From Bacteroidales bacterium (lineage in GTDB: Bacteria; Bacteroidota; Bacteroidia; Bacteroidales; GCA-2748055): a DNA stretch of 64,000 nucleotides. Where the stretch lies: the NCBI GenBank assembly GCA_046485075.1, contig JAWOHR010000088.1, positions 2,790 to 66,789 of the forward strand. Reading direction: 5' to 3'. The notes below the pieces were generated by a model. It saw nothing but the letters and a program-made list of their open reading frames with translations, was not told the origin of the DNA and ran no database searches. Below are positions 1-64,000 of this stretch, in pieces (position 1 is the first letter of the stretch; each line of letters begins with the position of its first letter). The position numbers and the translations under genes are program-made.

Positions 1-83
1 TATTCGAATCATGATTAACCTGTTTAGGTATATAGTTATAACCTCCTGAAGTCAAAATTGTTGCAAAAACAGTGATCCTCTTT

Positions 84-1613
84 TTACTCCCACTCAATGG
101 TAGCCGGCGGTTTTGAGCTGATATCATATACAACCCTGTTAATGCCCCTGACCTTGTTGATGATATCATTGGAAATCTGGCTCAATACTTCGTGGGGAAG
201 ATGCCCCCAATCGGCTGTCATTCCATCGGTGGAGGTTACAGCCCTCAGGGCTACCACGTATTCATAGGTGCGCTCGTCACCCATCACTCCTACCGACTGA
301 ACCGGAAGGAGGATGGCTCCCGCCTGCCAGATGCGGTCATACAGACCATACCTGTGTAATGCTTTTATATAGATATCATCAGCCTCCTGAACAAGACGGA
401 TCTTTTCGGGTGTAATCTCTCCCAGGATCCGAATCCCAAGCCCCGGTCCCGGAAAGGGATGTCGTTTTAAAAAGGAAGCTGGAATTCCCATGGAATAACC
501 GACCCTTCTCACTTCGTCTTTAAACAGCAACCGAAGCGGCTCCACGACCCTCAGAGCCATTTTCTCCGGCAATCCACCTACATTATGATGCGATTTTATG
601 GTCACAGACGGACCATTCACCGATACAGATTCAATCACATCGGGATAGATGGTTCCCTGACCAAGCCAGGAGATGTTTTTCAGTCGTTTGGCCTCCTGTT
701 CAAATACCTCAATAAAATTCTTGCCTATACTCTTTCGTTTTGCTTCCGGTTCGGTGATCCCTTTAAGGTCGGAAATAAACTTTTCACCAGCATCCACACC
801 GATCACATTCAGTCCAAGGTGCTGGTAGGAATCAAGTACAGTCTTAAATTCGTCCTTTCTTAACAACCCGTTATCCACGAAAATACAGATCAGGTTGCTG
901 CCAATGGCACGGTGCAACAGAGAGGCAGCAACCGTTGAGTCCACCCCTCCGGATAATCCGAGTACCACCCTGTCATCCCCCAGTTTCTCTTTCAATTCCC
1001 GGACAGTAGTCTCCACAAAAGTTTCCGGGGTCCAGTCCATTGAGCAGCCACAAATCTCCGAGAGGAAATTGAAGAGAATGGTACTCCCTTCAGTGGTATG
1101 ATAGACCTCGGGGTGAAACTGAAGCCCGAAGGTTACCTCATCCTCTGCCATGTAGGCACCCACCTCCACATCACCTGTTGAGGCGATTACCTTGTGGTTT
1201 TCAGGCAATCTGTTGATGGTATCTCCATGTGACATCCAAACCTGGGAATGGGCAGACAGGTTTCTGAGCAGGGGATTCTGGTAATCAATAAAACTGAGCC
1301 GGGCCCTGCCATACTCCCTGGAGTCTGATTGTTTCACTTCACCACCGTAATGATGGGAAAGGAACTGGGCACCGTAACAGATCCCAAGCAAGGGGTATTT
1401 CCCCTTTATGCTCCCCAGGTCGGGAATTGGAGCCTTTTCATCCCTCACTGAAAAGGGACTACCCGAGAGGATCACACCCTTCACGGATCCATCCGGCTCC
1501 GGGTATTTACTATAAGGATAAATTTCACAGTATACATGATGTTCCCTGACTTTCCGGGCAATCAGCTGGGTATACTGGGATCCAAAATCAAGGATTAAAA
1601 TTTTTTCGCTCAC
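84..1613 (-). CDS. guaA: GMP synthase (glutamine-hydrolysing)
   Basis: 509-aa ORF. N-terminal class-I amidotransferase motifs ([13 protein letters not shown]), PP-loop [10 protein letters not shown], and the conserved C-terminal end KPPATIEWE. Confidence 0.97.
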
Positions 1614-1655
1614 CTTACTTCTCTTTACCTGAAATGAAGGGACAAAATTAGCATT

Positions 1656-2588
1656 TTATTCGGTTGTCACCCTTATTTGCTCAACGGAATAGCAATCTCC
1701 GTCGTTGACTCCAAAAGTCGGTTCAAAAATGGATCTCGCCTCTTCAACCAGCAGCGAGTGATCCTTATACCGGCTGGAGAAATGTCCGATCAGAAGCCTT
1801 CCGGCACCCGAGTCCCTTGCAATGACCGCTGCCTGAAGTGCAGTGGAATGAAGGGTTTCCAGCGCAAGCCTTCTATCCTTTTCAGCAAAAGTAGCCTCAT
1901 GGAAAAGAAGGTCCACATCCTTCAGCCTTTCCGGCAGGGAAGGTTCAAAAACTGTATCGGATATGTAAGCATAGGAGCGCTGTCTGTAGGGAGGCAGGGT
2001 TAACCGGTGATTGGGGATCACCTCCCCGGTTTCGGTTACATGATCTGCCCCCTGCTTGATTCTCATTACATCTGCAATTCCCAGTCCATACCCGCCAATG
2101 CACTCTTTTCTTAAGTTTAACAGCTTTCCCTTCTCCCTGAAAAGATAACCATAGGTTAATGTTCTGTGCTTCAAAGGTATGGGGGTAACCGTAATCCTGT
2201 TATCTTCAAAAATATAGCCTTCACCCTCCTGACCGGGAGCGTGATAGATCATCCCGAACGGGGGATTGCCAAAGAATGAGAAATGCTGTTTCATCATCGT
2301 TTCCAGGGTATCGGGACCATAAAGGTGAAGCGGAACCCTCCGACCCATCATGCCCATGGTAGAGAGCAACCCGAACAAACCAAATACATGATCACCATGG
2401 AGGTGCGATATGAAGATATGGTGTATACGGACAGGGTTAAAACCAAATTTTCTCAATTGCACCTGGGTTCCTTCCCCACAGTCGATTAAAAAAAACCGCT
2501 CATCTACCTGAAGTAAATGAGCGGTCGGAAATCGTTTTGTAGTTGGCAACGCTGAACTGCTGCCAAGTATGGTCAGGTTAAAAGACAC
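1656..2588 (-). CDS. rnz: ribonuclease Z (metallo-beta-lactamase fold tRNA 3' endonuclease)
   Basis: 310 aa. N-terminus LTILGSSSALPT..R, MBL signature HLHGDH, C-terminal GHFSSRY. Size is typical of short-form RNase Z. Confidence 0.85.
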   Translation of the reverse strand: MSFNLTILGSSSALPTTKRFPTAHLLQVDERFFLIDCGEGTQVQLRKFGFNPVRIHHIFISHLHGDHVFGLFGLLSTMGMMGRRVPLHLYGPDTLETMMKQHFSFFGNPPFGMIYHAPGQEGEGYIFEDNRITVTPIPLKHRTLTYGYLFREKGKLLNLRKECIGGYGLGIADVMRIKQGADHVTETGEVIPNHRLTLPPYRQRSYAYISDTVFEPSLPERLKDVDLLFHEATFAEKDRRLALETLHSTALQAAVIARDSGAGRLLIGHFSSRYKDHSLLVEEARSIFEPTFGVNDGDCYSVEQIRVTTE

Positions 2589-2599
2589 CTAACAAAGAA

Positions 2600-2947
2600 T
2601 TATCCAGCCTCCTTGATCAAAGCTTCTGCCTCCTGCAGTGAATTTGAGATGTTCAATACAGTATCGAGCTGAGAAATGGTGATCAACCTTTCCACTGCAT
2701 CATTCAATCCTGTGAGCACGAAGGTTCCACCTGCATTCTTGCACAAACGGTTCGCCACAAGTATTGCACTCAATCCTGATGAATCACAGTAGCGGCAGTT
2801 GCCCAGGTCCAGAATGATGTTTTTCTCACCATTTCCTGAAACAAGTACCAACTCGGATTTCAGTGTCGGAGCAATGTGGGTGTCGAGTTTTTCCTCCAAT
2901 ACTTTGATCAAAGTATGGTTTTCAAACTTGTCAATCTTGAATTCCAT
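2600..2947 (-). CDS. STAS-domain protein (anti-sigma-factor antagonist family)
   Basis: 115 aa. Contains the SpoIIAA-like block CRYCDSSGLSAILVANR with the phosphorylatable Ser. It starts 28 nt after rpsA and ends 11 nt before rnz. Confidence 0.8.
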   Translation of the reverse strand: MEFKIDKFENHTLIKVLEEKLDTHIAPTLKSELVLVSGNGEKNIILDLGNCRYCDSSGLSAILVANRLCKNAGGTFVLTGLNDAVERLITISQLDTVLNISNSLQEAEALIKEAG

Positions 2948-2975
2948 AGCTGACTAATTTGTTTAAGGGTTTTAC

Positions 2976-5102
2976 TTACTCTTGCTTATCGTTTCCGCCT
3001 TTCTTCGCTTTTTTATTCTCGTTCTCTTCCATCTCTGATTTCAGGGCGGCGAGCTCTGAAATGTCACCGAGCGTGGTTTTCTCCAGGTTTGTTTTAAGCT
3101 TCCTGGTGGCTTTCCTCACTTCGGAACCCTCTCCTTGTTTGGCGGCCCGGGTCAAAGACTTCTGTTCGTCCTCATGGATACGACTATGAGACAAGATAAT
3201 CTTTTTTGCGGACTTATTAAACTCAATCACCTTAAAATCTATTTTTTCGTCCACTTTCACATTGGTTCCATCCTCTTTCACCAGGTGCTTCGGTGTAACG
3301 AAACCTTCAACCCCATATGGAAGTGCAATGACAGCACCTTTATCCATCAGTTCGATAACGGTTCCCTCGTGAACGGAGTCCACATTGAACACATCCTCGA
3401 ATACGTCCCAGGGATTCTCCTCAAGTTGTTTGTGACCCAGGCTCAGCCGACGGTTCTCCTTATCGATTTCAAGAACAACCACATCAATTTCGGCACCAAT
3501 GGATGTGAATTCGGCCGGATGCTTCACTTTTTTGGTCCAGGAAAGATCAGAGATATGAATCAATCCGTCCACTCCCTCTTCGATCTCAACAAATACCCCG
3601 AAGTTGGTGAAGTTGCGGACCTTCGCGGTGTGCTTACTTCCAACGCCGTACTTCTCTTCAATCTTCTCCCACGGATCGGATTTAAGTTGCTTGATTCCAA
3701 GCGACATTTTTCGCTCCTCCCGGTCGAGGGTCAGGATCACCGCATCCACTTCGTCTCCAACTTTCATAAACTCCTGGGCACTCCTGAGGTGTTGCGACCA
3801 GGACATTTCGGAAACGTGAATCAGACCTTCAACCCCGGTGGCAATCTCAACAAATGCACCATAATCAGCCATAACAACCACACGTCCCTTCACCTTGTCT
3901 CCTACTTTCAGGTTTGCATCAAGTGAATCCCATGGATGAGGTGTCAGTTGCTTCAGACCCAGCGCAATTCTCTTTTTATCATCATCAAAGTCAAGGATCA
4001 CCACATTCAGCTTCTGATCCAGCTCAACAATCTCCTCGGGATGGTTTACACGACCCCATGAGAGGTCTGTAATGTGGATCAGTCCGTCTACACCACCCAG
4101 GTCGATAAAGACCCCGTAGGATGTGATATTTTTAACGGTTCCTTCCAGTACCTGTCCCTTCTCCAGTTTGGCAATGATCTCTTTCTTCTGCTGCTCCAGC
4201 TCCTCTTCGATCAGTGCTTTGTGGGAAACGACCACGTTCCTGAATTCGTGGTTGATTTTGACAACCTTGAATTCCATATTCTTTCCAACATAGGCATCAT
4301 AGTCCCTGATGGGTTTCACATCGATCTGCGATCCGGGGAGGAAAGCTTCGATTCCGAATACATCAACGATCATCCCGCCCTTGGTGCGGCATTTGATGTA
4401 GCCTTTGATAACCTCATCCTGGTCAAGTGCCTGGTTAACCCGGTCCCATGACCTCATTGACCTGGCCTTTTTATGCGATAGTACCAGCTGACCTTTTTTG
4501 TCTTCCTGACTCTCCACATAAACCTCAACCGTATCGCCGGCTTTCAGATCCGGGTCATAACGGAATTCCGAAATGGAGATTACTCCCTCTGATTTGTAAC
4601 CAATATTGATCACCACCTCACGCTTGTTCATGGAAATCACTGTTCCATCGATGACCTCATTTTCGGCAATGGTCGAAAGGGTGGCTGAATACATTTTTTC
4701 ATAATCTGCCTTGCTGACCGAACTTTCCAATTCATTGGAGGAAAAATCATCCCAGTCAAAATCTTCCATACCGGTTTTGGAGTTGGGGTCAGTTTTGGCA
4801 ATTTCTTTTACTTCCGCAGGTGCGGTAGCAACGACAGGTTGTTCCTCCACGGCTGGCCCGGTTTGTTCTTCAGTCGGCAATTCTTCTTCGGTAGGCTCTT
4901 CAACCGGGGCCTCTGCAACAGGCTCCTCGACTGGTTCTTCTGCAACAGGCACTTTGACCGGTGCCTCTGCAACAGGCTCCTCCCGGGTTACATCCTGGGT
5001 TGGGGTACCTTCTGCAACAGGCTGTTGCGGTTCAGCCTGGTTCCCGGCTGCTTTTGTTTGATCTTCGGCGGTTGCCTCAGCTCCTTTTGTTGTTTCTGAC
5101 AT
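2976..5102 (-). CDS. rpsA: 30S ribosomal protein S1 with Pro/Glu/Ala-rich N-terminal extension
   Basis: 708 aa. Repeated S1/OB modules (G.V....G..V.I..GVEG(L/F)IH.S(E/D)(L/M)SW). The canonical Bacteroidota S1 start (EDFDWDDF) lies only at residue about 112, where an alternative ATG sits at 4769. The upstream 111 codons are open and low complexity. Confidence 0.9.
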   Translation of the reverse strand: MSETTKGAEATAEDQTKAAGNQAEPQQPVAEGTPTQDVTREEPVAEAPVKVPVAEEPVEEPVAEAPVEEPTEEELPTEEQTGPAVEEQPVVATAPAEVKEIAKTDPNSKTGMEDFDWDDFSSNELESSVSKADYEKMYSATLSTIAENEVIDGTVISMNKREVVINIGYKSEGVISISEFRYDPDLKAGDTVEVYVESQEDKKGQLVLSHKKARSMRSWDRVNQALDQDEVIKGYIKCRTKGGMIVDVFGIEAFLPGSQIDVKPIRDYDAYVGKNMEFKVVKINHEFRNVVVSHKALIEEELEQQKKEIIAKLEKGQVLEGTVKNITSYGVFIDLGGVDGLIHITDLSWGRVNHPEEIVELDQKLNVVILDFDDDKKRIALGLKQLTPHPWDSLDANLKVGDKVKGRVVVMADYGAFVEIATGVEGLIHVSEMSWSQHLRSAQEFMKVGDEVDAVILTLDREERKMSLGIKQLKSDPWEKIEEKYGVGSKHTAKVRNFTNFGVFVEIEEGVDGLIHISDLSWTKKVKHPAEFTSIGAEIDVVVLEIDKENRRLSLGHKQLEENPWDVFEDVFNVDSVHEGTVIELMDKGAVIALPYGVEGFVTPKHLVKEDGTNVKVDEKIDFKVIEFNKSAKKIILSHSRIHEDEQKSLTRAAKQGEGSEVRKATRKLKTNLEKTTLGDISELAALKSEMEENENKKAKKGGNDKQE

Positions 5103-5155
5103 TGTAAATCCTTTAAAATTAATAAGTTAGACATTATATTGATTCAAACGAGGCG

Positions 5156-5163
5156 CAAAGTTA
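5156..5163 (-). promoter_or_regulatory. candidate Bacteroidota -7 box (TAACTTTG) upstream of rpsA long ORF
   Basis: The reverse complement of caaagtta matches TAnnTTTG. It lies 54 nt upstream of the 5102 ATG. No well-spaced -33 TTTG was seen. Confidence 0.3.
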
Positions 5164-5275
5164 ACAAAAGCCACTCAAACCCCCAAAAAAAGAGGATAGT
5201 AAATCACTAAAAGACCATTTCTCGTTTTATCTTTATTAAATTACCTTTACGTTGCATTTTAAAAAACTCTAGAAA

Positions 5276-6604
5276 ATGAAAATTACGATTGTTGGAACGG
5301 GCTACGTGGGACTGGTTTCCGGAACCTGTTTCGCAGAATCCGGGATTTCTGTTACCTGTGTGGACATTGACCAGGATAAGATTGAAAAGCTCAACCAGGG
5401 AGTGATCCCCATTTATGAGCCCGGTCTTGAGGATATGGTCAGAACCAATGTTGAGCAGGGCCGCCTGTTTTTCAGCACCAGTCTTAAAGAGAGTATTGTG
5501 GATAGTGATGCGGTGTTTATTGCCGTTGGGACCCCTCCCGATGAGGATGGCTCGGCAGACCTTAAATATGTGCTGGGGGTAGCCGATGAGATCGGTACCT
5601 ACATGCAGGATTACCTGGTTGTGGTCACCAAAAGTACGGTCCCCATTAAAACGGCTGAAAAGGTAAGGGCCCAGGTCTCAAAAGCCCTTAAAAGGCGTGG
5701 TTCAAACCTGGAATTTGATGTGGCTTCCAATCCTGAATTTCTTAAGGAGGGTGCAGCCATCCAGGACTTCCTGAAACCCGACCGCATTGTAATCGGGACC
5801 GATTCAGAAAGGGCCGAAAAAATTATGGGCCGTCTGTATAAACCCTTTCTGCTCAATGGCCATCCCATTATCTCCATGGATATAGCCTCTGCCGAAATGA
5901 CCAAATACGCCGCCAACTCCATGCTTGCCACCAAGATCAGCTTTATGAACGATATAGCCAACCTGTGTGAAATCGTTGGAGCTGATGTAAACATGGTTCG
6001 CAAAGGGATCGGCAGCGACACCCGGATTGGAAATAAATTTATCTACCCGGGGGCAGGTTACGGTGGAAGCTGTTTCCCAAAGGATGTCAAAGCTCTGATC
6101 AAAACAGGGGATGATTATGGCAGATCCCTCGAGATCCTGAAAGCTGTTGAGTATGTAAATGACAACCAGAAGCTGGTGATCCCCGCCAAAGTCAAATCCC
6201 ATTTCGGGGATAGACTGAAAGGTCTTAAACTTGGTTTATGGGGATTGTCATTCAAACCCCACACCGATGATATGAGGGAGGCTCCGGCTTTAAAAATCAT
6301 TGAAGAGCTTCTGAAGGAGGGGGTTATTATAAAAGCGTATGATCCCGTTGCCAGGGAGGAGGCAAAGCGGATTCTTGGAAGTTCCATTGAACTTTGTGAA
6401 GACAAGTATGAAGCCCTGATCGATGCCCACGGGCTCATTGTGGTCACCGAATGGCCGGAGTTCAGAGTCCTTAACTATAATATCATTCAAAAGCTGATGC
6501 TGGAAAAGGTAATTTTCGATGGCAGGAATATATACGATCCCAGTGAATTGGTAGAGTTCGGGTTCACCTATTACAGCATTGGAAGACAACCGGTAAAACC
6601 GTAA
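5276..6604 (+). CDS. ugd: UDP-glucose 6-dehydrogenase
   Basis: 442 aa. Rossmann motif IVGTGYVGLVSG, catalytic-Cys block GYGGSCFPKD, and end-to-end resemblance to the UDPGDH family. Confidence 0.93.
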   Translation: MKITIVGTGYVGLVSGTCFAESGISVTCVDIDQDKIEKLNQGVIPIYEPGLEDMVRTNVEQGRLFFSTSLKESIVDSDAVFIAVGTPPDEDGSADLKYVLGVADEIGTYMQDYLVVVTKSTVPIKTAEKVRAQVSKALKRRGSNLEFDVASNPEFLKEGAAIQDFLKPDRIVIGTDSERAEKIMGRLYKPFLLNGHPIISMDIASAEMTKYAANSMLATKISFMNDIANLCEIVGADVNMVRKGIGSDTRIGNKFIYPGAGYGGSCFPKDVKALIKTGDDYGRSLEILKAVEYVNDNQKLVIPAKVKSHFGDRLKGLKLGLWGLSFKPHTDDMREAPALKIIEELLKEGVIIKAYDPVAREEAKRILGSSIELCEDKYEALIDAHGLIVVTEWPEFRVLNYNIIQKLMLEKVIFDGRNIYDPSELVEFGFTYYSIGRQPVKP

Positions 6605-6613
6605 CCATTTATA

Positions 6614-7570
6614 ATGAACCGTATACTGATTACCGGGGGAGCAGGTTTTATAGGGTCGCACCTTTGTGAAAGGCTCCTTGGGGAGGGAAATGAGGTGCTC
6701 TGCCTGGATAACTATTTTACCGGCAGCAAAACAAATATCAAGCATCTCCTGGACAACCCCTATTTCGAATTGATCCGGCACGATGTGACAGCTCCTTACT
6801 TTGTGGAGGTTGATGAGATCTATAACCTTGCCTGCCCGGCTTCACCCATTCACTACCAGTACAATCCCATCAAAACCGTGAAAACCTCGGTCATGGGTGC
6901 CATCAATATGCTGGGGCTTGCCAAAAGGATCAAAGCCAAAATACTCCAGGCCTCAACCAGTGAGGTATATGGTGATCCCATGATTCACCCTCAGCCCGAA
7001 ACGTACTGGGGTAATGTGAATCCCGTAGGAATACGTTCCTGTTATGATGAAGGCAAGCGCTGTGCCGAGACTCTTTTCACTGACTACCATCATCAAAATG
7101 GAGTAAGGATAAAGATTATCCGCATATTCAATACCTACGGTCCGAAAATGCATCCCAATGACGGACGGGTGGTTTCCAATTTTATTGTTCAGGCACTGCG
7201 TGGTGAGGATATTACCATCTACGGAAACGGGTCCCAGACAAGGAGCTTCCAGTACGTGGACGACCTGCTGGAAGGAATGATCCGGATGATGCGGACCGGA
7301 GATGATATCACCGGGCCAATCAACCTGGGAAATCCTTTGGAATTTTCCATTCTTGAACTTGCGGAGAAAGTCATTGAGCTGACCGGGTCAATATCCAAAA
7401 TCAGCTTCCTCCCGCTTCCCCAGGATGATCCCATACAACGAAAACCTGACATTACACTTGCCGGGGAGATTCTGGACGATTGGAAGCCGCAGGTGGAACT
7501 TGAAACGGGACTGGAGAGAACCATTGCATATTTTGACAACCTTTTAAAAGAGGAGGAACAGAAAAAATGA
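6614..7570 (+). CDS. uxs: UDP-glucuronate decarboxylase (UDP-xylose synthase), SDR family
   Basis: 318 aa. Motifs [53 protein letters not shown], typical of UXS/ArnA-type decarboxylases. It directly follows ugd. Confidence 0.85.
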
Positions 7571-8463
7571 AAGGAATCATCCTTGCAGGGGGATCGGGTA
7601 CCAGGCTTTATCCCATTACCAGGTCCATTTCAAAACAGATTATCCCCGTGTATGACAAACCGATGATCTATTATCCACTCTCGGTACTGATGCTGGCCGG
7701 AATCAGGGAGATTCTCATTATCTCCACGCCGGAGGATCTGCACCTTTACCAGACCCTGCTGGATGACGGATCGCAACTTGGAATCTCCCTCACCTATGCC
7801 ATTCAGCCTTCGCCCGACGGTCTTGCCCAGGCATTCCTGATCGGAGAAGAGTTTATTAACAGGGAGCCGGTCTCTCTGATCCTTGGAGATAATATCTTTT
7901 ACGGACACGGGTTTAGCAGAACGCTTCAAACTGCAGCAGCACTGAAAGAGGGAGCCGAGATATTCGGATATTTTGTTAATGATCCGGAACGATACGGCGT
8001 GGTTGAATTTGATGGTTCCGGAAAAGCCGTCAGCCTGGAGGAAAAACCTGAAAAGCCCAAGTCAAAATATGCGGTAACCGGCCTCTATTTTTATGATCAT
8101 TCCGTGGTGGCCAAAGCAAAATCCCTTAAACCTTCCAAACGGGGGGAGCTGGAAATTACCGACCTGAACAGGCTCTACCTGGAAGAGAATACACTCAGGG
8201 TGCAAATCATGGGACGTGGAATGGCATGGCTCGACACGGGGACACATGAGAGCCTGCTGCAGGCATCCAATTATATCCACACCATTGAACAGCGCCAGGG
8301 ATTAAAGATTTCCTGTATTGAGGAGATCGCCTATAAAATGGGATTTATAGACCGGCCAAAGCTGCTGATTCTCGCCGAAATGCTGAAAAAGAGTTCCTAT
8401 GGTGAATACCTGTTTCAAATTGCAGATGAAACCACATTCGATTTTACAAAAAGAGATGCATGA
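7567..8463 (+). CDS. rfbA: glucose-1-phosphate thymidylyltransferase
   Basis: 298 aa. [28 protein letters not shown], and the RGELEITD motif. ATGA overlap with the uxs stop. Confidence 0.95.
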
Positions 8464-9005
8464 AGACCATTGAGACAGGCATGGAGGGTCTTTTGATCAT
8501 CGAACCAAAGGTTTACAGGGATCAGCGCGGATATTTCCTTGAAAGTTACCACCAGGAGAGATTGAAGGCACTCGGAATCGGTTATCACTTTATTCAGGAC
8601 AATCAGTCCCGTTCGGTAAAGGGGGTAATCAGGGGATTACATTTTCAGAGGGATCCGTTTGCCCAGACCAAATTGGTCAGGGTTACCGAAGGGGTCATCT
8701 ATGACGTGGCCGTGGATCTGAGAAAGGGGTCAGGAACCTATGGGAGCTGGTACGGAATCGAACTGAGTATTGACAATCACCTTCAGTTACTGATTCCCAA
8801 AGGTTTTGCACATGGATTCTCGGTGCTCTCCCCAAACGCCACCATCCTGTACAAATGTGATACCATTTACCATCCTGAATCTGAAGCCGGTATTCGTTTT
8901 GATGATCCGGAGCTGAAAATCGACTGGAAGGTTGACCTGGCATCAGCAATCATATCAGCGAAGGACAGGATATTGCCCCATCTTAAGGATTTAAAACAGA
9001 TATAA
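8460..9005 (+). CDS. rfbC: dTDP-4-dehydrorhamnose 3,5-epimerase
   Basis: 181 aa. D.RG.F.E, RGLHFQ, GFAHGF cupin motifs. ATGA overlap with the rfbA stop. Confidence 0.93.
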
Positions 9006-9006
9006 C

Positions 9007-9873
9007 ATGAGCCAAGTACTTGTAACAGGTGCCAAAGGTCAGCTTGGGCGGGAAATCAAAAAACTGAGAAACCTTTTCAGCCAGGTATACACCTTTACCG
9101 ATGTGGAAGAGCTGGATCTGACCGATGTTGCAGCCATAGAGAATCAACTGAAAACCCGGCCGGCAAAATACATTATTAACTGTGCTGCATATACCGATGT
9201 GGACGGGGCGGAATCGGACCCTGACCGGGCTATGCTGCTAAACCGTGACATTGTCAGGAACCTCTCCGGGGCGCTGGAAAAATTCCCGGATACCAGGCTT
9301 ATCCATATCTCTACCGATTACATATTTCCCGGCAACCTTCTCCGGCCCCTGAAAGAGGATGATACTCCCGGTCCACTCAACATCTATGGGATCACAAAGC
9401 TTGAAGGAGAGAAAGTAATTCAGGATCACCCCCGTGCTCTGATATTTCGTACCTCCTGGCTTTACAGTGTATTTGGCCGGAATTTTGTCAAGAGCATGAT
9501 CAACCGGATGGATCAAAAGGAGGAGCTCAGGGTTGTGTATGACCAGGTTGGATCGCCCACCTATGCAGAGGATCTTGCCAAAGCGATTATGCAGATCATT
9601 TCCGATATAGAGTCGGGTAAAAAACCATTTGTTCCGGGGATATTCAATTTCTCCAATGAAGGGGTTTGCAGCTGGTATGACCTGGCCATGGAGGTTTGCA
9701 GGCAGATCTCATGTGGAGGGAACATCCTGCCGGTAGAAACCTCGGGTTATCCCCTGCCTGCTAAACGCCCGCCCTATGCGGTACTTAACAAATCAAAGAT
9801 CAGGGAGGTATATGGGGTGGAAGTCCCATACTGGCGTGACAGTCTGGGAAAATGTATCAAGGGTCTAATATAA
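9007..9873 (+). CDS. rfbD: dTDP-4-dehydrorhamnose reductase
   Basis: 288 aa. VTGAKGQLG, INCAAYT.VD.AE, STDY(I/V)F, RTSW(L/V)YS motifs. It starts 1 nt after the rfbC stop. Confidence 0.9.
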   Translation: MSQVLVTGAKGQLGREIKKLRNLFSQVYTFTDVEELDLTDVAAIENQLKTRPAKYIINCAAYTDVDGAESDPDRAMLLNRDIVRNLSGALEKFPDTRLIHISTDYIFPGNLLRPLKEDDTPGPLNIYGITKLEGEKVIQDHPRALIFRTSWLYSVFGRNFVKSMINRMDQKEELRVVYDQVGSPTYAEDLAKAIMQIISDIESGKKPFVPGIFNFSNEGVCSWYDLAMEVCRQISCGGNILPVETSGYPLPAKRPPYAVLNKSKIREVYGVEVPYWRDSLGKCIKGLI

Positions 9874-9899
9874 CTGTCGTACAGAAAAATTTTCAAACT

Positions 9900-11648
9900 A
9901 TGAACAAAAATACAGAAATCCTGAAAGAGGTTACCAAAAGAGCACAGGCATGGTTGGATAGCCCCATCGATGAAACATCCAGGCAGACCATACGGACCAT
10001 GATAAAGGAAAATGAAACGGAGCTCATTGAGAGTTTTTACCGTGACCTCGACTTCGGGACCGGAGGCCTCAGGGGTATCATGGGGGTAGGAACAAACCGG
10101 ATGAACATCTATACTGTGGGTATGGCCACCCAGGGATTGTGCAACTACCTGATTAAACAGTTCAGACACCGCGATCAGATCAGCGTGGCCATTGCCTACG
10201 ACTGCCGGAATAACAGTCCGCTTTTTGCAGAGATCACGGCACAAATTTGTATAGCGAACGGCATCAAAGCCTACCTGTTTGAGAGCCTGCGCCCTACCCC
10301 CGAGCTCAGTTTTGCCATCCGGCAGATGGGATGCCAGAGCGGTGTGGTGGTAACTGCCTCGCACAATCCCAAGGAGTACAATGGTTACAAGGTATACTGG
10401 GAAGACGGTGGCCAGATTATCAATCCCCACGATGAGAACATTATCAAAGAAGTTCAGAAGATCAAATCAATCGGGGAAGTTAAATTCGGCGGAGATAAAA
10501 GTGAAATCATAGTTCTTGGGGAAGAGACAGATGCGCTTTATATTGAAGAGGTGGCTAAACTATCCATTCATCCCGGGGTAATTGCAGCAAATTCGGATAT
10601 AAAAATCGTTTACACACCCATCCACGGATCCGGAGTAAAAATGGTACCCAGAGCCCTGAAAAGGATCGGATTCACAAATATCTATAATGTGCCTGAGCAG
10701 GATGTGGTGGATGGAAATTTCCCCACAGTAATCTCCCCGAACCCGGAGGAACCGGCTGCACTGGAAATGGCACTTAAAAGAGCAGACCAGGTGGGTGCCG
10801 ATATGGTAATGGCCAGTGATCCCGATGCAGACCGGGTGGGCATAGCCATCCGGGATAACCATGGCCGGTTGATGCTTGTAAATGGGAACCAGACCGCCTC
10901 CCTCCTCTCATACTACCTGTTGTCGCAATGGTCCGAGAAGGGGAAACTCACCGGTAAAGAGTACATGGTCAAAACGGTGGTGACCACAGAATTGATTGCT
11001 GAAATGGCCAACCACTACAAGGTCCCCTGTTGGGATGTTCTTACCGGCTTCAAATTTATTGCCGATATCATCCGAAGGAATGAAGATTCCATGACATTTA
11101 TCGGGGGAGGTGAAGAGAGTTACGGCTTCATGATCGGAGATTTTGTGCGGGACAAAGATGCGGTTTCTTCATGCGCCATGTTAGCCGAAATCGCAGCCTG
11201 GGCAAAAAGCCGGGGGATGACCATGTTTGATTTACTGATGGAGATGTACCAGAAGTTTTCCATTTACCAGGAATCATTGATCAACGTGGTGCGGAAGGGA
11301 AAAGCGGGGGCAGAGGAGATCCAGCAGATGATGGTGGAATTCCGAAATAATCCGCCACAAAGCCTGAACGGATCACCGGTGACCACCATTCGTGACTACC
11401 TCGAACAGCAGAGCACCGATACCTTTACAAAGAAAAAGACCCCCATCGATCTACCAAAATCCAACGTACTCCAGTTCCTGCTAAAGGATGGGAGTAAAAT
11501 CTCTGTCAGGCCTTCGGGTACTGAACCAAAAATTAAATTCTATTTCAGTGTATCCGGCAAGCTGGAGAAGAGAGAAGATTATGAGAAGGTAAAAGCGAAA
11601 CTCGAAGCGAAAATCCGCGGGATAGCAAACGAGTTAAAACTCAACTGA
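9900..11648 (+). CDS. phosphoglucomutase/phosphomannomutase-family phosphosugar mutase
   Basis: Active-site [14 protein letters not shown], Mg-binding ASDPDADR, sugar-binding GGEESYG, phosphate-binding [10 protein letters not shown]. The ORF track starts at 9852 inside rfbD, so the in-frame ATG at 9900 (MNKNTEIL) is preferred. Confidence 0.88.
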
Positions 11649-11656
11649 TCCTGATT

Positions 11657-12073
11657 ATGAAATCGTACCGTAAGGAACTCTGGTTCGACATCGCCCGGCG
11701 AAGGGAACTGATCAACATCACCCGGGAGGTACAGGCCTGCCTGACAGAGAGTGGCATCAAAGAGGGTCTGATCCTGGTAAACGCCATGCACATCACAGCC
11801 TCTGTCTTTGTCAATGATGATGAGTCAGGACTGCACCATGACTTTGAGGTGTGGCTGGAGAAGCTTGCTCCCGAAAAACCTTACAGTCAATACAGGCATA
11901 ATGGTTTTGAGGACAATGCCGATGCACATCTCAAACGCACCATTATGGGACGCGAGGTTGTAGTGGCCGTCACCGGGGGTAAAATGGATTTCGGCCCCTG
12001 GGAGCAGATCTTTTACGGAGAGTTCGACGGCAAGCGCCGTAAACGGGTACTTGTGAAAATTATCGGAGAGTAG
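11657..12073 (+). CDS. YjbQ/UPF0047 family protein (secondary thiamine-phosphate synthase type)
   Basis: 138 aa. [31 protein letters not shown] blocks typical of the family. Confidence 0.85.
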
Positions 12074-12078
12074 GAGTA

Positions 12079-13938
12079 TCAGGAACCATCATCTGCCAGT
12101 TGCAGGGATGAAATGGTCTGGTTCAGGCCCCGCTTAATCTGCTTCTCCGAAAGGACTTCAGACGCTGTTCTATTCCAGTTGGTGTACCAGGTGTCGAATC
12201 CCAGGTTAAACTCCTGTTCCGAGACCTTCCCGTCAGCATCAGCATCCATTGCAGACAGGAACAATCTGGCAACCCACTCCTGTTTGCCGGGAGACCCTTT
12301 TGCCGCAGAATAACCATCATCAAGTCCTTCAGATCTTCCTGCCAGTTGATCCTCCACCGATTTGCTTCTGGCAGCCACAAATCCTTTGATGGGTTTTGCG
12401 GAAGGATCCGAACCAAAACTGCCGGGAGAAGGGGCGGGATCGCCAGGGTTCCTTGCCGGAAGAATATTTGCATAGCTATGGTGCGAGTCTAGGGAAACCA
12501 GCCGGTTAAACAATTCCAGGTTTTCGGGAGAATCATCGCGTATGGCCGGACGAAGGACCCCGGCGAGCGCTTCAACCTGGGCATTAATGCGCTCAGGCAT
12601 GAAAAGAGAATCATTCATCACCTTTATATGCGACAAATAGGAATCTTTGAATTCAGGGATATTGAATAATCTCTCAAGAAACAGATTTTCTTTATCCCAG
12701 GGTTTGTTCAGACTTAGTTGTTCCCTCTCTTGCTGGGTTCTGGTCCACTGGCCGAATGAATGATCCTGGTCCCATGGGATAAAAATAAACTTATGGGTAT
12801 CGGGTTTCAAATAAAGATAGAAATTCTGACCGGAGCCTAAAATACCGTCAAGGTCACTGATCAGTACGGTGACAGCCAGGTAACGGGCGGTTTCATTTAG
12901 ATCAATAAAGTCACCAATCCGGGCTGAGAATTCATAATCGGAGGAGTGGGTAACCAGTCTGCACAAATCTATTAACCGCCATTTCGCTTCATCGGTCATC
13001 CCGGATTTAGGATCATAGATCTGATCATATGCCTCCCAACGATCACCAAGGTCACGGAACAGGAAAGGGGTGACTGGTTTAAGAATTGCACCCTTCTTCG
13101 TTCCGAACCTCTCCTGGATGAATTGCTTATCAACATTTTCGACAATGGAATAGAGCCCGAAATACTCCTTATCATATTTTCCCGGCACAGAAACATACAC
13201 CCTGGCATAACTGGTCCGGGGTGCAGGCACTCCGGCATCTCTGAAGAGCTGGTGAGCGATTACCTCATTCATGTAGCTGGGATCGGTGATGCAGTTGTGC
13301 AGATTAAGCTTAACCGCACCTCCGACCTCCCTTCCGGGATAGCCATCATTAAAGTCAATTTTAAAGGGTAGTTTCGGGGTACCCATCGCATTAAGGTAGG
13401 TTCCATTGCCTTTATAACGGATGGTTGTTGAAACAAATGAGGTCTGATTAATTTCCAGGTCTGCGGTAGTTTCCGGGTACTCTAAACCCAAAACAGAGGC
13501 AATTCCATTTCTCTCTCCCCTGGCACCTCTAAGGTTAAACCTGTCCCCGTTCAAATGGTAGGTCAGAGCGCCAAATCCGAATCCTATCTGGTCGGCATCA
13601 AGCGGGTCTGAACTTCCGGAACCCCATTCACTGAACCATTTCTTCCCCAGGGACTCAAATTCTGCCTCCGAAAGCATGTCGTCTCCGTCAGAATCGCCGT
13701 CTGCAATAAATGCGGGAGCTATAAAACCTCCATAGCCAAATGCGCCTCCATCTGCTGTCCCGGAATCAATGAAGTTTCCCGGATCCATGGATTCCCAGTT
13801 TTCAGCGGTAAATCCCAGGTGAATTTCCCAGACTTTGGCAGTAATAAAGAGGTTTTGTTCAGGATCATTTGCCAGGGTTAGAACCCACATACAAAAACCC
13901 ATCAGAAACAGACCGGTAATCCTTTTCATGCTCTTCAT
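12079..13938 (-). CDS. secreted CotH kinase-family protein with two EF-hand-like Ca-binding loops
   Basis: 619 aa. Signal peptide, EF-hand loops DSDGDDMLSEAE and DADADGKVSEQE, and CotH core blocks (K.PFKIDF, L.L.N...DPS.M.E, NFYLY..P....F.FIPWDQDHSFG). Confidence 0.8.
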   Translation of the reverse strand: MKSMKRITGLFLMGFCMWVLTLANDPEQNLFITAKVWEIHLGFTAENWESMDPGNFIDSGTADGGAFGYGGFIAPAFIADGDSDGDDMLSEAEFESLGKKWFSEWGSGSSDPLDADQIGFGFGALTYHLNGDRFNLRGARGERNGIASVLGLEYPETTADLEINQTSFVSTTIRYKGNGTYLNAMGTPKLPFKIDFNDGYPGREVGGAVKLNLHNCITDPSYMNEVIAHQLFRDAGVPAPRTSYARVYVSVPGKYDKEYFGLYSIVENVDKQFIQERFGTKKGAILKPVTPFLFRDLGDRWEAYDQIYDPKSGMTDEAKWRLIDLCRLVTHSSDYEFSARIGDFIDLNETARYLAVTVLISDLDGILGSGQNFYLYLKPDTHKFIFIPWDQDHSFGQWTRTQQEREQLSLNKPWDKENLFLERLFNIPEFKDSYLSHIKVMNDSLFMPERINAQVEALAGVLRPAIRDDSPENLELFNRLVSLDSHHSYANILPARNPGDPAPSPGSFGSDPSAKPIKGFVAARSKSVEDQLAGRSEGLDDGYSAAKGSPGKQEWVARLFLSAMDADADGKVSEQEFNLGFDTWYTNWNRTASEVLSEKQIKRGLNQTISSLQLADDGS

Positions 13939-14077
13939 CCGTGTTTATATTTCATAACAACGGATGCGGGCGATCCACAAGAAAGAACTTGCTGTTTAAC
14001 AAATATTTAACACCCAGAATCCCATAGGGATCTGATAAGTTAAGAGAACCTCTTGGGGGGCTTGTCAGGAATAACTC

Positions 14078-14332
14078 CTAGTAATTGCTCTTTCTTGGCT
14101 TGGCCTCGTTGACCACAATGTTTCTGTTTCCCAGCGATGATTCATTTAATCCGGCAATTGCTTTTTTGGCTTCTGCATTATCATCCATGGTAACAAATCC
14201 AAAGCCCTTGCTTCTGCCATTGTACTTGTCTGTAATAATACTCGACGAACTTACTGTACCGTATTCAGAAAATAATTTCTCCAGGTCATCCTCAGTTACC
14301 TTATAGTCAAGATTTCCAACATAAATATTCAT
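14078..14332 (-). CDS. RRM-type RNA-binding protein
   Basis: 84 aa. RNP2 IYVGNL and RNP1 KGFGFVTM motifs. Confidence 0.92.
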   Translation of the reverse strand: MNIYVGNLDYKVTEDDLEKLFSEYGTVSSSSIITDKYNGRSKGFGFVTMDDNAEAKKAIAGLNESSLGNRNIVVNEAKPRKSNY

Positions 14333-14355
14333 AATACTCTTAATTTAATGAGGTA

Positions 14356-14363
14356 CAAAGGTA
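14356..14363 (-). promoter_or_regulatory. candidate -7 box TACCTTTG for the RRM gene
   Basis: The reverse complement of caaaggta matches TAnnTTTG, 23 nt upstream of the ATG at 14332. Confidence 0.35.
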
Positions 14364-14476
14364 ATTCAATATTTAATATAAATCCCATACTGTGGATTTT
14401 CATCCCTTTGAAGCACCGGTTCGTACCTCTAAAGGGAGAATTAAACCATAAATTTGACACCGTAAAAATCAAATTG

Positions 14477-14484
14477 TATTTTTG
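14477..14484 (+). promoter_or_regulatory. candidate -7 box TATTTTTG for the radical-SAM gene
   Basis: Matches TAnnTTTG, 23 nt upstream of the ATG at 14508. Confidence 0.35.
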
Positions 14485-14507
14485 AAACTGTTGTTAAATA
14501 ATTAGTT

Positions 14508-15989
14508 ATGAATATTTTACTCATTAACCCAAGACATCCTGATACATACTGGAGTTTCAGACATGCCATCAGATTTATTTTAAAAAAAGCTTCCAATCCG
14601 CCGCTGGGTCTGATTACTGTTTCTGCCATGCTTCCCCATGAATGGCATAAAAAACTGGTGGATCTGAATTGCCATCTGTTGAACGATTCAGACATTCGTT
14701 GGGCCGATTACGTGTTTATCAGCGCTATGTCCATTCAAAGTGATTCAGTCTCTTTGGTAATTCAAAGGTGCAAGGCCCTGCACAAAAAGATTGTCGCAGG
14801 CGGACCTCTTTTTACCGGAGATCCTGATTCATTCGCGGACCTGGAACATCTGATTCTTAATGAAGCGGAGATTACGCTTCCCCTTTTCCTGGCCGATCTC
14901 AAAAATAATACTCCCAAAAGGGTATACAGCACCGGTGATTTTGCCGATCTCCTCACCTCCCCTGTTCCGGACTACCACCTGATCAAAGCATCCAACTATG
15001 CCCAGTTAAGCATCCAGTATTCACGTGGATGTCCACATCATTGTGAATTCTGTGAAATCACCGCACTGCTCGGACACAGGGTCAGAACAAAGTCCACCAT
15101 TCAGATTCTGAACGAGCTTGAAAATATCCTGAAAACAGGTTACCGGGGTAACATCTTCTTTGTGGACGACAATTTCATCGGGAACAGGCACAAGCTTAAA
15201 AAGGATCTTCTTCCGGCCATTGCAGCGTGGAACAGGAATCATAAGTACCCGTTCTCCTTCACCACCGAAGCCTCCATAGACCTTTCCGATGATCCTGCAC
15301 TGATGGCCGGTATGGCTGAGGCCGGTTTCGAAAAGGTTTTCGTGGGAATAGAAACTGTGGATGAGGTGTGTCTGAAGGAGTGCGATAAGCATTTGAATCT
15401 GCAACACAACCTCCTTGAGAGTGTCCGGAAGATTCAGTCTTCAGGCATTGAAGTATCAGCCGGTTTTATTGTAGGTTTTGATAACGACTCTGCCGGTATT
15501 TTCCAGCGCCAGATCGATTTTATCCAGCAGAGCGGCATTATTACTGCCATGGTCGGACTGCTGAATGCCCCTAACCATACCAGGTTATATAAACGACTTA
15601 GCGGTGAAGGAAGGATTATTCATAAAAGCGGGGGTGATAACACCAACTACTCCATCAATTTCATCCCTAAAATGAATCTGGAGGTTCTGATGGAGGGTTA
15701 CCGGTCTATCCTTACCAACATCTATTCAAATAAACCATACTATCTTCGTTTGACAGGCTTTTTGAAAAAATTTGAACCTGCAGTAAAAACCAGGAAGCGG
15801 ATTACCCGGGGAAAAATATGGGCGCTTTTTCGTTCCGCACTCTTCATTGGCATCATCAGCAAGGGAAGGCTTTACTACTGGAAACTTGTCATCTGGAGCC
15901 TTTTTACAAGGCCTAAATTGCTTCCCCTTGCCATCACATACAGCATTTATGGTTACCACTTCCGGAAAGTCTACAACATCGATTCCTGA
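14508..15989 (+). CDS. B12-binding-domain radical SAM protein (DUF4070-type C-terminus)
   Basis: 493 aa. N-terminal cobalamin-binding-like domain, CxxxCxxC cluster motif GCPHHCEFC, and a long C-terminal extension. Confidence 0.85.
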   Translation: MNILLINPRHPDTYWSFRHAIRFILKKASNPPLGLITVSAMLPHEWHKKLVDLNCHLLNDSDIRWADYVFISAMSIQSDSVSLVIQRCKALHKKIVAGGPLFTGDPDSFADLEHLILNEAEITLPLFLADLKNNTPKRVYSTGDFADLLTSPVPDYHLIKASNYAQLSIQYSRGCPHHCEFCEITALLGHRVRTKSTIQILNELENILKTGYRGNIFFVDDNFIGNRHKLKKDLLPAIAAWNRNHKYPFSFTTEASIDLSDDPALMAGMAEAGFEKVFVGIETVDEVCLKECDKHLNLQHNLLESVRKIQSSGIEVSAGFIVGFDNDSAGIFQRQIDFIQQSGIITAMVGLLNAPNHTRLYKRLSGEGRIIHKSGGDNTNYSINFIPKMNLEVLMEGYRSILTNIYSNKPYYLRLTGFLKKFEPAVKTRKRITRGKIWALFRSALFIGIISKGRLYYWKLVIWSLFTRPKLLPLAITYSIYGYHFRKVYNIDS

Positions 15990-17401
15990 ACCGGAACAAA
16001 CTGTTTGGCCAGGTTAACCAGGTAGAGCCTTTCCGAAGCCCTGGTAAAAGCCGTATAGAGCCATCTCAGGTAGTCCTGGTTCAACATCTCATCCGTAAAA
16101 AAACCCTGATCGAGAAAGACTGATTTCCACTGTCCACCCTGCGCCTTATGGCAGGTCACAGCATAGGCGAACTTCACCTGGAGCGCATTGTAATAGGGAT
16201 CGGCTGAAATTTTGAGGGCCTTCTGCCTGCGACTGGCAGCCTCGGGGTAGTCCTCTGCAACGGAAATATAGAGGCCTTTTTGCTCCTCCTTCCCCAGTGA
16301 AGCGGTCTCCAAATCGATCACATCCAGCAAAACTTTCGCACGAAGTTCGATTTGCCCGTAATCGGGAAGGGAGATCTCCACATCTGCAAACTTATGCCCG
16401 TGGACCTCTTCTGTACCCAATATGCGTTCTACCTTGACAATATCACCGTTGGCAATGAAATCAATTCTGTTTTCGCCATCCTTCCAGAAGTAGTTGTTTT
16501 TAACCACCATAAGCAGATCGCCTGCAGTCAGTTGCTCCTCACGACACAGAATCTGACTTCTTATTCCGGCATTAAAGCGATTCGCGCGTTTATTGGAACG
16601 GGTCACCACGATGGTCTCCCCGATACCATACCGGTCGTAGCTGGCACTAATGGTTTCCAGCAGATCAACACCAGAGACCATGGTGATGTCTTCAAAGGAA
16701 TCAAAATTAAAATCGGGGTATTCCCTGATTTGTGCTGAAATCAGCTTCCTGATGGAGGTGGCGTTATAAAGGATCCCCGATCCTTCAGCCTGCCGGATCA
16801 CATCGGTCATCTCAATTTCGCGTACCCGGTATCCAAACTGTTCCAGTCTCTGACGATTCAGCGCCGGGCTGATTTCCAGTCCCACCGGCGGAAGTTGTGC
16901 AGTATCACCCACCAGGACCAGTCTGCAGGATGAACCCATCTCCACAAAATCGAGCAGATCACGCAACAGATCACCTGATCCAAAAACAGTGTCCGGCGAC
17001 CTGTCCCCGATCATCGAGGCTTCATCCACAATAAAATAGGTGTTCTTATGAAGATTTTTATCCAGAACGAACTCCCCCAGCCCATCCCTGCCTGTTTTTT
17101 GTCTGTAAATCTTCTTATGAATGGTCCATGCTGAACTGCCCGTATAGGCGCTGAGCACCTTGGCTGCCCGACCTGTAGGTGCCAGCAAAACGCATTCCTG
17201 ATTCATGAAGGCCAGTGTTTTTACCAGGCTGTTTACAAGGGTGGTCTTCCCTGTCCCGGCATATCCTCGCACAAGCATTACTTCACCCGGATCATCCGAG
17301 GCCACAAATCCTCCCAGTTCATCCATCATCGCAATCTGCCCCCGGGTAGGCTGAAATGCAAGATTTTCAAGTATTTTGGAGGCAATAAATTTTCTCAGCA
17401 T
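15971..17401 (-). CDS. SF1 RecD/Pif1-like ATP-dependent DNA helicase
   Basis: 476 aa. Walker A GYAGTGKTT, Walker B IVDEASM, GD..QLPPV, and C-terminal AVTCHKAQGGQW. The 3' end overlaps the convergent radical-SAM gene by 19 nt. Confidence 0.78.
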   Translation of the reverse strand: MLRKFIASKILENLAFQPTRGQIAMMDELGGFVASDDPGEVMLVRGYAGTGKTTLVNSLVKTLAFMNQECVLLAPTGRAAKVLSAYTGSSAWTIHKKIYRQKTGRDGLGEFVLDKNLHKNTYFIVDEASMIGDRSPDTVFGSGDLLRDLLDFVEMGSSCRLVLVGDTAQLPPVGLEISPALNRQRLEQFGYRVREIEMTDVIRQAEGSGILYNATSIRKLISAQIREYPDFNFDSFEDITMVSGVDLLETISASYDRYGIGETIVVTRSNKRANRFNAGIRSQILCREEQLTAGDLLMVVKNNYFWKDGENRIDFIANGDIVKVERILGTEEVHGHKFADVEISLPDYGQIELRAKVLLDVIDLETASLGKEEQKGLYISVAEDYPEAASRRQKALKISADPYYNALQVKFAYAVTCHKAQGGQWKSVFLDQGFFTDEMLNQDYLRWLYTAFTRASERLYLVNLAKQFVPVQESML

Positions 17402-17450
17402 GGCCCTTGATTAATGCACAATTAAAAATTTATAATATACTTTTTTTTAC

Positions 17451-17458
17451 TAAATTTG
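17451..17458 (+). promoter_or_regulatory. candidate -7 box TAAATTTG
   Basis: Matches TAnnTTTG, 25 nt upstream of the ATG at 17484. Confidence 0.35.
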
Positions 17459-17483
17459 TGCGCAAACTAAAATAGCATACCCC

Positions 17484-18119
17484 ATGAGAAGAGTAATCCA
17501 GGTTCTGTTTGTATTAATAATCATCGTTTTAGGTTATTTGATTGTTGAGAGTATCATGGAACCAATACGCTTTAATAAAGAAGTTAAAGTCAGGGAATCT
17601 GCCACCATAAAAAGACTGATTGAAATCAGGGAAGCTCAGAAAGCATATAAAGACATCTACAAACAATATACGGGAAGTTTTGATACCCTCATCTCTTTTC
17701 TGGATACTTCTTATTTTCAGGTTGTGAAAGCCATTGGTGATATTCCCGAAGATTGGCTGGAAGAAATGGGGTTTGATAAGGCCCGTATCAAGGCTCTTGC
17801 CGAGGGCATCATCATCCGTGATATCACACAGGTTCCGGTTCTGGACTCCCTCTTTGGTGAAGGTTTCAACTCAGACTCGCTGCGGTATGTCCCTTACACA
17901 AAAGGGGTGCAATTCACCATGGAATCGGGTGAAATTCTTACCTCATCCAACCTGACGGTCCAGGTTTTGGAGGTGTCTGTTTTGTATGATGATTTACTGA
18001 AAGGAATGGATGAACAGCTGATCGTGAATTACAAAGACGAACGAATGAAAATTGTAGGATTCGAAGGGGTAAAATTCGGATCATTGGAAGAGGGTACGGT
18101 TACCGGAAACTGGGAATAA
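17484..18119 (+). CDS. hypothetical membrane-anchored protein
   Basis: 211 aa. Single N-terminal hydrophobic helix (VIQVLFVLIIIVLGYLIV). No family recognised. It is the first gene of a tightly spaced three-gene set ending in rsmD. Confidence 0.5.
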   Translation: MRRVIQVLFVLIIIVLGYLIVESIMEPIRFNKEVKVRESATIKRLIEIREAQKAYKDIYKQYTGSFDTLISFLDTSYFQVVKAIGDIPEDWLEEMGFDKARIKALAEGIIIRDITQVPVLDSLFGEGFNSDSLRYVPYTKGVQFTMESGEILTSSNLTVQVLEVSVLYDDLLKGMDEQLIVNYKDERMKIVGFEGVKFGSLEEGTVTGNWE

Positions 18120-18133
18120 TTTCGAAGATACCC

Positions 18134-18970
18134 ATGCAGGTAGAGGGTATTATATCGAATTCCATCACACAAGAAATCAGACTAAAAGGTCACCAGGCCA
18201 TCCGTTTCTCTGCGGATGGCTTTTCGATTCTTATCTCTGACGCCAGTTATAAACCTGTGTATCTGAAGCAGTTTTATTACGATTCATCTGTCCCGGCCTC
18301 CAAGTTCCCTGCAGAATGCGCACGTATTCTGGAAGATCAGCATTTGCTCGACTTTAAAGGCGAAACCGTATTTATCCTGGATTCTCTTTCGTCAACTGTT
18401 GTCCCGGAGCAGCTTTTCAACCCATCCGATTCCCGGTCTATGCTTGAAAAAACGGCCGAGGTTGCGGAAACTGATATCGTTGCACATCGATACATCAGGG
18501 ATAGGGACCTGAATATTCTGTATACCATCACCCCCGACCTGGAGAATCTTAAAGAAAAGATTTCCGGCAGGGTTCAGATCCTCCACGCTTCAGAATGCCT
18601 GTTATCGCTCTCCGACCAGGTGCAGGCCAGTGACCACCAAAGGGGATTTATCCTTCTGGAAGTTCAGAAATACACCCTGGAAATTCTTATTATCCAGAAA
18701 GACAGGGTCACGTTGATGAATCACTACATCTTGAAGGATCCATCCGACTTTATATACCATACCCTGAATACCCTGAAACAGTTGGATCTGGATCGCGAGA
18801 GCATCCCTGTTTACCTTTCCGGAATGATCCACCCTGAACATGAGCTATTCGGACTGCTGGGGAAGTACATCCGGCACATCAAAACAACCCCATACTACCT
18901 GGAGGAGCTTTCCAGGACCCAGATGCTCCGTTTTATGATTCTTTCGGAGGGAAGCAAGTGCGTATCATAA
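18134..18970 (+). CDS. hypothetical protein (possibly DUF3822 family)
   Basis: 278 aa. The assignment rests only on size and on my recollection of synteny with rsmD in Bacteroidota. It overlaps the rsmD start by 13 nt. Confidence 0.4.
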   Translation: MQVEGIISNSITQEIRLKGHQAIRFSADGFSILISDASYKPVYLKQFYYDSSVPASKFPAECARILEDQHLLDFKGETVFILDSLSSTVVPEQLFNPSDSRSMLEKTAEVAETDIVAHRYIRDRDLNILYTITPDLENLKEKISGRVQILHASECLLSLSDQVQASDHQRGFILLEVQKYTLEILIIQKDRVTLMNHYILKDPSDFIYHTLNTLKQLDLDRESIPVYLSGMIHPEHELFGLLGKYIRHIKTTPYYLEELSRTQMLRFMILSEGSKCVS

Positions 18971-19488
18971 GCGGAGCATACAGGGGCAAACAGATTCACC
19001 CGCCAAAGAATTTCAGGGCAAGGCCGACCACCGATTTTGCAAAAGAGAGCCTGTTTAATATCCTGTCGAACAGATACGATATGGATGAGCTTGATGTCCT
19101 GGACCTTTTCTCGGGAACGGGTAGCATCACCTATGAATTTGTTTCACGCGGAGCACGCACCGTCGTCGCAATCGAGAAGGAACATGTCCACTTCAATTTC
19201 ATCCGCAAAACCTGTCAGGAACTGAAGATGGACCTCGTTACAGTGATCAGGGGGGATGTATTCAGATACCTGAACAGGCCCTCCCAGTCCTTCGACATTA
19301 TCTTTGCCGACCCTCCCTACGACAACCCCCTGCTGGACACTTTGCCCGATCTGGTCTTTCATTCAAATATCCTGGCAAAGGAAGGAACCTTCATCCTCGA
19401 ACACCCGGGCAGCCACTCCTTCACTTCCCACAGTCACTTTTTTGAACACAGGAAGTATGGAGGAGTGAACTTCAGCTTTTTCAAGTAA
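18958..19488 (+). CDS. rsmD: 16S rRNA (guanine966-N2)-methyltransferase
   Basis: 176 aa. MRIISG..RG, RPT.D..KE.LFN, SAM site DLFSGTG, catalytic ADPPY. Confidence 0.87.
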   Translation: MRIISGAYRGKQIHPPKNFRARPTTDFAKESLFNILSNRYDMDELDVLDLFSGTGSITYEFVSRGARTVVAIEKEHVHFNFIRKTCQELKMDLVTVIRGDVFRYLNRPSQSFDIIFADPPYDNPLLDTLPDLVFHSNILAKEGTFILEHPGSHSFTSHSHFFEHRKYGGVNFSFFK

Positions 19489-19490
19489 CC

Positions 19491-22400
19491 CTACTGAGTC
19501 TTTATAAACTTACTCCTTCCAACCAGTTCTCCCGATTCAATGCGCCGGATGATGTACATGCCCCTGGTCAGATAGTGGATATCCAGGTTGAAGATCTGAT
19601 ATCCCGGCTGAGTCTCCATATTCAGAACCATCCTTCCACTCAGATCAAACACCTCAAGTACTCCCGGTTTTTCAGTCCTGCTTCCCAGGTTCACATACAG
19701 ATCATCTTTAGCCGGATTGGGGTAAACCTGCAGCTCTCTCAAATCCCTAAACCTGTCCAGTATACCGGTTGGGGGCGTTTTATAATTGACACCTGCCTGC
19801 AAAATCTCTTTTGTATTCCGATCCTGAACAAATGCAACCACCACGAGATCAGCGATATCCTCCACAAACGGCTCAAAAGTCCATTGGTTGGTCATACTCA
19901 CATTGTCCCCCTGGTTCCAGTTCTGACCCAGGAGCTTTCCTGCCGGTGTCGGGAGCATCTCCAATACCACATTCCTGAATGCACTGTCTCCATTTGTGCC
20001 CTCGTAGATTGTGACCAGGGATTCCATCACGACCACATAGAGTTGAATATATTCGGGGTAGCGATCAGATTTACATGTAACTGTGGTATAAGCCGTCAGA
20101 TCGCTTTCAGTCCAGTCCACTTCCACTTCAATTTCAAACGAAGGGACCTTGAGGGATAACAGATCGAGATCATCTGACCCGGGGATATTTTCAATACTTG
20201 AAAAATCGTACCGGTACAAGCCGTTGGACCCTCCATCGAGAACCGCATAGGGCACCAGTCCCACACCTAAATTACCGGCCCGGGTCGTAACCATACCCGG
20301 ATTATTCAGGTTCATGGGATCTTCCCCTGGATAAGCAGTATGATATTGAAGATCAATCACCTCAGAACGATTTGCTTTAGCATAGGCATCCACCTGGATA
20401 TCTGCTGAAAAGGAGTTCTGATCCGATGAATTTGTGAAGTGTTCTAAGACTGATAATTTCGTCTTTTCTGAAATCATCAGATTGTCAAATGCAAATCCCT
20501 GGTTGCCAATTCCCTGGGCTCCGGTAGTGGCTATTGCCAGGCGAAGGGTTGCTAAACGGCTACCCTTGAGTGCGCCCAGGTCATGAGAGGCTTCAACCCA
20601 ATCCGTATCCGGACTGAATACATCAAGGCTCCATCCCACCGGGCTTCCTCCCGGATGATTAAAGATATCAACGGAGTTATACCAGTTAATTCCTTTAGAG
20701 CTGGCACCAACAGTCTGCCATCCCTCTTTCCGGCTTTTCATGAACTGAAGAACCGAGCCATTCACATTGGGAACAAAACTCTTCATCATATCCAGCGCGA
20801 TCATCGGACGGTCCATATCACTGAAATCGAAACAGGGACTCTGAATCCAGGAGTGCTCCACATATCCGGAGCTATATCCCGATAATTCGGTATACCAGGA
20901 GTTCCCATTTCCATCGGGAGTATACCCTTCGAAATCGGGAGTACCCCAGACCCAGCTGGCATTCCCGTCCTCCGACTCAATGGTCCATCCTCCCTGGTCC
21001 AGGTCAAATACCTCGGAATATCCCTCAGCATTCAATTTGAAAGTCGGCCTTAATTCCACCATTTTAGAAACGGTATCAATGCAGGCACCCTGCGTTATGG
21101 CTTGAAGCCTTACCAGGTATGTGGATGCATTTGGAAACAGATATTCAAGGGTATCAGAATCTGAGATCACCTCATCGAGGATATCTCCGGATTCGGACAT
21201 GAAAATCCACTTCATCGATTCTATGGGTGTGAATCCTTCGGGGGTCAGGTTCACAAATTCAACACCCTGGTTATCCACAAAACAATCACTGATCCATGTA
21301 AAATCACTTTGGGGATTGCTGCTTAACAGGGCATCCACCTGAAATCCTGAAACACATCCGTCATAAGTGGTGGCCGTCAGTGATATGGACCATTCACCCG
21401 GATTCGGATAAAAGTGCTGCGGATCTATTTCACCACTGTAATTATCAGCCCCGCTCAATGGATCACCAAAATCCCACCGCCATGTTTCAACGGATAATTT
21501 CGAGGTGCTCTGGTTATTGAAATAGACCATTCCGCCGCCATCGGGGAGGCAGGAACTTCCTATTGTAAACTTAGCATCCGAGGCTGCATGAACAGTCAAC
21601 ACCAGTAAAGTAACCTTTTCACATCCGGTCTCAGATGATACTTTACAAGAGATGGTATTTTCACCTGCCGGAGCAACAGAAGGATCAAAAATAAAGCCGC
21701 TGCTTACATTTCCGGATACTCCGTTACCGGAGAAAACAGCAGCCGGATCGCTGGCAATGAGCTGGATTGCATCTTCATTCTGACAGAAAGTTGTTTTCCC
21801 CGATGGTGAAAGGATTTCAGGCTGGGCTAATTCTATTAACTCAAAATTTTCCCTGATATAGAGCTTTACGATATCAGTATAGGCATATTCAACCGTATAA
21901 ACACCGCCAGCCAGTTGCAAGGGATCGATGGTGGCTGTATTATCCCCATGATCGGTAAGCCCTGCTACAAAGTTGTTGAGAGGGTCCTTCAGGGTAAATG
22001 TACCCAGGACTCCGGCAACATTCGAGGCACTGACAAGGAAGGGAGCACTGTAATCACATACCTTCGGCCTGGGAATATAGAGGTCCCCATTGGCCCCCAG
22101 TACAAACACCAGCGCACTAGCAATGCTTGTACAACCGGTCGGGTTAACATAGGTATAGTATATGGTATGCGGTGAAAGAACGGTATCGGCAACAGCAGGA
22201 CTAAAATAACCGGTAATACTGTTGACACCGGGTCCTGAGAATACACCTCCCGGAATATTGGCTGTAAGCTTAAAGGGGGTTGCTTCCACACTATACCCTG
22301 ATTTCAGATTGGTGAAGTTCACGGGAGTTGAGGCATTCACTGAAACCTTCACGCTGCCACTTCCTGCATTTTCCACCCCATTCCGGTCCGTTACCTTGGG

Positions 22401-25400
22401 TATACTGTACCACGTGGTTTCCACGGGCGATACAAAAACACTAAAAGGGCTCGCATCAATATCCTCAATCAGCAATGTTGTATTTCCATCAAACAATTCG
22501 ATGGAGAATGGCTTCCTTCCAATTAAGTATACAACTAACTCGGCTTGCTCTCCTTCGCAGATCTCAGGCAGGGTCGCCAGATGAGTGAGTGGAAGCTGGG
22601 TATATACTTCCAGCTCATTCTCTTCAATCATACCAAAGGATGTACCGATGTTACCGGCCAAATCTCTAAGTACGATGCTCATTTCCAGTTCGCCGGGAGC
22701 AACCAGGTTATCGGTGGATGAAACTTCATAGGTAAGTGCATAGAGGCCATTTGAGATTTCCGTGAAGTTCACCCTATTCGAACTCAAGGGGATCCCGTTG
22801 ATCAGTGTGCCTGAAACAGCCGTATAGCCGGTACCATCGGCGGTGATGGTTGCCACCACCACGCCTCCCACCCCAACTTCCACATCCGGAACTTCAATCC
22901 TGGTTACCAGAGGGGCATGGGCATCGACCGACACCTGGGCAACATTCCCCAGAGCAGTATACGGATTACCAATGTTTCCTGATGGTTTGACCAAAATCAA
23001 GGATGCTACAAATGCTCCCGGTGCAACATCGTCATCCCCTTCCTCAACGGTGTAGGTCAGCCGGTACAACCCCGCCCCGGTCTCATTAAAAGTCATATTG
23101 GACTGTGTAACACTCATCCCGTTTACGGTTGAGGAAGAATTAATCGTGTAGAGAACCCCGTCGGTCTGGATATTGATCACAACCTGGCTCCCGATTTTAT
23201 AATTGCCGGCCACCAGATTCGCAAAATTGACCACAGGCCGTTTTGCATCCAGCAGATCATTATTCTGTGAAATGGGAGTAGTATAGGGCAAACTCGATGA
23301 AATTCCATCGGTAACAACCAGATTACCTACAGGAATATTCTGCAGCTTCTCATAGCTGTTCCCGCCTTCAACGATTACAAAATTCGCAAGATAAGTGGTG
23401 CTGTTGCTCCGAACCAAACTCGCCAGAGGATATCCTCCGATGTCACCTGAAGCCAGGGTGTAAACTGAATTACCATCATCTGAAACCACGATGGTTGCCG
23501 AGACAATATCTCCAATCTTCATGGTGGCATTTGGAATGGTCACATTCAGTATTTTCGGATCCTTAATTTTAACCGTTACATTATATTGACAGCTTTCTGA
23601 ATTCCCCGTAAGATCCTTCGCTACATAGGTGACCGTGGTAACTCCCAGCTGGAAGACCTTGGTTCCAACATAATTGATACCTGTTAAAGGCGAATTTCCT
23701 ATGGTTGCGCCACTCATCGACCAGGTTAATTCGGTCACTGCACAATTGTCAGTAAAAACGGGATTCACCGTAGTAAAGGAAGCTGACAGCAGATTTCTCT
23801 CGATTTCAATCACCTCATTAACCGGACACAAAGTGAATTGGGGAGCCTCAACATCTTCGACGGTAATGACCACGGTATTGGAGGCTGCGGAACCACATTC
23901 AACCGTAGAAATCCGTTGATATTCAGTGGTAAAAAGAGCTCCGGCCGGGGGATTATAGGTAAGACCGGTGGCCAGGGGTATATCAGTGAAGAGGGCGGGT
24001 GCAATCCTTGATTGCCACTGATAGCTCCAGTTGTTGCTACCCCCCGATGGTGATACACTGTTTATTATCACTGCAGGATCTCCCCCCGGGCATATTTCCT
24101 GATCCGCAGCAATGATCCCCCCGTTTAAGATAACTGAAATCGCTACCATGGCGACATTGGAGAAGACCTCTCCGGCATCATTAAAGGCCCTGATCCGGTA
24201 GTAATAGGTTTTATTGTTCCCGGTACCGGTATCTGTAAAGGATTCACTATCCGGGGCTAAAGTCTGGATATTCACAAAAACACCTGCGGGAAGGTCGGAG
24301 CGTTGAACAACAAAACCTGCCTCATTGTCAGACATGTCATCCCATTTCAGATCTACTGAACAGGTATTGTTTGCAGTTGCTATCAGATTGGTGGGATTGT
24401 CCGGGACTTTCAGCAGTGTAGCAGCACTACCCTCCAACATCCCTGAATTCCCTCCTGTATTATAGGCCATCACCTGGTAGAAATACTGTGTGTCATCGTT
24501 CAGTAAGGTGTGGTTGAAAGTGGTAATTCCCGCACCGGTAGTTCCAACAGAGGTAAAAGGCCCCCCCGATGAGAGAGAACTAAAGATTTCAAATCCAACC
24601 TCATTATCCGAATTGTCTGTCCAGTTCAAGCGGATGGCACTGGTTGTGATATTGGAAAAAGTCAGGTTGGTTGGTGCAGCAGGGACATTGGGCAACGTGG
24701 TTGCATTGCCACCGGCATATCCAGCCGATGGACCCCCTAAATTATAGGCATACACCCTGTAATGATAGGCCGTATTGTTGGTTAATCCGGTGTTGTTAAA
24801 AGTTGTCACCCCGGCCCCGGTGGTTCCCACTGAAGTGTAGGGTCCCCCGGCATTGAGAGAACGGAAGATCTCAAAACCATCCTCATTGTTGGAGATATCA
24901 GTCCAGTTCAGCTGGATGGAGTTATTGGTGATGGTTCCAAAGGTCAGGTTGGTTGGTGCAGCCGGGACATTGGGCAAAGTGGTTGCACTGCCACCGGCAT
25001 ATCCAGCCGATGGACCCCCTAAATTATAGGCATATACCCTGTAATGATAGGCCGTATTGTTGGTTAATCCAGTGTTATTAAAAGTTGCCACCCCGGCCCC
25101 GGTGGTTCCCACTGAAGTGTAGGGTCCCCCGGCATTGAGAGAACGGTAGATCTCAAAACCAACCTCGTTGGCCGAGTTATCAGTCCAGTTCAGCTGGATG
25201 GAATTATTGGTGATGGTTCCAAAGGTCAGGCCGGTTGGTGCAGCAGGGACATCGGGCAATGTGGTTGCATTGCCACTGGCATAGGTTGCTGACGGACCAT
25301 CCGCATTAAAGGCATACACCCTGTAGTAATAGGCTGTATTGCTGGTTAATCCGGGGCTGTTAAAAGTTTCCACCCCGGCCCCGGTGGTTCCCAATGAAGT

Positions 25401-25919
25401 GTAGGGTCCCCCGGAAAAAAGAGAACGAAAGATCTCAAAACCAACTTCGTTGCTTGAGTTATCACTCCAGTTCAGCTGGATGGAATTATTGGTAATGGTT
25501 CCAAAGGTCAGGCCGATAGGTGCAGCAGGTAAGTTGGGCAATGTGGTTGCACTGCCCCCCGCAAAGTCTGTTGAAGGACCATCCGTATTATTGGCGTACA
25601 CCCTGTAAAAATATTCTGTATTACTGGCTAATCCAGTGCTGTTAAAAGTTGTCACCCCGGCCAAGGTGGTTCCAACTGAAGTATACCCCCCCACTTCAGT
25701 GAGAGAACGGTAGATCTCAAAACCCTCCTCGTCGCCGGAGTTATCAGTCCAGTTCAGCTGGATGGAATTAATGGTGATGGTTCCAAAGGTCAGATCGGAT
25801 GGTGAATCAGGGACGGTAGGCAATATGGTTGCATTGCCACTGGCATAGGATGCTGATGCACCCCCAGCAAAAAGGACCGAGATCAGGAAAATTAAGCCCT
25901 GGTGTATATATTGCTTCAT
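19491..25919 (-). CDS. giant T9SS-secreted adhesin-like protein (6x FN3, HYR-like, Ig-like arrays, PKD-like, C-terminal sorting domain)
   Basis: 2142 aa. Signal peptide, six tandem 94-aa FN3 modules, HYR-like block (EAPQF..CP), PKD-like block (WRWDFGDP...), and a T9SS type-A CTD (VYPNPAKDDLYVNL...KFIKTQ). Confidence 0.85.
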   Translation of the reverse strand: MKQYIHQGLIFLISVLFAGGASASYASGNATILPTVPDSPSDLTFGTITINSIQLNWTDNSGDEEGFEIYRSLTEVGGYTSVGTTLAGVTTFNSTGLASNTEYFYRVYANNTDGPSTDFAGGSATTLPNLPAAPIGLTFGTITNNSIQLNWSDNSSNEVGFEIFRSLFSGGPYTSLGTTGAGVETFNSPGLTSNTAYYYRVYAFNADGPSATYASGNATTLPDVPAAPTGLTFGTITNNSIQLNWTDNSANEVGFEIYRSLNAGGPYTSVGTTGAGVATFNNTGLTNNTAYHYRVYAYNLGGPSAGYAGGSATTLPNVPAAPTNLTFGTITNNSIQLNWTDISNNEDGFEIFRSLNAGGPYTSVGTTGAGVTTFNNTGLTNNTAYHYRVYAYNLGGPSAGYAGGNATTLPNVPAAPTNLTFSNITTSAIRLNWTDNSDNEVGFEIFSSLSSGGPFTSVGTTGAGITTFNHTLLNDDTQYFYQVMAYNTGGNSGMLEGSAATLLKVPDNPTNLIATANNTCSVDLKWDDMSDNEAGFVVQRSDLPAGVFVNIQTLAPDSESFTDTGTGNNKTYYYRIRAFNDAGEVFSNVAMVAISVILNGGIIAADQEICPGGDPAVIINSVSPSGGSNNWSYQWQSRIAPALFTDIPLATGLTYNPPAGALFTTEYQRISTVECGSAASNTVVITVEDVEAPQFTLCPVNEVIEIERNLLSASFTTVNPVFTDNCAVTELTWSMSGATIGNSPLTGINYVGTKVFQLGVTTVTYVAKDLTGNSESCQYNVTVKIKDPKILNVTIPNATMKIGDIVSATIVVSDDGNSVYTLASGDIGGYPLASLVRSNSTTYLANFVIVEGGNSYEKLQNIPVGNLVVTDGISSSLPYTTPISQNNDLLDAKRPVVNFANLVAGNYKIGSQVVINIQTDGVLYTINSSSTVNGMSVTQSNMTFNETGAGLYRLTYTVEEGDDDVAPGAFVASLILVKPSGNIGNPYTALGNVAQVSVDAHAPLVTRIEVPDVEVGVGGVVVATITADGTGYTAVSGTLINGIPLSSNRVNFTEISNGLYALTYEVSSTDNLVAPGELEMSIVLRDLAGNIGTSFGMIEENELEVYTQLPLTHLATLPEICEGEQAELVVYLIGRKPFSIELFDGNTTLLIEDIDASPFSVFVSPVETTWYSIPKVTDRNGVENAGSGSVKVSVNASTPVNFTNLKSGYSVEATPFKLTANIPGGVFSGPGVNSITGYFSPAVADTVLSPHTIYYTYVNPTGCTSIASALVFVLGANGDLYIPRPKVCDYSAPFLVSASNVAGVLGTFTLKDPLNNFVAGLTDHGDNTATIDPLQLAGGVYTVEYAYTDIVKLYIRENFELIELAQPEILSPSGKTTFCQNEDAIQLIASDPAAVFSGNGVSGNVSSGFIFDPSVAPAGENTISCKVSSETGCEKVTLLVLTVHAASDAKFTIGSSCLPDGGGMVYFNNQSTSKLSVETWRWDFGDPLSGADNYSGEIDPQHFYPNPGEWSISLTATTYDGCVSGFQVDALLSSNPQSDFTWISDCFVDNQGVEFVNLTPEGFTPIESMKWIFMSESGDILDEVISDSDTLEYLFPNASTYLVRLQAITQGACIDTVSKMVELRPTFKLNAEGYSEVFDLDQGGWTIESEDGNASWVWGTPDFEGYTPDGNGNSWYTELSGYSSGYVEHSWIQSPCFDFSDMDRPMIALDMMKSFVPNVNGSVLQFMKSRKEGWQTVGASSKGINWYNSVDIFNHPGGSPVGWSLDVFSPDTDWVEASHDLGALKGSRLATLRLAIATTGAQGIGNQGFAFDNLMISEKTKLSVLEHFTNSSDQNSFSADIQVDAYAKANRSEVIDLQYHTAYPGEDPMNLNNPGMVTTRAGNLGVGLVPYAVLDGGSNGLYRYDFSSIENIPGSDDLDLLSLKVPSFEIEVEVDWTESDLTAYTTVTCKSDRYPEYIQLYVVVMESLVTIYEGTNGDSAFRNVVLEMLPTPAGKLLGQNWNQGDNVSMTNQWTFEPFVEDIADLVVVAFVQDRNTKEILQAGVNYKTPPTGILDRFRDLRELQVYPNPAKDDLYVNLGSRTEKPGVLEVFDLSGRMVLNMETQPGYQIFNLDIHYLTRGMYIIRRIESGELVGRSKFIKTQ
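24129..25823 (-). repeat. 282-bp coding tandem repeat, 6 copies (FN3 modules); copies 3-5 near-identical at DNA level
   Basis: The string gtcaggttggttggtgca recurs at 24661 and 24943, exactly 282 nt apart. Long runs are almost identical between 24661-24880 and 24943-25160. Flanking copies are more diverged. Confidence 0.9.
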
Positions 25920-26479
25920 AACTGATTCCTTATTAGATTTATCAAGTGCGCAAATTAGATAATATATAAACCAAATTCGAAGGTTTCTGTTGCAATTTGA
26001 TCAATAACTAAATAGTAATTGCCAGCCTAAATGACAGGGTGCAATTCTTTTGCAATCGTTCGTCTACCACAAACAGACATTCATCAAGAAAAGTGCAAAT
26101 TTCATGTATCAATTGTTCGTTAAATTATTAAGCGGTCGATTTAGCATTACTAAGTTGTGGTACATTGTCTTAATATCTGCCATTGAAAAAGCCCTTCGAG
26201 CTTTAGGAATGCTCCACCAAAGGATTGCCTTAGCAATATTTATCGAAGTGAGTGAAAAATTAAACTGAACAAGCTCATTGAGGAGCAGGACAAAGTCAAA
26301 ACCAGGATCAATAAAAATGAGCTCCTCAGGATCATAAAACAAATGGCTGATCGCATTATGAATGGGAAAGGTTGCCAAAAAGACTGAAAAACATGCACAT
26401 ATCGTTGAAAAATATCTTGAATCAAAGCCGGAACATAAAAAAAGTCAAGAAAATGATCATTTCACTTAAGATGAATGAA

Positions 26480-27955
26480 TTACGCATATTTAAATTTAAG
26501 GTATAGATTAAGCACCCCTCCGGTTTTCAACACTTTTATCAATGTTTTTTTAAAGCCTTTATTGATGGGGACATTGAGCAATTCGGGCCATAGTTTATCG
26601 ATCACCTTCACGTAAACCTTGAAAGTCGGGATTTCTAAATACTTTGGGTGGACTGACAGGTACTGCATCACCAGATCTCTGGAATTGAATACATTAATGT
26701 CTTCCTGTGAGATATCCTTATCCAACTGAATCTGGTTTCCCCAGTTGGCTATTCTTTCTTCCCAATAAAACAGGTCTATCAAATTAATATTATTCTCTGG
26801 ACAGAACACTCCAATTTCTTTTATCCACTGATCATAATAGTCAATGGCAAAACTCCATTTACCAACCCTATTCTTTTTAGCCAGATTTTCACCAGTGACA
26901 GTTATCTTTCTCCCCATGAACCATTCACTCCCGGCAGTGGCGGTGTTGCCTGGCAAATTGACTTTATTGTTGAAATTAAGATAGTAATTATATATTAAGG
27001 GTAAATACTTTTCTGATCCGAATTCATTGTTCTCAAAATAGACTCTCCTGAAATCATCATCCACTTCTATGTATGGGTCCAATACATGAAATTTCAGGTC
27101 CAGATTACCAAGCAGCTTTTTTGGAATTGTAATGTCAATAAAATTATCATCAACATGGTTCTCTTTGTTGATGTAATAATAAACTCGTTCCGGATTGCTT
27201 TTTGTTGCTGCCATAAGTGTTCGTGAATCCTTACCAGCTGTAACGGGCAACATTACCTCATATCTGTGCATAATGCCTTCCATAAATCCCTTCACCATAT
27301 GTGCACAATTCGACGCTACTTCTTTCAAAGGTCTCTGATCGTCGATCCTGCAAGATGGCCAGTAGCGATACCTGGAAGAGGTTTTCACATCAAAGTAGTG
27401 ATTTGGCATTAATTGCCTGATACCATCATAAATGGTAGTATCTCCGATGTTAGCGTTGTTCTTCAGAATAAATTCCTGAGAGTTGTAGTAGTCTAATATT
27501 TCCGGATGATGAGTCTTCTTCATCTGGAGAACCTTTGCGAGGAGGTAAGACTGAGAGGAGAACCATGCATCACCGTTTCCAAGAGAGTAGTATATTTTTC
27601 TTGCAGCTGTGGCATCATGAACTAATTTAAGATCTTCTCTGCTTTTATAAATCAGGACAAACCTACCTGTATATTTTCCAAGTTTGTGTAGGATTCCGTC
27701 ATAATCTAAAACCAAAAGGTCAATTAGGATTTCAAAATTTGACTTCTGCGGACTCTCAAAGTCAAATAAATCACCTAATAGCCAGATTTTCGTTCCATTC
27801 ACCTCCGCTATTGTTATATGGAGATCCACGTGTGAATAAAGTCTATAGGTGTCATTTACGATATACTCCTCATTTAGAAATGGGCACTTCACAGATTTAG
27901 GTGCAAGTATATATTGATTCCGAAACCTAAGCCTTTCTATCTCTTCCTGTTTCAT
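26480..27955 (-). CDS. uncharacterised asparagine-synthetase-like / PP-loop protein, no Cys nucleophile (paralogue 1)
   Basis: The ORF track start at 27970 is TTG, so the ATG at 27955 (MKQEEIERLRFRNQY) is preferred because it aligns with the paralogue start. Motifs are GRFVLIY..EDLKLVHDATAARKIYY, EVMLPVTAGKDSR and KVNLPGNTATAGSEWF. It is paralogous to 39171..40640. Confidence 0.6.
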   Translation of the reverse strand: MKQEEIERLRFRNQYILAPKSVKCPFLNEEYIVNDTYRLYSHVDLHITIAEVNGTKIWLLGDLFDFESPQKSNFEILIDLLVLDYDGILHKLGKYTGRFVLIYKSREDLKLVHDATAARKIYYSLGNGDAWFSSQSYLLAKVLQMKKTHHPEILDYYNSQEFILKNNANIGDTTIYDGIRQLMPNHYFDVKTSSRYRYWPSCRIDDQRPLKEVASNCAHMVKGFMEGIMHRYEVMLPVTAGKDSRTLMAATKSNPERVYYYINKENHVDDNFIDITIPKKLLGNLDLKFHVLDPYIEVDDDFRRVYFENNEFGSEKYLPLIYNYYLNFNNKVNLPGNTATAGSEWFMGRKITVTGENLAKKNRVGKWSFAIDYYDQWIKEIGVFCPENNINLIDLFYWEERIANWGNQIQLDKDISQEDINVFNSRDLVMQYLSVHPKYLEIPTFKVYVKVIDKLWPELLNVPINKGFKKTLIKVLKTGGVLNLYLKFKYA

Positions 27956-28133
27956 TTTTTTGATTATCAAACAATTTATTTGAACTAAGGAAAATTATTT
28001 TTCGATTTAAATTAAATTCAGACCCACCATTGACAATAGTAGTTCTGAGACTTTTAATAAATTGTTATTATATACGAAATGCCGGGATAAAGTTATGGAA
28101 TATCATCACCTCTCGGATTATCATATGAAGTCA

Positions 28134-31100
28134 TCATAGGACAATCAGTTTACGAATGGCAATAAAATTCCTGGTTAGAATCCGGCAGTAATATAGCCCA
28201 TTATTTAATCTTTGTCCAGATGCGTTTTTGCAATCCCATTCAAGGATAAGCGGTCCCGATCCGTTATGGTACTGCTCAAGCATTGTCACATATTTGCCAT
28301 TGCCATCGATCACCTCAATCCTAACATCGCCTGGTTCTTCCAGTGAAATATTAAAGAAGGCTTTGTCTGTTACCGGATTTGGATAGATGGTTAGTGCGTT
28401 GAAAAGGGGTAAATCATCCTCAAAATCTGTTGATAAATTTGACCTCAAAGGAGTTGGAGCAGGTAAAATAGTCCATACGATGTCAGCATCTGATACCCTA
28501 CCCCAGGATAGATTCGGACTAATACATGGGAAGGATACTGTATCAATCACTTCTCCCAAATAGCCAAACAATCCGATCTGCTCACCCGACTTGGATACTT
28601 TGAACCCAATATGCATGATCCCCTGATCCTCAGAATTATCTGCCCATAAAACAATGAAACCCCTACCCGGAATCGTTGTCGAATCGGGGTACTCAGATGA
28701 AATCCTGTAAACATATGGATCAGAAAGGCTGTCTGATAAAAATAATCCACCAATATCCAAAGGTTCGTTACCACTATTATACAATTCTATCCAATCATCA
28801 TATTCATTGGCTTCATCACAATAAATATTTAAATTATTTCCCATGACCTCATTGATCACCAGTTTTGAAAGATCGGGGTAATTATTAGGTCCGCCGGGAG
28901 TTGGAGGTATGGAAGTCCACCTCTCGGATTCCATGATTCTGCTGTAAGATGAGTTACTATACTGTTCTGAATAGGTAACTGAATCCAATATGGTCTCCAT
29001 GTCATAATGAATCAGTGCCAGTTGTTCTCCTTTCCTGCTAAGTTTAAAACTTACATGGTTGATCTCCTGGGCCTCTTCATTCTCCCCGTACAGGATATAG
29101 TAACCATTTGCAGGAATAGTAGTGAGTTGGGGAGAATGACTTGGGATTCGGTATTTCGCAGGATTTCCCAAACTGTCAGTAATGTACAATCCACCAAGGT
29201 TTACCGGGAAATCATTGGAGTTATAGAGTTCAATCCAGTCATTGAAGTTTCCATGGTCATCTTCTATGGAAGTATTGGAGGCCATAAACTCATTGAGGTG
29301 TATACCGGATATTACCGGCATATCGTTAAAGGCAGAGTATGTGGGTGGAAGATTTATCCAATCCCCTGTATTTGACAATCTGCTGTAAGAAAAATTCTTG
29401 AACTGATTTGGGAAGGTAACCGTATCTATATAAGTGGTGCCTTCAGGATCTACCAGGGCAAGTTGCTCGCCATCACCGCTCAGTTTGAATCCTAAATGAT
29501 GTACCCCCTGCTCTTGCTGATCATCGGCCCACAAAATCAAATATCCCTTTGGAGCAATGGTTGTTGAATCCGGGTATCCTGCCGGAATGCGGTACTTTAA
29601 CCGATCCCCGATGCTGTCTGTAATGAAGAAACCTCCAAGGTCTACTGCGAAATCGTTGTGGTTATATACCTCAATCCAATCGTCAAATTCGCCAAATTGA
29701 TCATGGTTTATCTCATTGCCTGATGCAACAATCTCAGATAGATACAAGTTCTCAGAGGGTCTGAGAATATTACAAGCGCCTGGGGATGCAGTCACGATTC
29801 TCAGGTCACAGCCACCATCCACAAAACGCCCCATAACCAGACCTGAAGGTAATTCGCCATAACTTAATGAATCGATAATTTGCTTGCCATCAGACTGGAT
29901 CAGACCTATTTGTTCTCCGTCATTACTCAATTTAAAATCCAGGTGAAGAACTCCCTGCTCCTCCTGGTTGTCAGCCCACAATACCATGTACCCTTTTGCG
30001 GGAATGGTGGTAGAATCAGAGTGGCAGGTTGGTATTCTGTAAACGGCCGGATTCGCCAAAGAATCAGTAATATACAGACCGCCTATATCAACTGGAAAGT
30101 CATTATTATTATAAATTTCAATCCAATCATCATATTCTCCAAATTCATCATGTACCGTTGACCTGTTACTGGCCATGAATTCATTGATAAACAAATTGTC
30201 AGTGAAATGAACCAGGTTTGAGCTGCCTGGAGTCGCATTAAGCCCCAATATTAGATTCTTTCCATCCGGGTATCGGCCCATGACATCGCCTCCAAATAAG
30301 TTGTTATAGCTAAGCGTGTCAAGATAGCCTGCACCCACCTGATAAACTCCTATTTGTTCCGTCTTGCTGTCCAACCTGAACCCCAGGTGCAGAGGGCCCT
30401 GTTCAGGTTGATTGTCAGCCCAGAGAATTTTAAAACCAAAAGGCGAAATCTTTGTGGATGGGTCACCGGTTGGAATCATATATTTCAGCTGATTTTGAAG
30501 ACTGTCTGTGAAAAATAATCCACCCAAATCAATCGTAACTGAAGTGGGATTGTAGATCTCGATCCAGTCATCCATCTCCTGATCTTCATCCGTGATACCA
30601 CAGCTGTTCTTAGCCAAAAACTCGTTGATTAGTAATTCCTTTCTCTCAAGTGGTTCATTCACCGCCATTGGAGTTGGCATCATATATTCGTATTGATTGG
30701 AATTCGACATGATACCGTAGGTCATATCTGATTCCAGGGAGGGAATGAGGAGGGAATCCACGTAGTGATAATCCTGGTCTATCTGTTGCACCAGTGTAAG
30801 AAGCTCCCCTTCCTTTTTAAGCTTGAAATTTGTGTGCAGCGGGCCCTGCCGATCATCATTGTCGCACCAGAGCAAGAGAAATCCTTTTGCCTTAACGGTG
30901 GTAAGCTCCGGAGTTCCATACGGAATCTGGTACTGGGTTTCATACCCGGCACTATCTGAAAGGTACCAACCTGCCAGGTCCACATCAAAATCATTGTCAT
31001 TATAGATTTCCACCCAGTCTTCCAACTGGCCAAAATCATCCCTGACATTGGTACTATTGGAAGCACAGATTTCATTTAAGTAGATTTTATTCTTAGGAGT

Positions 31101-33263
31101 ATCGGCTTTAAAAACAGCAGTGATCGCATCGTCGTTCGAAAGATTGAGAAATATGGTCTGATTACTTGAGGTGGAGGCCCCTTCCCAGTGAGAAAAAACA
31201 TACCCGCTTCGGGGTACAGCCACCAGCCGAAGGGGAACATTATTAAAAAAGGAGCCCGTAAAATTATTGGGGAGAGATACTTCACTGGCTTTCACAAAAC
31301 CCAGGGATGGATCATTCACATTGCAGGAAAGGTTGTACATTCCTGAAATGTTAAATTTTGCCATGAAGTGGCCCCTCACCACATCCGGATGATTCCTTGT
31401 AAAATCTGGCATCTTCTCTTCAGTCTGTGTCCAGAAGTAATCCGATTCAGGTCTTCCCCAACGCTCCATATGACGGCTCAGTTCGTCATTTATGTAAGCC
31501 CTGATGCTGTCATAAATCGGCGTTACGGTTTCCGGATTGAAGGTAGTATTGATGTGTCCCGCCATTCTTTGGATAAATTCATTTTTGAAATCCTTATTTT
31601 CCAATAACTCCGTGAATAGTCTTGTACTCTTATCATCCCTGGTTGCCCATTCCAGGCAGTTCCCGGTTCTTTGGTAAAGACCCCACCCAAAATCAGTATC
31701 ATACAAAACCCATCTCCATTTTCCTCCATCAGATTGAGGTCGCCAATATTTAACATTGTTATGCGGCCAGTCTTCATTTTGAAAATAAATATTGGCTAAA
31801 TAATAATTTAGAAACTCATTAATATCCATTTGAGTTGAGACATATTGATAATTCTCCTCAAGGTTAAGATCCTTATGGGTAACAAAATCCATAAGCGCCG
31901 TATAATGCTCAACCGATCCGCTGACCGACTCGCCCCACTCATAATTCATTCTTTCAAGCATATCTATCTCATCGGAATCAATCCCATAATTTGATGCTGG
32001 ATAGTACTCGTTGATTTTTTCTCTGATGTTCTGGATTCCCCAATACTCACCATTAATAAATATTACGGCAGGTTCATAAGCTTGCAGATCAATATCCATG
32101 CGGCCTTTGAGCAGAGTTTGCATAAATCCGTCTCTGAACATCGTTGCATAAGCGTCATTGCCGGAATTCCTTAAAACTATAGCTTTAAATTTATCCACAT
32201 CCTTCGATTGAAAGAACTTATAATCCAGACTGTTGTGACTATATTTATTCCTCGCATAGATGGCCAGGGATTTATACATGAACATCCTTGAGCATCCTCC
32301 ATAAATTTTTGTGCCAACAAGTTGATTTACTTCCTGCACTCCATCAGGACTAAAGTATTCAAAGTTAACCGGCCTCTCCCAATCCTGGTTCCAGTTCTGG
32401 GGATTCTCGAGGCAGTAACCCGCAATGCCGTTCGATCCGGTGACATAAATCCCATCATGACTTCCGAAGAAGTTTTTAGGATTAGTGGAGATCGACACAG
32501 TTGGCAAATTACTTCCTGCACCTAAGATATAGGTCTGTGTGTTTACCTTTCCTGGCAATTTACCTTCTTCAAAAAGACGTGCGCGTACAACAGTAGTCTC
32601 CAGCAACAGTATCGGTGATTCATAAATCAATGAAGATTGTACGGGCCACGATCCATCTGTTGTATATCTGATTAACCCTTCTGAGTCACCGGCATCAAGT
32701 TCCAGGATCTGAGCATCATCGTATATGCCAGCCTCTATGGAAAACCAGACCTCTGCAGGTAATAGAGTATCCTTTGTTGGATAGGTGTTGTTAACAGCTG
32801 ATGGAGTTGGTTCTGAATAATAGGCCCATTCGGAGATATCATCAACTTTCCTGCCATAGGATACATCAACGAATTGCTTCTGGTAGGTGACTGAATCCAC
32901 TAGCTGCCCATCAGGACTGAATAAAATGATCTTCCCCCCATCCATATATAACTTGATTTCCTCCGAAATCATGGTTCCTTCAGTTTGGAGCCAAACAATG
33001 CCATATTTACCAGGATTAATATACCCAAATTTTATCCTGGACATCTGCGGATTGGCCAGGTCGTTTGTCAGATAATGGCCGGCCAAATAAATAGTTTGAT
33101 TCCCCGAATTGTAAATTTCCACCCATTCCAGATAATTTCCACCGTAATCGAGGATGGTGTTAATATTCGATGCTTGAAATTCATTAATTCGTAGCTGTCC
33201 CTGACAAATCACAGACCAGAAAAACAGGCCGATTATGGTCCAGAGTTTGTCAAAAATTTTCAT
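28134..33263 (-). CDS. giant T9SS-secreted CotH kinase-family protein with seven lamin-tail (LTD) domains
   Basis: 1709 aa. Signal peptide, one N-terminal LTD (LRINEFQASN...WVEIYNSG), and a CotH core (LRNSGND, Y....ING.YWG.QN.REK, ED.WPHNNVKYWRP, RW.LYDTDFGWG). Six more LTDs follow (INEFMASN..DDWIE(I/L)YN...D(I/L)GG(L/F)(Y/F)(I/L)(T/S)DS), then a T9SS CTD (IYPNPVTDKAFFNI...RKLIVL). Confidence 0.85.
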   Translation of the reverse strand: MKIFDKLWTIIGLFFWSVICQGQLRINEFQASNINTILDYGGNYLEWVEIYNSGNQTIYLAGHYLTNDLANPQMSRIKFGYINPGKYGIVWLQTEGTMISEEIKLYMDGGKIILFSPDGQLVDSVTYQKQFVDVSYGRKVDDISEWAYYSEPTPSAVNNTYPTKDTLLPAEVWFSIEAGIYDDAQILELDAGDSEGLIRYTTDGSWPVQSSLIYESPILLLETTVVRARLFEEGKLPGKVNTQTYILGAGSNLPTVSISTNPKNFFGSHDGIYVTGSNGIAGYCLENPQNWNQDWERPVNFEYFSPDGVQEVNQLVGTKIYGGCSRMFMYKSLAIYARNKYSHNSLDYKFFQSKDVDKFKAIVLRNSGNDAYATMFRDGFMQTLLKGRMDIDLQAYEPAVIFINGEYWGIQNIREKINEYYPASNYGIDSDEIDMLERMNYEWGESVSGSVEHYTALMDFVTHKDLNLEENYQYVSTQMDINEFLNYYLANIYFQNEDWPHNNVKYWRPQSDGGKWRWVLYDTDFGWGLYQRTGNCLEWATRDDKSTRLFTELLENKDFKNEFIQRMAGHINTTFNPETVTPIYDSIRAYINDELSRHMERWGRPESDYFWTQTEEKMPDFTRNHPDVVRGHFMAKFNISGMYNLSCNVNDPSLGFVKASEVSLPNNFTGSFFNNVPLRLVAVPRSGYVFSHWEGASTSSNQTIFLNLSNDDAITAVFKADTPKNKIYLNEICASNSTNVRDDFGQLEDWVEIYNDNDFDVDLAGWYLSDSAGYETQYQIPYGTPELTTVKAKGFLLLWCDNDDRQGPLHTNFKLKKEGELLTLVQQIDQDYHYVDSLLIPSLESDMTYGIMSNSNQYEYMMPTPMAVNEPLERKELLINEFLAKNSCGITDEDQEMDDWIEIYNPTSVTIDLGGLFFTDSLQNQLKYMIPTGDPSTKISPFGFKILWADNQPEQGPLHLGFRLDSKTEQIGVYQVGAGYLDTLSYNNLFGGDVMGRYPDGKNLILGLNATPGSSNLVHFTDNLFINEFMASNRSTVHDEFGEYDDWIEIYNNNDFPVDIGGLYITDSLANPAVYRIPTCHSDSTTIPAKGYMVLWADNQEEQGVLHLDFKLSNDGEQIGLIQSDGKQIIDSLSYGELPSGLVMGRFVDGGCDLRIVTASPGACNILRPSENLYLSEIVASGNEINHDQFGEFDDWIEVYNHNDFAVDLGGFFITDSIGDRLKYRIPAGYPDSTTIAPKGYLILWADDQQEQGVHHLGFKLSGDGEQLALVDPEGTTYIDTVTFPNQFKNFSYSRLSNTGDWINLPPTYSAFNDMPVISGIHLNEFMASNTSIEDDHGNFNDWIELYNSNDFPVNLGGLYITDSLGNPAKYRIPSHSPQLTTIPANGYYILYGENEEAQEINHVSFKLSRKGEQLALIHYDMETILDSVTYSEQYSNSSYSRIMESERWTSIPPTPGGPNNYPDLSKLVINEVMGNNLNIYCDEANEYDDWIELYNSGNEPLDIGGLFLSDSLSDPYVYRISSEYPDSTTIPGRGFIVLWADNSEDQGIMHIGFKVSKSGEQIGLFGYLGEVIDTVSFPCISPNLSWGRVSDADIVWTILPAPTPLRSNLSTDFEDDLPLFNALTIYPNPVTDKAFFNISLEEPGDVRIEVIDGNGKYVTMLEQYHNGSGPLILEWDCKNASGQRLNNGLYYCRILTRNFIAIRKLIVL
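28440..31095 (-). repeat. array of six LTD-coding modules, period about 440-450 nt (diverged at DNA level)
   Basis: INE(F/V/I) module starts are seen near 31090, 30640, 30190, 29745, 29300 and 28865. Coordinates are approximate. Confidence 0.75.
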
Positions 33264-33664
33264 GATGATTGGTTCTTAAAAGAGGAAAGGTATATTCAAC
33301 CGTAACTAAATCCAAATCACTGTTTTAGGAGCGAATCTCATACTTTCTTATGTATTTGATTTAGTGTTAGTTATACACTTCATTGATCAAAGTTGAAGAC
33401 ACACTCCTATATTTCTACTGGCTCTGGAACCAGATTCGACCTTCCTAAATTGAAATTTATAAAAATCTTAGTCAGCGGTATCGATTCATTTAGGCCTGGC
33501 AAGGCGCCAGAGCTCCTTTAGTTACTGGAGTCTTTGACTAACCTCCAATATTTTAGGATGAATTTGAAACTAAGGCAAGGAAATATATTGTTTTAAGTAA
33601 CAACCTGTGAAACTAAAAAATATAACTTTCGTAGAAGAAAGTCGAACTTAATACTATTAAAATC

Positions 33665-35929
33665 ATGAAGAAACCATTACTTATCTTTAGATTTCTCGTA
33701 TTGCTATTATCGGTATCATATATTGTAAATGGTCAATATACAGGTACTTATGATAACATCGCAGCATTTAAGAAAGCTAGTGCTTTAGATTCTGTCCCAG
33801 GTTTTGAACCTAGCAAAGCTGTTGATACTTTGCTAACTACCTGGGCTAAAATTCAAGGAACTGCACCGGTATGGTTGGAAATTGAACTCGGATCCTATCA
33901 CTATGTGGATGGATTTGGCATGGTCCTTCCCAATGCAGATGAACTGCCAACTGGCATTAAATTTCAAACAAGTCTTAATAGAGTATACTGGGTAGATCGC
34001 ACAAGTAAAACAGTTACTCTGCCAGGCACCTATGACTATTACCTGGGAGGTCCAATGATAGCAAAATACATAAGATTTTATATTACGTCAAAAGACAACA
34101 TTGCCTCTTTTTCGGAGGTTAAAGTGTATGGAGATGTGGTCGTACCCCCAACCCCTCCAATGGCACTCCCGGCCACGAATATTACAGGGTCAGGATTTAC
34201 TGCACGCTGGACCGACCGGGCTGTTGCTACAGGATATAGAATTAATGTCTCAACTAAAAATGATTTCTCAAGCTATGTTGAAGGATATCAAGATCTTGAT
34301 GTAGGTAATGTGCTTTCTGTTGATGTCTCTGGTTTATCCCCCATGACGAATTACTATTATCGGGTAGAAGCTTATAACATTGTCGGTGCTAGCGGAGTTT
34401 CCAATACAACAAATGTGACCACAATCAAACTATCACAATCAATTACGTTTGATGAGTTGGCTGGAAAATCCTATGGTGATACTGCTTTTTCTCCTGGTGC
34501 AAGTGCAAGCTCCGGATTACCGATCGGTTATACAAGTTCAAATGAGACAGTAGCCATGGTGACCAACAACATGGTAACCATTATAGGAATTGGAGAAACC
34601 ATTATAACCGCTTCACAGGAAGGAAATTCCCAATATGAACCAGCCATTCCGGTGACCCAGACCCTGGTGGTTGTCAGAAAGGGATTAACTGTTGACGGAG
34701 TAACTGCCGACAACAAAGAATACGATGGGACGACTGACGCAAGCATTAGCGGCGGTAACCTGGTTGGTGTATTAGATGGTGAAGATGTAATCCTGACAAA
34801 CACTGACCTGGCCAACTTCACACAGGCTGATGCCGGCACCGGGATCTCAGTGGTTACTTCCATGACCCTTTCCGGAGCGGATACTTCCAATTATGAACTC
34901 ATACAACCAGCTGTTAGTGCGGATATCACCGCCAAGGAATTATCTGTCATTGGTACAGTTGCGGCCAATAAGCAATACGACGCCACTACAACGGCCATCC
35001 TCAGTGGAGCCTCACTTTCAGGTGTTTTAGGTTCAGATGACGTAGGTTTGTCCAATGCCACTTCAGGAGCGTTCGCCCAGTCGGATGTGGGAAATGATAT
35101 TGTGGTAAGCACATACATGGCACTTGTTGGAGAAGATAGTGCAAATTACAGCCTGGAGCAACCATCACTTCTAGCCAATATTACTCAAAAGGAACTTACA
35201 ATTACTGCTGAGGACAAGAGCCGGGAGCAATGTGCTTCCAATCCTGATTTTACAGTCATTTATTCAGGTTTTGCAGGGGATGAAGATCAAAGTGTGCTCA
35301 ATCCGTTACCGGTGGCCTCAAGTGAGGCAGATCAATCCAGTTCCGCAGGTACTTATAATATCGTTGCATCAGGTGGTGGTTCAGCAAATTACTCCTTAGT
35401 GTATATAAATGGAACCCTGACTATTACACCTGATGTTACTCAACCAGAATTGGCGGTTCAGGATATAACCATTCAACTTGATGCATCCCATAATGCAAGC
35501 ATTACAGCTGCAGATGTTGTGATCAGTGCGGCAGATAACTGTTCACTGGCTGATACAATACTGAGTCAGTATACCTTTAGCAGCAGAGATATTGGTGAAG
35601 TTAACGTTTTGGTTACACTTACAGATGTTTCAGGCAATAGTGCAATTAAGATTATAACTGTCACGGTGGAGGACTATACCGGATACAACGAGTTGAATAA
35701 ATTTAATTCTAGTATCTTCCCGAACCCAACAGAGGGTAAGGTCCAGCTTGAATTCAATACACCTCCTGAAGAATTAAGTGTGCTGGATATTACAGGTAGG
35801 ATGATAATATCCAGGAATAATCTGGAACCCCAGGAGATTATTGATCTTTCTGAATACAACAGTGGTATTTATTTGTTTAGATTTAAAATTGGAGAGGAAT
35901 TCAAACATATCAAAGTGATAAAAAAATAG
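33665..35929 (+). CDS. T9SS-secreted surface protein (discoidin/F5-8 type C, FN3, Ig-like, MBG/YDG repeats, CTD)
   Basis: 754 aa. Signal peptide and a discoidin-like N-terminus (W..IELG....V.GFG....KYIRFYI....SFSEVKVYG). FN3 (LPATNITGSGFTARW...YYYRVEAYN), MBG-type repeats (K(E/Q)YD(G/A)TT.A ... NY.L), and CTD (IFPNPTEGKVQLEF...IKVIKK). Confidence 0.8.
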   Translation: MKKPLLIFRFLVLLLSVSYIVNGQYTGTYDNIAAFKKASALDSVPGFEPSKAVDTLLTTWAKIQGTAPVWLEIELGSYHYVDGFGMVLPNADELPTGIKFQTSLNRVYWVDRTSKTVTLPGTYDYYLGGPMIAKYIRFYITSKDNIASFSEVKVYGDVVVPPTPPMALPATNITGSGFTARWTDRAVATGYRINVSTKNDFSSYVEGYQDLDVGNVLSVDVSGLSPMTNYYYRVEAYNIVGASGVSNTTNVTTIKLSQSITFDELAGKSYGDTAFSPGASASSGLPIGYTSSNETVAMVTNNMVTIIGIGETIITASQEGNSQYEPAIPVTQTLVVVRKGLTVDGVTADNKEYDGTTDASISGGNLVGVLDGEDVILTNTDLANFTQADAGTGISVVTSMTLSGADTSNYELIQPAVSADITAKELSVIGTVAANKQYDATTTAILSGASLSGVLGSDDVGLSNATSGAFAQSDVGNDIVVSTYMALVGEDSANYSLEQPSLLANITQKELTITAEDKSREQCASNPDFTVIYSGFAGDEDQSVLNPLPVASSEADQSSSAGTYNIVASGGGSANYSLVYINGTLTITPDVTQPELAVQDITIQLDASHNASITAADVVISAADNCSLADTILSQYTFSSRDIGEVNVLVTLTDVSGNSAIKIITVTVEDYTGYNELNKFNSSIFPNPTEGKVQLEFNTPPEELSVLDITGRMIISRNNLEPQEIIDLSEYNSGIYLFRFKIGEEFKHIKVIKK

Positions 35930-35948
35930 CAGTTTTTTTGATACTAAA

Positions 35949-35996
35949 AAAAGAAACCGGTGGGGAGATTGTCTTCCCTGCCGGTTTCTTTTAATT
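35949..35996 (+). terminator. rho-independent terminator
   Basis: The arm aaaagaaaccgg (35949-35960) pairs perfectly with ccggtttctttt (35981-35992). The loop has further GGGGAG/CTTCCC pairing, and the hairpin is followed by a T/A-rich tract. It lies 20 nt after the stop at 35929. Confidence 0.8.
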
Positions 35997-36028
35997 AAAA
36001 AAAATAAAAATTTTGGAATATTGGAGTT

Positions 36029-36817
36029 ATGACAACTATGCCTGTTTTGGATCAAGGAGCTCACAGGATTAATCAGGAAACGAAATATGTAGAAACACTG
36101 GGATTCCGTGTTTTTTCAGATGACCTGAATAAGATCTCATTCAATGGAGAGAAGGGAAGGGTGGTCAATACCATTAGTCCTAATTCCTATGGAATATCGA
36201 CCAAAGATCCTGAGTTTAAAAATGCGCTTCAGAGTTCTGATTATTTGACTTTGGATGGAGTCTATTTTGCATTTTCCTCCCTTCTTTTACAAGGAAAGAA
36301 TATCAAAGCCAACCAGGGACCTGATGTCTTCTATCATTTTATGAGATGCCTGGATAATTCAAAGGGTAAGGCTTTTTTCCTGGGTTCTACCCCGGATACA
36401 CTTCACAAAATCAAGTTAAGGGCCTCAAATGAATACCCTGGAATAGAAGTGGAGGTCCACTCCCCCCCTTTTAAACCCGAATTTACAAAAGATGAAGATA
36501 ATGAGATGATCAAGAGGATCAATTCATTTGAACCCGATGTAGTTTTCATTGGGATGACATGCCCGAAGCAAGAGAAATGGGCCAGCAAAAACAGGCAAAA
36601 GATTAATTCGGGTCTCATCATTGCCATAGGGAACGTATTCGATTGGTATGCAGGAACCCAAAAAGCAATTCATCCCTTCTGGTTCAAAATTAAGTTGGGT
36701 TGGCTTGTCCGGATTTTCCTAAGACCTGAAATTTTCAGAAGGAACATTGGCAATCAGATGAAATTCTTCCTGGATGTCATTCTGATCTTTCTAAGACTGA
36801 AAAAAGCAACACCCTAA
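36029..36817 (+). CDS. WecB/TagA/CpsF-family (GT26) glycosyltransferase
   Basis: 262 aa. Family blocks V.TISPNSYG, LTLDGVYF, F.LG.TP..L, VFIGM.CPKQE.W, GNVFDW.AG. Confidence 0.8.
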   Translation: MTTMPVLDQGAHRINQETKYVETLGFRVFSDDLNKISFNGEKGRVVNTISPNSYGISTKDPEFKNALQSSDYLTLDGVYFAFSSLLLQGKNIKANQGPDVFYHFMRCLDNSKGKAFFLGSTPDTLHKIKLRASNEYPGIEVEVHSPPFKPEFTKDEDNEMIKRINSFEPDVVFIGMTCPKQEKWASKNRQKINSGLIIAIGNVFDWYAGTQKAIHPFWFKIKLGWLVRIFLRPEIFRRNIGNQMKFFLDVILIFLRLKKATP

Positions 36818-36918
36818 AAGCCTTTTTGCCGTTAAAACTGCGTGAAACATTAATTCCTGAAATCCGTAAGAAACTACAGTAGAATCATAAACAAATGTAT
36901 TTAAATTGAATTTTGCAT

Positions 36919-37848
36919 ATGTCTAAAAAAATTTCCTTAGTGATACCGGTCCACAACAGACTTGAATATACAAAAAGCTGTCTGTCAATACTTAAAGATC
37001 AGGAAAAGACTTCATTTTTTACAAAGAACCAGATCTATATTATCCTCGTAAATGATGGTTCCACAGATGAAACGAATGAGTGGGTTTCTAGTAACTATCC
37101 AGAAGTAATCATTTTAGAAGGTGATGGCAATCTTTGGTATAGCGGAAGTCTGAATAAGGGATTCCGCCATGCACTCTATCAACTCGGATGTGATTTTGTC
37201 TTGATTTGGGAAAATGATATTTTTCCCGGGCCAGGCTACTTTAATAACCTGCAAGCCCTGGTTGAAAGTTGGGATGGAAATAGCATCATTACTTCAAAGC
37301 TATATTATAAATCCCAACCGAATCTGATCTTTGGACTGGGGGGGACATTTAATAAAAAAACCGGGCAAAAGTCTTTGATCGGTTGGCGTGAGGAGGATGG
37401 CCCCAAGTTTAATCAAATAATCGAATTAGATTGGTTTCTGGGCCATATGGCCTTGATTCACAAAGATATTATTGCCAGGATTGGCTTGATGGATGAAAAG
37501 AACTTTCCCCAGTATCATGCCGACATCGACTATTCATTAAGGGCCACTGAACACGGGTTTAAAAATATTGTGTATCCCGAATTAAAACTAATGAATGACA
37601 CGGGGACCACCGGGATTCATCAAGTGAAAAACAAAACCATTAAACAGTTTTTTGAAAGTTTTACTTCGATACGCTCGAATAATAACATCCGAAAGGATAT
37701 CATATTCCTAAGAATTCATACCAAGGGCCTCTTGCCCTACCTCTATCTTTTTAAAAGATATTTAATTTATACAGGCAGTTTCGTGAAGTGGAAAACACTT
37801 GGCTATTTTGGGGTAAAGAGGAAAAATGAAAACCTGCTGGTAGATTAG
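36919..37848 (+). CDS. family 2 glycosyltransferase
   Basis: ISLVIPVHNRLEYTK.CL.S, ILVNDGSTDET. The ORF track start at 36913 is TTG, so the ATG at 36919 is preferred. Confidence 0.8.
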   Translation: MSKKISLVIPVHNRLEYTKSCLSILKDQEKTSFFTKNQIYIILVNDGSTDETNEWVSSNYPEVIILEGDGNLWYSGSLNKGFRHALYQLGCDFVLIWENDIFPGPGYFNNLQALVESWDGNSIITSKLYYKSQPNLIFGLGGTFNKKTGQKSLIGWREEDGPKFNQIIELDWFLGHMALIHKDIIARIGLMDEKNFPQYHADIDYSLRATEHGFKNIVYPELKLMNDTGTTGIHQVKNKTIKQFFESFTSIRSNNNIRKDIIFLRIHTKGLLPYLYLFKRYLIYTGSFVKWKTLGYFGVKRKNENLLVD

Positions 37849-38993
37849 TTACTCTGGGAAAGCAGCTTAATTACTGATTCAGAGAAGACTTTTACCATTG
37901 CATTCACATTGCTTTTTGTCTCAATGATTTCTCTGCATTTAGCAGACATCTTTCTAATCTCAGCCGGGCTGGTATTAATTCTCCTTTCCATAGCCTCGGT
38001 TAAGCTTTGAAGATCATCCTTGCTAAATCTAAAACCTGTTTCAGACTCAATGACCAGGTCATTTTCAGTCCCGTCGGCCTCGCTAACTATGCAAGTTTTT
38101 TTCCAAAACATAGCCTGATTTAATCCCAATCCTCCCACCCCGGGTAATACATAACAATCTGATGCTGCGAAATAGGGATCAACCCCTTCGATTATCCTTC
38201 CGAGATAGATAATGTTTGGGTCATTTATATCTTCCATCATCTGTTGTATATCCTCCCTAAGAGGTCCGTCTCCAATGATAATGAGTTTGATCTTATATTT
38301 CTTTTGTCTCAGAGCTTTAAAAGCGTTTAACAGCAGGTCAACTCTTTTCTCGGGTATTAATCCTCCCACATAGATAAAGGTGGTATGCTGATTTAATTCT
38401 AGCTCCTGAATTATTTTTCTGGCTTCTGCCAGGACCTTATTCTCTTCCGCAATCAAATGATCAATCTCTATACCGTTATAGGCTGTTATGATATTCTGGG
38501 GATCAACACCCATTGATTCTACATAATCACTTGCCGTGGTGCTATAAGTAAGATGCAGGTCCCCTTTTTTAAAGAAAGCCGAAACCAGAAGGTTCTTAAA
38601 TGATAACAGCATTCCTTTTGCCAATCCAGGTTCCCAGCCACAGGTCCAGACAATAATTCGCTTTCCTTCCCTTTTGGCCCATGATATTGCTCTTCTGTTT
38701 GAAATATCACCCGTAATTCCTTGTAATATAAGCAAATCCGGATTAAACTCTTTAATTGAAGTAAATAGACCTTTGTTATAGACTATTTTAAAAGGTCCGG
38801 GTCTATAAATGGTTTCTCTAAATCCTTCCTGATCAAAGTTTGTCTCTTTATCATAGTTGGGTCTTCCATCCTCTTTTTGACTTACCCCATGAAAGATTTT
38901 CCATTGATAGTCTTCTCCCATATTGAAAAGCTTTTCATAGAATGAGATTCGATAGGGTTGTAACATGGGGGTTATAAGTGCTATCTTCTTCAT
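37845..38993 (-). CDS. family 4 (GT-B) glycosyltransferase
   Basis: 382 aa. C-terminal GT-B block with YVGGLIPEKRVDLL, IIGDGP.RE and the E..G(L/G).. motif (PGVGGLGLNQAM). It converges on the GT2 gene with a 4-nt overlap. Confidence 0.8.
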   Translation of the reverse strand: MKKIALITPMLQPYRISFYEKLFNMGEDYQWKIFHGVSQKEDGRPNYDKETNFDQEGFRETIYRPGPFKIVYNKGLFTSIKEFNPDLLILQGITGDISNRRAISWAKREGKRIIVWTCGWEPGLAKGMLLSFKNLLVSAFFKKGDLHLTYSTTASDYVESMGVDPQNIITAYNGIEIDHLIAEENKVLAEARKIIQELELNQHTTFIYVGGLIPEKRVDLLLNAFKALRQKKYKIKLIIIGDGPLREDIQQMMEDINDPNIIYLGRIIEGVDPYFAASDCYVLPGVGGLGLNQAMFWKKTCIVSEADGTENDLVIESETGFRFSKDDLQSLTEAMERRINTSPAEIRKMSAKCREIIETKSNVNAMVKVFSESVIKLLSQSN

Positions 38994-39170
38994 GTTATTG
39001 GTTCATTATAATTGTTTGGCTGGTATGATGGGGGTCAAAATTACGTATTTTTCTTTCAAATTGCTTATATCGGCTCTCATTTGGATTTTGTGTATATTTT
39101 GCACTAAATTGATTGAAGTGAAGAAGCCTCTGAATTATCGGAAAAACTTAACGGTTAATAGGATCTATAA

Positions 39171-40640
39171 ATGAAAAAGGAAGTCTTTGAAAGACTGAAA
39201 TATCGAAACCAATATCTTTTGACACCTTCAAGTGTTGAATGTCCGTTTCTCCATTACAGATTTAATGTAGGAAGTAAATATGTGCTTTATGCCCATATAG
39301 ATTTAGTTGTGAATTCGGTCGAACAAGAAAATGTAAAATTAATTCTTCTCGGTGATTTGTTTGATTATATAAGTCCGGTAAAAAACAACGAAGATATCTT
39401 AAAAGATCTAATTGATTATGAATTTGATTCATTAATTGATGCTATTGGAAGATATTCAGGCAGATATGTTATTATATATATGAAAGGAGAGGAACTGAAA
39501 CTGTTTCATGATCCAACTGCAACTCGAAAAATTTTTTATTGTAATTCTCAAGGCGAGGTCTGGATGGCATCACAGCCACATCTTTTAGCTAAGATCCTGG
39601 GCTTGGGAAAAACCATGGATCCTGAATTGCTCAATTTTTATGAATCAAAAGAATTTATCCTTTTAAGGAATGCGAATATTGGGAATATTACATTGTACGA
39701 TGAAATCAGGCAGTTGATGCCTAACCATTTCCTGGAAGTTCATGGAATGAAGGTTATTCGCTTCTGGCCAAAAATTAAAATTGAGAGAAGATCTCTTAAA
39801 GAAGTGACCACTCAGAGCGCTAAATTAATTGAAGGTTTTATGGAAAGCATTACCAACCGTTATGAGGTTATGCTCCCTGTTACAGCAGGAAAGGATTCAC
39901 GCATGTTACTGGCTGCTTCAAAACGGTTTAAGGAGAAAGTATATTATTATATAAATAAATCAGGAGATTTAACAGAAAATAGTGCCGATATTTCAGTTCC
40001 CAGGAGACTCTTGACTGATCTAAACCTCGATTTTCATATTCAGGAGCCTTCCAGCGAAGTGGATGATGAGTTTAAGAAGATATATTTCTATAACAATGAA
40101 TATGAATCTGAGGAATTTCTTTCCATCATATATAACTACTTTATCAAATTTGGAAATAAAGTGAACTTGCCGGGCAATATGGCATCTGCAGGTTTGGAAT
40201 TCTACAAAAGTAAGAGAATTAAAACTTCAGGAAAGAGACTGGCGAAGTTAAATTATGTAGAACGCTATTTATTTGCGATAAACTATTATGAGCATTGGAT
40301 AGCTCAACGCCTGGATTTAATCCAAACCTTAAAAATTGATATGATTGACCTTTTCTATTGGGAAGAGAGACTTGCCAACTGGGGGACACAGCTCCAGAGT
40401 GCAAAAGATATTGCACAGGAAGATATTAATCCTTTTAATTCACGGGAGTTGATTGTTTTATTTCTTTCTGTTGATCCGGAGTATATAGCAATTCCGTTTT
40501 TTAAGCTGCAAAAGGGAATCATTAAACTATTGTGGCCAGACCTTCTTAAGGTCCCTTTTAATCCGGGTTGGCGAACAAGCTTAAGAAGGTTATTAAAACC
40601 TATGGGAATACTGGATGTATATTATCGACTGAAAAACTAA
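39171..40640 (+). CDS. uncharacterised asparagine-synthetase-like / PP-loop protein, no Cys nucleophile (paralogue 2)
   Basis: 489 aa. It aligns end to end with 26480..27955, with roughly half the positions identical by eye. Motifs are GRYVIIY..EELKLFHDPTATRKIFY, EVMLPVTAGKDSR and KVNLPGNMASAGLEFY. Confidence 0.6.
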   Translation: MKKEVFERLKYRNQYLLTPSSVECPFLHYRFNVGSKYVLYAHIDLVVNSVEQENVKLILLGDLFDYISPVKNNEDILKDLIDYEFDSLIDAIGRYSGRYVIIYMKGEELKLFHDPTATRKIFYCNSQGEVWMASQPHLLAKILGLGKTMDPELLNFYESKEFILLRNANIGNITLYDEIRQLMPNHFLEVHGMKVIRFWPKIKIERRSLKEVTTQSAKLIEGFMESITNRYEVMLPVTAGKDSRMLLAASKRFKEKVYYYINKSGDLTENSADISVPRRLLTDLNLDFHIQEPSSEVDDEFKKIYFYNNEYESEEFLSIIYNYFIKFGNKVNLPGNMASAGLEFYKSKRIKTSGKRLAKLNYVERYLFAINYYEHWIAQRLDLIQTLKIDMIDLFYWEERLANWGTQLQSAKDIAQEDINPFNSRELIVLFLSVDPEYIAIPFFKLQKGIIKLLWPDLLKVPFNPGWRTSLRRLLKPMGILDVYYRLKN

Positions 40641-40662
40641 AATTATCCAGACTTCTCATACT

Positions 40663-43548
40663 TCAATAAAGAACCAGCCGTTTTGCAATCGACTTATTTC
40701 CCAATATTAGCATCACCGTATATATTCCGCTTTTAAGAGTTGACGAAAGATCATATTCCCGCTGGAAGCTGTTCAGGTTTTCCATTATATTAACCATTTC
40801 TGAGAACAGGACTCTCCCGGAAACATCTACAATTCTTAACATGGCCTTTGTCTCAATATTGGCTTTATCCTCAAAGCTAAGTAAAAACTGACCGTTAGTG
40901 GGATTCGGTACTACTTCCATGTTCATTTCATCACTCTCTGCAAAGTCCAGGAGGTTTCGAACCATGAAACCCTTCTCCTCTCCGAAAAATACCCCTTGAT
41001 CTGTCCTTACAAAGGGGGCAATATAATACTGTGTATTAGTTTTGAGAAAACTCAGGTCTGTTTCGTATTCAATCTGACCAAATCCTGCTCTATGATTATT
41101 AGAAACTTCACCTTCAGTTAAGGGTTTATCGTAAATTGCAATGAGATAGTAGGTCCCATTCCATGAGCTACTTCCGAGTAAATCATTTGCCAGGGTAAGC
41201 TGATAATCACTATTCTCGGGGGATAGATTCCCTATCCTTACCCCGGACTGAATCTTTTTCCCGTCCACATAGATCACTTCCTCCTTACCATATTCACATG
41301 TGTAGACGATATGATGCGGTAATTCTTTGGAAAAATTTGAAGCTGTGCGAATTTCATGAATGCCATTATTAACTGTATCGCTTGTTTTAATTCTAACTGT
41401 ATAGTTCAAGAAATCTTCATTACCATTTTGTTCAACTGAGAAAGCAAATTTGTTGTCTGCGCTGTGCATAGCCAGAACTGTGGCAGGGCCTGATTGATTT
41501 ACCATATCAGGTTTAATCCAGGCTTCAAGCGTAATTCCACTTGATTCAATCAAGGTATTCACCAATTTTTCTGCGTTGGTTTCGGATGAAATGATAGCAC
41601 TTCTGACTACGTCTAATCCCTGACCAGGTAATCTTTTGGTATTCAGAGGCTGGTTGATGATCAAATCAACAGATTGTTCGACACCTGATACATCTGAGAT
41701 TCTATTGTCCGATTCATCCGAAAAATTATAAAGAGCTTGCAAATTATTCTGAATTCTATATTTATTCAAAGTGGTTGAGTTATTCTGATCTGCGTAAATA
41801 GGAATGCAATTCTCGATTAAATTCCTGTCTTCAGAATAAACAATTCCATAATCCTCGATCTCTACAAAACCAAATGAATTTAATACCGATATTGCACTTG
41901 GATTGGTAGATTCCACTACATCCAGTATTTTTACCGAGGGCAAAGCAGGTGTAGCAGTTGCTATAGAATTTTTTGTATAAGCAACTATATCATTAGATTT
42001 CAAACTCTCATTGTCTTCAGCATCAAAAGCGGTTACAGTGATATGATATTCAAACCCAGGAATTAATCCGGTAAGCGTAAAGGTATTGGAGGATGCAGGA
42101 CCCTTTTTCAAACCGTTAACGTAGATGTGATAACCTGTAACCGCAACATTGTCTGATGAGCTACTCCAGGATAATTCAATGGTATTCTCCGTTGCTAATT
42201 CAGCTTTTAATCCCATAGGTTTTGATGGAGGTACCATATCCTCATTTGGAGGTGCCGGGTTTTCATTTTCAGTTGAAGTATTGACAGCTTGTGTATGCGC
42301 ACTTTTATTTTCGGCTTTATCGAATGCATATACCGTAATTTTATAGCTCGTACCGGCAATTAGATTCCCTAAAGTGAATTTCGTATCGGAAGTTGATTCA
42401 AAATAAGAATCATTTAAGAAAACTCCGTACCCCTCCACCCCAACATTGTCGGAAGAAGCAGTCCAACCAATGCTAATGGAGTTTTGATCCTTTCCAAGTA
42501 CCTCTAGTCCAACTGGAACGGAAGGAGGTTCTTGATCAATTTCAGTTTCAGAGTTTGCATAAGTCTTAAGAAATGGTAGGTCCAGAATCCTCCCTGGTGT
42601 GCTTGGGGTCTGTCCTCTTGGGACATTCATGGAACTGGCATAGGTAAATGCACAAATATCATCGACTAAAACCCACTCGTCAAAATTAGTAGCAAATTGA
42701 GCATCAGCACCTCCGTAAAACCAGTATACATTAATGATATCGATGAAGCTTTCAACCGAACGTAGTTCCAGATTCGTCCATTGACTCGCCAGTTTCCCGT
42801 TCACATATCCTTCCATAAAACCGTTTGCCTGACCCATGGTATTGAGTGAAACTCTGATGGTAATATTGTACCATGTACTGTCTGATACATCGAAATGAAA
42901 AGGAGTACCATCTGGATTCTTCCAATGACCATTGCCTCCGCTTGTCTGATCCGTTGCCCACCTTGAATACCAGTAAATTCCGCCTTCAACATCACCGTTT
43001 TTATCACCTGAAAATGCCGGCAAAGCTGTAAAACCTGTTAGTGATTCTCCATCGTAGTTGTTCCATTTACCACCGCTTAGTGCCGGAAGCTTGCCATGCA
43101 ATACAAAGTCCATTCCGGGACGGAACATAATGTTATAAGACAGATACATCTCCAAGTGCCCCTGTGGGAGCATAGTTTGGTACCTGAATCCCCCCCCGTT
43201 GTCATTATCATTGACCGCACCTGTCAAACCATATTCGCCCTTATCCTGCGTTCCCTTAAGAGCTTTATCTCCTTTAACCGAAACGATGCTCAGGTTATAA
43301 TCATCAATTCCATGTTCTCCTGCCCCATTGATATATGCTTCTGCATTATTTTCAGCGATGATTTCAGATTTTGTATATATACCAGGTTCACTTTTACTGA
43401 AATCCTGGTAGTAAATGATATTAAAGGTATCTGAAAGTTCTGTGATTCCTTTTGTGTGAGGGGTGGAGTCTCTTTTATACCCGCAGGAATCCACTACAAT
43501 AAACTGAACCAGCAAGAAAAATAAGAATTTTAGATTCTTTACCTTCAT
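40663..43548 (-). CDS. T9SS-secreted multidomain protein: PL14-like jelly-roll (putative polysaccharide lyase), 2x FN3, LamG, CTD
   Basis: 961 aa. The N-terminal domain has HGKLPALSGG and VYWFYGG blocks resembling the GGKLPGL / FFGG signature of the Polysacc_lyase_14 family. There are two FN3 modules (PP.VP.GL......NSI...W..SSDNV.V.GY), a LamG_3-type domain (ITLEAWIKP...HHIVYT...IYVDG...YLIAIYDKPLTEGEV), and a CTD (VVPNPTNGQFLLSF...RLVLY). Confidence 0.68.
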   Translation of the reverse strand: MKVKNLKFLFFLLVQFIVVDSCGYKRDSTPHTKGITELSDTFNIIYYQDFSKSEPGIYTKSEIIAENNAEAYINGAGEHGIDDYNLSIVSVKGDKALKGTQDKGEYGLTGAVNDNDNGGGFRYQTMLPQGHLEMYLSYNIMFRPGMDFVLHGKLPALSGGKWNNYDGESLTGFTALPAFSGDKNGDVEGGIYWYSRWATDQTSGGNGHWKNPDGTPFHFDVSDSTWYNITIRVSLNTMGQANGFMEGYVNGKLASQWTNLELRSVESFIDIINVYWFYGGADAQFATNFDEWVLVDDICAFTYASSMNVPRGQTPSTPGRILDLPFLKTYANSETEIDQEPPSVPVGLEVLGKDQNSISIGWTASSDNVGVEGYGVFLNDSYFESTSDTKFTLGNLIAGTSYKITVYAFDKAENKSAHTQAVNTSTENENPAPPNEDMVPPSKPMGLKAELATENTIELSWSSSSDNVAVTGYHIYVNGLKKGPASSNTFTLTGLIPGFEYHITVTAFDAEDNESLKSNDIVAYTKNSIATATPALPSVKILDVVESTNPSAISVLNSFGFVEIEDYGIVYSEDRNLIENCIPIYADQNNSTTLNKYRIQNNLQALYNFSDESDNRISDVSGVEQSVDLIINQPLNTKRLPGQGLDVVRSAIISSETNAEKLVNTLIESSGITLEAWIKPDMVNQSGPATVLAMHSADNKFAFSVEQNGNEDFLNYTVRIKTSDTVNNGIHEIRTASNFSKELPHHIVYTCEYGKEEVIYVDGKKIQSGVRIGNLSPENSDYQLTLANDLLGSSSWNGTYYLIAIYDKPLTEGEVSNNHRAGFGQIEYETDLSFLKTNTQYYIAPFVRTDQGVFFGEEKGFMVRNLLDFAESDEMNMEVVPNPTNGQFLLSFEDKANIETKAMLRIVDVSGRVLFSEMVNIMENLNSFQREYDLSSTLKSGIYTVMLILGNKSIAKRLVLY

Positions 43549-43585
43549 ATCAAAACTAATTTGAGTTCAACATAAAATCACCAAG

Positions 43586-43601
43586 CCAACATCGATGTTG
43601 G
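43586..43601. promoter_or_regulatory. perfect 16-bp palindrome CCAACATCGATGTTGG in divergent intergenic region
   Basis: Read directly from the sequence. It lies 38 nt upstream of the ATG at 43548 and 263 nt upstream of the ATG at 43864. Confidence 0.3.
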
Positions 43602-43863
43602 ATCCATCCCCGATTCAAAAAAAGCTTATTCAATAAATGGTTTAATTGATTTTCGTCACAAAATATCGCTAGATTTGGCTTCAATTTTTATCATTCAGTC
43701 AATAAAGTTTGCGAATATAAGTTTTTTAACGAAACATTCCTGAGAGAGGTTACAGAAGATTACGACTTTAGTATTATTTATTTTCATTATCGCTAAGACC
43801 CCATTAAGGTGTTTCCAATAGGAATGAATAAACGATACATTTTGGAGTTAATAAACGTGTAAT

Positions 43864-44874
43864 ATGGCAGATCGATTTCTATTAAAAAGCACATCTATAC
43901 TTCTAAACTACAATTACTTAAGAAAAAAAGCTAAAGTAAATCCATTGATCATTAATTATCATGTGGTTTCAGATTTAAAGCTACCCTATATTAAACATTT
44001 ATATGGTTACAGGTCAATCTCAGAATTCCAAAAAGACATCGAATTTTACCAGTCGAACTATCGGATCATAGGGTTACCCGACCTGCTGGATTGGATTAAA
44101 CGGTCCAAGCCCCTGCCAGATAATTCTCTTCTTCTGACTTTTGATGACGGATTTAGAGAGATCTATGAGACAGTGGCTCCTCATCTCCTTGATAAAAAAG
44201 TGCCAGCTACCTTTTTCTTAACAAGTAGCTTCATTGATAATTGCAATTTTAATCATGATAATAAGCAGAGCCTACTGGTAGATATAATCTTGAATAACAA
44301 TAACTTAGATCTTTTACGAGAATTAGAGAAGTTGCTAATTGAAAATAATATAAGTGGTAATGATTTAAAATCCAGGATTCTGGCTATCCCATATCATAAG
44401 AGGCACATAATAGATCAAATTGCGGAATTCGTGGAGGTGGATTTAAACAAGATTTTTGGGAACTTCATTCCCTATTTAACATCTAATCAAGTCTCCGAAT
44501 TGATTCACAATGGTTTTACCATTGGAAGTCATAGCATTGACCATGCCCGTTTCATTGAACTTTCCTTGGTCGAACAAATTATGCAGACCGTGACAAGTAT
44601 TGACTTTTTGACAGAAAAATTTGGCCTGGATTACCGTGTTTTTGCTTTCCCTTATACGGATATTGGAGTTTCTAACTCTTTCTTTGAAAGCATTGAAAAG
44701 CAAGTGGATATCACATTTGGGACTCAGGGGCTAATGGACGATCCAATTTCTTTCAATCTGCAGCGTATTAATGGTGAGAAATATCCCTATTCTGCAAAAA
44801 GAAATATCAAATCCCACTATTTTACAAAGATTGTAAAATCTACCCTGAACAGGAACACAATTGTCAGGAAGTGA
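43864..44874 (+). CDS. polysaccharide deacetylase (NodB/CE4-like) family protein
   Basis: 336 aa. LLTFDDGFREIYE NodB motif 1, and GSHS.DH motif. Confidence 0.8.
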   Translation: MADRFLLKSTSILLNYNYLRKKAKVNPLIINYHVVSDLKLPYIKHLYGYRSISEFQKDIEFYQSNYRIIGLPDLLDWIKRSKPLPDNSLLLTFDDGFREIYETVAPHLLDKKVPATFFLTSSFIDNCNFNHDNKQSLLVDIILNNNNLDLLRELEKLLIENNISGNDLKSRILAIPYHKRHIIDQIAEFVEVDLNKIFGNFIPYLTSNQVSELIHNGFTIGSHSIDHARFIELSLVEQIMQTVTSIDFLTEKFGLDYRVFAFPYTDIGVSNSFFESIEKQVDITFGTQGLMDDPISFNLQRINGEKYPYSAKRNIKSHYFTKIVKSTLNRNTIVRK

Positions 44875-44911
44875 CGAAAGGTAGGATACCGAAGGCGGAT
44901 CCAACCTCTAT

Positions 44912-46087
44912 TCATCTCATTTCAGCAATACTATTGGAATACTTCATATGAAGGTCCTTGGCTATATTCTCCCAGGTATAATTTTCAACCAGGACTTTAC
45001 CTCTCATGCCCATCCTGACTCTCTCATCTTCATGAACTATAAGAAACTCCAATTCTGCTGCAATCTTCTCGACATTGGTATGATCCACAGCGATGCCCTC
45101 TTCCTTATCTTTGAATATCCCGAAGATGCCAGAATTACGCGCGCAGATAATTGGTATGCCCATGGCCATGGCTTCAAAATATACCCTACCAAAGGTCTCG
45201 AAAAAGCTTGGCATGATAAAAATATCATGTTTATGCATCTCATCCGCTATTTTGTGGTGTGGAACGTGATCAATAAATGTCACATATTCCTCCAGGTGAA
45301 GAGCATGAACCGTTTGTTCCAGGTTCCTTCGCTCCGGACCAGAACCTATGATCGTATAGTGGATGTCGTACTTTGAAACAAGTTTTTCAATAGCCAGGAT
45401 GACCTTGTCAATATTCTTGAGTTTAATAAGTCCGGCCACTGTAAGGATCTTTACCGGTCCTTTTCCCGTTAGTTTCTGGGGCCTGATGAAATTTTTGCTA
45501 AATCCAAGAGGTGAAAGAGAAATGTTTGAAAGTCCAAGTGACTGATAGAAAAGGTAGTTCGAATGATTGATTGGAGTTACAATGGATGCGCTCCGCAAAA
45601 TATTCATCGCGATTCTTTTCGAAATATTATGCCCGAAATAGAATTTCTCATGATGCGTCGTAATCAGATACGGAATGTGATACTTTTTGCTCAGAACACG
45701 TGCAAGTTGACCATCCGAGAAAATGAACTGGGCGTGAATCACGTCAAATGCGTAATCCGAGAAAAGCCTGTTCATCCTCTTTCTGTTTATATAGTATATG
45801 GACTTTGTAACTATCGAATGAATGTTTCGAAAGCCCCAAACGGAGATGAATGGATAGATCTCAACCTGAAAATTCTGGATACTCCATGATTTCTTTCCGA
45901 TCATCTTCAACCTGGATTTACCTTTCAGAAAGGTAATCAGGTTCAGATTGATCTTAACCGGTTTGATTATGACAACCTTATCCCCGGGATATAAGGCCTG
46001 ATATGCCCTATAAATCTCAAATACGAAATCATTGTCTTTGATTACCTCGGGGATAGGCAATATGTGCGAAATCGCCAGAATATTCAT
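44912..46087 (-). CDS. family 4 (GT-B) glycosyltransferase
   Basis: 391 aa. IIGSGPERR.LE, PSFFETFGRVYFEAMAMGIPII (the EX7E region). Confidence 0.82.
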   Translation of the reverse strand: MNILAISHILPIPEVIKDNDFVFEIYRAYQALYPGDKVVIIKPVKINLNLITFLKGKSRLKMIGKKSWSIQNFQVEIYPFISVWGFRNIHSIVTKSIYYINRKRMNRLFSDYAFDVIHAQFIFSDGQLARVLSKKYHIPYLITTHHEKFYFGHNISKRIAMNILRSASIVTPINHSNYLFYQSLGLSNISLSPLGFSKNFIRPQKLTGKGPVKILTVAGLIKLKNIDKVILAIEKLVSKYDIHYTIIGSGPERRNLEQTVHALHLEEYVTFIDHVPHHKIADEMHKHDIFIMPSFFETFGRVYFEAMAMGIPIICARNSGIFGIFKDKEEGIAVDHTNVEKIAAELEFLIVHEDERVRMGMRGKVLVENYTWENIAKDLHMKYSNSIAEMR

Positions 46088-46100
46088 TCGTTATCGCATT

Positions 46101-46955
46101 CTATAGATAATGTTCAATAAGATCCCTGGTTTGTTGAATATGATTTTTTGAGGAAGCTCCGAATAATACTGATTCGATCTTTGGAAAACGGCTTAAGTAT
46201 TCGATAGCCTCTTCGGGCTTTAATGCACCTGCTGCCAAAACCTGCATGGCAATTGGCCTGAATTTCCGTTGTTGAAGTACCTGTTCGTACATCTCTTTTC
46301 CCCCGGACATCCTGAACCCAATCTTATTGATGGAGCTACATACAATCGGATCTTCGATTCCAACTGATTCAAGGGCATCCAGCAATCGCGAAAGGTTCAT
46401 GGTAATGTATCCTGGCTCTGCATTAAATTTCTTTCGAATGTAATTGTCATACTCAAAGAATACCTCAAACATACCCAGTCCCAGGATCAGGTCTACCAGC
46501 ACATTCTGGATAAAAATGACCGGAGTAGGTATTCCTTTGAACATCTTCATTTCTGCATCTATCAGCAATTGCATCATTGAAATGAAATCCTTGGTCACAT
46601 AGGCGACTCCACCCCTGGCAAAGGTGGAAAAGATATTACCCGGCAAATACTCCTTAAGGGCACCCAGGATGCCCAGATCTGTTACCGCATTGGCGTATTT
46701 ATGAGCATAGGGCATACAGGGATATATTTTAAACCCCTTGTACCTGTCGGGATTTTTCCTGATATGTTTACAAACCTCACCAATGCGATCGTGAGTAGTA
46801 CACATAAATGTCATAATGCCAAGATCTATCGCAGAATCCAGAACGTTGATAATGGACTGAATATCTTTAAATCGTATGGCCTGAGCCCTGGACTTTTCAT
46901 CTGATAGATGATTGACAGCAAAAAACTGATTGTCTCCAAATATTACTTTTTCCAT
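46101..46955 (-). CDS. hypothetical protein (no family recognised)
   Basis: 284 aa, soluble-looking, with AT-rich codon usage matching its neighbours. It starts 6 nt after the upstream oxidoreductase gene and ends 13 nt before the GT4 gene. Confidence 0.5.
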   Translation of the reverse strand: MEKVIFGDNQFFAVNHLSDEKSRAQAIRFKDIQSIINVLDSAIDLGIMTFMCTTHDRIGEVCKHIRKNPDRYKGFKIYPCMPYAHKYANAVTDLGILGALKEYLPGNIFSTFARGGVAYVTKDFISMMQLLIDAEMKMFKGIPTPVIFIQNVLVDLILGLGMFEVFFEYDNYIRKKFNAEPGYITMNLSRLLDALESVGIEDPIVCSSINKIGFRMSGGKEMYEQVLQQRKFRPIAMQVLAAGALKPEEAIEYLSRFPKIESVLFGASSKNHIQQTRDLIEHYL

Positions 46956-46961
46956 TAGACT

Positions 46962-47972
46962 CTAATTTTTGTCGTTGATTAACAACTCTATGATCTCATC
47001 AGTATTTAGTGCAAACTCAAATGAGCTCAGGTTCTTTATATCCTTGTTTAATATGTTCTGAATAAAATATTCTATTTGTGCACTATATTCTTCCCCTCTC
47101 AGGTAGAAGTTAACATTTTGAGCAAAATCGGTGATGTATCGTATATTCCAACCTTTCTCCAATCCAAAAGATGGATGGTCCTTTTTAAGGTATATTTTAA
47201 TCTCTGTAGCATCACATTGGATTTTACCTCCTGTCCCAATGGCCATAATGGAAGTGGACATTTTGCGATAAGTTTCATCACTCCAGTTCACCGATAATTG
47301 GCCACTGATCCCGTTATCCAGGGTAAGAGAAGAATACACTGTGTCTTCAACCTCTTTTGAATATGCCGATTTAAGCAGGGTTCCACCGACCTTTACCGGT
47401 GTCCCAAGAATATACTGAATCAGATTAATCACATGGGAAGCATAATCAAAAAGACATCCACCTCCTTCAGCGCGACTTGAGCGCCAGTTACCTCCTTTCT
47501 CTTTCACAATTACAGGGCCATATGCCTCACCATGAAAATGATAGATCTCCCCGATGATTTCGTTCTCCACCAATCTCTTGAACTCATTGAATGTGCCTAT
47601 AAATCTATTGTGATAGCCAACCTGGTTAACCAATTGTTTCTTATTTGCAAGTTCAACAAGTTCTCTGCCCTCCGCCACGGTCAGGCTGAAAGGTTTCTCA
47701 CAAAATACATGCATCCCCTTCTGAAGGGCCATCTTCACAATTTCGAAATGCAGCTTTGTAGGGGTCGCCACTATTACGGCATCAAGTTGCTCCTTCTCAA
47801 AAAGCGCTCTGTAATCTGAATAGATTCTGGATTTAGAAAACTTCTTAAATGCTTCAAGCACCAGTGCTGAGGTATCACATACCGCTGCCAGTTCGACTTC
47901 GGCTTGTGCATTCAGAATGGAACAATGGGATAACCCCATCTTACCCAATCCAATTACTCCAACTTTCATCAT
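46962..47972 (-). CDS. Gfo/Idh/MocA-family NAD(P)-dependent oxidoreductase
   Basis: 336 aa. MKVGVIGLGKMG Rossmann start and the FCEKP motif. Confidence 0.87.
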   Translation of the reverse strand: MMKVGVIGLGKMGLSHCSILNAQAEVELAAVCDTSALVLEAFKKFSKSRIYSDYRALFEKEQLDAVIVATPTKLHFEIVKMALQKGMHVFCEKPFSLTVAEGRELVELANKKQLVNQVGYHNRFIGTFNEFKRLVENEIIGEIYHFHGEAYGPVIVKEKGGNWRSSRAEGGGCLFDYASHVINLIQYILGTPVKVGGTLLKSAYSKEVEDTVYSSLTLDNGISGQLSVNWSDETYRKMSTSIMAIGTGGKIQCDATEIKIYLKKDHPSFGLEKGWNIRYITDFAQNVNFYLRGEEYSAQIEYFIQNILNKDIKNLSSFEFALNTDEIIELLINDKN

Positions 47973-48001
47973 TATCTTCTGATTTAATTGATTTTTAAGG
48001 A

Positions 48002-49006
48002 TTATCGTCCCTGTTTTTCACTCTTGATCATCTGTTCGACCCAAACATAGGTTCGTGCCAGACCGTCCCTGAGTTCAACCTGAGGTTCCCAGCCCAATAC
48101 TTCCTTAGCCAGGCTATAGTTAGCAGCCCTTGCTTTGTCTCCTTCGGGTTTTGTAGTATCATAAACTATTTTTATCTCCTTACCAGAGATTCCCACAATC
48201 TCTGTGGCAAGCTCTGAAATGGTGGTACTGTAATCGGGTCCAATCTGTATATACCCTTTACCGAGGCCTTTTTGTAGTCCCAGAATGATGGCATTTACCA
48301 CATCATCGATGTGAAGGAAGGCTCTGCCCTGTTTTCCGCTACCCCAAACAACAAACTCATTTTCCGGATATTTTATTGCTTTTCTGATCAATGCGGGAAT
48401 TACCTGGCTCTTTTCCTCGGAATAATCGCAGGGTGCTCCATATACATTGTGGAACAGAAGCGAAAGGACTTTTATACCTGATTCCGATCCCAGCAAGTCC
48501 GTTTCATAGACCCCCATAAGCTTGCTCCAGCCATAGGATGATTCCGGATTTGCCGGGTATAGTTCATCTTCCTTAAGCAGGCTGTATTCGAATGAGTTCT
48601 GGAGCTCTGCAGGAAATGAACATGCTGTACCTGCATATATAAAACCCTTAATATCGAGTCTCCTTGCCAATTCGATAGTGTTTGAGTTAATTAGAATGTT
48701 CTGCCTGAAAAGGTTACTCTGATTGTTGAAAACATAACCTATCCCGGCTACAATATCTGCAAGGTGGATAATGTAATCGGTTCCCTTGAAGGGTCCGATA
48801 TCTATAATCTCCCGGGAAAGGTCAATGTTATAGAAATCTTTCTCTAAATCGATTATGTGTTTTTTGGTTAAGGGATCTAAAAGGTACTCCAGCTTCCCCC
48901 TCCATAAATTATCTATTACTTTTACTTCATGATTAAGTTCCAACAGCTTCCTTACCAGGTTCGAACCAATCATTCCAGCTCCTCCTGTAACAATAATCTT
49001 TGACAT
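48002..49006 (-). CDS. NAD-dependent sugar-nucleotide epimerase/dehydratase (extended SDR)
   Basis: 334 aa. VTGGAGMIGSNL and YGWSK (the YxxxK catalytic pair). It lacks the D.LTYAGN block of RmlB, so it is not called rfbB. Confidence 0.85.
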   Translation of the reverse strand: MSKIIVTGGAGMIGSNLVRKLLELNHEVKVIDNLWRGKLEYLLDPLTKKHIIDLEKDFYNIDLSREIIDIGPFKGTDYIIHLADIVAGIGYVFNNQSNLFRQNILINSNTIELARRLDIKGFIYAGTACSFPAELQNSFEYSLLKEDELYPANPESSYGWSKLMGVYETDLLGSESGIKVLSLLFHNVYGAPCDYSEEKSQVIPALIRKAIKYPENEFVVWGSGKQGRAFLHIDDVVNAIILGLQKGLGKGYIQIGPDYSTTISELATEIVGISGKEIKIVYDTTKPEGDKARAANYSLAKEVLGWEPQVELRDGLARTYVWVEQMIKSEKQGR

Positions 49007-49012
49007 ATGATA

Positions 49013-50245
49013 TTAAGTTTTTAATTTGTAATTCAATGATTTTTCATTGCTTATGATTTCTGATCCTTTTTTCTGAATTGTATTTGAAGATTGATCAATT
49101 ATATATAACAAGCACACGACAAAACATATTACGTCTGAGTCCGAGAATCCACCAGCAGTCACCAACGCAAGAATCATAGCGACAAACATATACTTAATAT
49201 ATTGATAATTCGCCTCAATCCGGATCCTTAAAGCACGTATGCAAATGGTAAAAATCCCTAAAATGAAAAAAGCACCATAGATAACGTAATTGCCGAAAAC
49301 TCCTATATCACCCAGATAATAGCCGTACTTGATATTATATATGTAGATCTCCTTTCCATAGTTGGTGGCGGTATGGTACATCCCGTTCCCGGTAATATAG
49401 GCAGCAGGGTTTCTGAAAAAATCCGTCAGATAGAACCTTGCTCCCTGAATGCGTACATAGTTTTCACCCAGACGTATGTCCCTGTTTGACTGTAAAAGGA
49501 GGGCCTCAAAAATGGGCTGAAAGATGATGAAAATAGTAAAGGCACCTATAAGTCCTACTAAACCCAGAAAAATCCTTGACTTGACCTTCCTGTCGATAAT
49601 TAAAAACAGGATCACCACTAAAATCATGATGGCCATGGTTTGTCTTCCCCCGGTCAGAACAAAAATGGAGAAGAAGGCCAGAGCGAATATCAAATATTTG
49701 GTCCTGGTAGTGCGTAAAAATCCCTGAACGCTCATGAAAAAAGCGATAGTCATATAATCCGCACCGGTCATGTAGATCCTTATGGTACCCCGGTCTTCAA
49801 GAATAAACGCATCAAAAATAATCCTGGGGTACAATACAAATTGTACAACATAAAAAAGCACGTAAACCATGCCAAGTGTAACAAAAATCCTTTCCAGATC
49901 CTTAATTCTGATCTTCAGTTGATGAAGTAAAAAGTAAAAGAGATAGTAGTACAGAGCCCTTTGGGCAAAAAGGCTTTGAGCAAGGTTCTGATCACGGCTG
50001 ATTTTTGCCATTAAAAGACTGCTCACCGCAGAAATAGCAATAAGGAAAATAGGGAATACAAAATGCATCTTAATTTGGTTACCCTTCCCGTAAATATAAA
50101 ATATTACCAGACATCCAAGGATGATTCCAATACCAAGAAGCTGTGCAACCTTCTTTATCGGGCCGAGAAAACTTAATTCATAAAATGCTGTTGAACACAG
50201 TATTATGAATATTACAATCAGGTTATGCAATCGATTTAGAACCAT
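49013..50245 (-). CDS. polytopic membrane protein, O-antigen polymerase (Wzy)-like
   Basis: 410 aa with about 10 hydrophobic segments, located between the flippase/GT genes and the sugar-modification genes. The assignment is by context and topology only. Confidence 0.6.
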   Translation of the reverse strand: MVLNRLHNLIVIFIILCSTAFYELSFLGPIKKVAQLLGIGIILGCLVIFYIYGKGNQIKMHFVFPIFLIAISAVSSLLMAKISRDQNLAQSLFAQRALYYYLFYFLLHQLKIRIKDLERIFVTLGMVYVLFYVVQFVLYPRIIFDAFILEDRGTIRIYMTGADYMTIAFFMSVQGFLRTTRTKYLIFALAFFSIFVLTGGRQTMAIMILVVILFLIIDRKVKSRIFLGLVGLIGAFTIFIIFQPIFEALLLQSNRDIRLGENYVRIQGARFYLTDFFRNPAAYITGNGMYHTATNYGKEIYIYNIKYGYYLGDIGVFGNYVIYGAFFILGIFTICIRALRIRIEANYQYIKYMFVAMILALVTAGGFSDSDVICFVVCLLYIIDQSSNTIQKKGSEIISNEKSLNYKLKT

Positions 50246-50273
50246 ATCAATAAGAGCGGAATCTAAGACACCT

Positions 50274-51437
50274 TCATTTTGTGCGAATCTTTAATTTCGA
50301 AATTAATTCTGATAGTTTGAAGTAAATTCTGATTTTCCAATTAACAAAATACCTATTATAGTAATACTGATGATCCAGTATCAGTCTGTCATATCTGTTC
50401 TTTAAGGGTTTCATATGCTCCGTCCTACAAAGCAAGAGGTCATCCCCAGGAAGGTTAAGGATGATATTCATTTCATGTGGTTTTAAGGAACGCCGGTAAC
50501 CACGTATCACCTGCGAAGAGGATTTTGAGGTAATTACATGGGAAGTTTTTATAACCTCGGTATCCTTCAAGCCATATAGATCTGTTTCAAATTCATAACC
50601 AGCCAGATCAGGAACAAGTTGTTTAAGACAATCTGGATCGAATTCAAGGTACTGATCATACTTGCAATAAGAACTTTCCAGCTTCTTAAATCTATAGCCA
50701 TCCTGACACAATCTGAGCTGAGACTGTCCGTCAAAATTTACCATACTGGTCAGATGAGTGCCCGGGTCATTGAAATTGGTCGTTAAGGATTGCCTGGGAA
50801 ATACAAAATACTTTCCTTTGACAATGAGATAGGCGCTATAGTATTTTTTCCAGGAACTTTCCGACCAATTCAACATTCCTTTGGGGACAATGTTAGCGAT
50901 GTCTTGTCCCTCATTGTACCATTCAATGAATTGATTCCATTGACTTTCTGTCCAGAGCTGGCCCCAGGAAGACGGAAATTGAAGAAAGTAGACATCCGAA
51001 TCATCGTAAATGGGAGAGAAAGGAAGCTGATTCATTTCATTGATTGGCTGGTTATAAAGTGAAATCCCGCCAATGCCCTCGTCTTTGCCATAAAACTCCA
51101 TCGCTCTTAATGCATAGTCATAGAAAAAAGGCGAAACCAACAGATCATCCTCCAGAATGATGACTGATCCATAGGTCCGGGAGAGTCCGCCGCAGGCAAT
51201 AATATGCTTTCTCAATCCCAAATGCTCTTTTCTGTAAATAACCTCTTTCTGCCCATAGGGCCAGTGATAATCCTTGGCAATGGTCAGCACATCATGATTG
51301 TCAGGGGATTTGTTATCAATGCTGATAATCAGAGGTACATCTTCAGCAGCCTTCATACCAGACAATGATCCAAGAATTCTTAACAAAGATCTTGGACGAT
51401 TATAGGCGGTAACCACAATGGCTGGTTTGGATTTCAT
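50274..51437 (-). CDS. GT-A fold glycosyltransferase with EDD motif (GnT-I/GT13-like block)
   Basis: AIVVTAYNRPRSLLRIL.SL, PLIISIDN, VIILEDDLLVSPFFYDY. The ORF track start at 51506 overlaps the flippase gene by 59 nt. The ATG at 51437 (MKSKPAIVV) leaves a 10-nt gap instead. Confidence 0.65.
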   Translation of the reverse strand: MKSKPAIVVTAYNRPRSLLRILGSLSGMKAAEDVPLIISIDNKSPDNHDVLTIAKDYHWPYGQKEVIYRKEHLGLRKHIIACGGLSRTYGSVIILEDDLLVSPFFYDYALRAMEFYGKDEGIGGISLYNQPINEMNQLPFSPIYDDSDVYFLQFPSSWGQLWTESQWNQFIEWYNEGQDIANIVPKGMLNWSESSWKKYYSAYLIVKGKYFVFPRQSLTTNFNDPGTHLTSMVNFDGQSQLRLCQDGYRFKKLESSYCKYDQYLEFDPDCLKQLVPDLAGYEFETDLYGLKDTEVIKTSHVITSKSSSQVIRGYRRSLKPHEMNIILNLPGDDLLLCRTEHMKPLKNRYDRLILDHQYYYNRYFVNWKIRIYFKLSELISKLKIRTK

Positions 51438-51447
51438 ACCGGATAGA

Positions 51448-52887
51448 TTATTGACGGTTAAAGATTTTGGAATTTCGAAGTTTACCTGCACCAAATTTAA
51501 GAACACTGGAAATATCCTGCCTTTGTTTGATGATCAAGTGAACCAGGTAGACTCCACATGTGATGAGGTTGATCATCAGAAAATTGTACCAGACAGAGAT
51601 GATCAAGACCACGGACAACAACAATTTAGGCATCCAGAAATAAATAATCTCCTTGGTGGAATAGCCAAATGACTTTTTAAAGCCATACACAAGATTAACC
51701 GGGATATCAAAGCAAACGATCGTGATGGTATAGAATAACAACACATGCACATAGGAATAAAAAGCTCCCCAAAGAATAGCTCCGATAACGGCAAGACTGG
51801 TGGGAATTCCAACGCGAAACAACATGTTTTCCTTATTATACAGGATATAAATATTGCCACTGGTTGAATTCAGGGTTTGAGTCAGAATCAGGATTCCAAC
51901 GTATGGCAGCAATTGGGCTACCTTTATCCAGGTCTCGGACCAGAGGATCCTGACCAATGGCTCAGAGAAAAAGATCAAAACAACCGCAATGGGGAAATTC
52001 GCAAGACTGATCACCCCAAGAAGGTTAAAATACTCTTTCTTAACATCCCCCCCCTTATTGGACAGGTCCTTCAGGCTTGGATAAAGCACTTTCCCGAAAA
52101 GACTCGTTATGATACCGGTCACCATGCTCAGCAACCTGTATGCACGGTTGTAGATTCCCAAACTGTCTGCTCCGTATACCCGGCCTATGACCAGATTATC
52201 CATATTCCTTGACCAGTAGTTCACAAGGTTAAATCCGGTCAAATTCCCAATAATACTTCTGGCTTTACGGAAACCAACCACCAGGTATTTCCGTTTCAAA
52301 ATTTGAAATTTCAATCCGGTTTTAGAATAATACATAAAGATCCTGGCAATGGTTCCCAGTACGGTTGGGATTACTAAGGACCAGTAAGAGAAGCCAAGAA
52401 ATGCCAGCAGGATCATCATCAGGATCTCAAAGATGGAAGAAAGAAAGTCAATCAGACCTAATCCATTGAAATCAAGCTTTTTCTGCAAGATGCCATAGGG
52501 AACAATCGTCAGGGATTGCAAAACAAAATTTGCTCCCAGCACAATGGTGGGCATCAGCAGGGCACTATCTTTATAAAACAAGGTGATCGGGTATGCAAGA
52601 AGCAGAAGGATAAGGAATAACAGGATTCCAATGATAAATGAAAGATAATGCATCATCTGATAAAACCTTTCCTTATAGTCGCTTCTGATCACTATAAAGG
52701 ACAATCCCGCATCAGAAAACTGACTGATAAACCCGGTAAAAACAGTGATCAATGCAATAAAACCATATTCTTCCGGAAGCAGTAACCGGGATAAGACTAT
52801 GGTCGCCAGAAATTTTATAATCTGATTTGAGTAGCTGTAACCACCAAGAATAATCACATTCTTAAAGAAAGTCTTCCTGAAACTCAT
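51448..52887 (-). CDS. wzx: Wzx-type polysaccharide flippase (MOP superfamily)
   Basis: 479 aa, 12-14 hydrophobic segments, N-terminal block characteristic of polysaccharide biosynthesis/export proteins (LSRLL.PE.YG). Confidence 0.78.
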   Translation of the reverse strand: MSFRKTFFKNVIILGGYSYSNQIIKFLATIVLSRLLLPEEYGFIALITVFTGFISQFSDAGLSFIVIRSDYKERFYQMMHYLSFIIGILLFLILLLLAYPITLFYKDSALLMPTIVLGANFVLQSLTIVPYGILQKKLDFNGLGLIDFLSSIFEILMMILLAFLGFSYWSLVIPTVLGTIARIFMYYSKTGLKFQILKRKYLVVGFRKARSIIGNLTGFNLVNYWSRNMDNLVIGRVYGADSLGIYNRAYRLLSMVTGIITSLFGKVLYPSLKDLSNKGGDVKKEYFNLLGVISLANFPIAVVLIFFSEPLVRILWSETWIKVAQLLPYVGILILTQTLNSTSGNIYILYNKENMLFRVGIPTSLAVIGAILWGAFYSYVHVLLFYTITIVCFDIPVNLVYGFKKSFGYSTKEIIYFWMPKLLLSVVLIISVWYNFLMINLITCGVYLVHLIIKQRQDISSVLKFGAGKLRNSKIFNRQ

Positions 52888-52909
52888 AATTATTTCCCCA
52901 CCATTCTAA

Positions 52910-53839
52910 TCAAATTATCTTCCTCACATTCACCCTGAAAGCATAAACCAATTGTTCTCTAAGAGTGAACTTCCTGGACTGATCAATCTGTTTATCATGC
53001 CACTCTAAACACTCCTTATCGTTCAATAAACGACTTTTAAACAGGAAATATCCATACCTCTCCCGTTCCTTTTTGTATTCCTTTTCCAGCTCTGCAGACA
53101 AGCCTTTATATTTAAACAGCTCCTTTTCTCTCAAGTTTAAATTGGTATGAAACCTTTCGGAATATTGGCTTGTAAAAGTTCCTTCACTTCTTCTTGTATA
53201 GCTGAGTACCTGGAAAACAAATCCCAGGTCGGAAATATTAAGGATCTCATAGGCCAGGGAGGTATCAAAGTGATAGTCGTCATGGCTATAAATGACCGGA
53301 TATCTTGATAGTTTCTTCAAAGTTTCAGTTCTGATCAACAGGGTCGTTTCGGAGCCCATGAGGTCATCAACTTGACGAAGCAATTGTTGTTTCAATACTT
53401 CCTTCCCGTCAAAAACAGGTCCCTTATAATAGTCCAACCCGGCACAGTTTACAATTTTATGATCGATGCGGTAGGAGGAGCAAACGCCCGCCCGGGGATT
53501 CGATTCCAAAACATCCACCATCTTTTCCAGGTATTCAGGGAAGATCCAGTCATCTGCACAAACCACTTTAAAGTATTTTGATTCATTGCAGTATTTGTGT
53601 GCATTATTGAAATTTGTTTTCATATCGACAAATTCCGGATTGGTAACTACCCTGAACCGGCTATCTGTTTTTACAAAGCTTTCTGCAATGGAAAGAGTAT
53701 GGTCCGTGCTCTGGTTATTAGCCACCACACATTCCCAATTTTCATAGGTTTGATTCCTGATACTCTCCAGGCACTCGGCCAGGTGTTTATCTCCATTGTA
53801 AACCGGGACTCCAATAGCTACTAAAGGTTTCATAATCAT
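52910..53839 (-). CDS. family 2 glycosyltransferase
   Basis: 309 aa. IGVPVYNGDKHL.ECL.SI..QTY.NWE and CADDW. Confidence 0.85.
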   Translation of the reverse strand: MIMKPLVAIGVPVYNGDKHLAECLESIRNQTYENWECVVANNQSTDHTLSIAESFVKTDSRFRVVTNPEFVDMKTNFNNAHKYCNESKYFKVVCADDWIFPEYLEKMVDVLESNPRAGVCSSYRIDHKIVNCAGLDYYKGPVFDGKEVLKQQLLRQVDDLMGSETTLLIRTETLKKLSRYPVIYSHDDYHFDTSLAYEILNISDLGFVFQVLSYTRRSEGTFTSQYSERFHTNLNLREKELFKYKGLSAELEKEYKKERERYGYFLFKSRLLNDKECLEWHDKQIDQSRKFTLREQLVYAFRVNVRKII

Positions 53840-53844
53840 ATGAA

Positions 53845-54945
53845 TTAATCATGGTCGGACCACTCTATGGATCTGAGTGTCAGTTCAAGGGCTTTATCGA
53901 CGCCAGGCTTGTTCCAGTGGGTATCCGTTCCATAATATAATATTTCGGAGGAGTTACTAAAAGCGGTGTATAAATCAACATATTTAACCCCACGTTCTGC
54001 AAGTGCTTGTTGAAGGGCAGGAATAAACCCATTGTATGGGTCCTGGTTGACCAGGCCACTGTACAAGGAATATTTATTTGGAACAGCCATAAAATACAAA
54101 TCCAGGTTGTAATTGGCTTTTAATTTTTTTGAAAGTATGGCTATATGATCAGCATAAGTTTCTATCTCACTGGAAGTAAATTGATAATAGAAACTACCAG
54201 GTCCATTATCTACCGAATTTTTATAAAATAACCATGGATCGGGAGGGGTGCGATAAATGGGCGTCAGGGATGAGATGGATCCAAACCATCTGAACTTAAG
54301 GGTCGTGAACCAGGAAAAAATCCTGTAGGTTGGGTAGCTCCTTTTTAATACCAGGTTAAAGAGTTGTTCATCTTTGTCTTTGAACAGATATTCATCAAGC
54401 AATTTTGATGCAAAACTGCTATTCGCGACAGTGAGTTTATCGCAATTTTCATCATAAACCTCGCTGTATTTGATGGGGATATTCCTTTCAGCAGACTCAA
54501 CAATGATAACCTTCGGATCTGAAGAGCCTTTATAATCCAGGTTATTGAGCAGACAAAAGGGATTTGACTGGGTCGGATCCTGTGTGATATATGAAAAAAC
54601 CCTGTTGTTCATGGTGTCAGTCAACCTTTCAGGAAGGGTTTTCTGAAATGAGATATCAAAAAAACTATCTCCATAAGTCAATAAATCTGCATCATTGATC
54701 TCCGGATTCTTTTCTGACAGCCTGTACCTTCGGATCTGCTCAGGCATGTCTTCTTTGAAATCCGCAATACAGTTGTTGTAATAGAGATCCCCAAATTTGG
54801 TAAACTCCTGCAGCTCAAGGTCCATTTTTTCCACAAGAATCAGATTCATCATAGGAAGGTACCTGTTCGAAGCATACAGGAACAGGCCGATCACTCCCGC
54901 CACCATCATACACCAGTATAAAATCTTCTCTTTCATAGGATCCAT
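53845..54945 (-). CDS. AlgJ/AlgX-like (DHHW-type) O-acetyltransferase accessory protein
   Basis: 366 aa. N-terminal membrane anchor, GTDTHWN motif near the C-terminus, and PNK block. Its start codon abuts the stop codon of the MBOAT gene. Confidence 0.62.
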   Translation of the reverse strand: MDPMKEKILYWCMMVAGVIGLFLYASNRYLPMMNLILVEKMDLELQEFTKFGDLYYNNCIADFKEDMPEQIRRYRLSEKNPEINDADLLTYGDSFFDISFQKTLPERLTDTMNNRVFSYITQDPTQSNPFCLLNNLDYKGSSDPKVIIVESAERNIPIKYSEVYDENCDKLTVANSSFASKLLDEYLFKDKDEQLFNLVLKRSYPTYRIFSWFTTLKFRWFGSISSLTPIYRTPPDPWLFYKNSVDNGPGSFYYQFTSSEIETYADHIAILSKKLKANYNLDLYFMAVPNKYSLYSGLVNQDPYNGFIPALQQALAERGVKYVDLYTAFSNSSEILYYGTDTHWNKPGVDKALELTLRSIEWSDHD

Positions 54946-56385
54946 CTAAAACTGAAAGTAAAGGAAGTCCGCCTCATTCCATACCCCAAACAGTAAAATC
55001 GCAGATACAAAAAGTACCAACAAAGTGATCTTCGCAACCAGGGGTAACTTTCTGAGCCGGAGTGACAGCGAAAAACGTTCTTCAGAGAAATCCAGTACCA
55101 GCAATACCACTATACTGACAAAAGCAATGTAAAAGTCAGCCGGTATTCTGAACAGGTTGATAACCGCATTCTGATCAAATACAAAGTGATTCTTCAAAAC
55201 CAGGATGGCTTCATTTAAATTACTAGCCCTGAAAAAGATCCAGGAAAAATAGACCAGGACAAAGGTGATTAAAACCTGAACCAATTTATACAATCCGGGA
55301 AGGCTGGTTAAGCCTATGGCATGATTTACATTTTCCCTGAATTTGTCAGTGATTATAGCGATGACAAGGTAAAGTCCATGGATCGCGCCCCAGATCACAA
55401 AGGTCCACTCAGCGCCGTGCCACAATCCACTCACCAGGAAAGTAATGAAGAGGTTGTAATACCAGCGCCATTTTACTACCCTGTTGCCCCCCAGTGATAT
55501 ATAGACATAATCACGAAACCAGGTAGAAAGAGAGATGTGCCAGCGTGACCAGAATTCTCGTATGTTTTGCGAAAAATAAGGTCTTCTGAAATTCGTCATC
55601 AGTTTATATCCCATCACCAGTGCTGCTCCAATGGCAATGTCCGAATACCCGGAAAAGTCACAATAGATTTGAAAAGAGAAAAAGAAGGTGGCAATGATGT
55701 TATTTAATCCTGAAAATTCACCGGGATTATTATAGACCAGATTAACATACTCGGCCAGCCGGTCGGCAATGACTACCTTCTTGAAAAAACCCCAACCCAT
55801 AAGCAGGAGACCATTTTTCACCCGTTCGTACTCGAAGGTGAAGACCTCCCGGAACTGGGGCAGAAGGTTTGTTGACCGTTCGATAGGTCCGGCAACAAGC
55901 TGAGGAAAGAATGAAACAAAAAGGGCAAACCGGCCGAAATGGTATTCTGGTTTCTGTTTGCCCTTATAAATATCAATGGTATAACTCAGTGTCTGGAAAG
56001 TGTAAAATGAGATACCCACCGGCAACAGGAACTGATAAGCAGGAATATTGTAAAAAATATTCACCTTTTGCAACAGGAAATTAATGGACTCCCCAAAGAA
56101 ATTAAAGTATTTAAAGAAGAACAGCAACCCCAGGTTGGTGGTCAGGCTGGCCATCAGGACCAGGATTCTGAGTTTTTGCTTCGAAGTTTTGTAAAGGAGG
56201 ATCCCGGCAAAATAATCGATGACCGTTGAGAAGATTATAAGTATAATGTACTTGTAGTTCCAGCACATATAAAAATAGTAGCTGGCAAGCAACAAAAGAA
56301 TCCAGCGATATTTTGGCTTCATCGCAAAATAGGCTGCAACCACTATCGGAAAAAAGAAGATAAACTGAAGGGAATTAAAGAGCAT
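54946..56385 (-). CDS. MBOAT-family membrane O-acyltransferase (AlgI/DltB-like)
   Basis: 479 aa. FYTFQ..SY.IDIY, FFPQLVAGPIER, FWSRWHISLS.WFRDY.YI.LGG and SGLWHGA motifs. Confidence 0.9.
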   Translation of the reverse strand: MLFNSLQFIFFFPIVVAAYFAMKPKYRWILLLLASYYFYMCWNYKYIILIIFSTVIDYFAGILLYKTSKQKLRILVLMASLTTNLGLLFFFKYFNFFGESINFLLQKVNIFYNIPAYQFLLPVGISFYTFQTLSYTIDIYKGKQKPEYHFGRFALFVSFFPQLVAGPIERSTNLLPQFREVFTFEYERVKNGLLLMGWGFFKKVVIADRLAEYVNLVYNNPGEFSGLNNIIATFFFSFQIYCDFSGYSDIAIGAALVMGYKLMTNFRRPYFSQNIREFWSRWHISLSTWFRDYVYISLGGNRVVKWRWYYNLFITFLVSGLWHGAEWTFVIWGAIHGLYLVIAIITDKFRENVNHAIGLTSLPGLYKLVQVLITFVLVYFSWIFFRASNLNEAILVLKNHFVFDQNAVINLFRIPADFYIAFVSIVVLLVLDFSEERFSLSLRLRKLPLVAKITLLVLFVSAILLFGVWNEADFLYFQF

Positions 56386-56404
56386 ATTCAGAAGGGTTTG
56401 ATCT

Positions 56405-58627
56405 CTATTGGCTTTGAATGATGAGTTTTCCTGAATATAGCTCCAGTCCGTTATAGATTGTATAAACGTAGATCCCAGGATTTACTTTCAGCTGATCGGT
56501 CTGAAAAGTTATATTCTTTTCAGGAATAAGAGATTCATTAGCCACAAGTCTGCCCAACTGATCGTAAAGTCTGAAGGTACCTGGATCTTTTTGATGCTCA
56601 TACCGGATTGAAAATTGACCCCTTGAAGGATTTGGAAACAGAGAGGGTTGATCTTCGAATGGAATCTCATCAACGCCTGAAGTGGCCAATAGTACATGCA
56701 ACCAAAATGCCTGATCCACATAGAACCATCCATCGGTTGCCCTGATCACGATATGGCTGTATCCCGCATTTTGAGCCTCCGGAATCCCGGCAATAAGTCT
56801 TGAATTGGGATAAAAGGTCATCCAATCAGGCATTTCGAGCACCAGATAATCAATTTCCTCACCATCGCCATCCTCCGCATTGAAAGGGTAAAAATAGGAT
56901 TCATGAACAACCACAGTATCTATAGGCTCAGTGGTAAATACAGGCGGATCATTTACAGGGTTTACTGTGACCAGCAGATTAAATACTGAACTCTTCGCTC
57001 CCAGTGGATCTTCAATATAGGTTTCAATATAGAGGTCCCCAAAATAACTGGGTTTGGGAGTAATCAGATTTCCATCGATTGTATAATTGCTGCCGGATTT
57101 CATCACGATCTGAAGCTCAGAGCTATTGTGTTCTGCATCATGAACATCCATATCATTGAAACTCATCAGATAGGTTTCATTTTCATCGAAACTGATCTCC
57201 GACTGTCCGGAATAGACCGGTGGATCATTCATGGGATTAATTCGCACCAGGGCCTGGTAGATGGGTCCGGGACCGACCACATCACTTACTGAAACATTCA
57301 CCAGCAGATTTGAATCAAAATCTTTTTCCGGAACCACAATATTACCCGATTTCGCATAATGCAGACCTGGCAATACGTTTAGAACCTGGTCATCGGGTGA
57401 CTGATCCGGATCGGGGTCATACACTGTAAAATCTGAAAGATACAATTCAATGCTCATGTCCTCTGTGGTCACCAGCTCTTTTTGCCCGGTAATTACCGGT
57501 GGATCATTCATTGGATTGATACGGAATATGACTGTATCAGATGCGGATTGCTTAAACTTCCCATTCACACCCTGGTCGGTAACTGTAAAGACAATAGGCT
57601 CCACACCTGTCCAGTTGGGATTCAAAATGGTGACAGAGGCTTCCCTGTTTTGGTTAATCACCACATTAAGGTTGTTGGTCGATAAATGAGTGGCAATCCA
57701 TGTCAGGTCCGAATCGGGATCCTCGAGATCAGACACATAATTGTCCAGGGGGATCACAGCAAATGATCCTCCCTCCGAAATGGCCTGGTCCGGGATTGGA
57801 CACAGTACGGGTAATGTATTAATATTGCTGGTAATCTTATCATACCAAAGGGCTGCCATTTTTCCATATCCATTGCTGTTAAGGTGGATTCCTTCAGGAT
57901 CGCCGGCATAAAAATCTTCGTTGGTATAAACAATCCCTGCATCATGCTCCATATCCACAATCACAATTTTATCTCCGTTATTGATCCTTGCCTGGGCCAT
58001 GGATTCCAGGAAAGCATTCCAGTTAATGGTGGTCTGACAACCCGATCCAGCAATACAAGGTAACCTGCGGTTAATGATCAGTGCCAGGAAAACGATGACC
58101 TCCTTACCTGCCCTGATTTCATATTGATCAATCAGGTTAAGGATTGCTGACACCCTCTGGTTTGCGATGAGGTCCGACTCATGTGTGACATCATTGGTAC
58201 CAATATGCAGCAGGATGATATCCGGATTGTAAACATCCAGGTAAGGTTGTGGTGGATTCAGGATTTGAATCCCGTGCCGCAAATCATATCCATCAATCAG
58301 TAGCCTTTCTACATACTGATCTCTTGAGCCGCTGATTCCGGCATGCTGGCAATCAGAGAAATAAGCACTCCCATTGGATTGACTTCCTACAAAGTCCACA
58401 TTATAACCACCCTGCTGTAACAGGTACTTTAAGCCATAACGATATCCAATCAGCCCCTCAGGCGGAAGTTGTAAGGAGGGATTTGGTTCTCCGTTTTCAC
58501 CAACAGTCAATGAATTGCCCAAGGCCATAATCCGAAGAGCTCCCTGTCCTGAACCTGCCATATGAATACTTAACATAAGTACCACTACGATCATCCATCG
58601 CCAATATTCTGATCTATCAAGCCTCAT
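56405..58627 (-). CDS. T9SS-secreted SGNH/GDSL hydrolase fused to cadherin-like repeats
   Basis: 740 aa. Signal peptide, SGNH blocks (IMALGNSLTVG, HIGTNDV, GIHLN), three NDPPV-delimited cadherin-like modules, a Cadg-like module (MPDWMTF...IAGIP), and a CTD (LFPNPSRGQFSIRY...LIIQSQ). Confidence 0.75.
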   Translation of the reverse strand: MRLDRSEYWRWMIVVVLMLSIHMAGSGQGALRIMALGNSLTVGENGEPNPSLQLPPEGLIGYRYGLKYLLQQGGYNVDFVGSQSNGSAYFSDCQHAGISGSRDQYVERLLIDGYDLRHGIQILNPPQPYLDVYNPDIILLHIGTNDVTHESDLIANQRVSAILNLIDQYEIRAGKEVIVFLALIINRRLPCIAGSGCQTTINWNAFLESMAQARINNGDKIVIVDMEHDAGIVYTNEDFYAGDPEGIHLNSNGYGKMAALWYDKITSNINTLPVLCPIPDQAISEGGSFAVIPLDNYVSDLEDPDSDLTWIATHLSTNNLNVVINQNREASVTILNPNWTGVEPIVFTVTDQGVNGKFKQSASDTVIFRINPMNDPPVITGQKELVTTEDMSIELYLSDFTVYDPDPDQSPDDQVLNVLPGLHYAKSGNIVVPEKDFDSNLLVNVSVSDVVGPGPIYQALVRINPMNDPPVYSGQSEISFDENETYLMSFNDMDVHDAEHNSSELQIVMKSGSNYTIDGNLITPKPSYFGDLYIETYIEDPLGAKSSVFNLLVTVNPVNDPPVFTTEPIDTVVVHESYFYPFNAEDGDGEEIDYLVLEMPDWMTFYPNSRLIAGIPEAQNAGYSHIVIRATDGWFYVDQAFWLHVLLATSGVDEIPFEDQPSLFPNPSRGQFSIRYEHQKDPGTFRLYDQLGRLVANESLIPEKNITFQTDQLKVNPGIYVYTIYNGLELYSGKLIIQSQ

Positions 58628-58658
58628 CGATTTCTGAAAATTGAATTTAACCTATGAA

Positions 58659-58690
58659 TTAGGGACTCAATCGGATGATTGAGTCCCTAA
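58659..58690 (-). terminator. perfect 14-bp stem / 4-nt loop hairpin between two T9SS cargo genes
   Basis: ttagggactcaatc-ggat-gattgagtccctaa, read directly. It lies 27 nt after the stop at 58717 and 32 nt before the ATG at 58627. The trailing tract on the minus strand is only moderately T-rich. Confidence 0.6.
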
Positions 58691-58716
58691 ATTACATTTA
58701 CTCTGATATAATTTTC

Positions 58717-61700
58717 CTATTCCGCAACCAGGAATTTCAAAGTCTGGTTCAGCTTGCTGTTACGAAGCACGCAATAATAGGAGCCGTTGCCTAAATCTGA
58801 AATATCAATACTGTGTTTATCAACACTCACCGGAATATTCACGGTTTTTACCAGTGTTCCACTGTTACTGAAGATATGAGCTGTGGTAGCCTCTGTCAGT
58901 GTTTCAAACTCCAGATGCAGGACTTCTGCGGCAGGAGAAGGATAAATGGTGAACCTTTGTCCAATTTGATCCTCAATTCCCTCCGGGAAGTCAACCAGGA
59001 GTATAAAACTTTGCTCCACGGAAACAATTCCATCGCTCACACTTAGAATCACCAGAGTTTCGCCAGCATCACTATCTCTGGGTGTTCCATTTAAAATGGC
59101 ATTGGATTTAATAAAAGTTGCCCAGGTTGGTATATTAACGGCGGAGTACTCCAGATTATCCCCATCTGCATCAATGGCTTCGATCGAATATACATACAGT
59201 TTATTTACAACAGCATCGTAAACCGGTACAGAAACAACTTCGGGCGGGTCATTCACAGAATTTACTGTAATCGTAGCATTAAACACATTACTTTCTGCTT
59301 CCGAGTCTCTTACGATTACAGGCACTGTCAAAATCCCATAGAAATTGGCGTCCGGGGTTACCCTGGTACCATTTATACTGTAATCGTTTCCGGCAAGTAC
59401 AGTTAATGTAAGTTGCCCCATGCTGTTATCCGGATCAGTAACCATAAAGTGACTAACCGCCAAAGTAATGGGTTCATCCTCATCAATGGTGATGGTATTC
59501 TGACCTGTAATCACCGGAGGATCATTGATGGCTGTCACCTGAAGGGTGTATGCTTCATGGATCTGAACGGTTCCATCACTGATCATTATGTCAATGGCAT
59601 GATCCCCTGTGTTTGCATCCATTGGTGTTCCCGTTAGCGTGGCTACCCTTGTACCTGCTGTCCAGTCGAAGGTCAGCCAGGTTGGGACAGAAACAGCAGT
59701 CATTGTGATCACATCTGAGGGGTCAATGTCCTCTACAGTAAGCGTGTAGGAGTAAGGGACTTTCTCAGCCACAATCTCGGATGGAGTGCTGGTGATCACC
59801 GGCGGATCATTCACATTCTGAACATTGATCACGAACACCTGGTCCACCTGGGCTTTTCCATCCTCCACCCTGAGGGTCACGTTTGCGGGAATTCCTACCT
59901 CACTGTTACGGGGAGTGCCTGTAAGCAACCCTGATTTTTGTCCGGGTGCTGTACTGAAAGTCAACCAATCGGGTTTGACCACAGCAGTAAGGATAAGCGG
60001 ATCCCCGACATCCACATCATCAATATTAATCTGGTAGGAATAGAAAAGGTCCTGAGTAGCAGATGTCACCGGTTCAGAGGTAAATACCGGAGCATAGTTA
60101 CCGGGAGAACAATGCCCGACTGGTTCACCCATATTATAAAAATTAAATGCATCCTGGCTGCTTAGTGCAGAATAAAATATTCCCACCTCGTCAAGTTCAC
60201 CAGAGTAATGATACTCATTGGTAGCACGTTTCCAGTAACCGACCGTGATTGGAGTGGGCAGATCGGCCTTAAACGAATTGGCATAATTGGTGGAAACAAT
60301 TGCCGCTTCGGCTCCGTCTACATATAAAATGTTCTGTTGACCTGATCCATTGCGGACAGCAATCACATGGTGCCATTGGTTATCAAAAAGATAGGGGCCT
60401 CCCGAAATCTCAAAATTTTTAGGGATGGCATTGTTATCGGTTAAGGAGAAGGTAGCTTCTCCGCTTGAGTTCACTCCGACCCAAAATTTAGCCTTGTCTG
60501 GAAAATCTTCGGCTGCCCTGTGCCTTCCGACAATTACCTGGGTGGCTACGTTGGATGTTTTCATCCAGAATTCAACGGACCAGTTGGCATTATAATTCCA
60601 GTCAAACTCATCAGCGTTATCAGGGATATCCAGTTTTGTGGTTGAATTAAATAACTGTCCTCCATTTACAATCCCTGCTGTGGCGGATGGGGAGACCAAA
60701 GCAGTTGCATTATGTGCTCCATAGAAATCGGCATATTCCGGTCCTGAAGACTCATCAAGTTTTAATAATACTCCAAGTCCGGGAGGACAATCAGGGGCCT
60801 CGGCAATAAAAATCCTGAAACTTTGTGTATCTGCAGGAGGTACATTGTTATTTGCCCGAATAGATACATACCCGTCATCAGAGGTGCTGGCAGGCATCCA
60901 TGAGATCTGCCCGGTAATTTCATCAATGACCATTCCAGTGGGTTTCTGCAGAAGTGTATACCTCATATTGGTCTGCTGACCCGTGGCGCGAACCCTGTAG
61001 GAATACGATGAATTAACGGTTGCCTTCAATTCCGGGGCAGAAATGATTGAAGGAGCCAATCCGTCGCAATAACCGATCCCGTTTTCTCCATTCAATTTAT
61101 GCGCTGAAATTTCAGCCGAAGTAAGGGCCCGGTTATAAATGGCCACCTCATCCAGGCTTCCTGTATAGAAGTAGGCAGGGATACCGGAAGCATTGTTATG
61201 ACAACCCATGGTTAATGCTCCGTTAGAAATAAAACTTCCTGTATAGTTATACACAACTGAAGCAGCCATGGATCCATCCACATAGAGGTAGTTCCCATTG
61301 GTATTCTCATCTCTGATGGCTACAATATGCCTCCACTGATTATTGGCAATGCTTGAACTACTGATAATCTCCTTATATACTCCGTCGCTGGCCTGAACTT
61401 CAAATATAACACGCCCGGTACTATTGAGCCCAACGAACCAGTAGGCTCCCGCTGAATTGGAATCACGTTTGCCCACGATTACCTGGGTACTTCCGGTGGC
61501 AGCTGCCACTTTAATCCACAATTCAATGGTAAAACTTCCCCCCAGGGGAAAAGCAAAGTCGGAATGACTACTTACACTGGCCGATTTTGCTCCGTCAAAA
61601 TATTTGGCATTCCCAACCCTTCCATCCACCACATTTGTCAGGATGGAAGAACTGGTTGCATCGTGCACACTGATGAAATCGCTGAGGATGGTGGTATTGA

Positions 61701-61815
61701 CCTCCTCGAACTTCCAATAGGCTTTCATATCACTGGGACAAGTCTGTGCCATTAAAGCTCCAATGCCCGCAAATAACATCGTCACCATGGTTGATAATAG
61801 AAATGTTTTTCTCAT
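58717..61815 (-). CDS. T9SS-secreted protein with two LamG (concanavalin-like) domains and cadherin-like repeats
   Basis: 1032 aa. Signal peptide and two LamG_3-type domains (FTIELWIK...W.HIVA.RD....LYVDG...G.LDEV.IY..AL(T/S)). Cadg-like modules (KPDWLTF, VPTWLTF, IPTWATF ... L.GTP), NDPPV-delimited modules, and a CTD (IYPSPAAEVLHLEF...KFLVAE). Confidence 0.8.
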   Translation of the reverse strand: MRKTFLLSTMVTMLFAGIGALMAQTCPSDMKAYWKFEEVNTTILSDFISVHDATSSSILTNVVDGRVGNAKYFDGAKSASVSSHSDFAFPLGGSFTIELWIKVAAATGSTQVIVGKRDSNSAGAYWFVGLNSTGRVIFEVQASDGVYKEIISSSSIANNQWRHIVAIRDENTNGNYLYVDGSMAASVVYNYTGSFISNGALTMGCHNNASGIPAYFYTGSLDEVAIYNRALTSAEISAHKLNGENGIGYCDGLAPSIISAPELKATVNSSYSYRVRATGQQTNMRYTLLQKPTGMVIDEITGQISWMPASTSDDGYVSIRANNNVPPADTQSFRIFIAEAPDCPPGLGVLLKLDESSGPEYADFYGAHNATALVSPSATAGIVNGGQLFNSTTKLDIPDNADEFDWNYNANWSVEFWMKTSNVATQVIVGRHRAAEDFPDKAKFWVGVNSSGEATFSLTDNNAIPKNFEISGGPYLFDNQWHHVIAVRNGSGQQNILYVDGAEAAIVSTNYANSFKADLPTPITVGYWKRATNEYHYSGELDEVGIFYSALSSQDAFNFYNMGEPVGHCSPGNYAPVFTSEPVTSATQDLFYSYQINIDDVDVGDPLILTAVVKPDWLTFSTAPGQKSGLLTGTPRNSEVGIPANVTLRVEDGKAQVDQVFVINVQNVNDPPVITSTPSEIVAEKVPYSYTLTVEDIDPSDVITMTAVSVPTWLTFDWTAGTRVATLTGTPMDANTGDHAIDIMISDGTVQIHEAYTLQVTAINDPPVITGQNTITIDEDEPITLAVSHFMVTDPDNSMGQLTLTVLAGNDYSINGTRVTPDANFYGILTVPVIVRDSEAESNVFNATITVNSVNDPPEVVSVPVYDAVVNKLYVYSIEAIDADGDNLEYSAVNIPTWATFIKSNAILNGTPRDSDAGETLVILSVSDGIVSVEQSFILLVDFPEGIEDQIGQRFTIYPSPAAEVLHLEFETLTEATTAHIFSNSGTLVKTVNIPVSVDKHSIDISDLGNGSYYCVLRNSKLNQTLKFLVAE

Positions 61816-61862
61816 GTTTAAAGGTTTTATTGATTTGCTGTTTTGATTAATTTCCTTCGTCT

Positions 61863-61870
61863 CAAAATTA
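61863..61870 (-). promoter_or_regulatory. candidate -7 box TAATTTTG at head of the long minus-strand gene array
   Basis: The reverse complement of caaaatta matches TAnnTTTG, 48 nt upstream of the ATG at 61815. Confidence 0.35.
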
Positions 61871-62155
61871 GTTATTTAATGTTTGTGCATGGTTTGGCAT
61901 TTGATCAACTACAATGAATAATTGATAGATTCACCATTCACTTGCTTCTCTTACGTGGTTGCCTCAATTTTATATAATTCTTTTTGACAAAAAATCATAA
62001 AATCCTGTTCAATGACCTCTTTTTAAAGACAAATATTTCTTTTATCATCCTCCTGTCAGCGTGATTCAGGGTTGGGAAATTTTTGCTTACAGAACTCAAT
62101 TCATATATACTTGTTTTTAGAAAAAATGTTGCATATTGCTTTCAAAAAAAGTTAC

Positions 62156-63190
62156 ATGAAGGCTTTTTCATTAGGATCTTTGATTGTATTCTCATTACTA
62201 CTGGCCTGCGACAGTAAGAAAACAAACTCATATTCAAGCGACTACTACCCTCCTTCTACAGTCTCTCCCCAGGCCCGGGATGCCATTACTTCGTTTAAGT
62301 TCAAAGAACGCAATTACTGGCCGGAAGCAGATGATTTTGAACGCTGGAGGGATTATTGGGAACACAATGAAAAGGCATGGTCCTCTTACAACGATTCCAT
62401 TGTTGGTCTTTATAATCCGGACCTGAATGATACCGTTATTGGCGGAGTTCCGGTCATTGACATCAAACCCAAGGGATGGATTGATAATGGTAAAGTACTG
62501 ATATACAGCCATGGAGGTGCATATGTCCTGTTCAGTGCCAGGAGTACTTTGATGGGGTCGGTACCGGTGGCAGAGAGGTTATCCATCCGGGTGATCTCCA
62601 TCGACTACACCAATCCACCTGTGGCCAGATCCTCTGAGATACTCAACCAGATTATTTCAGTGGTCAGATCCTTGATTGAAAGCGGCTACAACTTACGTGA
62701 TATTGGAATGTATGGTGATTCTGCTGGTGGTGCACTTACCGCCGGGTCGGTGCTGAAGATGCGCGACCAGGGAATGGGGATGCCGGGGGCTGTGGTACTC
62801 ATTTCTCCCTGGGCAGATATTACACAGTCGGGGGATACCTATGAAACCCTAAAGAATGCAGATCCCATCCTGAATTACGAATTTTACCTTAGTCAGGCAT
62901 CACTGGCCTATGCAAACAAGGAAGATCACAAGACACCCTATGTTTCTCCGGTGTATGCAGATTATCGCAAGGGATTCCCTCCCGTAATGATTCAGGGCGG
63001 GACAAAAGAGATCTTTTTAAGTAGTTTTATTCGACTTTACCAGGCTATGGATCAGTCAGGTATAGAGGTGAAACTTGATTTATATGAAGGTATGTGGCAT
63101 GTATTCCAGGAGATCAACTTTGACCTTCCGGAGTCGGTAATCGCTCATCAGAAAATGGATGCCTTTTTCAGGGAACATCTGAACTATTAG
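62156..63190 (+). CDS. alpha/beta hydrolase (HSL-type esterase/lipase), probable lipoprotein
   Basis: HGGAY oxyanion motif, nucleophile elbow GDSAGG, and lipobox-like LLLAC after MKAFSLGSLIVFS. The ORF track start at 62072 is TTG, so the ATG at 62156 is preferred. Confidence 0.8.
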   Translation: MKAFSLGSLIVFSLLLACDSKKTNSYSSDYYPPSTVSPQARDAITSFKFKERNYWPEADDFERWRDYWEHNEKAWSSYNDSIVGLYNPDLNDTVIGGVPVIDIKPKGWIDNGKVLIYSHGGAYVLFSARSTLMGSVPVAERLSIRVISIDYTNPPVARSSEILNQIISVVRSLIESGYNLRDIGMYGDSAGGALTAGSVLKMRDQGMGMPGAVVLISPWADITQSGDTYETLKNADPILNYEFYLSQASLAYANKEDHKTPYVSPVYADYRKGFPPVMIQGGTKEIFLSSFIRLYQAMDQSGIEVKLDLYEGMWHVFQEINFDLPESVIAHQKMDAFFREHLNY

Positions 63191-64000
63191 TCGGTTCCGG
63201 AAAGCTCTATCTGCTCTTTGTAGAGTTTGAAGATCATCCGGTTTTCATCGAATTCCACATCGTCGAATGTAACCACTTTATCCTTGGGAATTTCCCTAAT
63301 CAATCTCACTCCACTTTCAGTCAGCCCTATGGGTAATAACTTCTCCTTCAAAACCACATCATTGTTTTCACATTCTCCATACAAGGTATAGAACCCCGGT
63401 CCGTCCAGCATCGCTCCGGCTTTCAGATCGGTTTTGGCCTTGGAGATCACCTCCACCACAGGAGCACCCTTTGGTTTCAGCACATGGTCCCTGAAATCGA
63501 CGACCCTCGCAATGGAGGTTGGCACTTCGAATATGCAGAGATGATAAGGGGTATAAAAGCTATATAAGGGTCCTTTTCCGAGCTTATAATAGTCCAGGTG
63601 ATGCCTCGACAACTGATCTTCAATGGCGCCATATACAAAAACTGCAGGTCCGGGTTTTGCCCCAAGTGCGTAATCAATAATCCCTCCCAGTGCTTTCAGC
63701 TGTTCATAATTATACATGCCTGTCATTTCATCCACATGACCACTGAATTCATAACCAAGCATGCCACGTTTGGCCACCTTGAGCCCGGTACAGTTCGCAA
63801 CACATGCCTGTTCCATATTCATCTTGGTGCCATCTGCAAAACTGGTGGCCTTTTCGGGTCCCATGCCCCAGTATTTGGCAAACTCCTGCTGGGTAGTGGG
63901 ATTCCGGTAAGGATCCTGCAATCCCTTTATATTTCCGGCGAGCAAGGGTGTCAGACCCAGTCCCTGTACAAAACGGTACAGGTTCATGGTTACACCCGGC
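63187..64000 (-). CDS. C-terminal part of an NAD(P)-dependent oxidoreductase with SAF-like C-terminus (COG4091-like), 5' end outside the window
   Basis: The frame stays open upstream of the Met at 63987 to the window edge (..PGVT-MNLYRF). The family call comes from memory of the predicted homoserine-dehydrogenase-like family and is tentative. Confidence 0.45.
   Translation of the reverse strand, partial: PGVTMNLYRFVQGLGLTPLLAGNIKGLQDPYRNPTTQQEFAKYWGMGPEKATSFADGTKMNMEQACVANCTGLKVAKRGMLGYEFSGHVDEMTGMYNYEQLKALGGIIDYALGAKPGPAVFVYGAIEDQLSRHHLDYYKLGKGPLYSFYTPYHLCIFEVPTSIARVVDFRDHVLKPKGAPVVEVISKAKTDLKAGAMLDGPGFYTLYGECENNDVVLKEKLLPIGLTESGVRLIREIPKDKVVTFDDVEFDENRMIFKLYKEQIELSGTD

Follow-up and report, generated by a model that had tools for sequence, protein, structure and literature searches.

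T9SS cargo genes in the AT-rich core of a very large surface-polysaccharide gene cluster of an uncultured Bacteroidales bacterium

Described systems and how the locus compares

Gene clusters of the Escherichia coli group 1 capsule/colanic acid type share with the locus described here, which comes from an uncultured Bacteroidales bacterium, a Wzx flippase, a Wzy-like polymerase, several glycosyltransferases (GTs) and nearby sugar-nucleotide genes, as well as a variable GT cassette of low G+C between conserved flanks. A PGT-Wza-Wzc set occurs in relatives, but none of it lies within the 64-kb stretch that was analysed (the window). The E. coli cps locus also encodes Wzi, a lectin that retains the capsule (PMC3791409). 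A locus-encoded surface lectin that retains the polymer may be an idea common to both, although Wzi is an outer-membrane barrel and its counterparts here would be large T9SS-secreted LamG/He_PIG proteins. In the vps-I/rbm/vps-II cluster of Vibrio cholerae, exopolysaccharide (EPS) genes are interleaved with those for the matrix proteins RbmA (FnIII) and the RbmC/Bap1 lectins; RbmB is a lyase specific for the polymer, and the EPS is modified with O-acetyl and amide groups (PMC12993940, PMC11637428, PMC5605196). Our locus resembles it in that genes of the Wzx/Wzy type are interspersed with others for secreted, putatively polymer-binding proteins and a putative lyase, but the protein families are unrelated, the phylum is another, and the secretion route differs, the proteins here carrying a T9SS C-terminal domain (CTD).

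The Pseudomonas alginate operon is synthase-dependent and encodes O-acetylation by AlgI, AlgJ, AlgF and AlgX together with AlgL, a periplasmic PL5 lyase. Both loci have an MBOAT gene with an AlgJ/AlgX-like partner and, among the synthesis genes, one for a uronic-acid-polymer lyase; the present system, however, would be Wzx/Wzy-dependent, no AlgF was found here, and the lyase, of PL14 type, is joined to a LamG module and secreted by the T9SS. Polysaccharide utilisation loci likewise place genes for glycan-active T9SS cargo (the ChiA enzyme of Flavobacterium johnsoniae is an example) inside a locus dedicated to a glycan, but those loci are catabolic and carry SusC/SusD, whereas this one is biosynthetic, with no SusC/SusD or other uptake genes nearby. 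F. johnsoniae RemA is reportedly a mobile, T9SS-secreted surface lectin that needs a polysaccharide made by the cell itself (remC, wza, wzc). This pairing of a T9SS-secreted lectin with the cell's own Wza/Wzc-exported polysaccharide is the likeness to our locus; RemA is of the SUEL type and is not known to be encoded in the polysaccharide locus, whereas the proteins here are LamG/ConA-like and encoded within it. In Porphyromonas gingivalis, type-A CTD cargo is joined by PorU to A-LPS, a surface glycan made by the Wzx/Wzy route (PMC5445135, PMC7468200). In that species the glycan itself serves as anchor and the genes are scattered; the cargo genes of our locus sit inside a cluster that is Wza/Wzc-coupled in relatives and from which Wbp, Vim and WaaL genes are absent.

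We put the probability at about 0.65 that the window holds part of a chromosomal Wzx/Wzy capsule/EPS super-locus of at least 60 kb, with Wza/Wzc-type export, a recombining AT-rich core and conserved genes for T9SS-secreted lectins, an esterase and a lyase. A preliminary description had read positions 25920-61870 (the region, below) as an island in which a Wzx/Wzy locus is interleaved with T9SS cargo genes; the locus and the membership of the cargo genes were supported by our analysis, the island was not.

Gene content of the window

Polysaccharide genes and their neighbours are listed with family scores or with the amino-acid identity of homologues in the comparison loci (L numbers).

5276-11648, plus strand: Ugd (UDP-glucose 6-dehydrogenase), SDR, RmlA, RmlC, RmlD, PGM/PMM module (Pfam/NCBIfam)
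26480-27970, minus: AsnB-like paralogue 1 (PP-loop-like motif PVTAGKDSR; no Pfam family)
36029-36817, plus: WecG/TagA/CpsF-family GT (PF03808, 130.9 bits; TIGR00696, 95 bits)
36913-37848, plus: GT2 (55-67% in L021, L031)
37845-38993, minus: GT4 (55% homologue adjoins the PL14 gene in L024)
39171-40640, plus: AsnB-like paralogue 2 (51% identical to paralogue 1)
43864-44874, plus: NodB-type polysaccharide deacetylase (48% homologue within the L021 cluster)
44912-46087, minus: GT4, last gene of the array (family match)
46101-46955, minus: 284-aa ORF, no family
46962-47972, minus: Gfo/Idh/MocA oxidoreductase (Pfam/NCBIfam)
48002-49006, minus: SDR epimerase/reductase (Pfam/NCBIfam)
49013-50245, minus: Wzy-like polymerase candidate, 410 aa (~10 hydrophobic segments)
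50274-51437, minus: GT2/GNT-I-like GT (46-51% in L030-L032; start taken as the first ATG, a GTG-started ORF extending to 51506)
51448-52887, minus: Wzx, MOP-family flippase (PF13440, 208 bits; 62% in L019)
52910-53839, minus: GT2, conserved partner of Wzx (59% in L019)
53845-54945, minus: AlgJ/AlgX-like protein, membrane-anchored (TM; GTDTHW motif)
54946-56385, minus: MBOAT
62072-63190, plus: Abhydrolase_3 (acetyl-esterase/lipase family), the cargo genes' conserved neighbour in relatives
63187-63987, minus: DRL-like oxidoreductase (431 aa in L012; here probably truncated where the window ends)

Family matches and motifs confirmed Wzx, the MBOAT/AlgJ-like pair, NodB, SDR and Gfo/Idh/MocA as previously proposed, and the Wzx/Wzy type of the locus is supported. 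Where seven GTs had been counted we found six: the WecG/TagA enzyme, two GT4, two GT2 and the GT2/GNT-I-like enzyme. The Wzy-like candidate drew no match in family searches or the PDB, but it is conserved beside Wzx and GT genes (L019, 50%; L021, 54%; L028; L031), and its membrane topology and position suggest a polymerase, as had been proposed. MBOAT and its AlgJ/AlgX-like neighbour probably form an O-acetylation pair, and the oxidoreductase (weakly similar to UDP-GlcNAc 3-dehydrogenase) and SDR at 46962-49006 probably tailor sugar nucleotides. AsnB-like paralogue 2 is a candidate amidoligase for a uronic-acid carboxyl; neither AsnB-like ORF had been named in the preliminary description. For the 284-aa ORF, Pfam, NCBIfam and the PDB gave no match and the AF2 model was unusable (pLDDT 45.5). 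The 12-gene minus-strand array running from 61815 to 44912 is real, with measured gaps of 0-89 nt (89, 19, 0, 5, 22, ~10, 28, 6, 29, 6 and 13 nt in order).

In agreement with the earlier reading, family searches of the window returned neither an integrase or transposase nor an initiating transferase, Wza/Wzc or a regulator of the UpxY type; nor did they return a WaaL ligase, a Wbp-type aminotransferase or Vim genes, and the locus has no Wzi and no UpxY/UpxZ regulators of the Bacteroides CPS type. The Ugd-Rml-PGM module, outside the region and of normal G+C, is syntenic in L001-L011 (56-98% amino-acid identity) and belongs to the same polysaccharide theme. In relatives, DRL opens a run of sugar-nucleotide genes leading to Wzc and Wza; L012, where Wzc and Wza come after DRL and a set of sugar-nucleotide genes, has SGNH-CTD, LamG-CTD, Abhydrolase_3 and DRL in common with the window. 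The apparent lack of an initiating transferase and Wza/Wzc is most simply explained as an effect of where the 64-kb window ends, their probable place being judged from these relatives. That the polysaccharide theme runs past both borders counts against a bounded island.

The T9SS cargo genes, all with a type-A CTD, are these (from their domains).

19491-25919, minus: fn3/PKD/HYR, 2142 aa; abuts the region, in DNA of normal G+C
28134-33263, minus: CHB_HEX_C, CotH kinase-like, seven lamin-tail domains (LTD) (Pfam/NCBIfam)
33665-35929, plus: F5/8 type C (discoidin), fn3, two YDG, MBG
40663-43548, minus: PL14-like lyase head (PF21294, 64.8 bits), two fn3, LamG
56405-58627, minus: SGNH/GDSL head, Big_9/cadherin-like, He_PIG
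58717-61815, minus: two LamG (ConA-like), Big_9/cadherin, four He_PIG

All five C-termini within the region passed the type-A sorting model TIGR04183 (31.7-47.9 bits; cut-off 23 bits) and their heads are as previously stated; a sixth cargo gene lies just to the left of the region. The sixth is kept at the same site in all relatives and contains five tandem 282-nt fn3 repeats (24451-25878); its orthologues have an extra N-terminal SGNH head that the window copy lacks. A profile of the PL14 heads matched two PL14 structures of alginate/glucuronan lyases, 5GMT with E = 6.6e-20 and 3A0N with E = 3.6e-8, and the PL14-fn3-LamG-CTD architecture recurs in the polysaccharide clusters of L014, L015 and L024. 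The SGNH head shows conservation at Ser39, a GTND block and His248, its catalytic Ser, Gly-Asn and His blocks being kept across seven homologues. The CotH-LTD-CTD gene has homologues (46-54%) adjoining the giant 2142-aa cargo gene in L001, L002 and L015; polysaccharide neighbours accompany it only in the close lineage, and three distant homologues, from other phyla, are without them. Its tie to the cluster is weak and lineage-specific. As a kinase, an extracellular CotH enzyme would be without ATP.

Base composition, conservation and alternative explanations

Computed over the window, G+C averages 0.472 across positions 1-25919 but 0.403 across 25920-61870, and the region itself falls into two parts, 25920-56404 at 0.396 and 56405-61815 at 0.447. 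A least-squares two-breakpoint fit placed the changes at 25,800 and 56,600, the first being a step of 7.6 points. GC3 was 0.426 +/- 0.048 in the 21 region genes and 0.536 +/- 0.044 in the 17 left-flank genes (Mann-Whitney p = 1.7e-6); being about 11 points lower, it shows that the shift reaches synonymous sites. The preliminary description's AT-richness is therefore borne out, and its five hand counts of 60-nt lines (34, 31, 19, 23 and 25 G+C) are exact. Composition-normalised tetranucleotide signatures correlated with the flanks at r 0.86-0.94 for the region and 0.93-0.94 for 50-62 kb, against 0.94 between the flanks: the G+C step is real, but the signature looks native.

Alignment with relatives, mostly metagenomic contigs or MAGs and some of them frameshifted, showed a locus that is not invariant as a whole: the right third is syntenic and conserved (65-95% amino-acid identity), the left and middle are variable. 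Homology to L001 is lost beyond 24374, and L001, L002 and L015 run from giant-CotH-LTD(-PL14) into GTs of differing content. The order LamG-CTD, SGNH-CTD, MBOAT, AlgJ-like, GT2, Wzx is repeated in L018 (81, 77, 95, 85, 88 and 70% identity, respectively) and in one further contig. In L024 it reads PGT-Wza-Wzc-LamG-CTD-SGNH-CTD-MBOAT-AlgX, followed by sugar-nucleotide genes, GTs and PL14. In L019/L014 (one 927-kb contig), L101 and L102, two or three LamG-CTD genes and SGNH-CTD lie between sugar-nucleotide genes and GT2-Wzx, and L014 also has PL14-LamG-CTD beside Abhydrolase_3-PGT-Wza-Wzc. The SGNH-CTD gene, which in the window ends 19 nt upstream of MBOAT, has orthologues directly 5' of MBOAT in L018, L024, L026, L028, L060 and one further contig; LamG-CTD orthologues (L018, 81%; the further contig, 65%; L012, 64%; L019, 48%) occur in one to three copies per relative locus. 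When metagenomic loci were anchored on MBOAT, a CTD gene stood directly 5' of it in 7/8 loci of the clade of at least 67% identity and in 2/64 others (Fisher p = 2e-7). The arrangement of cargo with biosynthesis genes, on the same strand and with short gaps, appears in more than 10 independent contigs, at cargo identities from ~30% to 81%. MBOAT loci at 60-63% identity (L030, L032, L038) have the same biosynthetic core but no cargo genes; synthesis can therefore do without the cargo. The linkage that had been proposed thus stands for LamG-CTD, SGNH-CTD and PL14-LamG-CTD, which are genuine, conserved members of the locus, but it is weak for CotH-LTD and for F5/8C-MBG, the latter being confined to this window, with no orthologue in the fetched loci.

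Two readings concern the composition step. An island of 36 kb, the entire region, acquired horizontally and inserted into a higher-GC chromosome, as first framed, would agree with the sharp left border, with the end of homology to the closest relative, L001 (93-96% identical), at 24374, with the G+C of the block at 33.6-44.9 kb, the lowest of all (0.35-0.39), and with the lack of a counterpart in any fetched locus for both AsnB-like genes, WecG, F5/8C-MBG-CTD, the 284-aa ORF, Gfo and SDR. We nevertheless regard it as very unlikely. The right border is gradual, G+C returns to the flank level in DRL (0.474; GC3 0.524), and no integrase or transposase occurs among the Pfam/NCBIfam families of the window, in which no credible tRNA or flanking direct repeats were found; with the native-like tetranucleotides, this indicates that the region is not a mobile island. 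From 49 to 62 kb, moreover, gene order is shared with relatives and identities match or exceed those of the flanking genes, and the same cargo types occupy the same chromosomal site there. Low G+C is a well-known trait of O-antigen and capsule clusters, and that of the region reflects the ordinary composition of such loci together with shuffling and replacement of a GT/modification cassette (~24.4-49 kb) that has conserved flanks on either side; the super-locus reading already allows for a replaced middle part. The region forms the AT-rich and partly variable centre of a very large chromosomal surface-polysaccharide cluster. An assembly chimera joined within the fn3 repeats at 24.4-25.9 kb is barely credible: the sequence probably comes from a metagenome assembly and the break in L001 homology abuts the five-unit repeat array, but L001, L002, L011 and L015 all have the giant gene followed by CotH-LTD-CTD, and the return of DRL to flank values and the uniform tetranucleotides speak against a join.

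The other two readings concern what the cargo does. Cargo and polysaccharide genes might merely gather in a fast-evolving surface region, the cargo being adhesins and foraging enzymes with external targets. T9SS cargo genes do cluster with each other anyway (L103), CotH-LTD-CTD homologues occur elsewhere in unrelated contexts, the LamG-CTD family is multi-copy, the core in L030 and L032 has no cargo, and cargo identity does not track that of MBOAT (L024, MBOAT 73%, cargo ~30%; L019, 61% and 45-48%). Such a positional origin is unlikely in view of the operon-like arrays with gaps of 4-90 nt, the recurrence of the linkage across contigs, the cargo sitting between Wzc and MBOAT in L024 and the missing uptake genes. 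Quite unlikely, too, is a polymer that serves as the anchor or glycan of the cargo (A-LPS-like or O-glycan-like) and not as its substrate, the two sets of genes being co-inherited. The P. gingivalis precedent, the Wzx, WecG/TagA and UDP-GlcNAc 3-dehydrogenase-like enzymes of the window and the conserved linkage would fit it, but Wza/Wzc export in relatives points to capsule/EPS and not to a lipid-A-linked glycan, ligase, aminotransferase and Vim genes are missing from the window, Wzx reaches 93.8 bits where the model for O-glycosylation flippases has its cut-off at 720, and lyase, esterase and lectin heads suggest action on a glycan.

A proposed route to the cell surface

Under the super-locus reading, the substrates, the roles of the cargo and the export partners in this genome are what we infer from the genes. 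Six GTs would build repeat units on undecaprenyl phosphate from precursors that come from the Ugd, Rml and PGM genes of the flank and from two tailoring enzymes, Gfo and SDR; Wzx would flip the units and the Wzy-like protein polymerise them. In the periplasm the MBOAT/AlgJ-like pair would O-acetylate the polymer; the NodB enzyme would N-deacetylate it, and the AsnB-like pair may add amide groups. A PGT-Wza-Wzc set, which in relatives lies just past the position of the window's right end, would be responsible for export. Outside, the LamG proteins may bind the polymer and retain or organise it at the cell surface, while the SGNH protein would trim O-acetyl groups, an esterase being more plausible than a transferase because an acyl donor is absent outside the cell. 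The PL14 lyase would cleave a chain that contains uronic acid, so as to control its length, release it or turn it over; Ugd in the conserved flank and the homology of the PL14 head to the lyases 5GMT and 3A0N are the grounds for suggesting such a polymer. That relatives encode secreted sugar-binding, de-acetylating and sugar-cutting proteins in the same operons suggests that these bacteria hold or edit their own coat from outside.

The LamG-CTD gene opens the 12-gene array, with a Bacteroidetes-type -7 motif (TAATTTTG) 55 nt upstream. Between it and the SGNH-CTD gene lies a perfect palindrome with a 14-bp stem (58659-58690), possibly an attenuator or terminator.

T9SS cargo genes in a Wzx/Wzy polysaccharide locus

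As an AT-rich polysaccharide locus this is nothing unusual; its interest lies in the conserved T9SS component. Neither Wzx/Wzy capsule or exopolysaccharide (EPS) loci nor T9SS cargo are new in themselves, and it is their conserved operonic union that stands out. The preliminary description had recognised five genes for cargo proteins with type-A C-terminal sorting domains (CTDs) in this stretch, and Pfam and NCBIfam searches confirm nearly all of its gene calls, with the heads listed below. A sixth type-A cargo gene, the giant gene, lies in DNA of normal G+C content directly to the left of the step in base composition. The sorting domain occupies the extreme C-terminus in six of the six proteins (31.7-47.9 bits with TIGR04183, cut-off 23, in agreement with PF18962 of Pfam), and all six have N-termini that by inspection resemble signal peptides, with a basic start followed by a hydrophobic stretch.

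Features of the window
5276-11648, left flank: Ugd, SDR, RmlA/C/D and PGM/PMM
19491-25919 (-): giant gene, 2142 aa, fn3/PKD/HYR
25920-61870: AT-rich region
Within the region, cargo head: CHB_HEX_C, CotH and seven LTD
Within the region, cargo head: F5/8C, fn3, YDG and MBG
Within the region, cargo head: PL14, fn3 and LamG
56405-58627 (-), cargo head: GDSL/SGNH and Big_9
First gene of the minus-strand array running from 61815 to 44912, cargo head: two LamG and He_PIG
53845-56385: MBOAT/AlgJ-like pair
Right edge of the window: Abhydrolase_3 gene and DRL-like gene (63187-63987, -), the latter probably cut by the window end

The PL14 head matches PF21294 (64.8 bits). As a single sequence it had no match in the PDB and a profile of four such heads was needed, which found AkAly30 (5GMT, E = 6.6e-20) and vAL-1 (3A0N, E = 3.6e-8); the lysine of a GGKLP motif is invariant in the four heads and aligns with 5GMT. 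In the SGNH head, the Ser, Gly-Asn and His blocks are kept across seven homologues. SGNH also forms the N-terminal head of the giant protein in three relatives (L001, L002 and L015), where it shares 36% identity with the head encoded by the stand-alone SGNH-CTD gene; the window's giant protein is without it.

On the biosynthetic side, the Wzx flippase, MBOAT, NodB, the SDR and the Gfo/Idh/MocA enzyme are all upheld by Pfam or NCBIfam. Wzx is of the MOP family (PF13440, 208 bits; PF01943, 98 bits), with a score for NF007773 (119 bits) below the equivalog cut-off, and the Gfo/Idh/MocA enzyme is generic, reaching 130 bits where the model for UDP-GlcNAc 3-dehydrogenase requires 450. The MBOAT/AlgJ-like pair holds as described (PF03062, 92.6 bits; PF16822, 36.8 bits, cut-off 26.5), the AlgJ/AlgX-like member having a transmembrane anchor and a GTDTHW motif; no AlgF was found among the window's ORFs. 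Several glycosyltransferases are indeed present, but we count six and not the seven claimed. A 410-aa protein with about ten hydrophobic segments, which adjoins Wzx and glycosyltransferase genes in relatives too, is a Wzy-like candidate by topology and conserved position only: it had no match in Pfam, NCBIfam or the PDB, and a six-sequence profile run against the PDB gave noise. The absences noted earlier also stand: the window has no initiating phosphoglycosyl transferase (PGT) of the Bac_transf or WecA type and no Wza (OPX) or Wzc (PCP-2a), and no NusG-like/UpxY regulator was found there or in five related loci (L012, L014, L019, L101 and L102). With Ugd, Rml and PGM genes in the left flank, a sixth cargo gene and the genes at the right edge, the polysaccharide and surface-protein theme is thus wider than the AT-rich stretch.

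The 12-gene minus-strand array is real, with gaps of 0-89 nt. Scans for sigma-70 promoters and for terminators were uninformative (49 promoter-like sites against 48.9 expected, sigma-70 being the wrong type for Bacteroidota), and a scan for TAnnTTTG gave weak hints only. The LamG-CTD and SGNH-CTD genes are 89 nt apart, and the space between them contains a palindrome (58659-58690) with a perfect 14-bp stem, TTAGGGACTCAATC GGAT GATTGAGTCCCTAA, that could be a terminator or attenuator parting the first cargo gene from the remaining array.

Gene order in related loci

We scanned metagenome contigs with the MBOAT protein, a biosynthetic rather than a cargo anchor, and annotated 80 loci using an HMM of the window's six CTDs and BLAST of the window's proteins. 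In the clade whose MBOAT is at least 67% identical, a CTD gene on the same strand ends no more than 400 nt upstream in seven of eight informative loci, and in the eighth it is one gene away; among more distant MBOAT loci the figure is 2/64 (Fisher p = 2e-7). One of the related clusters, L024, runs in Pfam-checked order Bac_transf, Poly_export, Wzc, LamG/He_PIG-CTD, SGNH-CTD, MBOAT, AlgX, nucleotidyltransferase, SDR, isomerase, C-methyltransferase, GT2, unknown, GT4 and PL14-fn3. Two others with MBOAT identities of 60-63% (L030 and L032) have the core PGT-Wza-Wzc-MBOAT-AlgX...GT2-Wzx-GT-Wzy without cargo genes; cargo is therefore an add-on of one clade and dispensable for synthesis. Gene order across these loci shows a conserved embedding, operonic as far as it can be read from spacing and strand, of the LamG-CTD, SGNH-CTD and PL14-LamG-CTD genes in a Wzx/Wzy-type locus.

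Every sequence used for comparison comes from a MAG or a metagenome contig, and frameshifts occur in some of them. To the right, a JGI contig (L018) has the same order as the window, with amino-acid identities of 81% for LamG-CTD, 77% for SGNH-CTD, 95% for MBOAT, 85% for the AlgJ-like protein, 88% for GT2 and 70% for Wzx, and a second contig in this order (LamG-CTD, 65%) has Abhydrolase_3 on the other side. Two further loci, L012 and L013, share SGNH-CTD (63%), LamG-CTD (64%), Abhydrolase_3 (68%) and DRL (89%) with the window. To the right of DRL, L012 carries two dTDP-sugar isomerases, an aminotransferase, an SDR, a nucleotidyltransferase, Wzc and Wza, so the export pair is expected just past 64 kb in the window's genome. 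Bac_transf is present in the clusters L014 and L024, and the PGT of the window's genome probably lies outside the window. On a 927-kb contig of a more distant genome, L019 comprises MBOAT, AlgX, sugar-nucleotide genes, two LamG-CTD genes, SGNH-CTD, GT2 (59%), Wzx (62%) and a Wzy-like gene (50%); about 23 kb away on the same contig, L014 comprises Gfo/ADH, GT4, beta-helix-CTD, PL14-fn3-LamG-CTD, Abhydrolase_3, Bac_transf, Wza and Wzc. The same arrangement is found in L101, from a Bacteroidales MAG, and in L102. The LamG/He_PIG-CTD gene is in tandem in these more distant relatives (L019, L101 and L102), in two or three copies, which suggests diversifying paralogy of a putative lectin.

To the left, species-representative genomes scanned for the DUF3822 flank gene yielded 11 loci, all from uncultured Bacteroidetes/Bacteroidales MAGs. 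The flank order Ugd-Rml-PGM...helicase-DUF3822-RsmD-giant fn3-CTD is kept in all relatives, and past the giant gene they too carry SGNH, CotH-LTD-CTD and PL14-LamG-CTD genes. In L015 the order is giant (SGNH-fn3-CTD), CotH-LTD-CTD (52%), PL14-fn3-LamG-CTD (33%), GT2, YdjC, GT4 and Wzy-like (35%). The same cargo types are therefore found at the same chromosomal site with different glycosyltransferase content. The closest relative, L001, is 96% identical in nucleotide sequence to window positions 6557-14383 and 93% to 15989-24374. A radical-SAM/B12-binding/DUF4070 gene (14508-15989) is missing from L001, where 14383 joins 15989, and is present in L002, L003, L005 and L006, pointing to a recent deletion in the L001 lineage or an indel polymorphism.

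CotH-LTD-CTD proteins are widespread in FCB-group phyla: of 8000 scored candidates, more than 1800 match at E <= 1e-30. In remote genomes (L103, a Calditrichaeota MAG, and L104) their genes stand beside ECF-sigma/FecR genes or other CTD proteins, three further CTD genes being adjacent in L103. A general link of these proteins to polysaccharide loci was rejected, three distant contexts being without polysaccharide genes. A second CotH-domain gene (12079-13938, -, 619 aa), with no CTD detected, lies in the flank of normal G+C content; it is 96% identical in L001 and missing at this position in L002-L011.

Base composition and the question of an island

The AT-rich stretch exists: all five hand counts of 60-nt lines in the preliminary description were reproduced exactly. 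In 2-kb windows, G+C content is 0.46-0.49 up to 25 kb, 0.35-0.44 at 26-57 kb and 0.43-0.46 beyond, and a two-breakpoint fit to 200-nt bins sets the steps at 25,800 and 56,600, the three segments averaging 0.472, 0.396 and 0.447; the last gene, DRL, is back at the flank value (0.474). GC3 falls too, from 0.536 in 17 left-flank genes to 0.426 in the region's 21 genes (Mann-Whitney p = 1.7e-6), so the drop does not come from amino-acid composition. Composition-normalised tetranucleotide profiles at 50-62 kb correlate with two flank segments at r = 0.93-0.94, against 0.94 for flank with flank; the segments at 26-50 kb correlate slightly less well with the flanks (r 0.86-0.90).

The region as a whole is most probably not an island. 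Against the claim of a mobile element stand the lack of mobility genes and insertion signatures, the flank-like tetranucleotides and the vertical conservation of the right third. The window contains no integrase or transposase, no flanking direct repeats were found in it around the region, and it offers no credible tRNA target, an Rfam search having found nothing. In alignments with relatives, the left part departs from L001 past 24374 and the right third is kept in L018, L012 and the second LamG-CTD contig. The left and middle part, at about 24.4-49 kb, differs from L001 despite the 93-96% identity of the flank and, on this comparison, behaves like an exchangeable type-specific cassette, of a kind familiar from O-antigen and capsule loci. 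Two AsnB-like genes, WecG, F5/8C-MBG-CTD, the 284-aa ORF hyp284, Gfo and SDR have no counterpart in any locus fetched, and GT2a, GT4a, GT4b, NodB and the Wzy-like gene recur reshuffled, at 48-56% identity, in L021 and L024. Similarity to L001 stops exactly at the edge of an array of five tandem 282-nt fn3 repeats (24451-25878) at the 5' end of the giant gene, a place where an assembler might have joined unrelated sequences; such a chimera is unlikely, since gene order across the junction agrees with four relatives. AT-richness alone gave a native, partly conserved locus the look of an island, and this calls for caution.

ARAGORN's single call, an 87-nt tRNA-Gly at 17766-17852, is almost certainly a false positive because Rfam sees no tRNA there; it sits inside a conserved ORF (17484-18119, 70-95% amino-acid identity in relatives).

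A possible extracellular editing layer

The gene content allows a polymer to be sketched. It would contain uronic acid, because Ugd is present in the conserved flank and a beta-eliminating PL14-type lyase is encoded as well. From the Rml genes, a 6-deoxy sugar such as rhamnose is also probable. The MBOAT/AlgJ-like pair would add O-acetyl groups and NodB would take off some of the N-acetyl groups, and the AsnB-like enzymes may introduce amides; amide-modified uronic acids are known in Vibrio VPS (PMC12993940). No acetyl donor is available beyond the outer membrane, so the T9SS-secreted SGNH protein is more plausible as an esterase than as a transferase, and the CotH-LTD protein is unlikely to be a kinase there because it would lack an ATP donor. 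Polymer-binding tethers are best sought among the LamG/He_PIG proteins, and the PL14-LamG protein is the foremost candidate for control of chain length, release or turnover. We consider, tentatively and with a probability of about 0.4, that in this clade of environmental Bacteroidales a layer of extracellular proteins, encoded in operons and dedicated to the task, edits the capsule or EPS. An O-acetylated uronic-acid polymer, made by Wzx/Wzy and exported by Wza/Wzc, would be tethered by T9SS-anchored LamG/He_PIG lectins, and the T9SS SGNH esterase and PL14-LamG lyase would act on it beyond the outer membrane to reset its acetylation and chain length. If true, this would be a hitherto undescribed functional coupling of T9SS to polysaccharide biogenesis.

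RemA, a lectin, is one known link between T9SS and glycans in Bacteroidota, and it is not known to involve an operonic union with a biosynthetic cluster. The other link, A-LPS anchoring (PMC5445135, PMC7468200), involves no such union. The window's glycan could itself be an anchor of the A-LPS kind, a reading that we disfavour given the coupling to Wza/Wzc seen in relatives and the absence from the window of WaaL, Wbp, Vim and aminotransferase genes. We also disfavour a purely positional co-location, against which stand the tight same-strand spacing and the recurrence statistics of the MBOAT loci; it is plausible for CotH-LTD-CTD, with distant homologues in unrelated contexts, and for the F5/8C-MBG cargo, which is specific to the window. 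In its logic the locus has three closest analogues. The vps-I/rbm/vps-II region of Vibrio cholerae interleaves EPS genes with those for matrix proteins that bind the polymer and for the lyase RbmB (PMC12993940, PMC11637428, PMC5605196), and the alginate operon combines AlgI/J/X-type acetylation with an operon-encoded lyase, although the window is without AlgF. The third is the group 1 capsule locus of E. coli, which encodes the lectin Wzi (PMC3791409). Bacteroides-type CPS loci differ in having UpxY/UpxZ regulators at the 5' end, none of which was found in the window. A targeted literature search found no description of T9SS cargo within capsule/EPS loci, which does not prove that the arrangement is new. 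Should the link be functional, it would offer a testable model of capsule or matrix retention and remodelling in Bacteroidota without Wzi-type lectins, a role for the abundant, uncharacterised LamG/He_PIG-CTD and SGNH-CTD cargo families, and matched enzyme-substrate pairs in which the PL14-like lyase and SGNH esterase meet their native polymer.

The two AsnB-like paralogues (26480-27970, -; 39171-40640, +) are 51% identical, roughly 490 aa long and share a PP-loop-like PVTAGKDSR motif. Their similarity to AsnB/class-II GATase is faint: they match no Pfam family even at E <= 5 and nothing in the PDB as a single sequence or a 52-sequence profile (best, a GATase-II domain at E = 0.83), and AF2, given two sequences, produced no usable model (pLDDT 41). 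Neither has a homologue in the roughly 100 related loci fetched. The family is large, with 2848 representatives of 50%-identity clusters at E <= 1e-3 and 677 at E <= 1e-30, and appears to be uncharacterised. The ORF hyp284 (46101-46955, -), inside the 12-gene array, had no match in Pfam, NCBIfam or the PDB and no homologue in the fetched loci, and its single-sequence AF2 model was not usable either (pLDDT 45.5).

The DRL_cat (DXP-reductoisomerase-like) gene is conserved in the window and in the L012, L028, L030 and L032 clusters, usually beside an RmlC-like isomerase, and some of its loci also have a C-methyltransferase. This gene content is a hint of an uncommon sugar precursor, which could be branched or C-methylated.

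Follow-up and report, generated by a model that had tools for sequence, protein, structure and literature searches.

Paralogous asparagine synthetase-fold proteins lacking the glutaminase cysteine in a Bacteroidales polysaccharide locus

Known enzymes of the asparagine synthetase fold

Members of the asparagine synthetase B (AsnB) fold without the N-terminal cysteine nucleophile, among them β-lactam synthetase (BLS), CarA and the lasso cyclases, are ATP-dependent amide- or lactam-forming enzymes. For BLS we take the catalytic residues to be a Tyr–Glu dyad (Y348 and E382) and a lysine (K443). The hydroxyamidotransferase TsnB9 also has the AsnB fold; the nucleophile that it joins to an adenylated carboxylate is not ammonia. 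WbpS and WbqG are glutamine-dependent AsnB-type amidotransferases that keep the cysteine. WbpS (Pseudomonas aeruginosa O6; PGN_1234 in Porphyromonas gingivalis) and WbqG (Escherichia coli O121), which belong to the eps_aminotran_1 group, are AsnB-superfamily enzymes of glycan loci that amidate the carboxylates of uronic acids, in P. gingivalis on the sugar that anchors type IX secretion system (T9SS) cargo (PMC7468200). The Cj1438-type ATP-grasp amidoligases of Campylobacter have an unrelated fold and an acyl-phosphate mechanism. They too form amides on capsular glucuronate in an ATP-dependent manner (PMC12409886, PMC11800379).

Here we analyse a 64-kb window (the whole stretch of DNA studied, 64,000 nucleotides) that encodes two members of a protein family that is unnamed and has no Pfam or NCBIfam model. 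The family comprises approximately 4,200 clusters at 50% identity and reaches beyond the Bacteroidota; the subfamily found in the window occurs in uncultured Bacteroidales, often beside T9SS cargo. In existing annotation, members of the family are called 'hypothetical protein' or, in error, glutamine-hydrolysing asparagine synthetase. An earlier note made from this DNA recognised no characterised close relative, and neither our database nor our literature searches produced one: the literature held nothing specific on the family or on Cys-less AsnB-like glycan enzymes, and only WbpS and WbqG surfaced.

Two full-length paralogues

Paralogue A (P0001; 26480..27955, minus strand; 491 amino acids) and paralogue B (P0019; 39171..40640, plus strand; 489 amino acids) align end to end with one gap, 251 of 489 positions being identical (51% identity, 73% positives, E = 0), so the earlier description of the pair as full-length paralogues stands. 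A tblastn search finds exactly these two family copies in the window. The start of copy A is likely to be the ATG at 27955, since the aligned methionine is the first residue in 63 of 68 homologues; a longer form that starts at a TTG at 27970 is possible. Neither protein has a transmembrane segment or a signal peptide, and both are predicted to be cytoplasmic and soluble.

The most conspicuous shared element is the PP-loop block EVMLPVTAGKDSR, located at residues 233–245 of copy A (27221..27259, minus strand) and 232–244 of copy B (39864..39902, plus strand). Of these 13 codons, 6 are not the same in the two genes; they account for 7 nucleotide differences, every one synonymous (A/B: GTA/GTT, TTG/CTC, CCC/CCT, GCT/GCA, GGT/GGA and CGA/CGC). 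This reproduces the earlier count exactly and supports the proposal that both copies are under purifying selection. Two N-terminal motifs are also shared, GRFVLIY in A and GRYVIIY in B (residue 97) and HDATAARKIYY in A and HDPTATRKIFY in B (residue 113), as is the motif KVNLPGN, at residues 331–337 of A (26945..26965, minus strand) and 330–336 of B (40158..40178, plus strand).

Assignment to the AsnB superfamily

Sequence searches alone do not reach the AsnB fold. Pfam gave no match even at E ≤ 10 and no NCBIfam model reached its threshold for the family; the asparagine synthetase model TIGR01536, whose cut-off is 267.1 bits, scored only 20.6 and 14.3. Searches of the PDB by sequence, whether started from one protein or from either of the two family profiles, returned no significant AsnB-fold match. 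Sub-threshold matches at E ≤ 0.01 were obtained among 68 subfamily members to the macrolactam-cyclase (41/68), asn_synth (29/68) and lasso-cyclase (17/68) models. The gap is bridged only by structure comparison and by profile–profile comparison.

An AlphaFold (AF2) model (pLDDT 92, pTM 0.92) was matched over its full length by Foldseek to TsnB9 (7ylz), CarA (1q15 and 1q19), β-lactam synthetase (1jgt and 1mbz), AsnB (1ct9) and human asparagine synthetase (ASNS; 6gq3), with E values of 5.7e-14 to 1.2e-9, TM scores of 0.52–0.63 and 487–545 aligned columns. TsnB9 is the top structural match (E 5.7e-14, TMq 0.61–0.63), BLS and CarA are among the best (E 5.7e-14 to 3.4e-11, TM 0.55–0.60), and AsnB and ASNS follow at E 2.5e-11 to 1.2e-9. 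Far weaker matches covered single domains only, PurF and GlmS for the N-terminal domain and NAD synthetase for the C-terminal domain. In hhalign, the family profile aligned to a profile of AsnB, ASNS and TsnB9 with 93.6% probability (E 2e-7, 240 columns) and was colinear with AsnB alone across 322 columns. This alignment pairs LLGDLFD with AsnB VNGEIYN, GRFVLI with GMFAFA, VTAGKDSR with LSGGLDSS and NLPGN with LSGEG, and colinearity includes the RD..G..PLY segment. The three landmarks from which the earlier note had argued for an AsnB, β-lactam synthetase and lasso-cyclase relationship (the Ntn segment, the PP-loop and KVNLPGN) therefore all line up, and the predicted structure and the profiles together confirm the superfamily assignment, with a two-domain fold. 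In copy A, this fold comprises a degenerate class-II (Ntn) glutaminase-like domain (approximately residues 1–205; 27341..27955, minus strand) and a PP-loop ATP-pyrophosphatase, or synthetase, domain (approximately residues 206–491; 26483..27340, minus strand).

The paralogues share with BLS and CarA the two-domain fold, the lack of a cysteine nucleophile in the N-terminal domain, the PP-loop and a length of approximately 490–510 residues. They differ from them in sequence (approximately 12% identity), in active-site residues described below and in being encoded among polysaccharide and T9SS-cargo genes rather than in a clavam, carbapenem or β-lactam cluster. In TsnB9, in contrast, the N terminus is still MCG and both motifs are canonical (SGGLDSS, SGEAADE); this enzyme acts in a secondary-metabolite pathway. 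None of the 68 members matches the eps_aminotran_1 (WbpS) model at E ≤ 0.01.

Loss of the glutaminase site

Neither paralogue has the Met-Cys start of AsnB. Both begin MK, and in the AF2 model a 13-residue N-terminal helix precedes the first strand. The place of the nucleophilic cysteine is probably taken by Q14 (QYILA, compared with CSIFG in AsnB), which is kept in 124 of 130 wide-family members within a strand, QF/YIL[GSTA], that resembles CSIFG. By the equivalences of the hhalign alignment, the glutamine-site residues R49, N74 and D98 of AsnB are replaced by D44, L60 and N73. The earlier claim that the Ntn cysteine is absent thus holds, although the description of the proteins as Cys-less is not literally correct: what is missing is the Cys-2 nucleophile, and cysteines occur elsewhere (residues 24, 202, 217 and 385 in A; 24 and 124 in B).

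Cys24, in the sequence CPF, is present in 64 of 68 subfamily members and gave a first hint of a hidden nucleophile. Its exposure by propeptide processing, in the style of Bacillus subtilis PurF, was rejected since only 13 of 130 wide-family members have this cysteine, against 124 with Q14.

The synthetase site

Conservation was counted in 130 wide-family sequences at 25–50% identity and in the 68 subfamily members. The PP-loop, with the consensus [TS][AS]GxD[ST]R, is nearly invariant: leaving aside the variable x, its positions are T/S, A/S/G, G, D/E and S/T in all 130 wide-family sequences and R in 129. The T-A-G-K-D-S variant of the paralogues aligns with S-G-G-L-D-S of AsnB. D274 (128/130), E399 (129/130) and N424 (119/130) are likewise conserved. 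Across the subfamily, 33 columns are invariant and cluster in the motifs of the synthetase domain; they include M235, P237, T239, G241, D243 and R245 of the PP-loop block, and N333, P335, E399, R401, N404, K413, Q417 and N424.

The acidic loop has changed. Where AsnB has S-G-E-G-S-D-E, which contains E348 and D351/E352, the paralogues have P-G-N-T-A-T (A) and P-G-N-M-A-S (B). By sequence–profile alignment only, N337 is the counterpart of AsnB E348 and of BLS Y348. The residues TAT (338–340) of copy A correspond to G-S-D/E of AsnB, leaving no second acidic residue. Position 340 is S, A or T in the subfamily but E in 99 of 130 wide-family members (G-N-x-S-E); WP_319562202.1 from Marispirochaeta is one wide-family member with both E340 and R343. 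Because an acidic residue is absent at the position of AsnB D351/E352, the competence of the subfamily for adenylation is not guaranteed. This absence had escaped the earlier note, as had the large size of the family and its spread outside the Bacteroidota.

Loss of E340 in the subfamily goes together with loss of R343 and R440, which are also conserved in the wide family, and with fixation of K242, in the PP-loop, and K413 (7/7). The losses and gains covary and evolutionary intermediates exist. We infer that K242 and K413 functionally replace E340, R343 and R440.

The C-terminal part of the site is harder to superimpose. Over the last approximately 140 residues the low-stringency hhalign alignment with AsnB is unreliable, and ungapped motif matching yields registers that contradict each other (N465 versus K469). 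For the catalytic lysine (K449 in AsnB, K443 in BLS) no equivalent with firm conservation could be placed, K/R469 being only approximately 80% conserved. E399 is a candidate equivalent of BLS E382 by motif spacing only, in this same unreliably aligned region.

Genomic context

Copy A lies between two T9SS cargo genes on its own strand: directly upstream a protein with a CotH-kinase domain and seven lamin-tail domains (28134..33263, minus strand), and downstream a 2,142-residue fn3/PKD protein (19491..25919, minus strand). Copy B is flanked by a divergent GT4 glycosyltransferase gene across a 177-bp spacer (37845..38993, minus strand) and by a convergent gene for a PL14-like, LamG and fn3 T9SS cargo protein (40663..43548, minus strand). 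Around them are genes for a WecG/TagA-family glycosyltransferase (36029-36817, plus strand), a GT2 (36913-37848, plus strand) and a PgaB/IcaB-like polysaccharide N-deacetylase recognised below threshold (43864..44874, plus strand). The rest of the Wzx/Wzy locus (44912..52887, minus strand) encodes a GT4, an unknown 284-residue protein, a GFO/MocA protein with UDP-GlcNAc 3-dehydrogenase as its best model, an epimerase, a 10-TM Wzy-like protein, a GT2-like protein and a Wzx flippase. The 284-residue and 10-TM proteins have no Pfam, NCBIfam or PDB match. The locus also holds an MBOAT/AlgX pair. Both contextual premises of the earlier note are thereby substantiated, namely a glycan-locus setting and the presence of ugd on the same DNA; ugd (5276-6604) belongs to a separate rml/ugd block approximately 20–30 kb from either copy.

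We surveyed family loci, 45 of them for cargo neighbours. Among 28 loci of at least 12 kb, homologues of the window's glycan genes occur in 20 and in approximately 8 there are none. The commonest classes of flanking gene are GT4, ATP-grasp, T9SS CTD, GFO/MocA, GT2, hexapeptide acyltransferase and deacetylase. A divergent GT4 directly upstream of the family gene recurs in L003/L004, L005 and L006, and homologues of the N-deacetylase occur in seven family loci. Several paralogues per locus are seen. Distant members lie in Wzx/GT/Wzz/Wza operons in another phylum, and one locus (L049) lies among housekeeping genes. The glycan-locus link is thus frequent and not universal, and the T9SS-cargo link is specific to the lineage of the window, a point that the earlier note had also missed.

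Proposed function and alternatives

On balance, we favour by a little the reading that the two proteins are ATP-dependent, glutamine-independent amide ligases that act on a polysaccharide intermediate. ATP use, the amide-bond chemistry and the identities of the acyl and amine partners are what we deduce here. Both genes are predicted to encode active cytoplasmic two-domain enzymes in which the PP-loop adenylation domain is retained and glutaminase chemistry is gone. The C-terminal domain would bind ATP through T-A-G-K-D-S-R and adenylate a carboxylate with release of PPi; an amine of non-glutamine origin would then attack the acyl-AMP to give the amide. The substrate may be an intermediate of the Wzx/Wzy-type polysaccharide made by the surrounding locus, at the stage of the nucleotide sugar or of the undecaprenyl-PP-linked repeat unit. 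On it the enzyme would convert a sugar carboxylate to an amide, or else use a small acid or an amino acid to N-acylate a free sugar amine. The paralogues probably differ in the amide decoration that they add or in the residue that they modify.

The earlier note named uronates as plausible substrates. As a sub-case of the amide-ligase reading, the enzymes would adenylate C6 of a Ugd-made uronic acid in the repeat unit and couple it to ammonia, an amine or an amino acid, for which WbpS and WbqG provide a precedent (PMC7468200). PL14-like proteins, from a uronate-polymer lyase family, are the commonest cargo neighbours (16 of 45 loci), and MBOAT/AlgX-like pairs such as that in the window are typical of acidic polysaccharides. 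The window does carry ugd, but at a distance and in its own block; only three of the non-redundant loci examined have a UDP-sugar dehydrogenase gene no more than 10 kb from the family gene, as a ugd homologue in L013 and L038 and, by Pfam, adjoining the family gene in L050. With the absence of eps_aminotran_1 matches, this leaves the uronate substrate possible but doubtful. Amine-generating enzymes, the N-deacetylase and the 3-dehydrogenase-like GFO/MocA protein, are at least as common as neighbours, which makes amino-sugar N-acylation an equally possible outcome of the chemistry.

A ligase of this second kind would adenylate an amino acid or a small carboxylic acid and transfer it to a sugar amine produced by the N-deacetylase or by a 3-dehydrogenase/aminotransferase route. 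Its reaction would be analogous to the VimE/VimA step on the Porphyromonas linking sugar, but driven by ATP. We know of no AsnB-fold enzyme that N-acylates sugar amines. Polysacc_deac_1 or YdjC deacetylases and GFO/MocA proteins recur beside family genes, adjacent ATP-grasp ligases (the fold of the Cj1438-type enzymes) and hexapeptide acyltransferases suggest heavy amide and acyl decoration, and several paralogues per locus would fit several acyl groups. Aminoacyl-amino sugars are known in the Bacteroidota (PMC7468200). The window locus, however, shows no DegT-type aminotransferase. The case is built on gene context, and we consider this specific reading rather unlikely.

The changes in the synthetase site could instead mean that the window's subfamily consists of pseudoenzymes, or of nucleotide-binding scaffolds or regulators of a glycan assembly complex, in which the PP-loop binds and does not catalyse. 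The loss of E340, R343 and R440, the asparagine at the AsnB E348 position and a PAS domain in one wide-family member are in keeping with this. The 33 invariant columns in synthetase-domain motifs argue against it, and the covariation of the losses with K242 and K413, with intermediates, looks like remodelling rather than decay; we judge the pseudoenzyme reading improbable.

Adenylation of carbonyl oxygens is general among PP-loop enzymes, and a different use of such chemistry, either conversion of an acetamido carbonyl to an acetamidino group in the style of WbuX, PseA and LfnA or formation of an intramolecular lactam, was also considered. WbuX/PseA-type proteins (TIGR03573) have a single PP-loop domain and HisH/HisF-like partners. 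Here the fold is that of two-domain AsnB, no such partners are present among the annotated neighbours, and the WbuX matches are weak and marginal (2 of 68 members), which makes this very unlikely. Although the best NCBIfam matches are the macrolactam and lasso cyclase models (NF033535 and NF033561), which describe Cys-less AsnB-fold amide formers, a role as a lasso-peptide or other RiPP macrolactam cyclase is effectively refuted by context, the score being 21.6 bits against a cut-off of 300 and the annotated neighbours being glycan genes, with no B-protein (transglutaminase-like protease), PqqD/RRE or precursor peptide among them.

Wider family

Amide ligation on polysaccharides might extend to the whole family. 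More tentatively than for the two paralogues, and with the odds against it, we suggest that the family is a class of AsnB-fold glycan amide ligases, independent of glutamine and spread across phyla, that form amino-acid, amine or acyl amides on Wzx/Wzy polysaccharides, the adenylation site being rebuilt in the window's subfamily from E340, R343 and R440 to K242 and K413. If so, the exchange of lysines for Glu, Arg and Arg would point to a different handling of phosphate or metal. The exchange itself provides a natural experiment in the rebuilding of such PP-loop sites.

Published structures of bacterial surface polysaccharides commonly contain amide decorations such as uronamides, aminoacyl-uronates and N-aminoacyl amino sugars. 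These shape charge, antigenicity and susceptibility to phages or lyases, and many have no enzyme assigned to their formation. The family supplies concrete candidates for amide-forming enzymes of surface polysaccharides, and a family model built from the present alignments would correct the asparagine-synthetase mis-annotation. One member (P0222) is a fusion to a GT2 glycosyltransferase.

Two paralogues of the AsnB superfamily

The window contains two full-length paralogues, copy A (26480–27955, minus strand; 491 residues counted from the ATG, with a possible alternative TTG start at 27970) and copy B (39171–40640, plus strand; 489 residues), which are the only family copies found there by tblastn. 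Their full-length relationship, described in the earlier note, is confirmed by an end-to-end alignment in which 251/489 residues are identical and 73% positive, with a single gap. The block EVMLPVTAGKDSR, which spans residues 233–245 of copy A (27221–27259) and 232–244 of copy B (39864–39902), is encoded with 7 nucleotide differences over 6 codons, every one synonymous and exactly as previously listed. Across the whole alignment just 111 of the 251 identical residues share a codon, so the duplication is old and selection has kept the protein sequence. The other motifs quoted in that note are present in both copies, and its term 'Cys-less' is correct for position 2 but not for the full proteins, both of which have cysteines elsewhere. 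Neither copy has a transmembrane segment or signal peptide, so both proteins are cytoplasmic.

Pfam yields no match to either protein even at E ≤ 10, and phmmer and hmmsearch against PDB sequences return nothing relevant. NCBIfam gives only weak matches (around 20 bits against cut-offs of 267–300, residues ~94–249) to albusnodin/ikarugamycin macrolactam cyclase and asparagine synthase models. This weak superfamily signal is nevertheless consistent across the subfamily of 68 close homologues: scanned one by one, 41 match the macrolactam cyclase model, 29 the asn_synth model (best E 1e-8) and 17 the lasso cyclase model.

From the alignment of these 68 sequences AlphaFold2 gives a confident model (mean pLDDT 92, pTM 0.92), which in Foldseek searches of the PDB has full-length matches to the hydroxyamidotransferase TsnB9, carbapenam synthetase (CarA), beta-lactam synthetase (BLS), E. 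coli AsnB and human ASNS (E 5.7e-14 to 1.2e-9, TM 0.52–0.63). Lower matches cover only the N-domain (PurF/GlmS, ~1e-5 to 1e-3) or only the C-domain (NAD synthetases, ~1e-3). A wide-family profile (130 sequences, 25–50% identity) aligns by hhalign with a reference profile that combines E. coli K-12 AsnB with segments of human ASNS and TsnB9 taken from PDB alignments, at 93.6% probability (E 2e-7, 240 columns), and is colinear with AsnB alone over 322 columns. The alignments pair LLGDLFD with VNGEIYN, GRFVLI with GMFAFA and HDATAARKIYY with RDHLGIIPLYM in the N-domain, and VTAGKDSR with LSGGLDSS and NLPGN with LSGEG in the C-domain. The three sequence landmarks proposed earlier, and the fold assigned from them, are therefore correct. 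By fold, profile homology and PP-loop, copies A and B are members of the AsnB superfamily.

The N-domain is not a glutaminase

The proposed loss of the Cys-2 nucleophile is borne out: no N-terminal nucleophile is present, and in the model a helix at residues 3–9 precedes the first strand (15–18; copy A numbering throughout). At motif level this strand, Q-[FY]-[IL]-L-[GSTA], resembles C-S-I-F-G of AsnB and would place Q14, conserved in 124/130 wide-family sequences, in the Cys position. The glutamine-site residues R49, N74 and D98 of AsnB are replaced by D44, L60 and N73 in the profile alignment. Glutamine hydrolysis is therefore excluded on several counts. We also considered Cys24 as a cryptic nucleophile exposed by propeptide removal and rejected it, as it is kept in 64/68 subfamily members and only 13/130 wide-family sequences.

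The PP-loop site is remodelled in the window's subfamily

No feature of the family is better conserved than the PP-loop, which among the 130 sequences gives counts of T117/S13, A103/S18/G9, G130, x, D121/E9, S115/T15 and R129. Near-invariant positions elsewhere are D274 (128/130), E399 (129/130), W398, W405 and N424. We take the WEER..N and E..NPFNSR motifs to resemble YDCARAN and GVEARVPFLD of AsnB in their spacing, because of which E399 may, presumably, match AsnB D384 and BLS E382.

The loop aligned with AsnB S-G-E-G-S-D-E reads G-N-x-S-E-I-x-R in the wide family, with E340 in 99/130, R/K343 in 116/130 and R440 in 111/130. In the window's subfamily it reads P-G-N-x-A-[SAT]-[AS]-G: position 340 is never acidic, 343 is aromatic and 440 is I, L or N, and lysines are fixed at two positions that vary in the wide family, K242 inside the PP-loop (60/68) and K413 (68/68). 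Cross-tabulation of the 130 sequences gives 93 with E340 and R343 and neither lysine, and 4 intermediates with E340, R343 and K413; all 7 sequences with K242 lack both E340 and R343 and carry K413. As 33 columns are also invariant in the subfamily, this coordinated swap looks like a re-engineered working site rather than decay.

In AsnB and BLS the second Mg ligand is the acidic residue of this loop. In the alignment the window proteins lack an equivalent, and N337 occupies their AsnB E348/BLS Y348 position. This weakens a simple claim that the mechanism is that of AsnB.

Genomic context

Copy A is flanked by two giant T9SS cargo genes on its own strand. A T9SS cargo protein of 1709 aa (28134–33263, minus strand) has a CotH kinase domain, seven lamin-tail domains and a chitobiase C-terminal domain; 14 kb away is a further CotH protein (619 aa; 12079–13938, minus strand), and homologues of the CotH/lamin-tail cargo also occur near family genes in the fetched loci L012, L020 and L044. 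The window carries ugd and rml genes at 5–10 kb. Just upstream of the cargo/glycan region is a gene for a B12-binding radical SAM protein with DUF4070 (14508–15989, plus strand), adjoining a PIF1/UvrD-like helicase gene.

Copy B sits inside a Wzx/Wzy-type locus (~36–56 kb), between a divergent GT4 gene and a convergent T9SS cargo gene (40663–43548, minus strand) with a PL14-like (polysaccharide lyase 14) domain, two fn3 domains and LamG, whose product could act as a lyase on the polysaccharide of this locus or otherwise remodel it. The locus encodes WecG, GT2, GT4, an N-deacetylase, GT4 and a soluble 284-aa protein; then a GFO/MocA oxidoreductase (best model UDP-GlcNAc 3-dehydrogenase), an epimerase and a Wzy-like protein; and finally a GT2-like protein, Wzx, GT2, an AlgX-like SGNH protein and MBOAT. 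The Wzy-like protein (410 aa, ~10 predicted transmembrane segments; 49013–50245, minus strand) has no Pfam or NCBIfam match, has homologues in 7 family loci and probably serves as the locus's Wzy polymerase. The adjacent AlgI-like MBOAT and AlgX-like genes (53845–56385, minus strand) resemble alginate-type polysaccharide O-acetylation machinery. The 284-aa protein (46101–46955, minus strand), without Pfam, NCBIfam or PDB sequence matches, is found in 7 family loci and is a conserved partner, usually co-occurring with the adjoining GFO/MocA oxidoreductase.

Elsewhere, PL14/LamG cargo homologues are the commonest large neighbours of the family (16/45 fetched loci), followed by GT2, GT4 and GFO/MocA homologues (10/45 each) and those of the epimerase, deacetylase, 284-aa and Wzy-like proteins (7–9 of 45). 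In an unbiased Pfam census covering two genes to either side of the family gene (131 proteins), the most frequent are GT4 (10), ATP-grasp (7) and the T9SS C-terminal domain (6, not counting 12 giant cargo proteins), then GFO/MocA, GT2 and hexapeptide acyltransferase (4 each) and deacetylase (3). Loci L003, L005, L006 and L025 share a micro-synteny of upstream, divergent GT4 and hexapeptide acyltransferase genes, the family gene and a convergent ATP-grasp gene of the PRK12767 'carbamoyl-phosphate-synthase-like' type; this acyltransferase and ATP-grasp are absent from the window. Distant members lie in the operons GT4–unknown–Wzx–family gene–GT2 (a 4.95-Mb genome) and GT2–hexapeptide–Wzx–GT4–Wzz–family gene–Wza (Marispirochaeta), and one more locus combines a Wzz kinase, Wza, an initiating transferase, GFO/MocA, the family gene, a YDG/MBG cargo and a UDP-sugar dehydrogenase.

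The association with glycan and T9SS cargo genes is common but not universal: among 28 non-redundant loci of at least 12 kb, 20 contain some homologue of the window's glycan genes, and a T9SS cargo homologue is present in 15. L001 has only sugar oxidoreductases and a PUL, and L049 (identical to L029; 1817–11515) has two copies among housekeeping genes rather than in a glycan locus; one of them faces away from an Asp/Glu racemase gene (divergent orientation) and is near a sodium:dicarboxylate symporter and DUF1846. The racemase and symporter could hint at an amino-acid substrate or be coincidental. Cargo adjacency is a trait of the Bacteroidales subfamily, and the glycan association holds across the family, with these exceptions.

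Proposed function

The fold, conserved PP-loop, lost glutaminase, cytoplasmic location and glycan coupling together suggest an enzyme that would use an ATP-dependent adenylating step to form an amide on a polysaccharide precursor, taking the amine from a source other than glutamine. Known Cys-less members (BLS, CarA and lasso cyclases) form amides or lactams with ATP, and the proposed chemistry would match theirs. It would also extend the precedent of WbpS and WbqG, AsnB-type enzymes of glycan loci that depend on glutamine and produce uronamides, among them that of the P. gingivalis T9SS linking sugar (PMC7468200).

Two chemistries are comparably likely. The acyl partner may be a uronate that becomes amidated, in keeping with ugd in the window, the PL14-like neighbours and the alginate-type acetylation pair, although a UDP-sugar dehydrogenase is seldom found within 10 kb. 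Acylation of an amino sugar by a small acid or amino acid is in turn favoured by the recurrent N-deacetylases, the 3-dehydrogenase-like GFO/MocA proteins and the ATP-grasp and hexapeptide transferase neighbours. Several paralogues per locus would fit several decorations. That the window's subfamily is a pseudoenzyme or scaffold is possible given the missing acid, but its conservation pattern speaks against this.

A large, uncatalogued family

The window proteins differ from the glutamine-dependent AsnB/WbpS group in the Cys, the glutamine-site residues, the acidic loop and the HMM cut-offs. They cannot be assigned to BLS/CarA, which differ in genomic context and whose Tyr position is not conserved in the family, nor to the lasso cyclases, since no RiPP partners appear among the annotated neighbours and scores fall far below the HMM cut-off. 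Literature searches found no description of the family, which is large and uncatalogued and forms a new branch, at family level, within a known superfamily; the active site of the window's subfamily is an unusual variant. The family offers a sizeable set of unannotated enzymes with a testable, putative role in glycan decoration and a remodelled PP-loop site.

A word-indexed search retrieved 202 clusters, none with a Pfam domain and either unnamed, 'hypothetical' or occasionally 'asparagine synthetase B'. An HMM run exhaustively over 1.84 billion representatives gave 4,202 clusters at E ≤ 1e-3, 2,818 at ≤ 1e-10 and 1,174 at ≤ 1e-30. Members of the close subfamily come from MAGs of uncultured Bacteroidales/Bacteroidota (39 loci; one bin is labelled Anaerolineales), where a genome often has 2–4 copies and a single locus has up to three. 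The wide family extends to other phyla, for example Marispirochaeta (WP_319562202.1, annotated 'hypothetical protein').

The family gene is broken into two ORFs in L020 (9478–10974) and is a 115-residue fragment in L044 (10004–10372), possibly pseudogenes or assembly errors; both genomes also have intact copies. Among wide-family representatives, P0246 (649 aa) has a 140-aa N-terminal extension without an assigned domain, P0214 (693 aa) a C-terminal PAS domain, and P0222 (920 aa) is naturally fused, its family domain (6–481) being followed by a GT2 glycosyltransferase (492–691).
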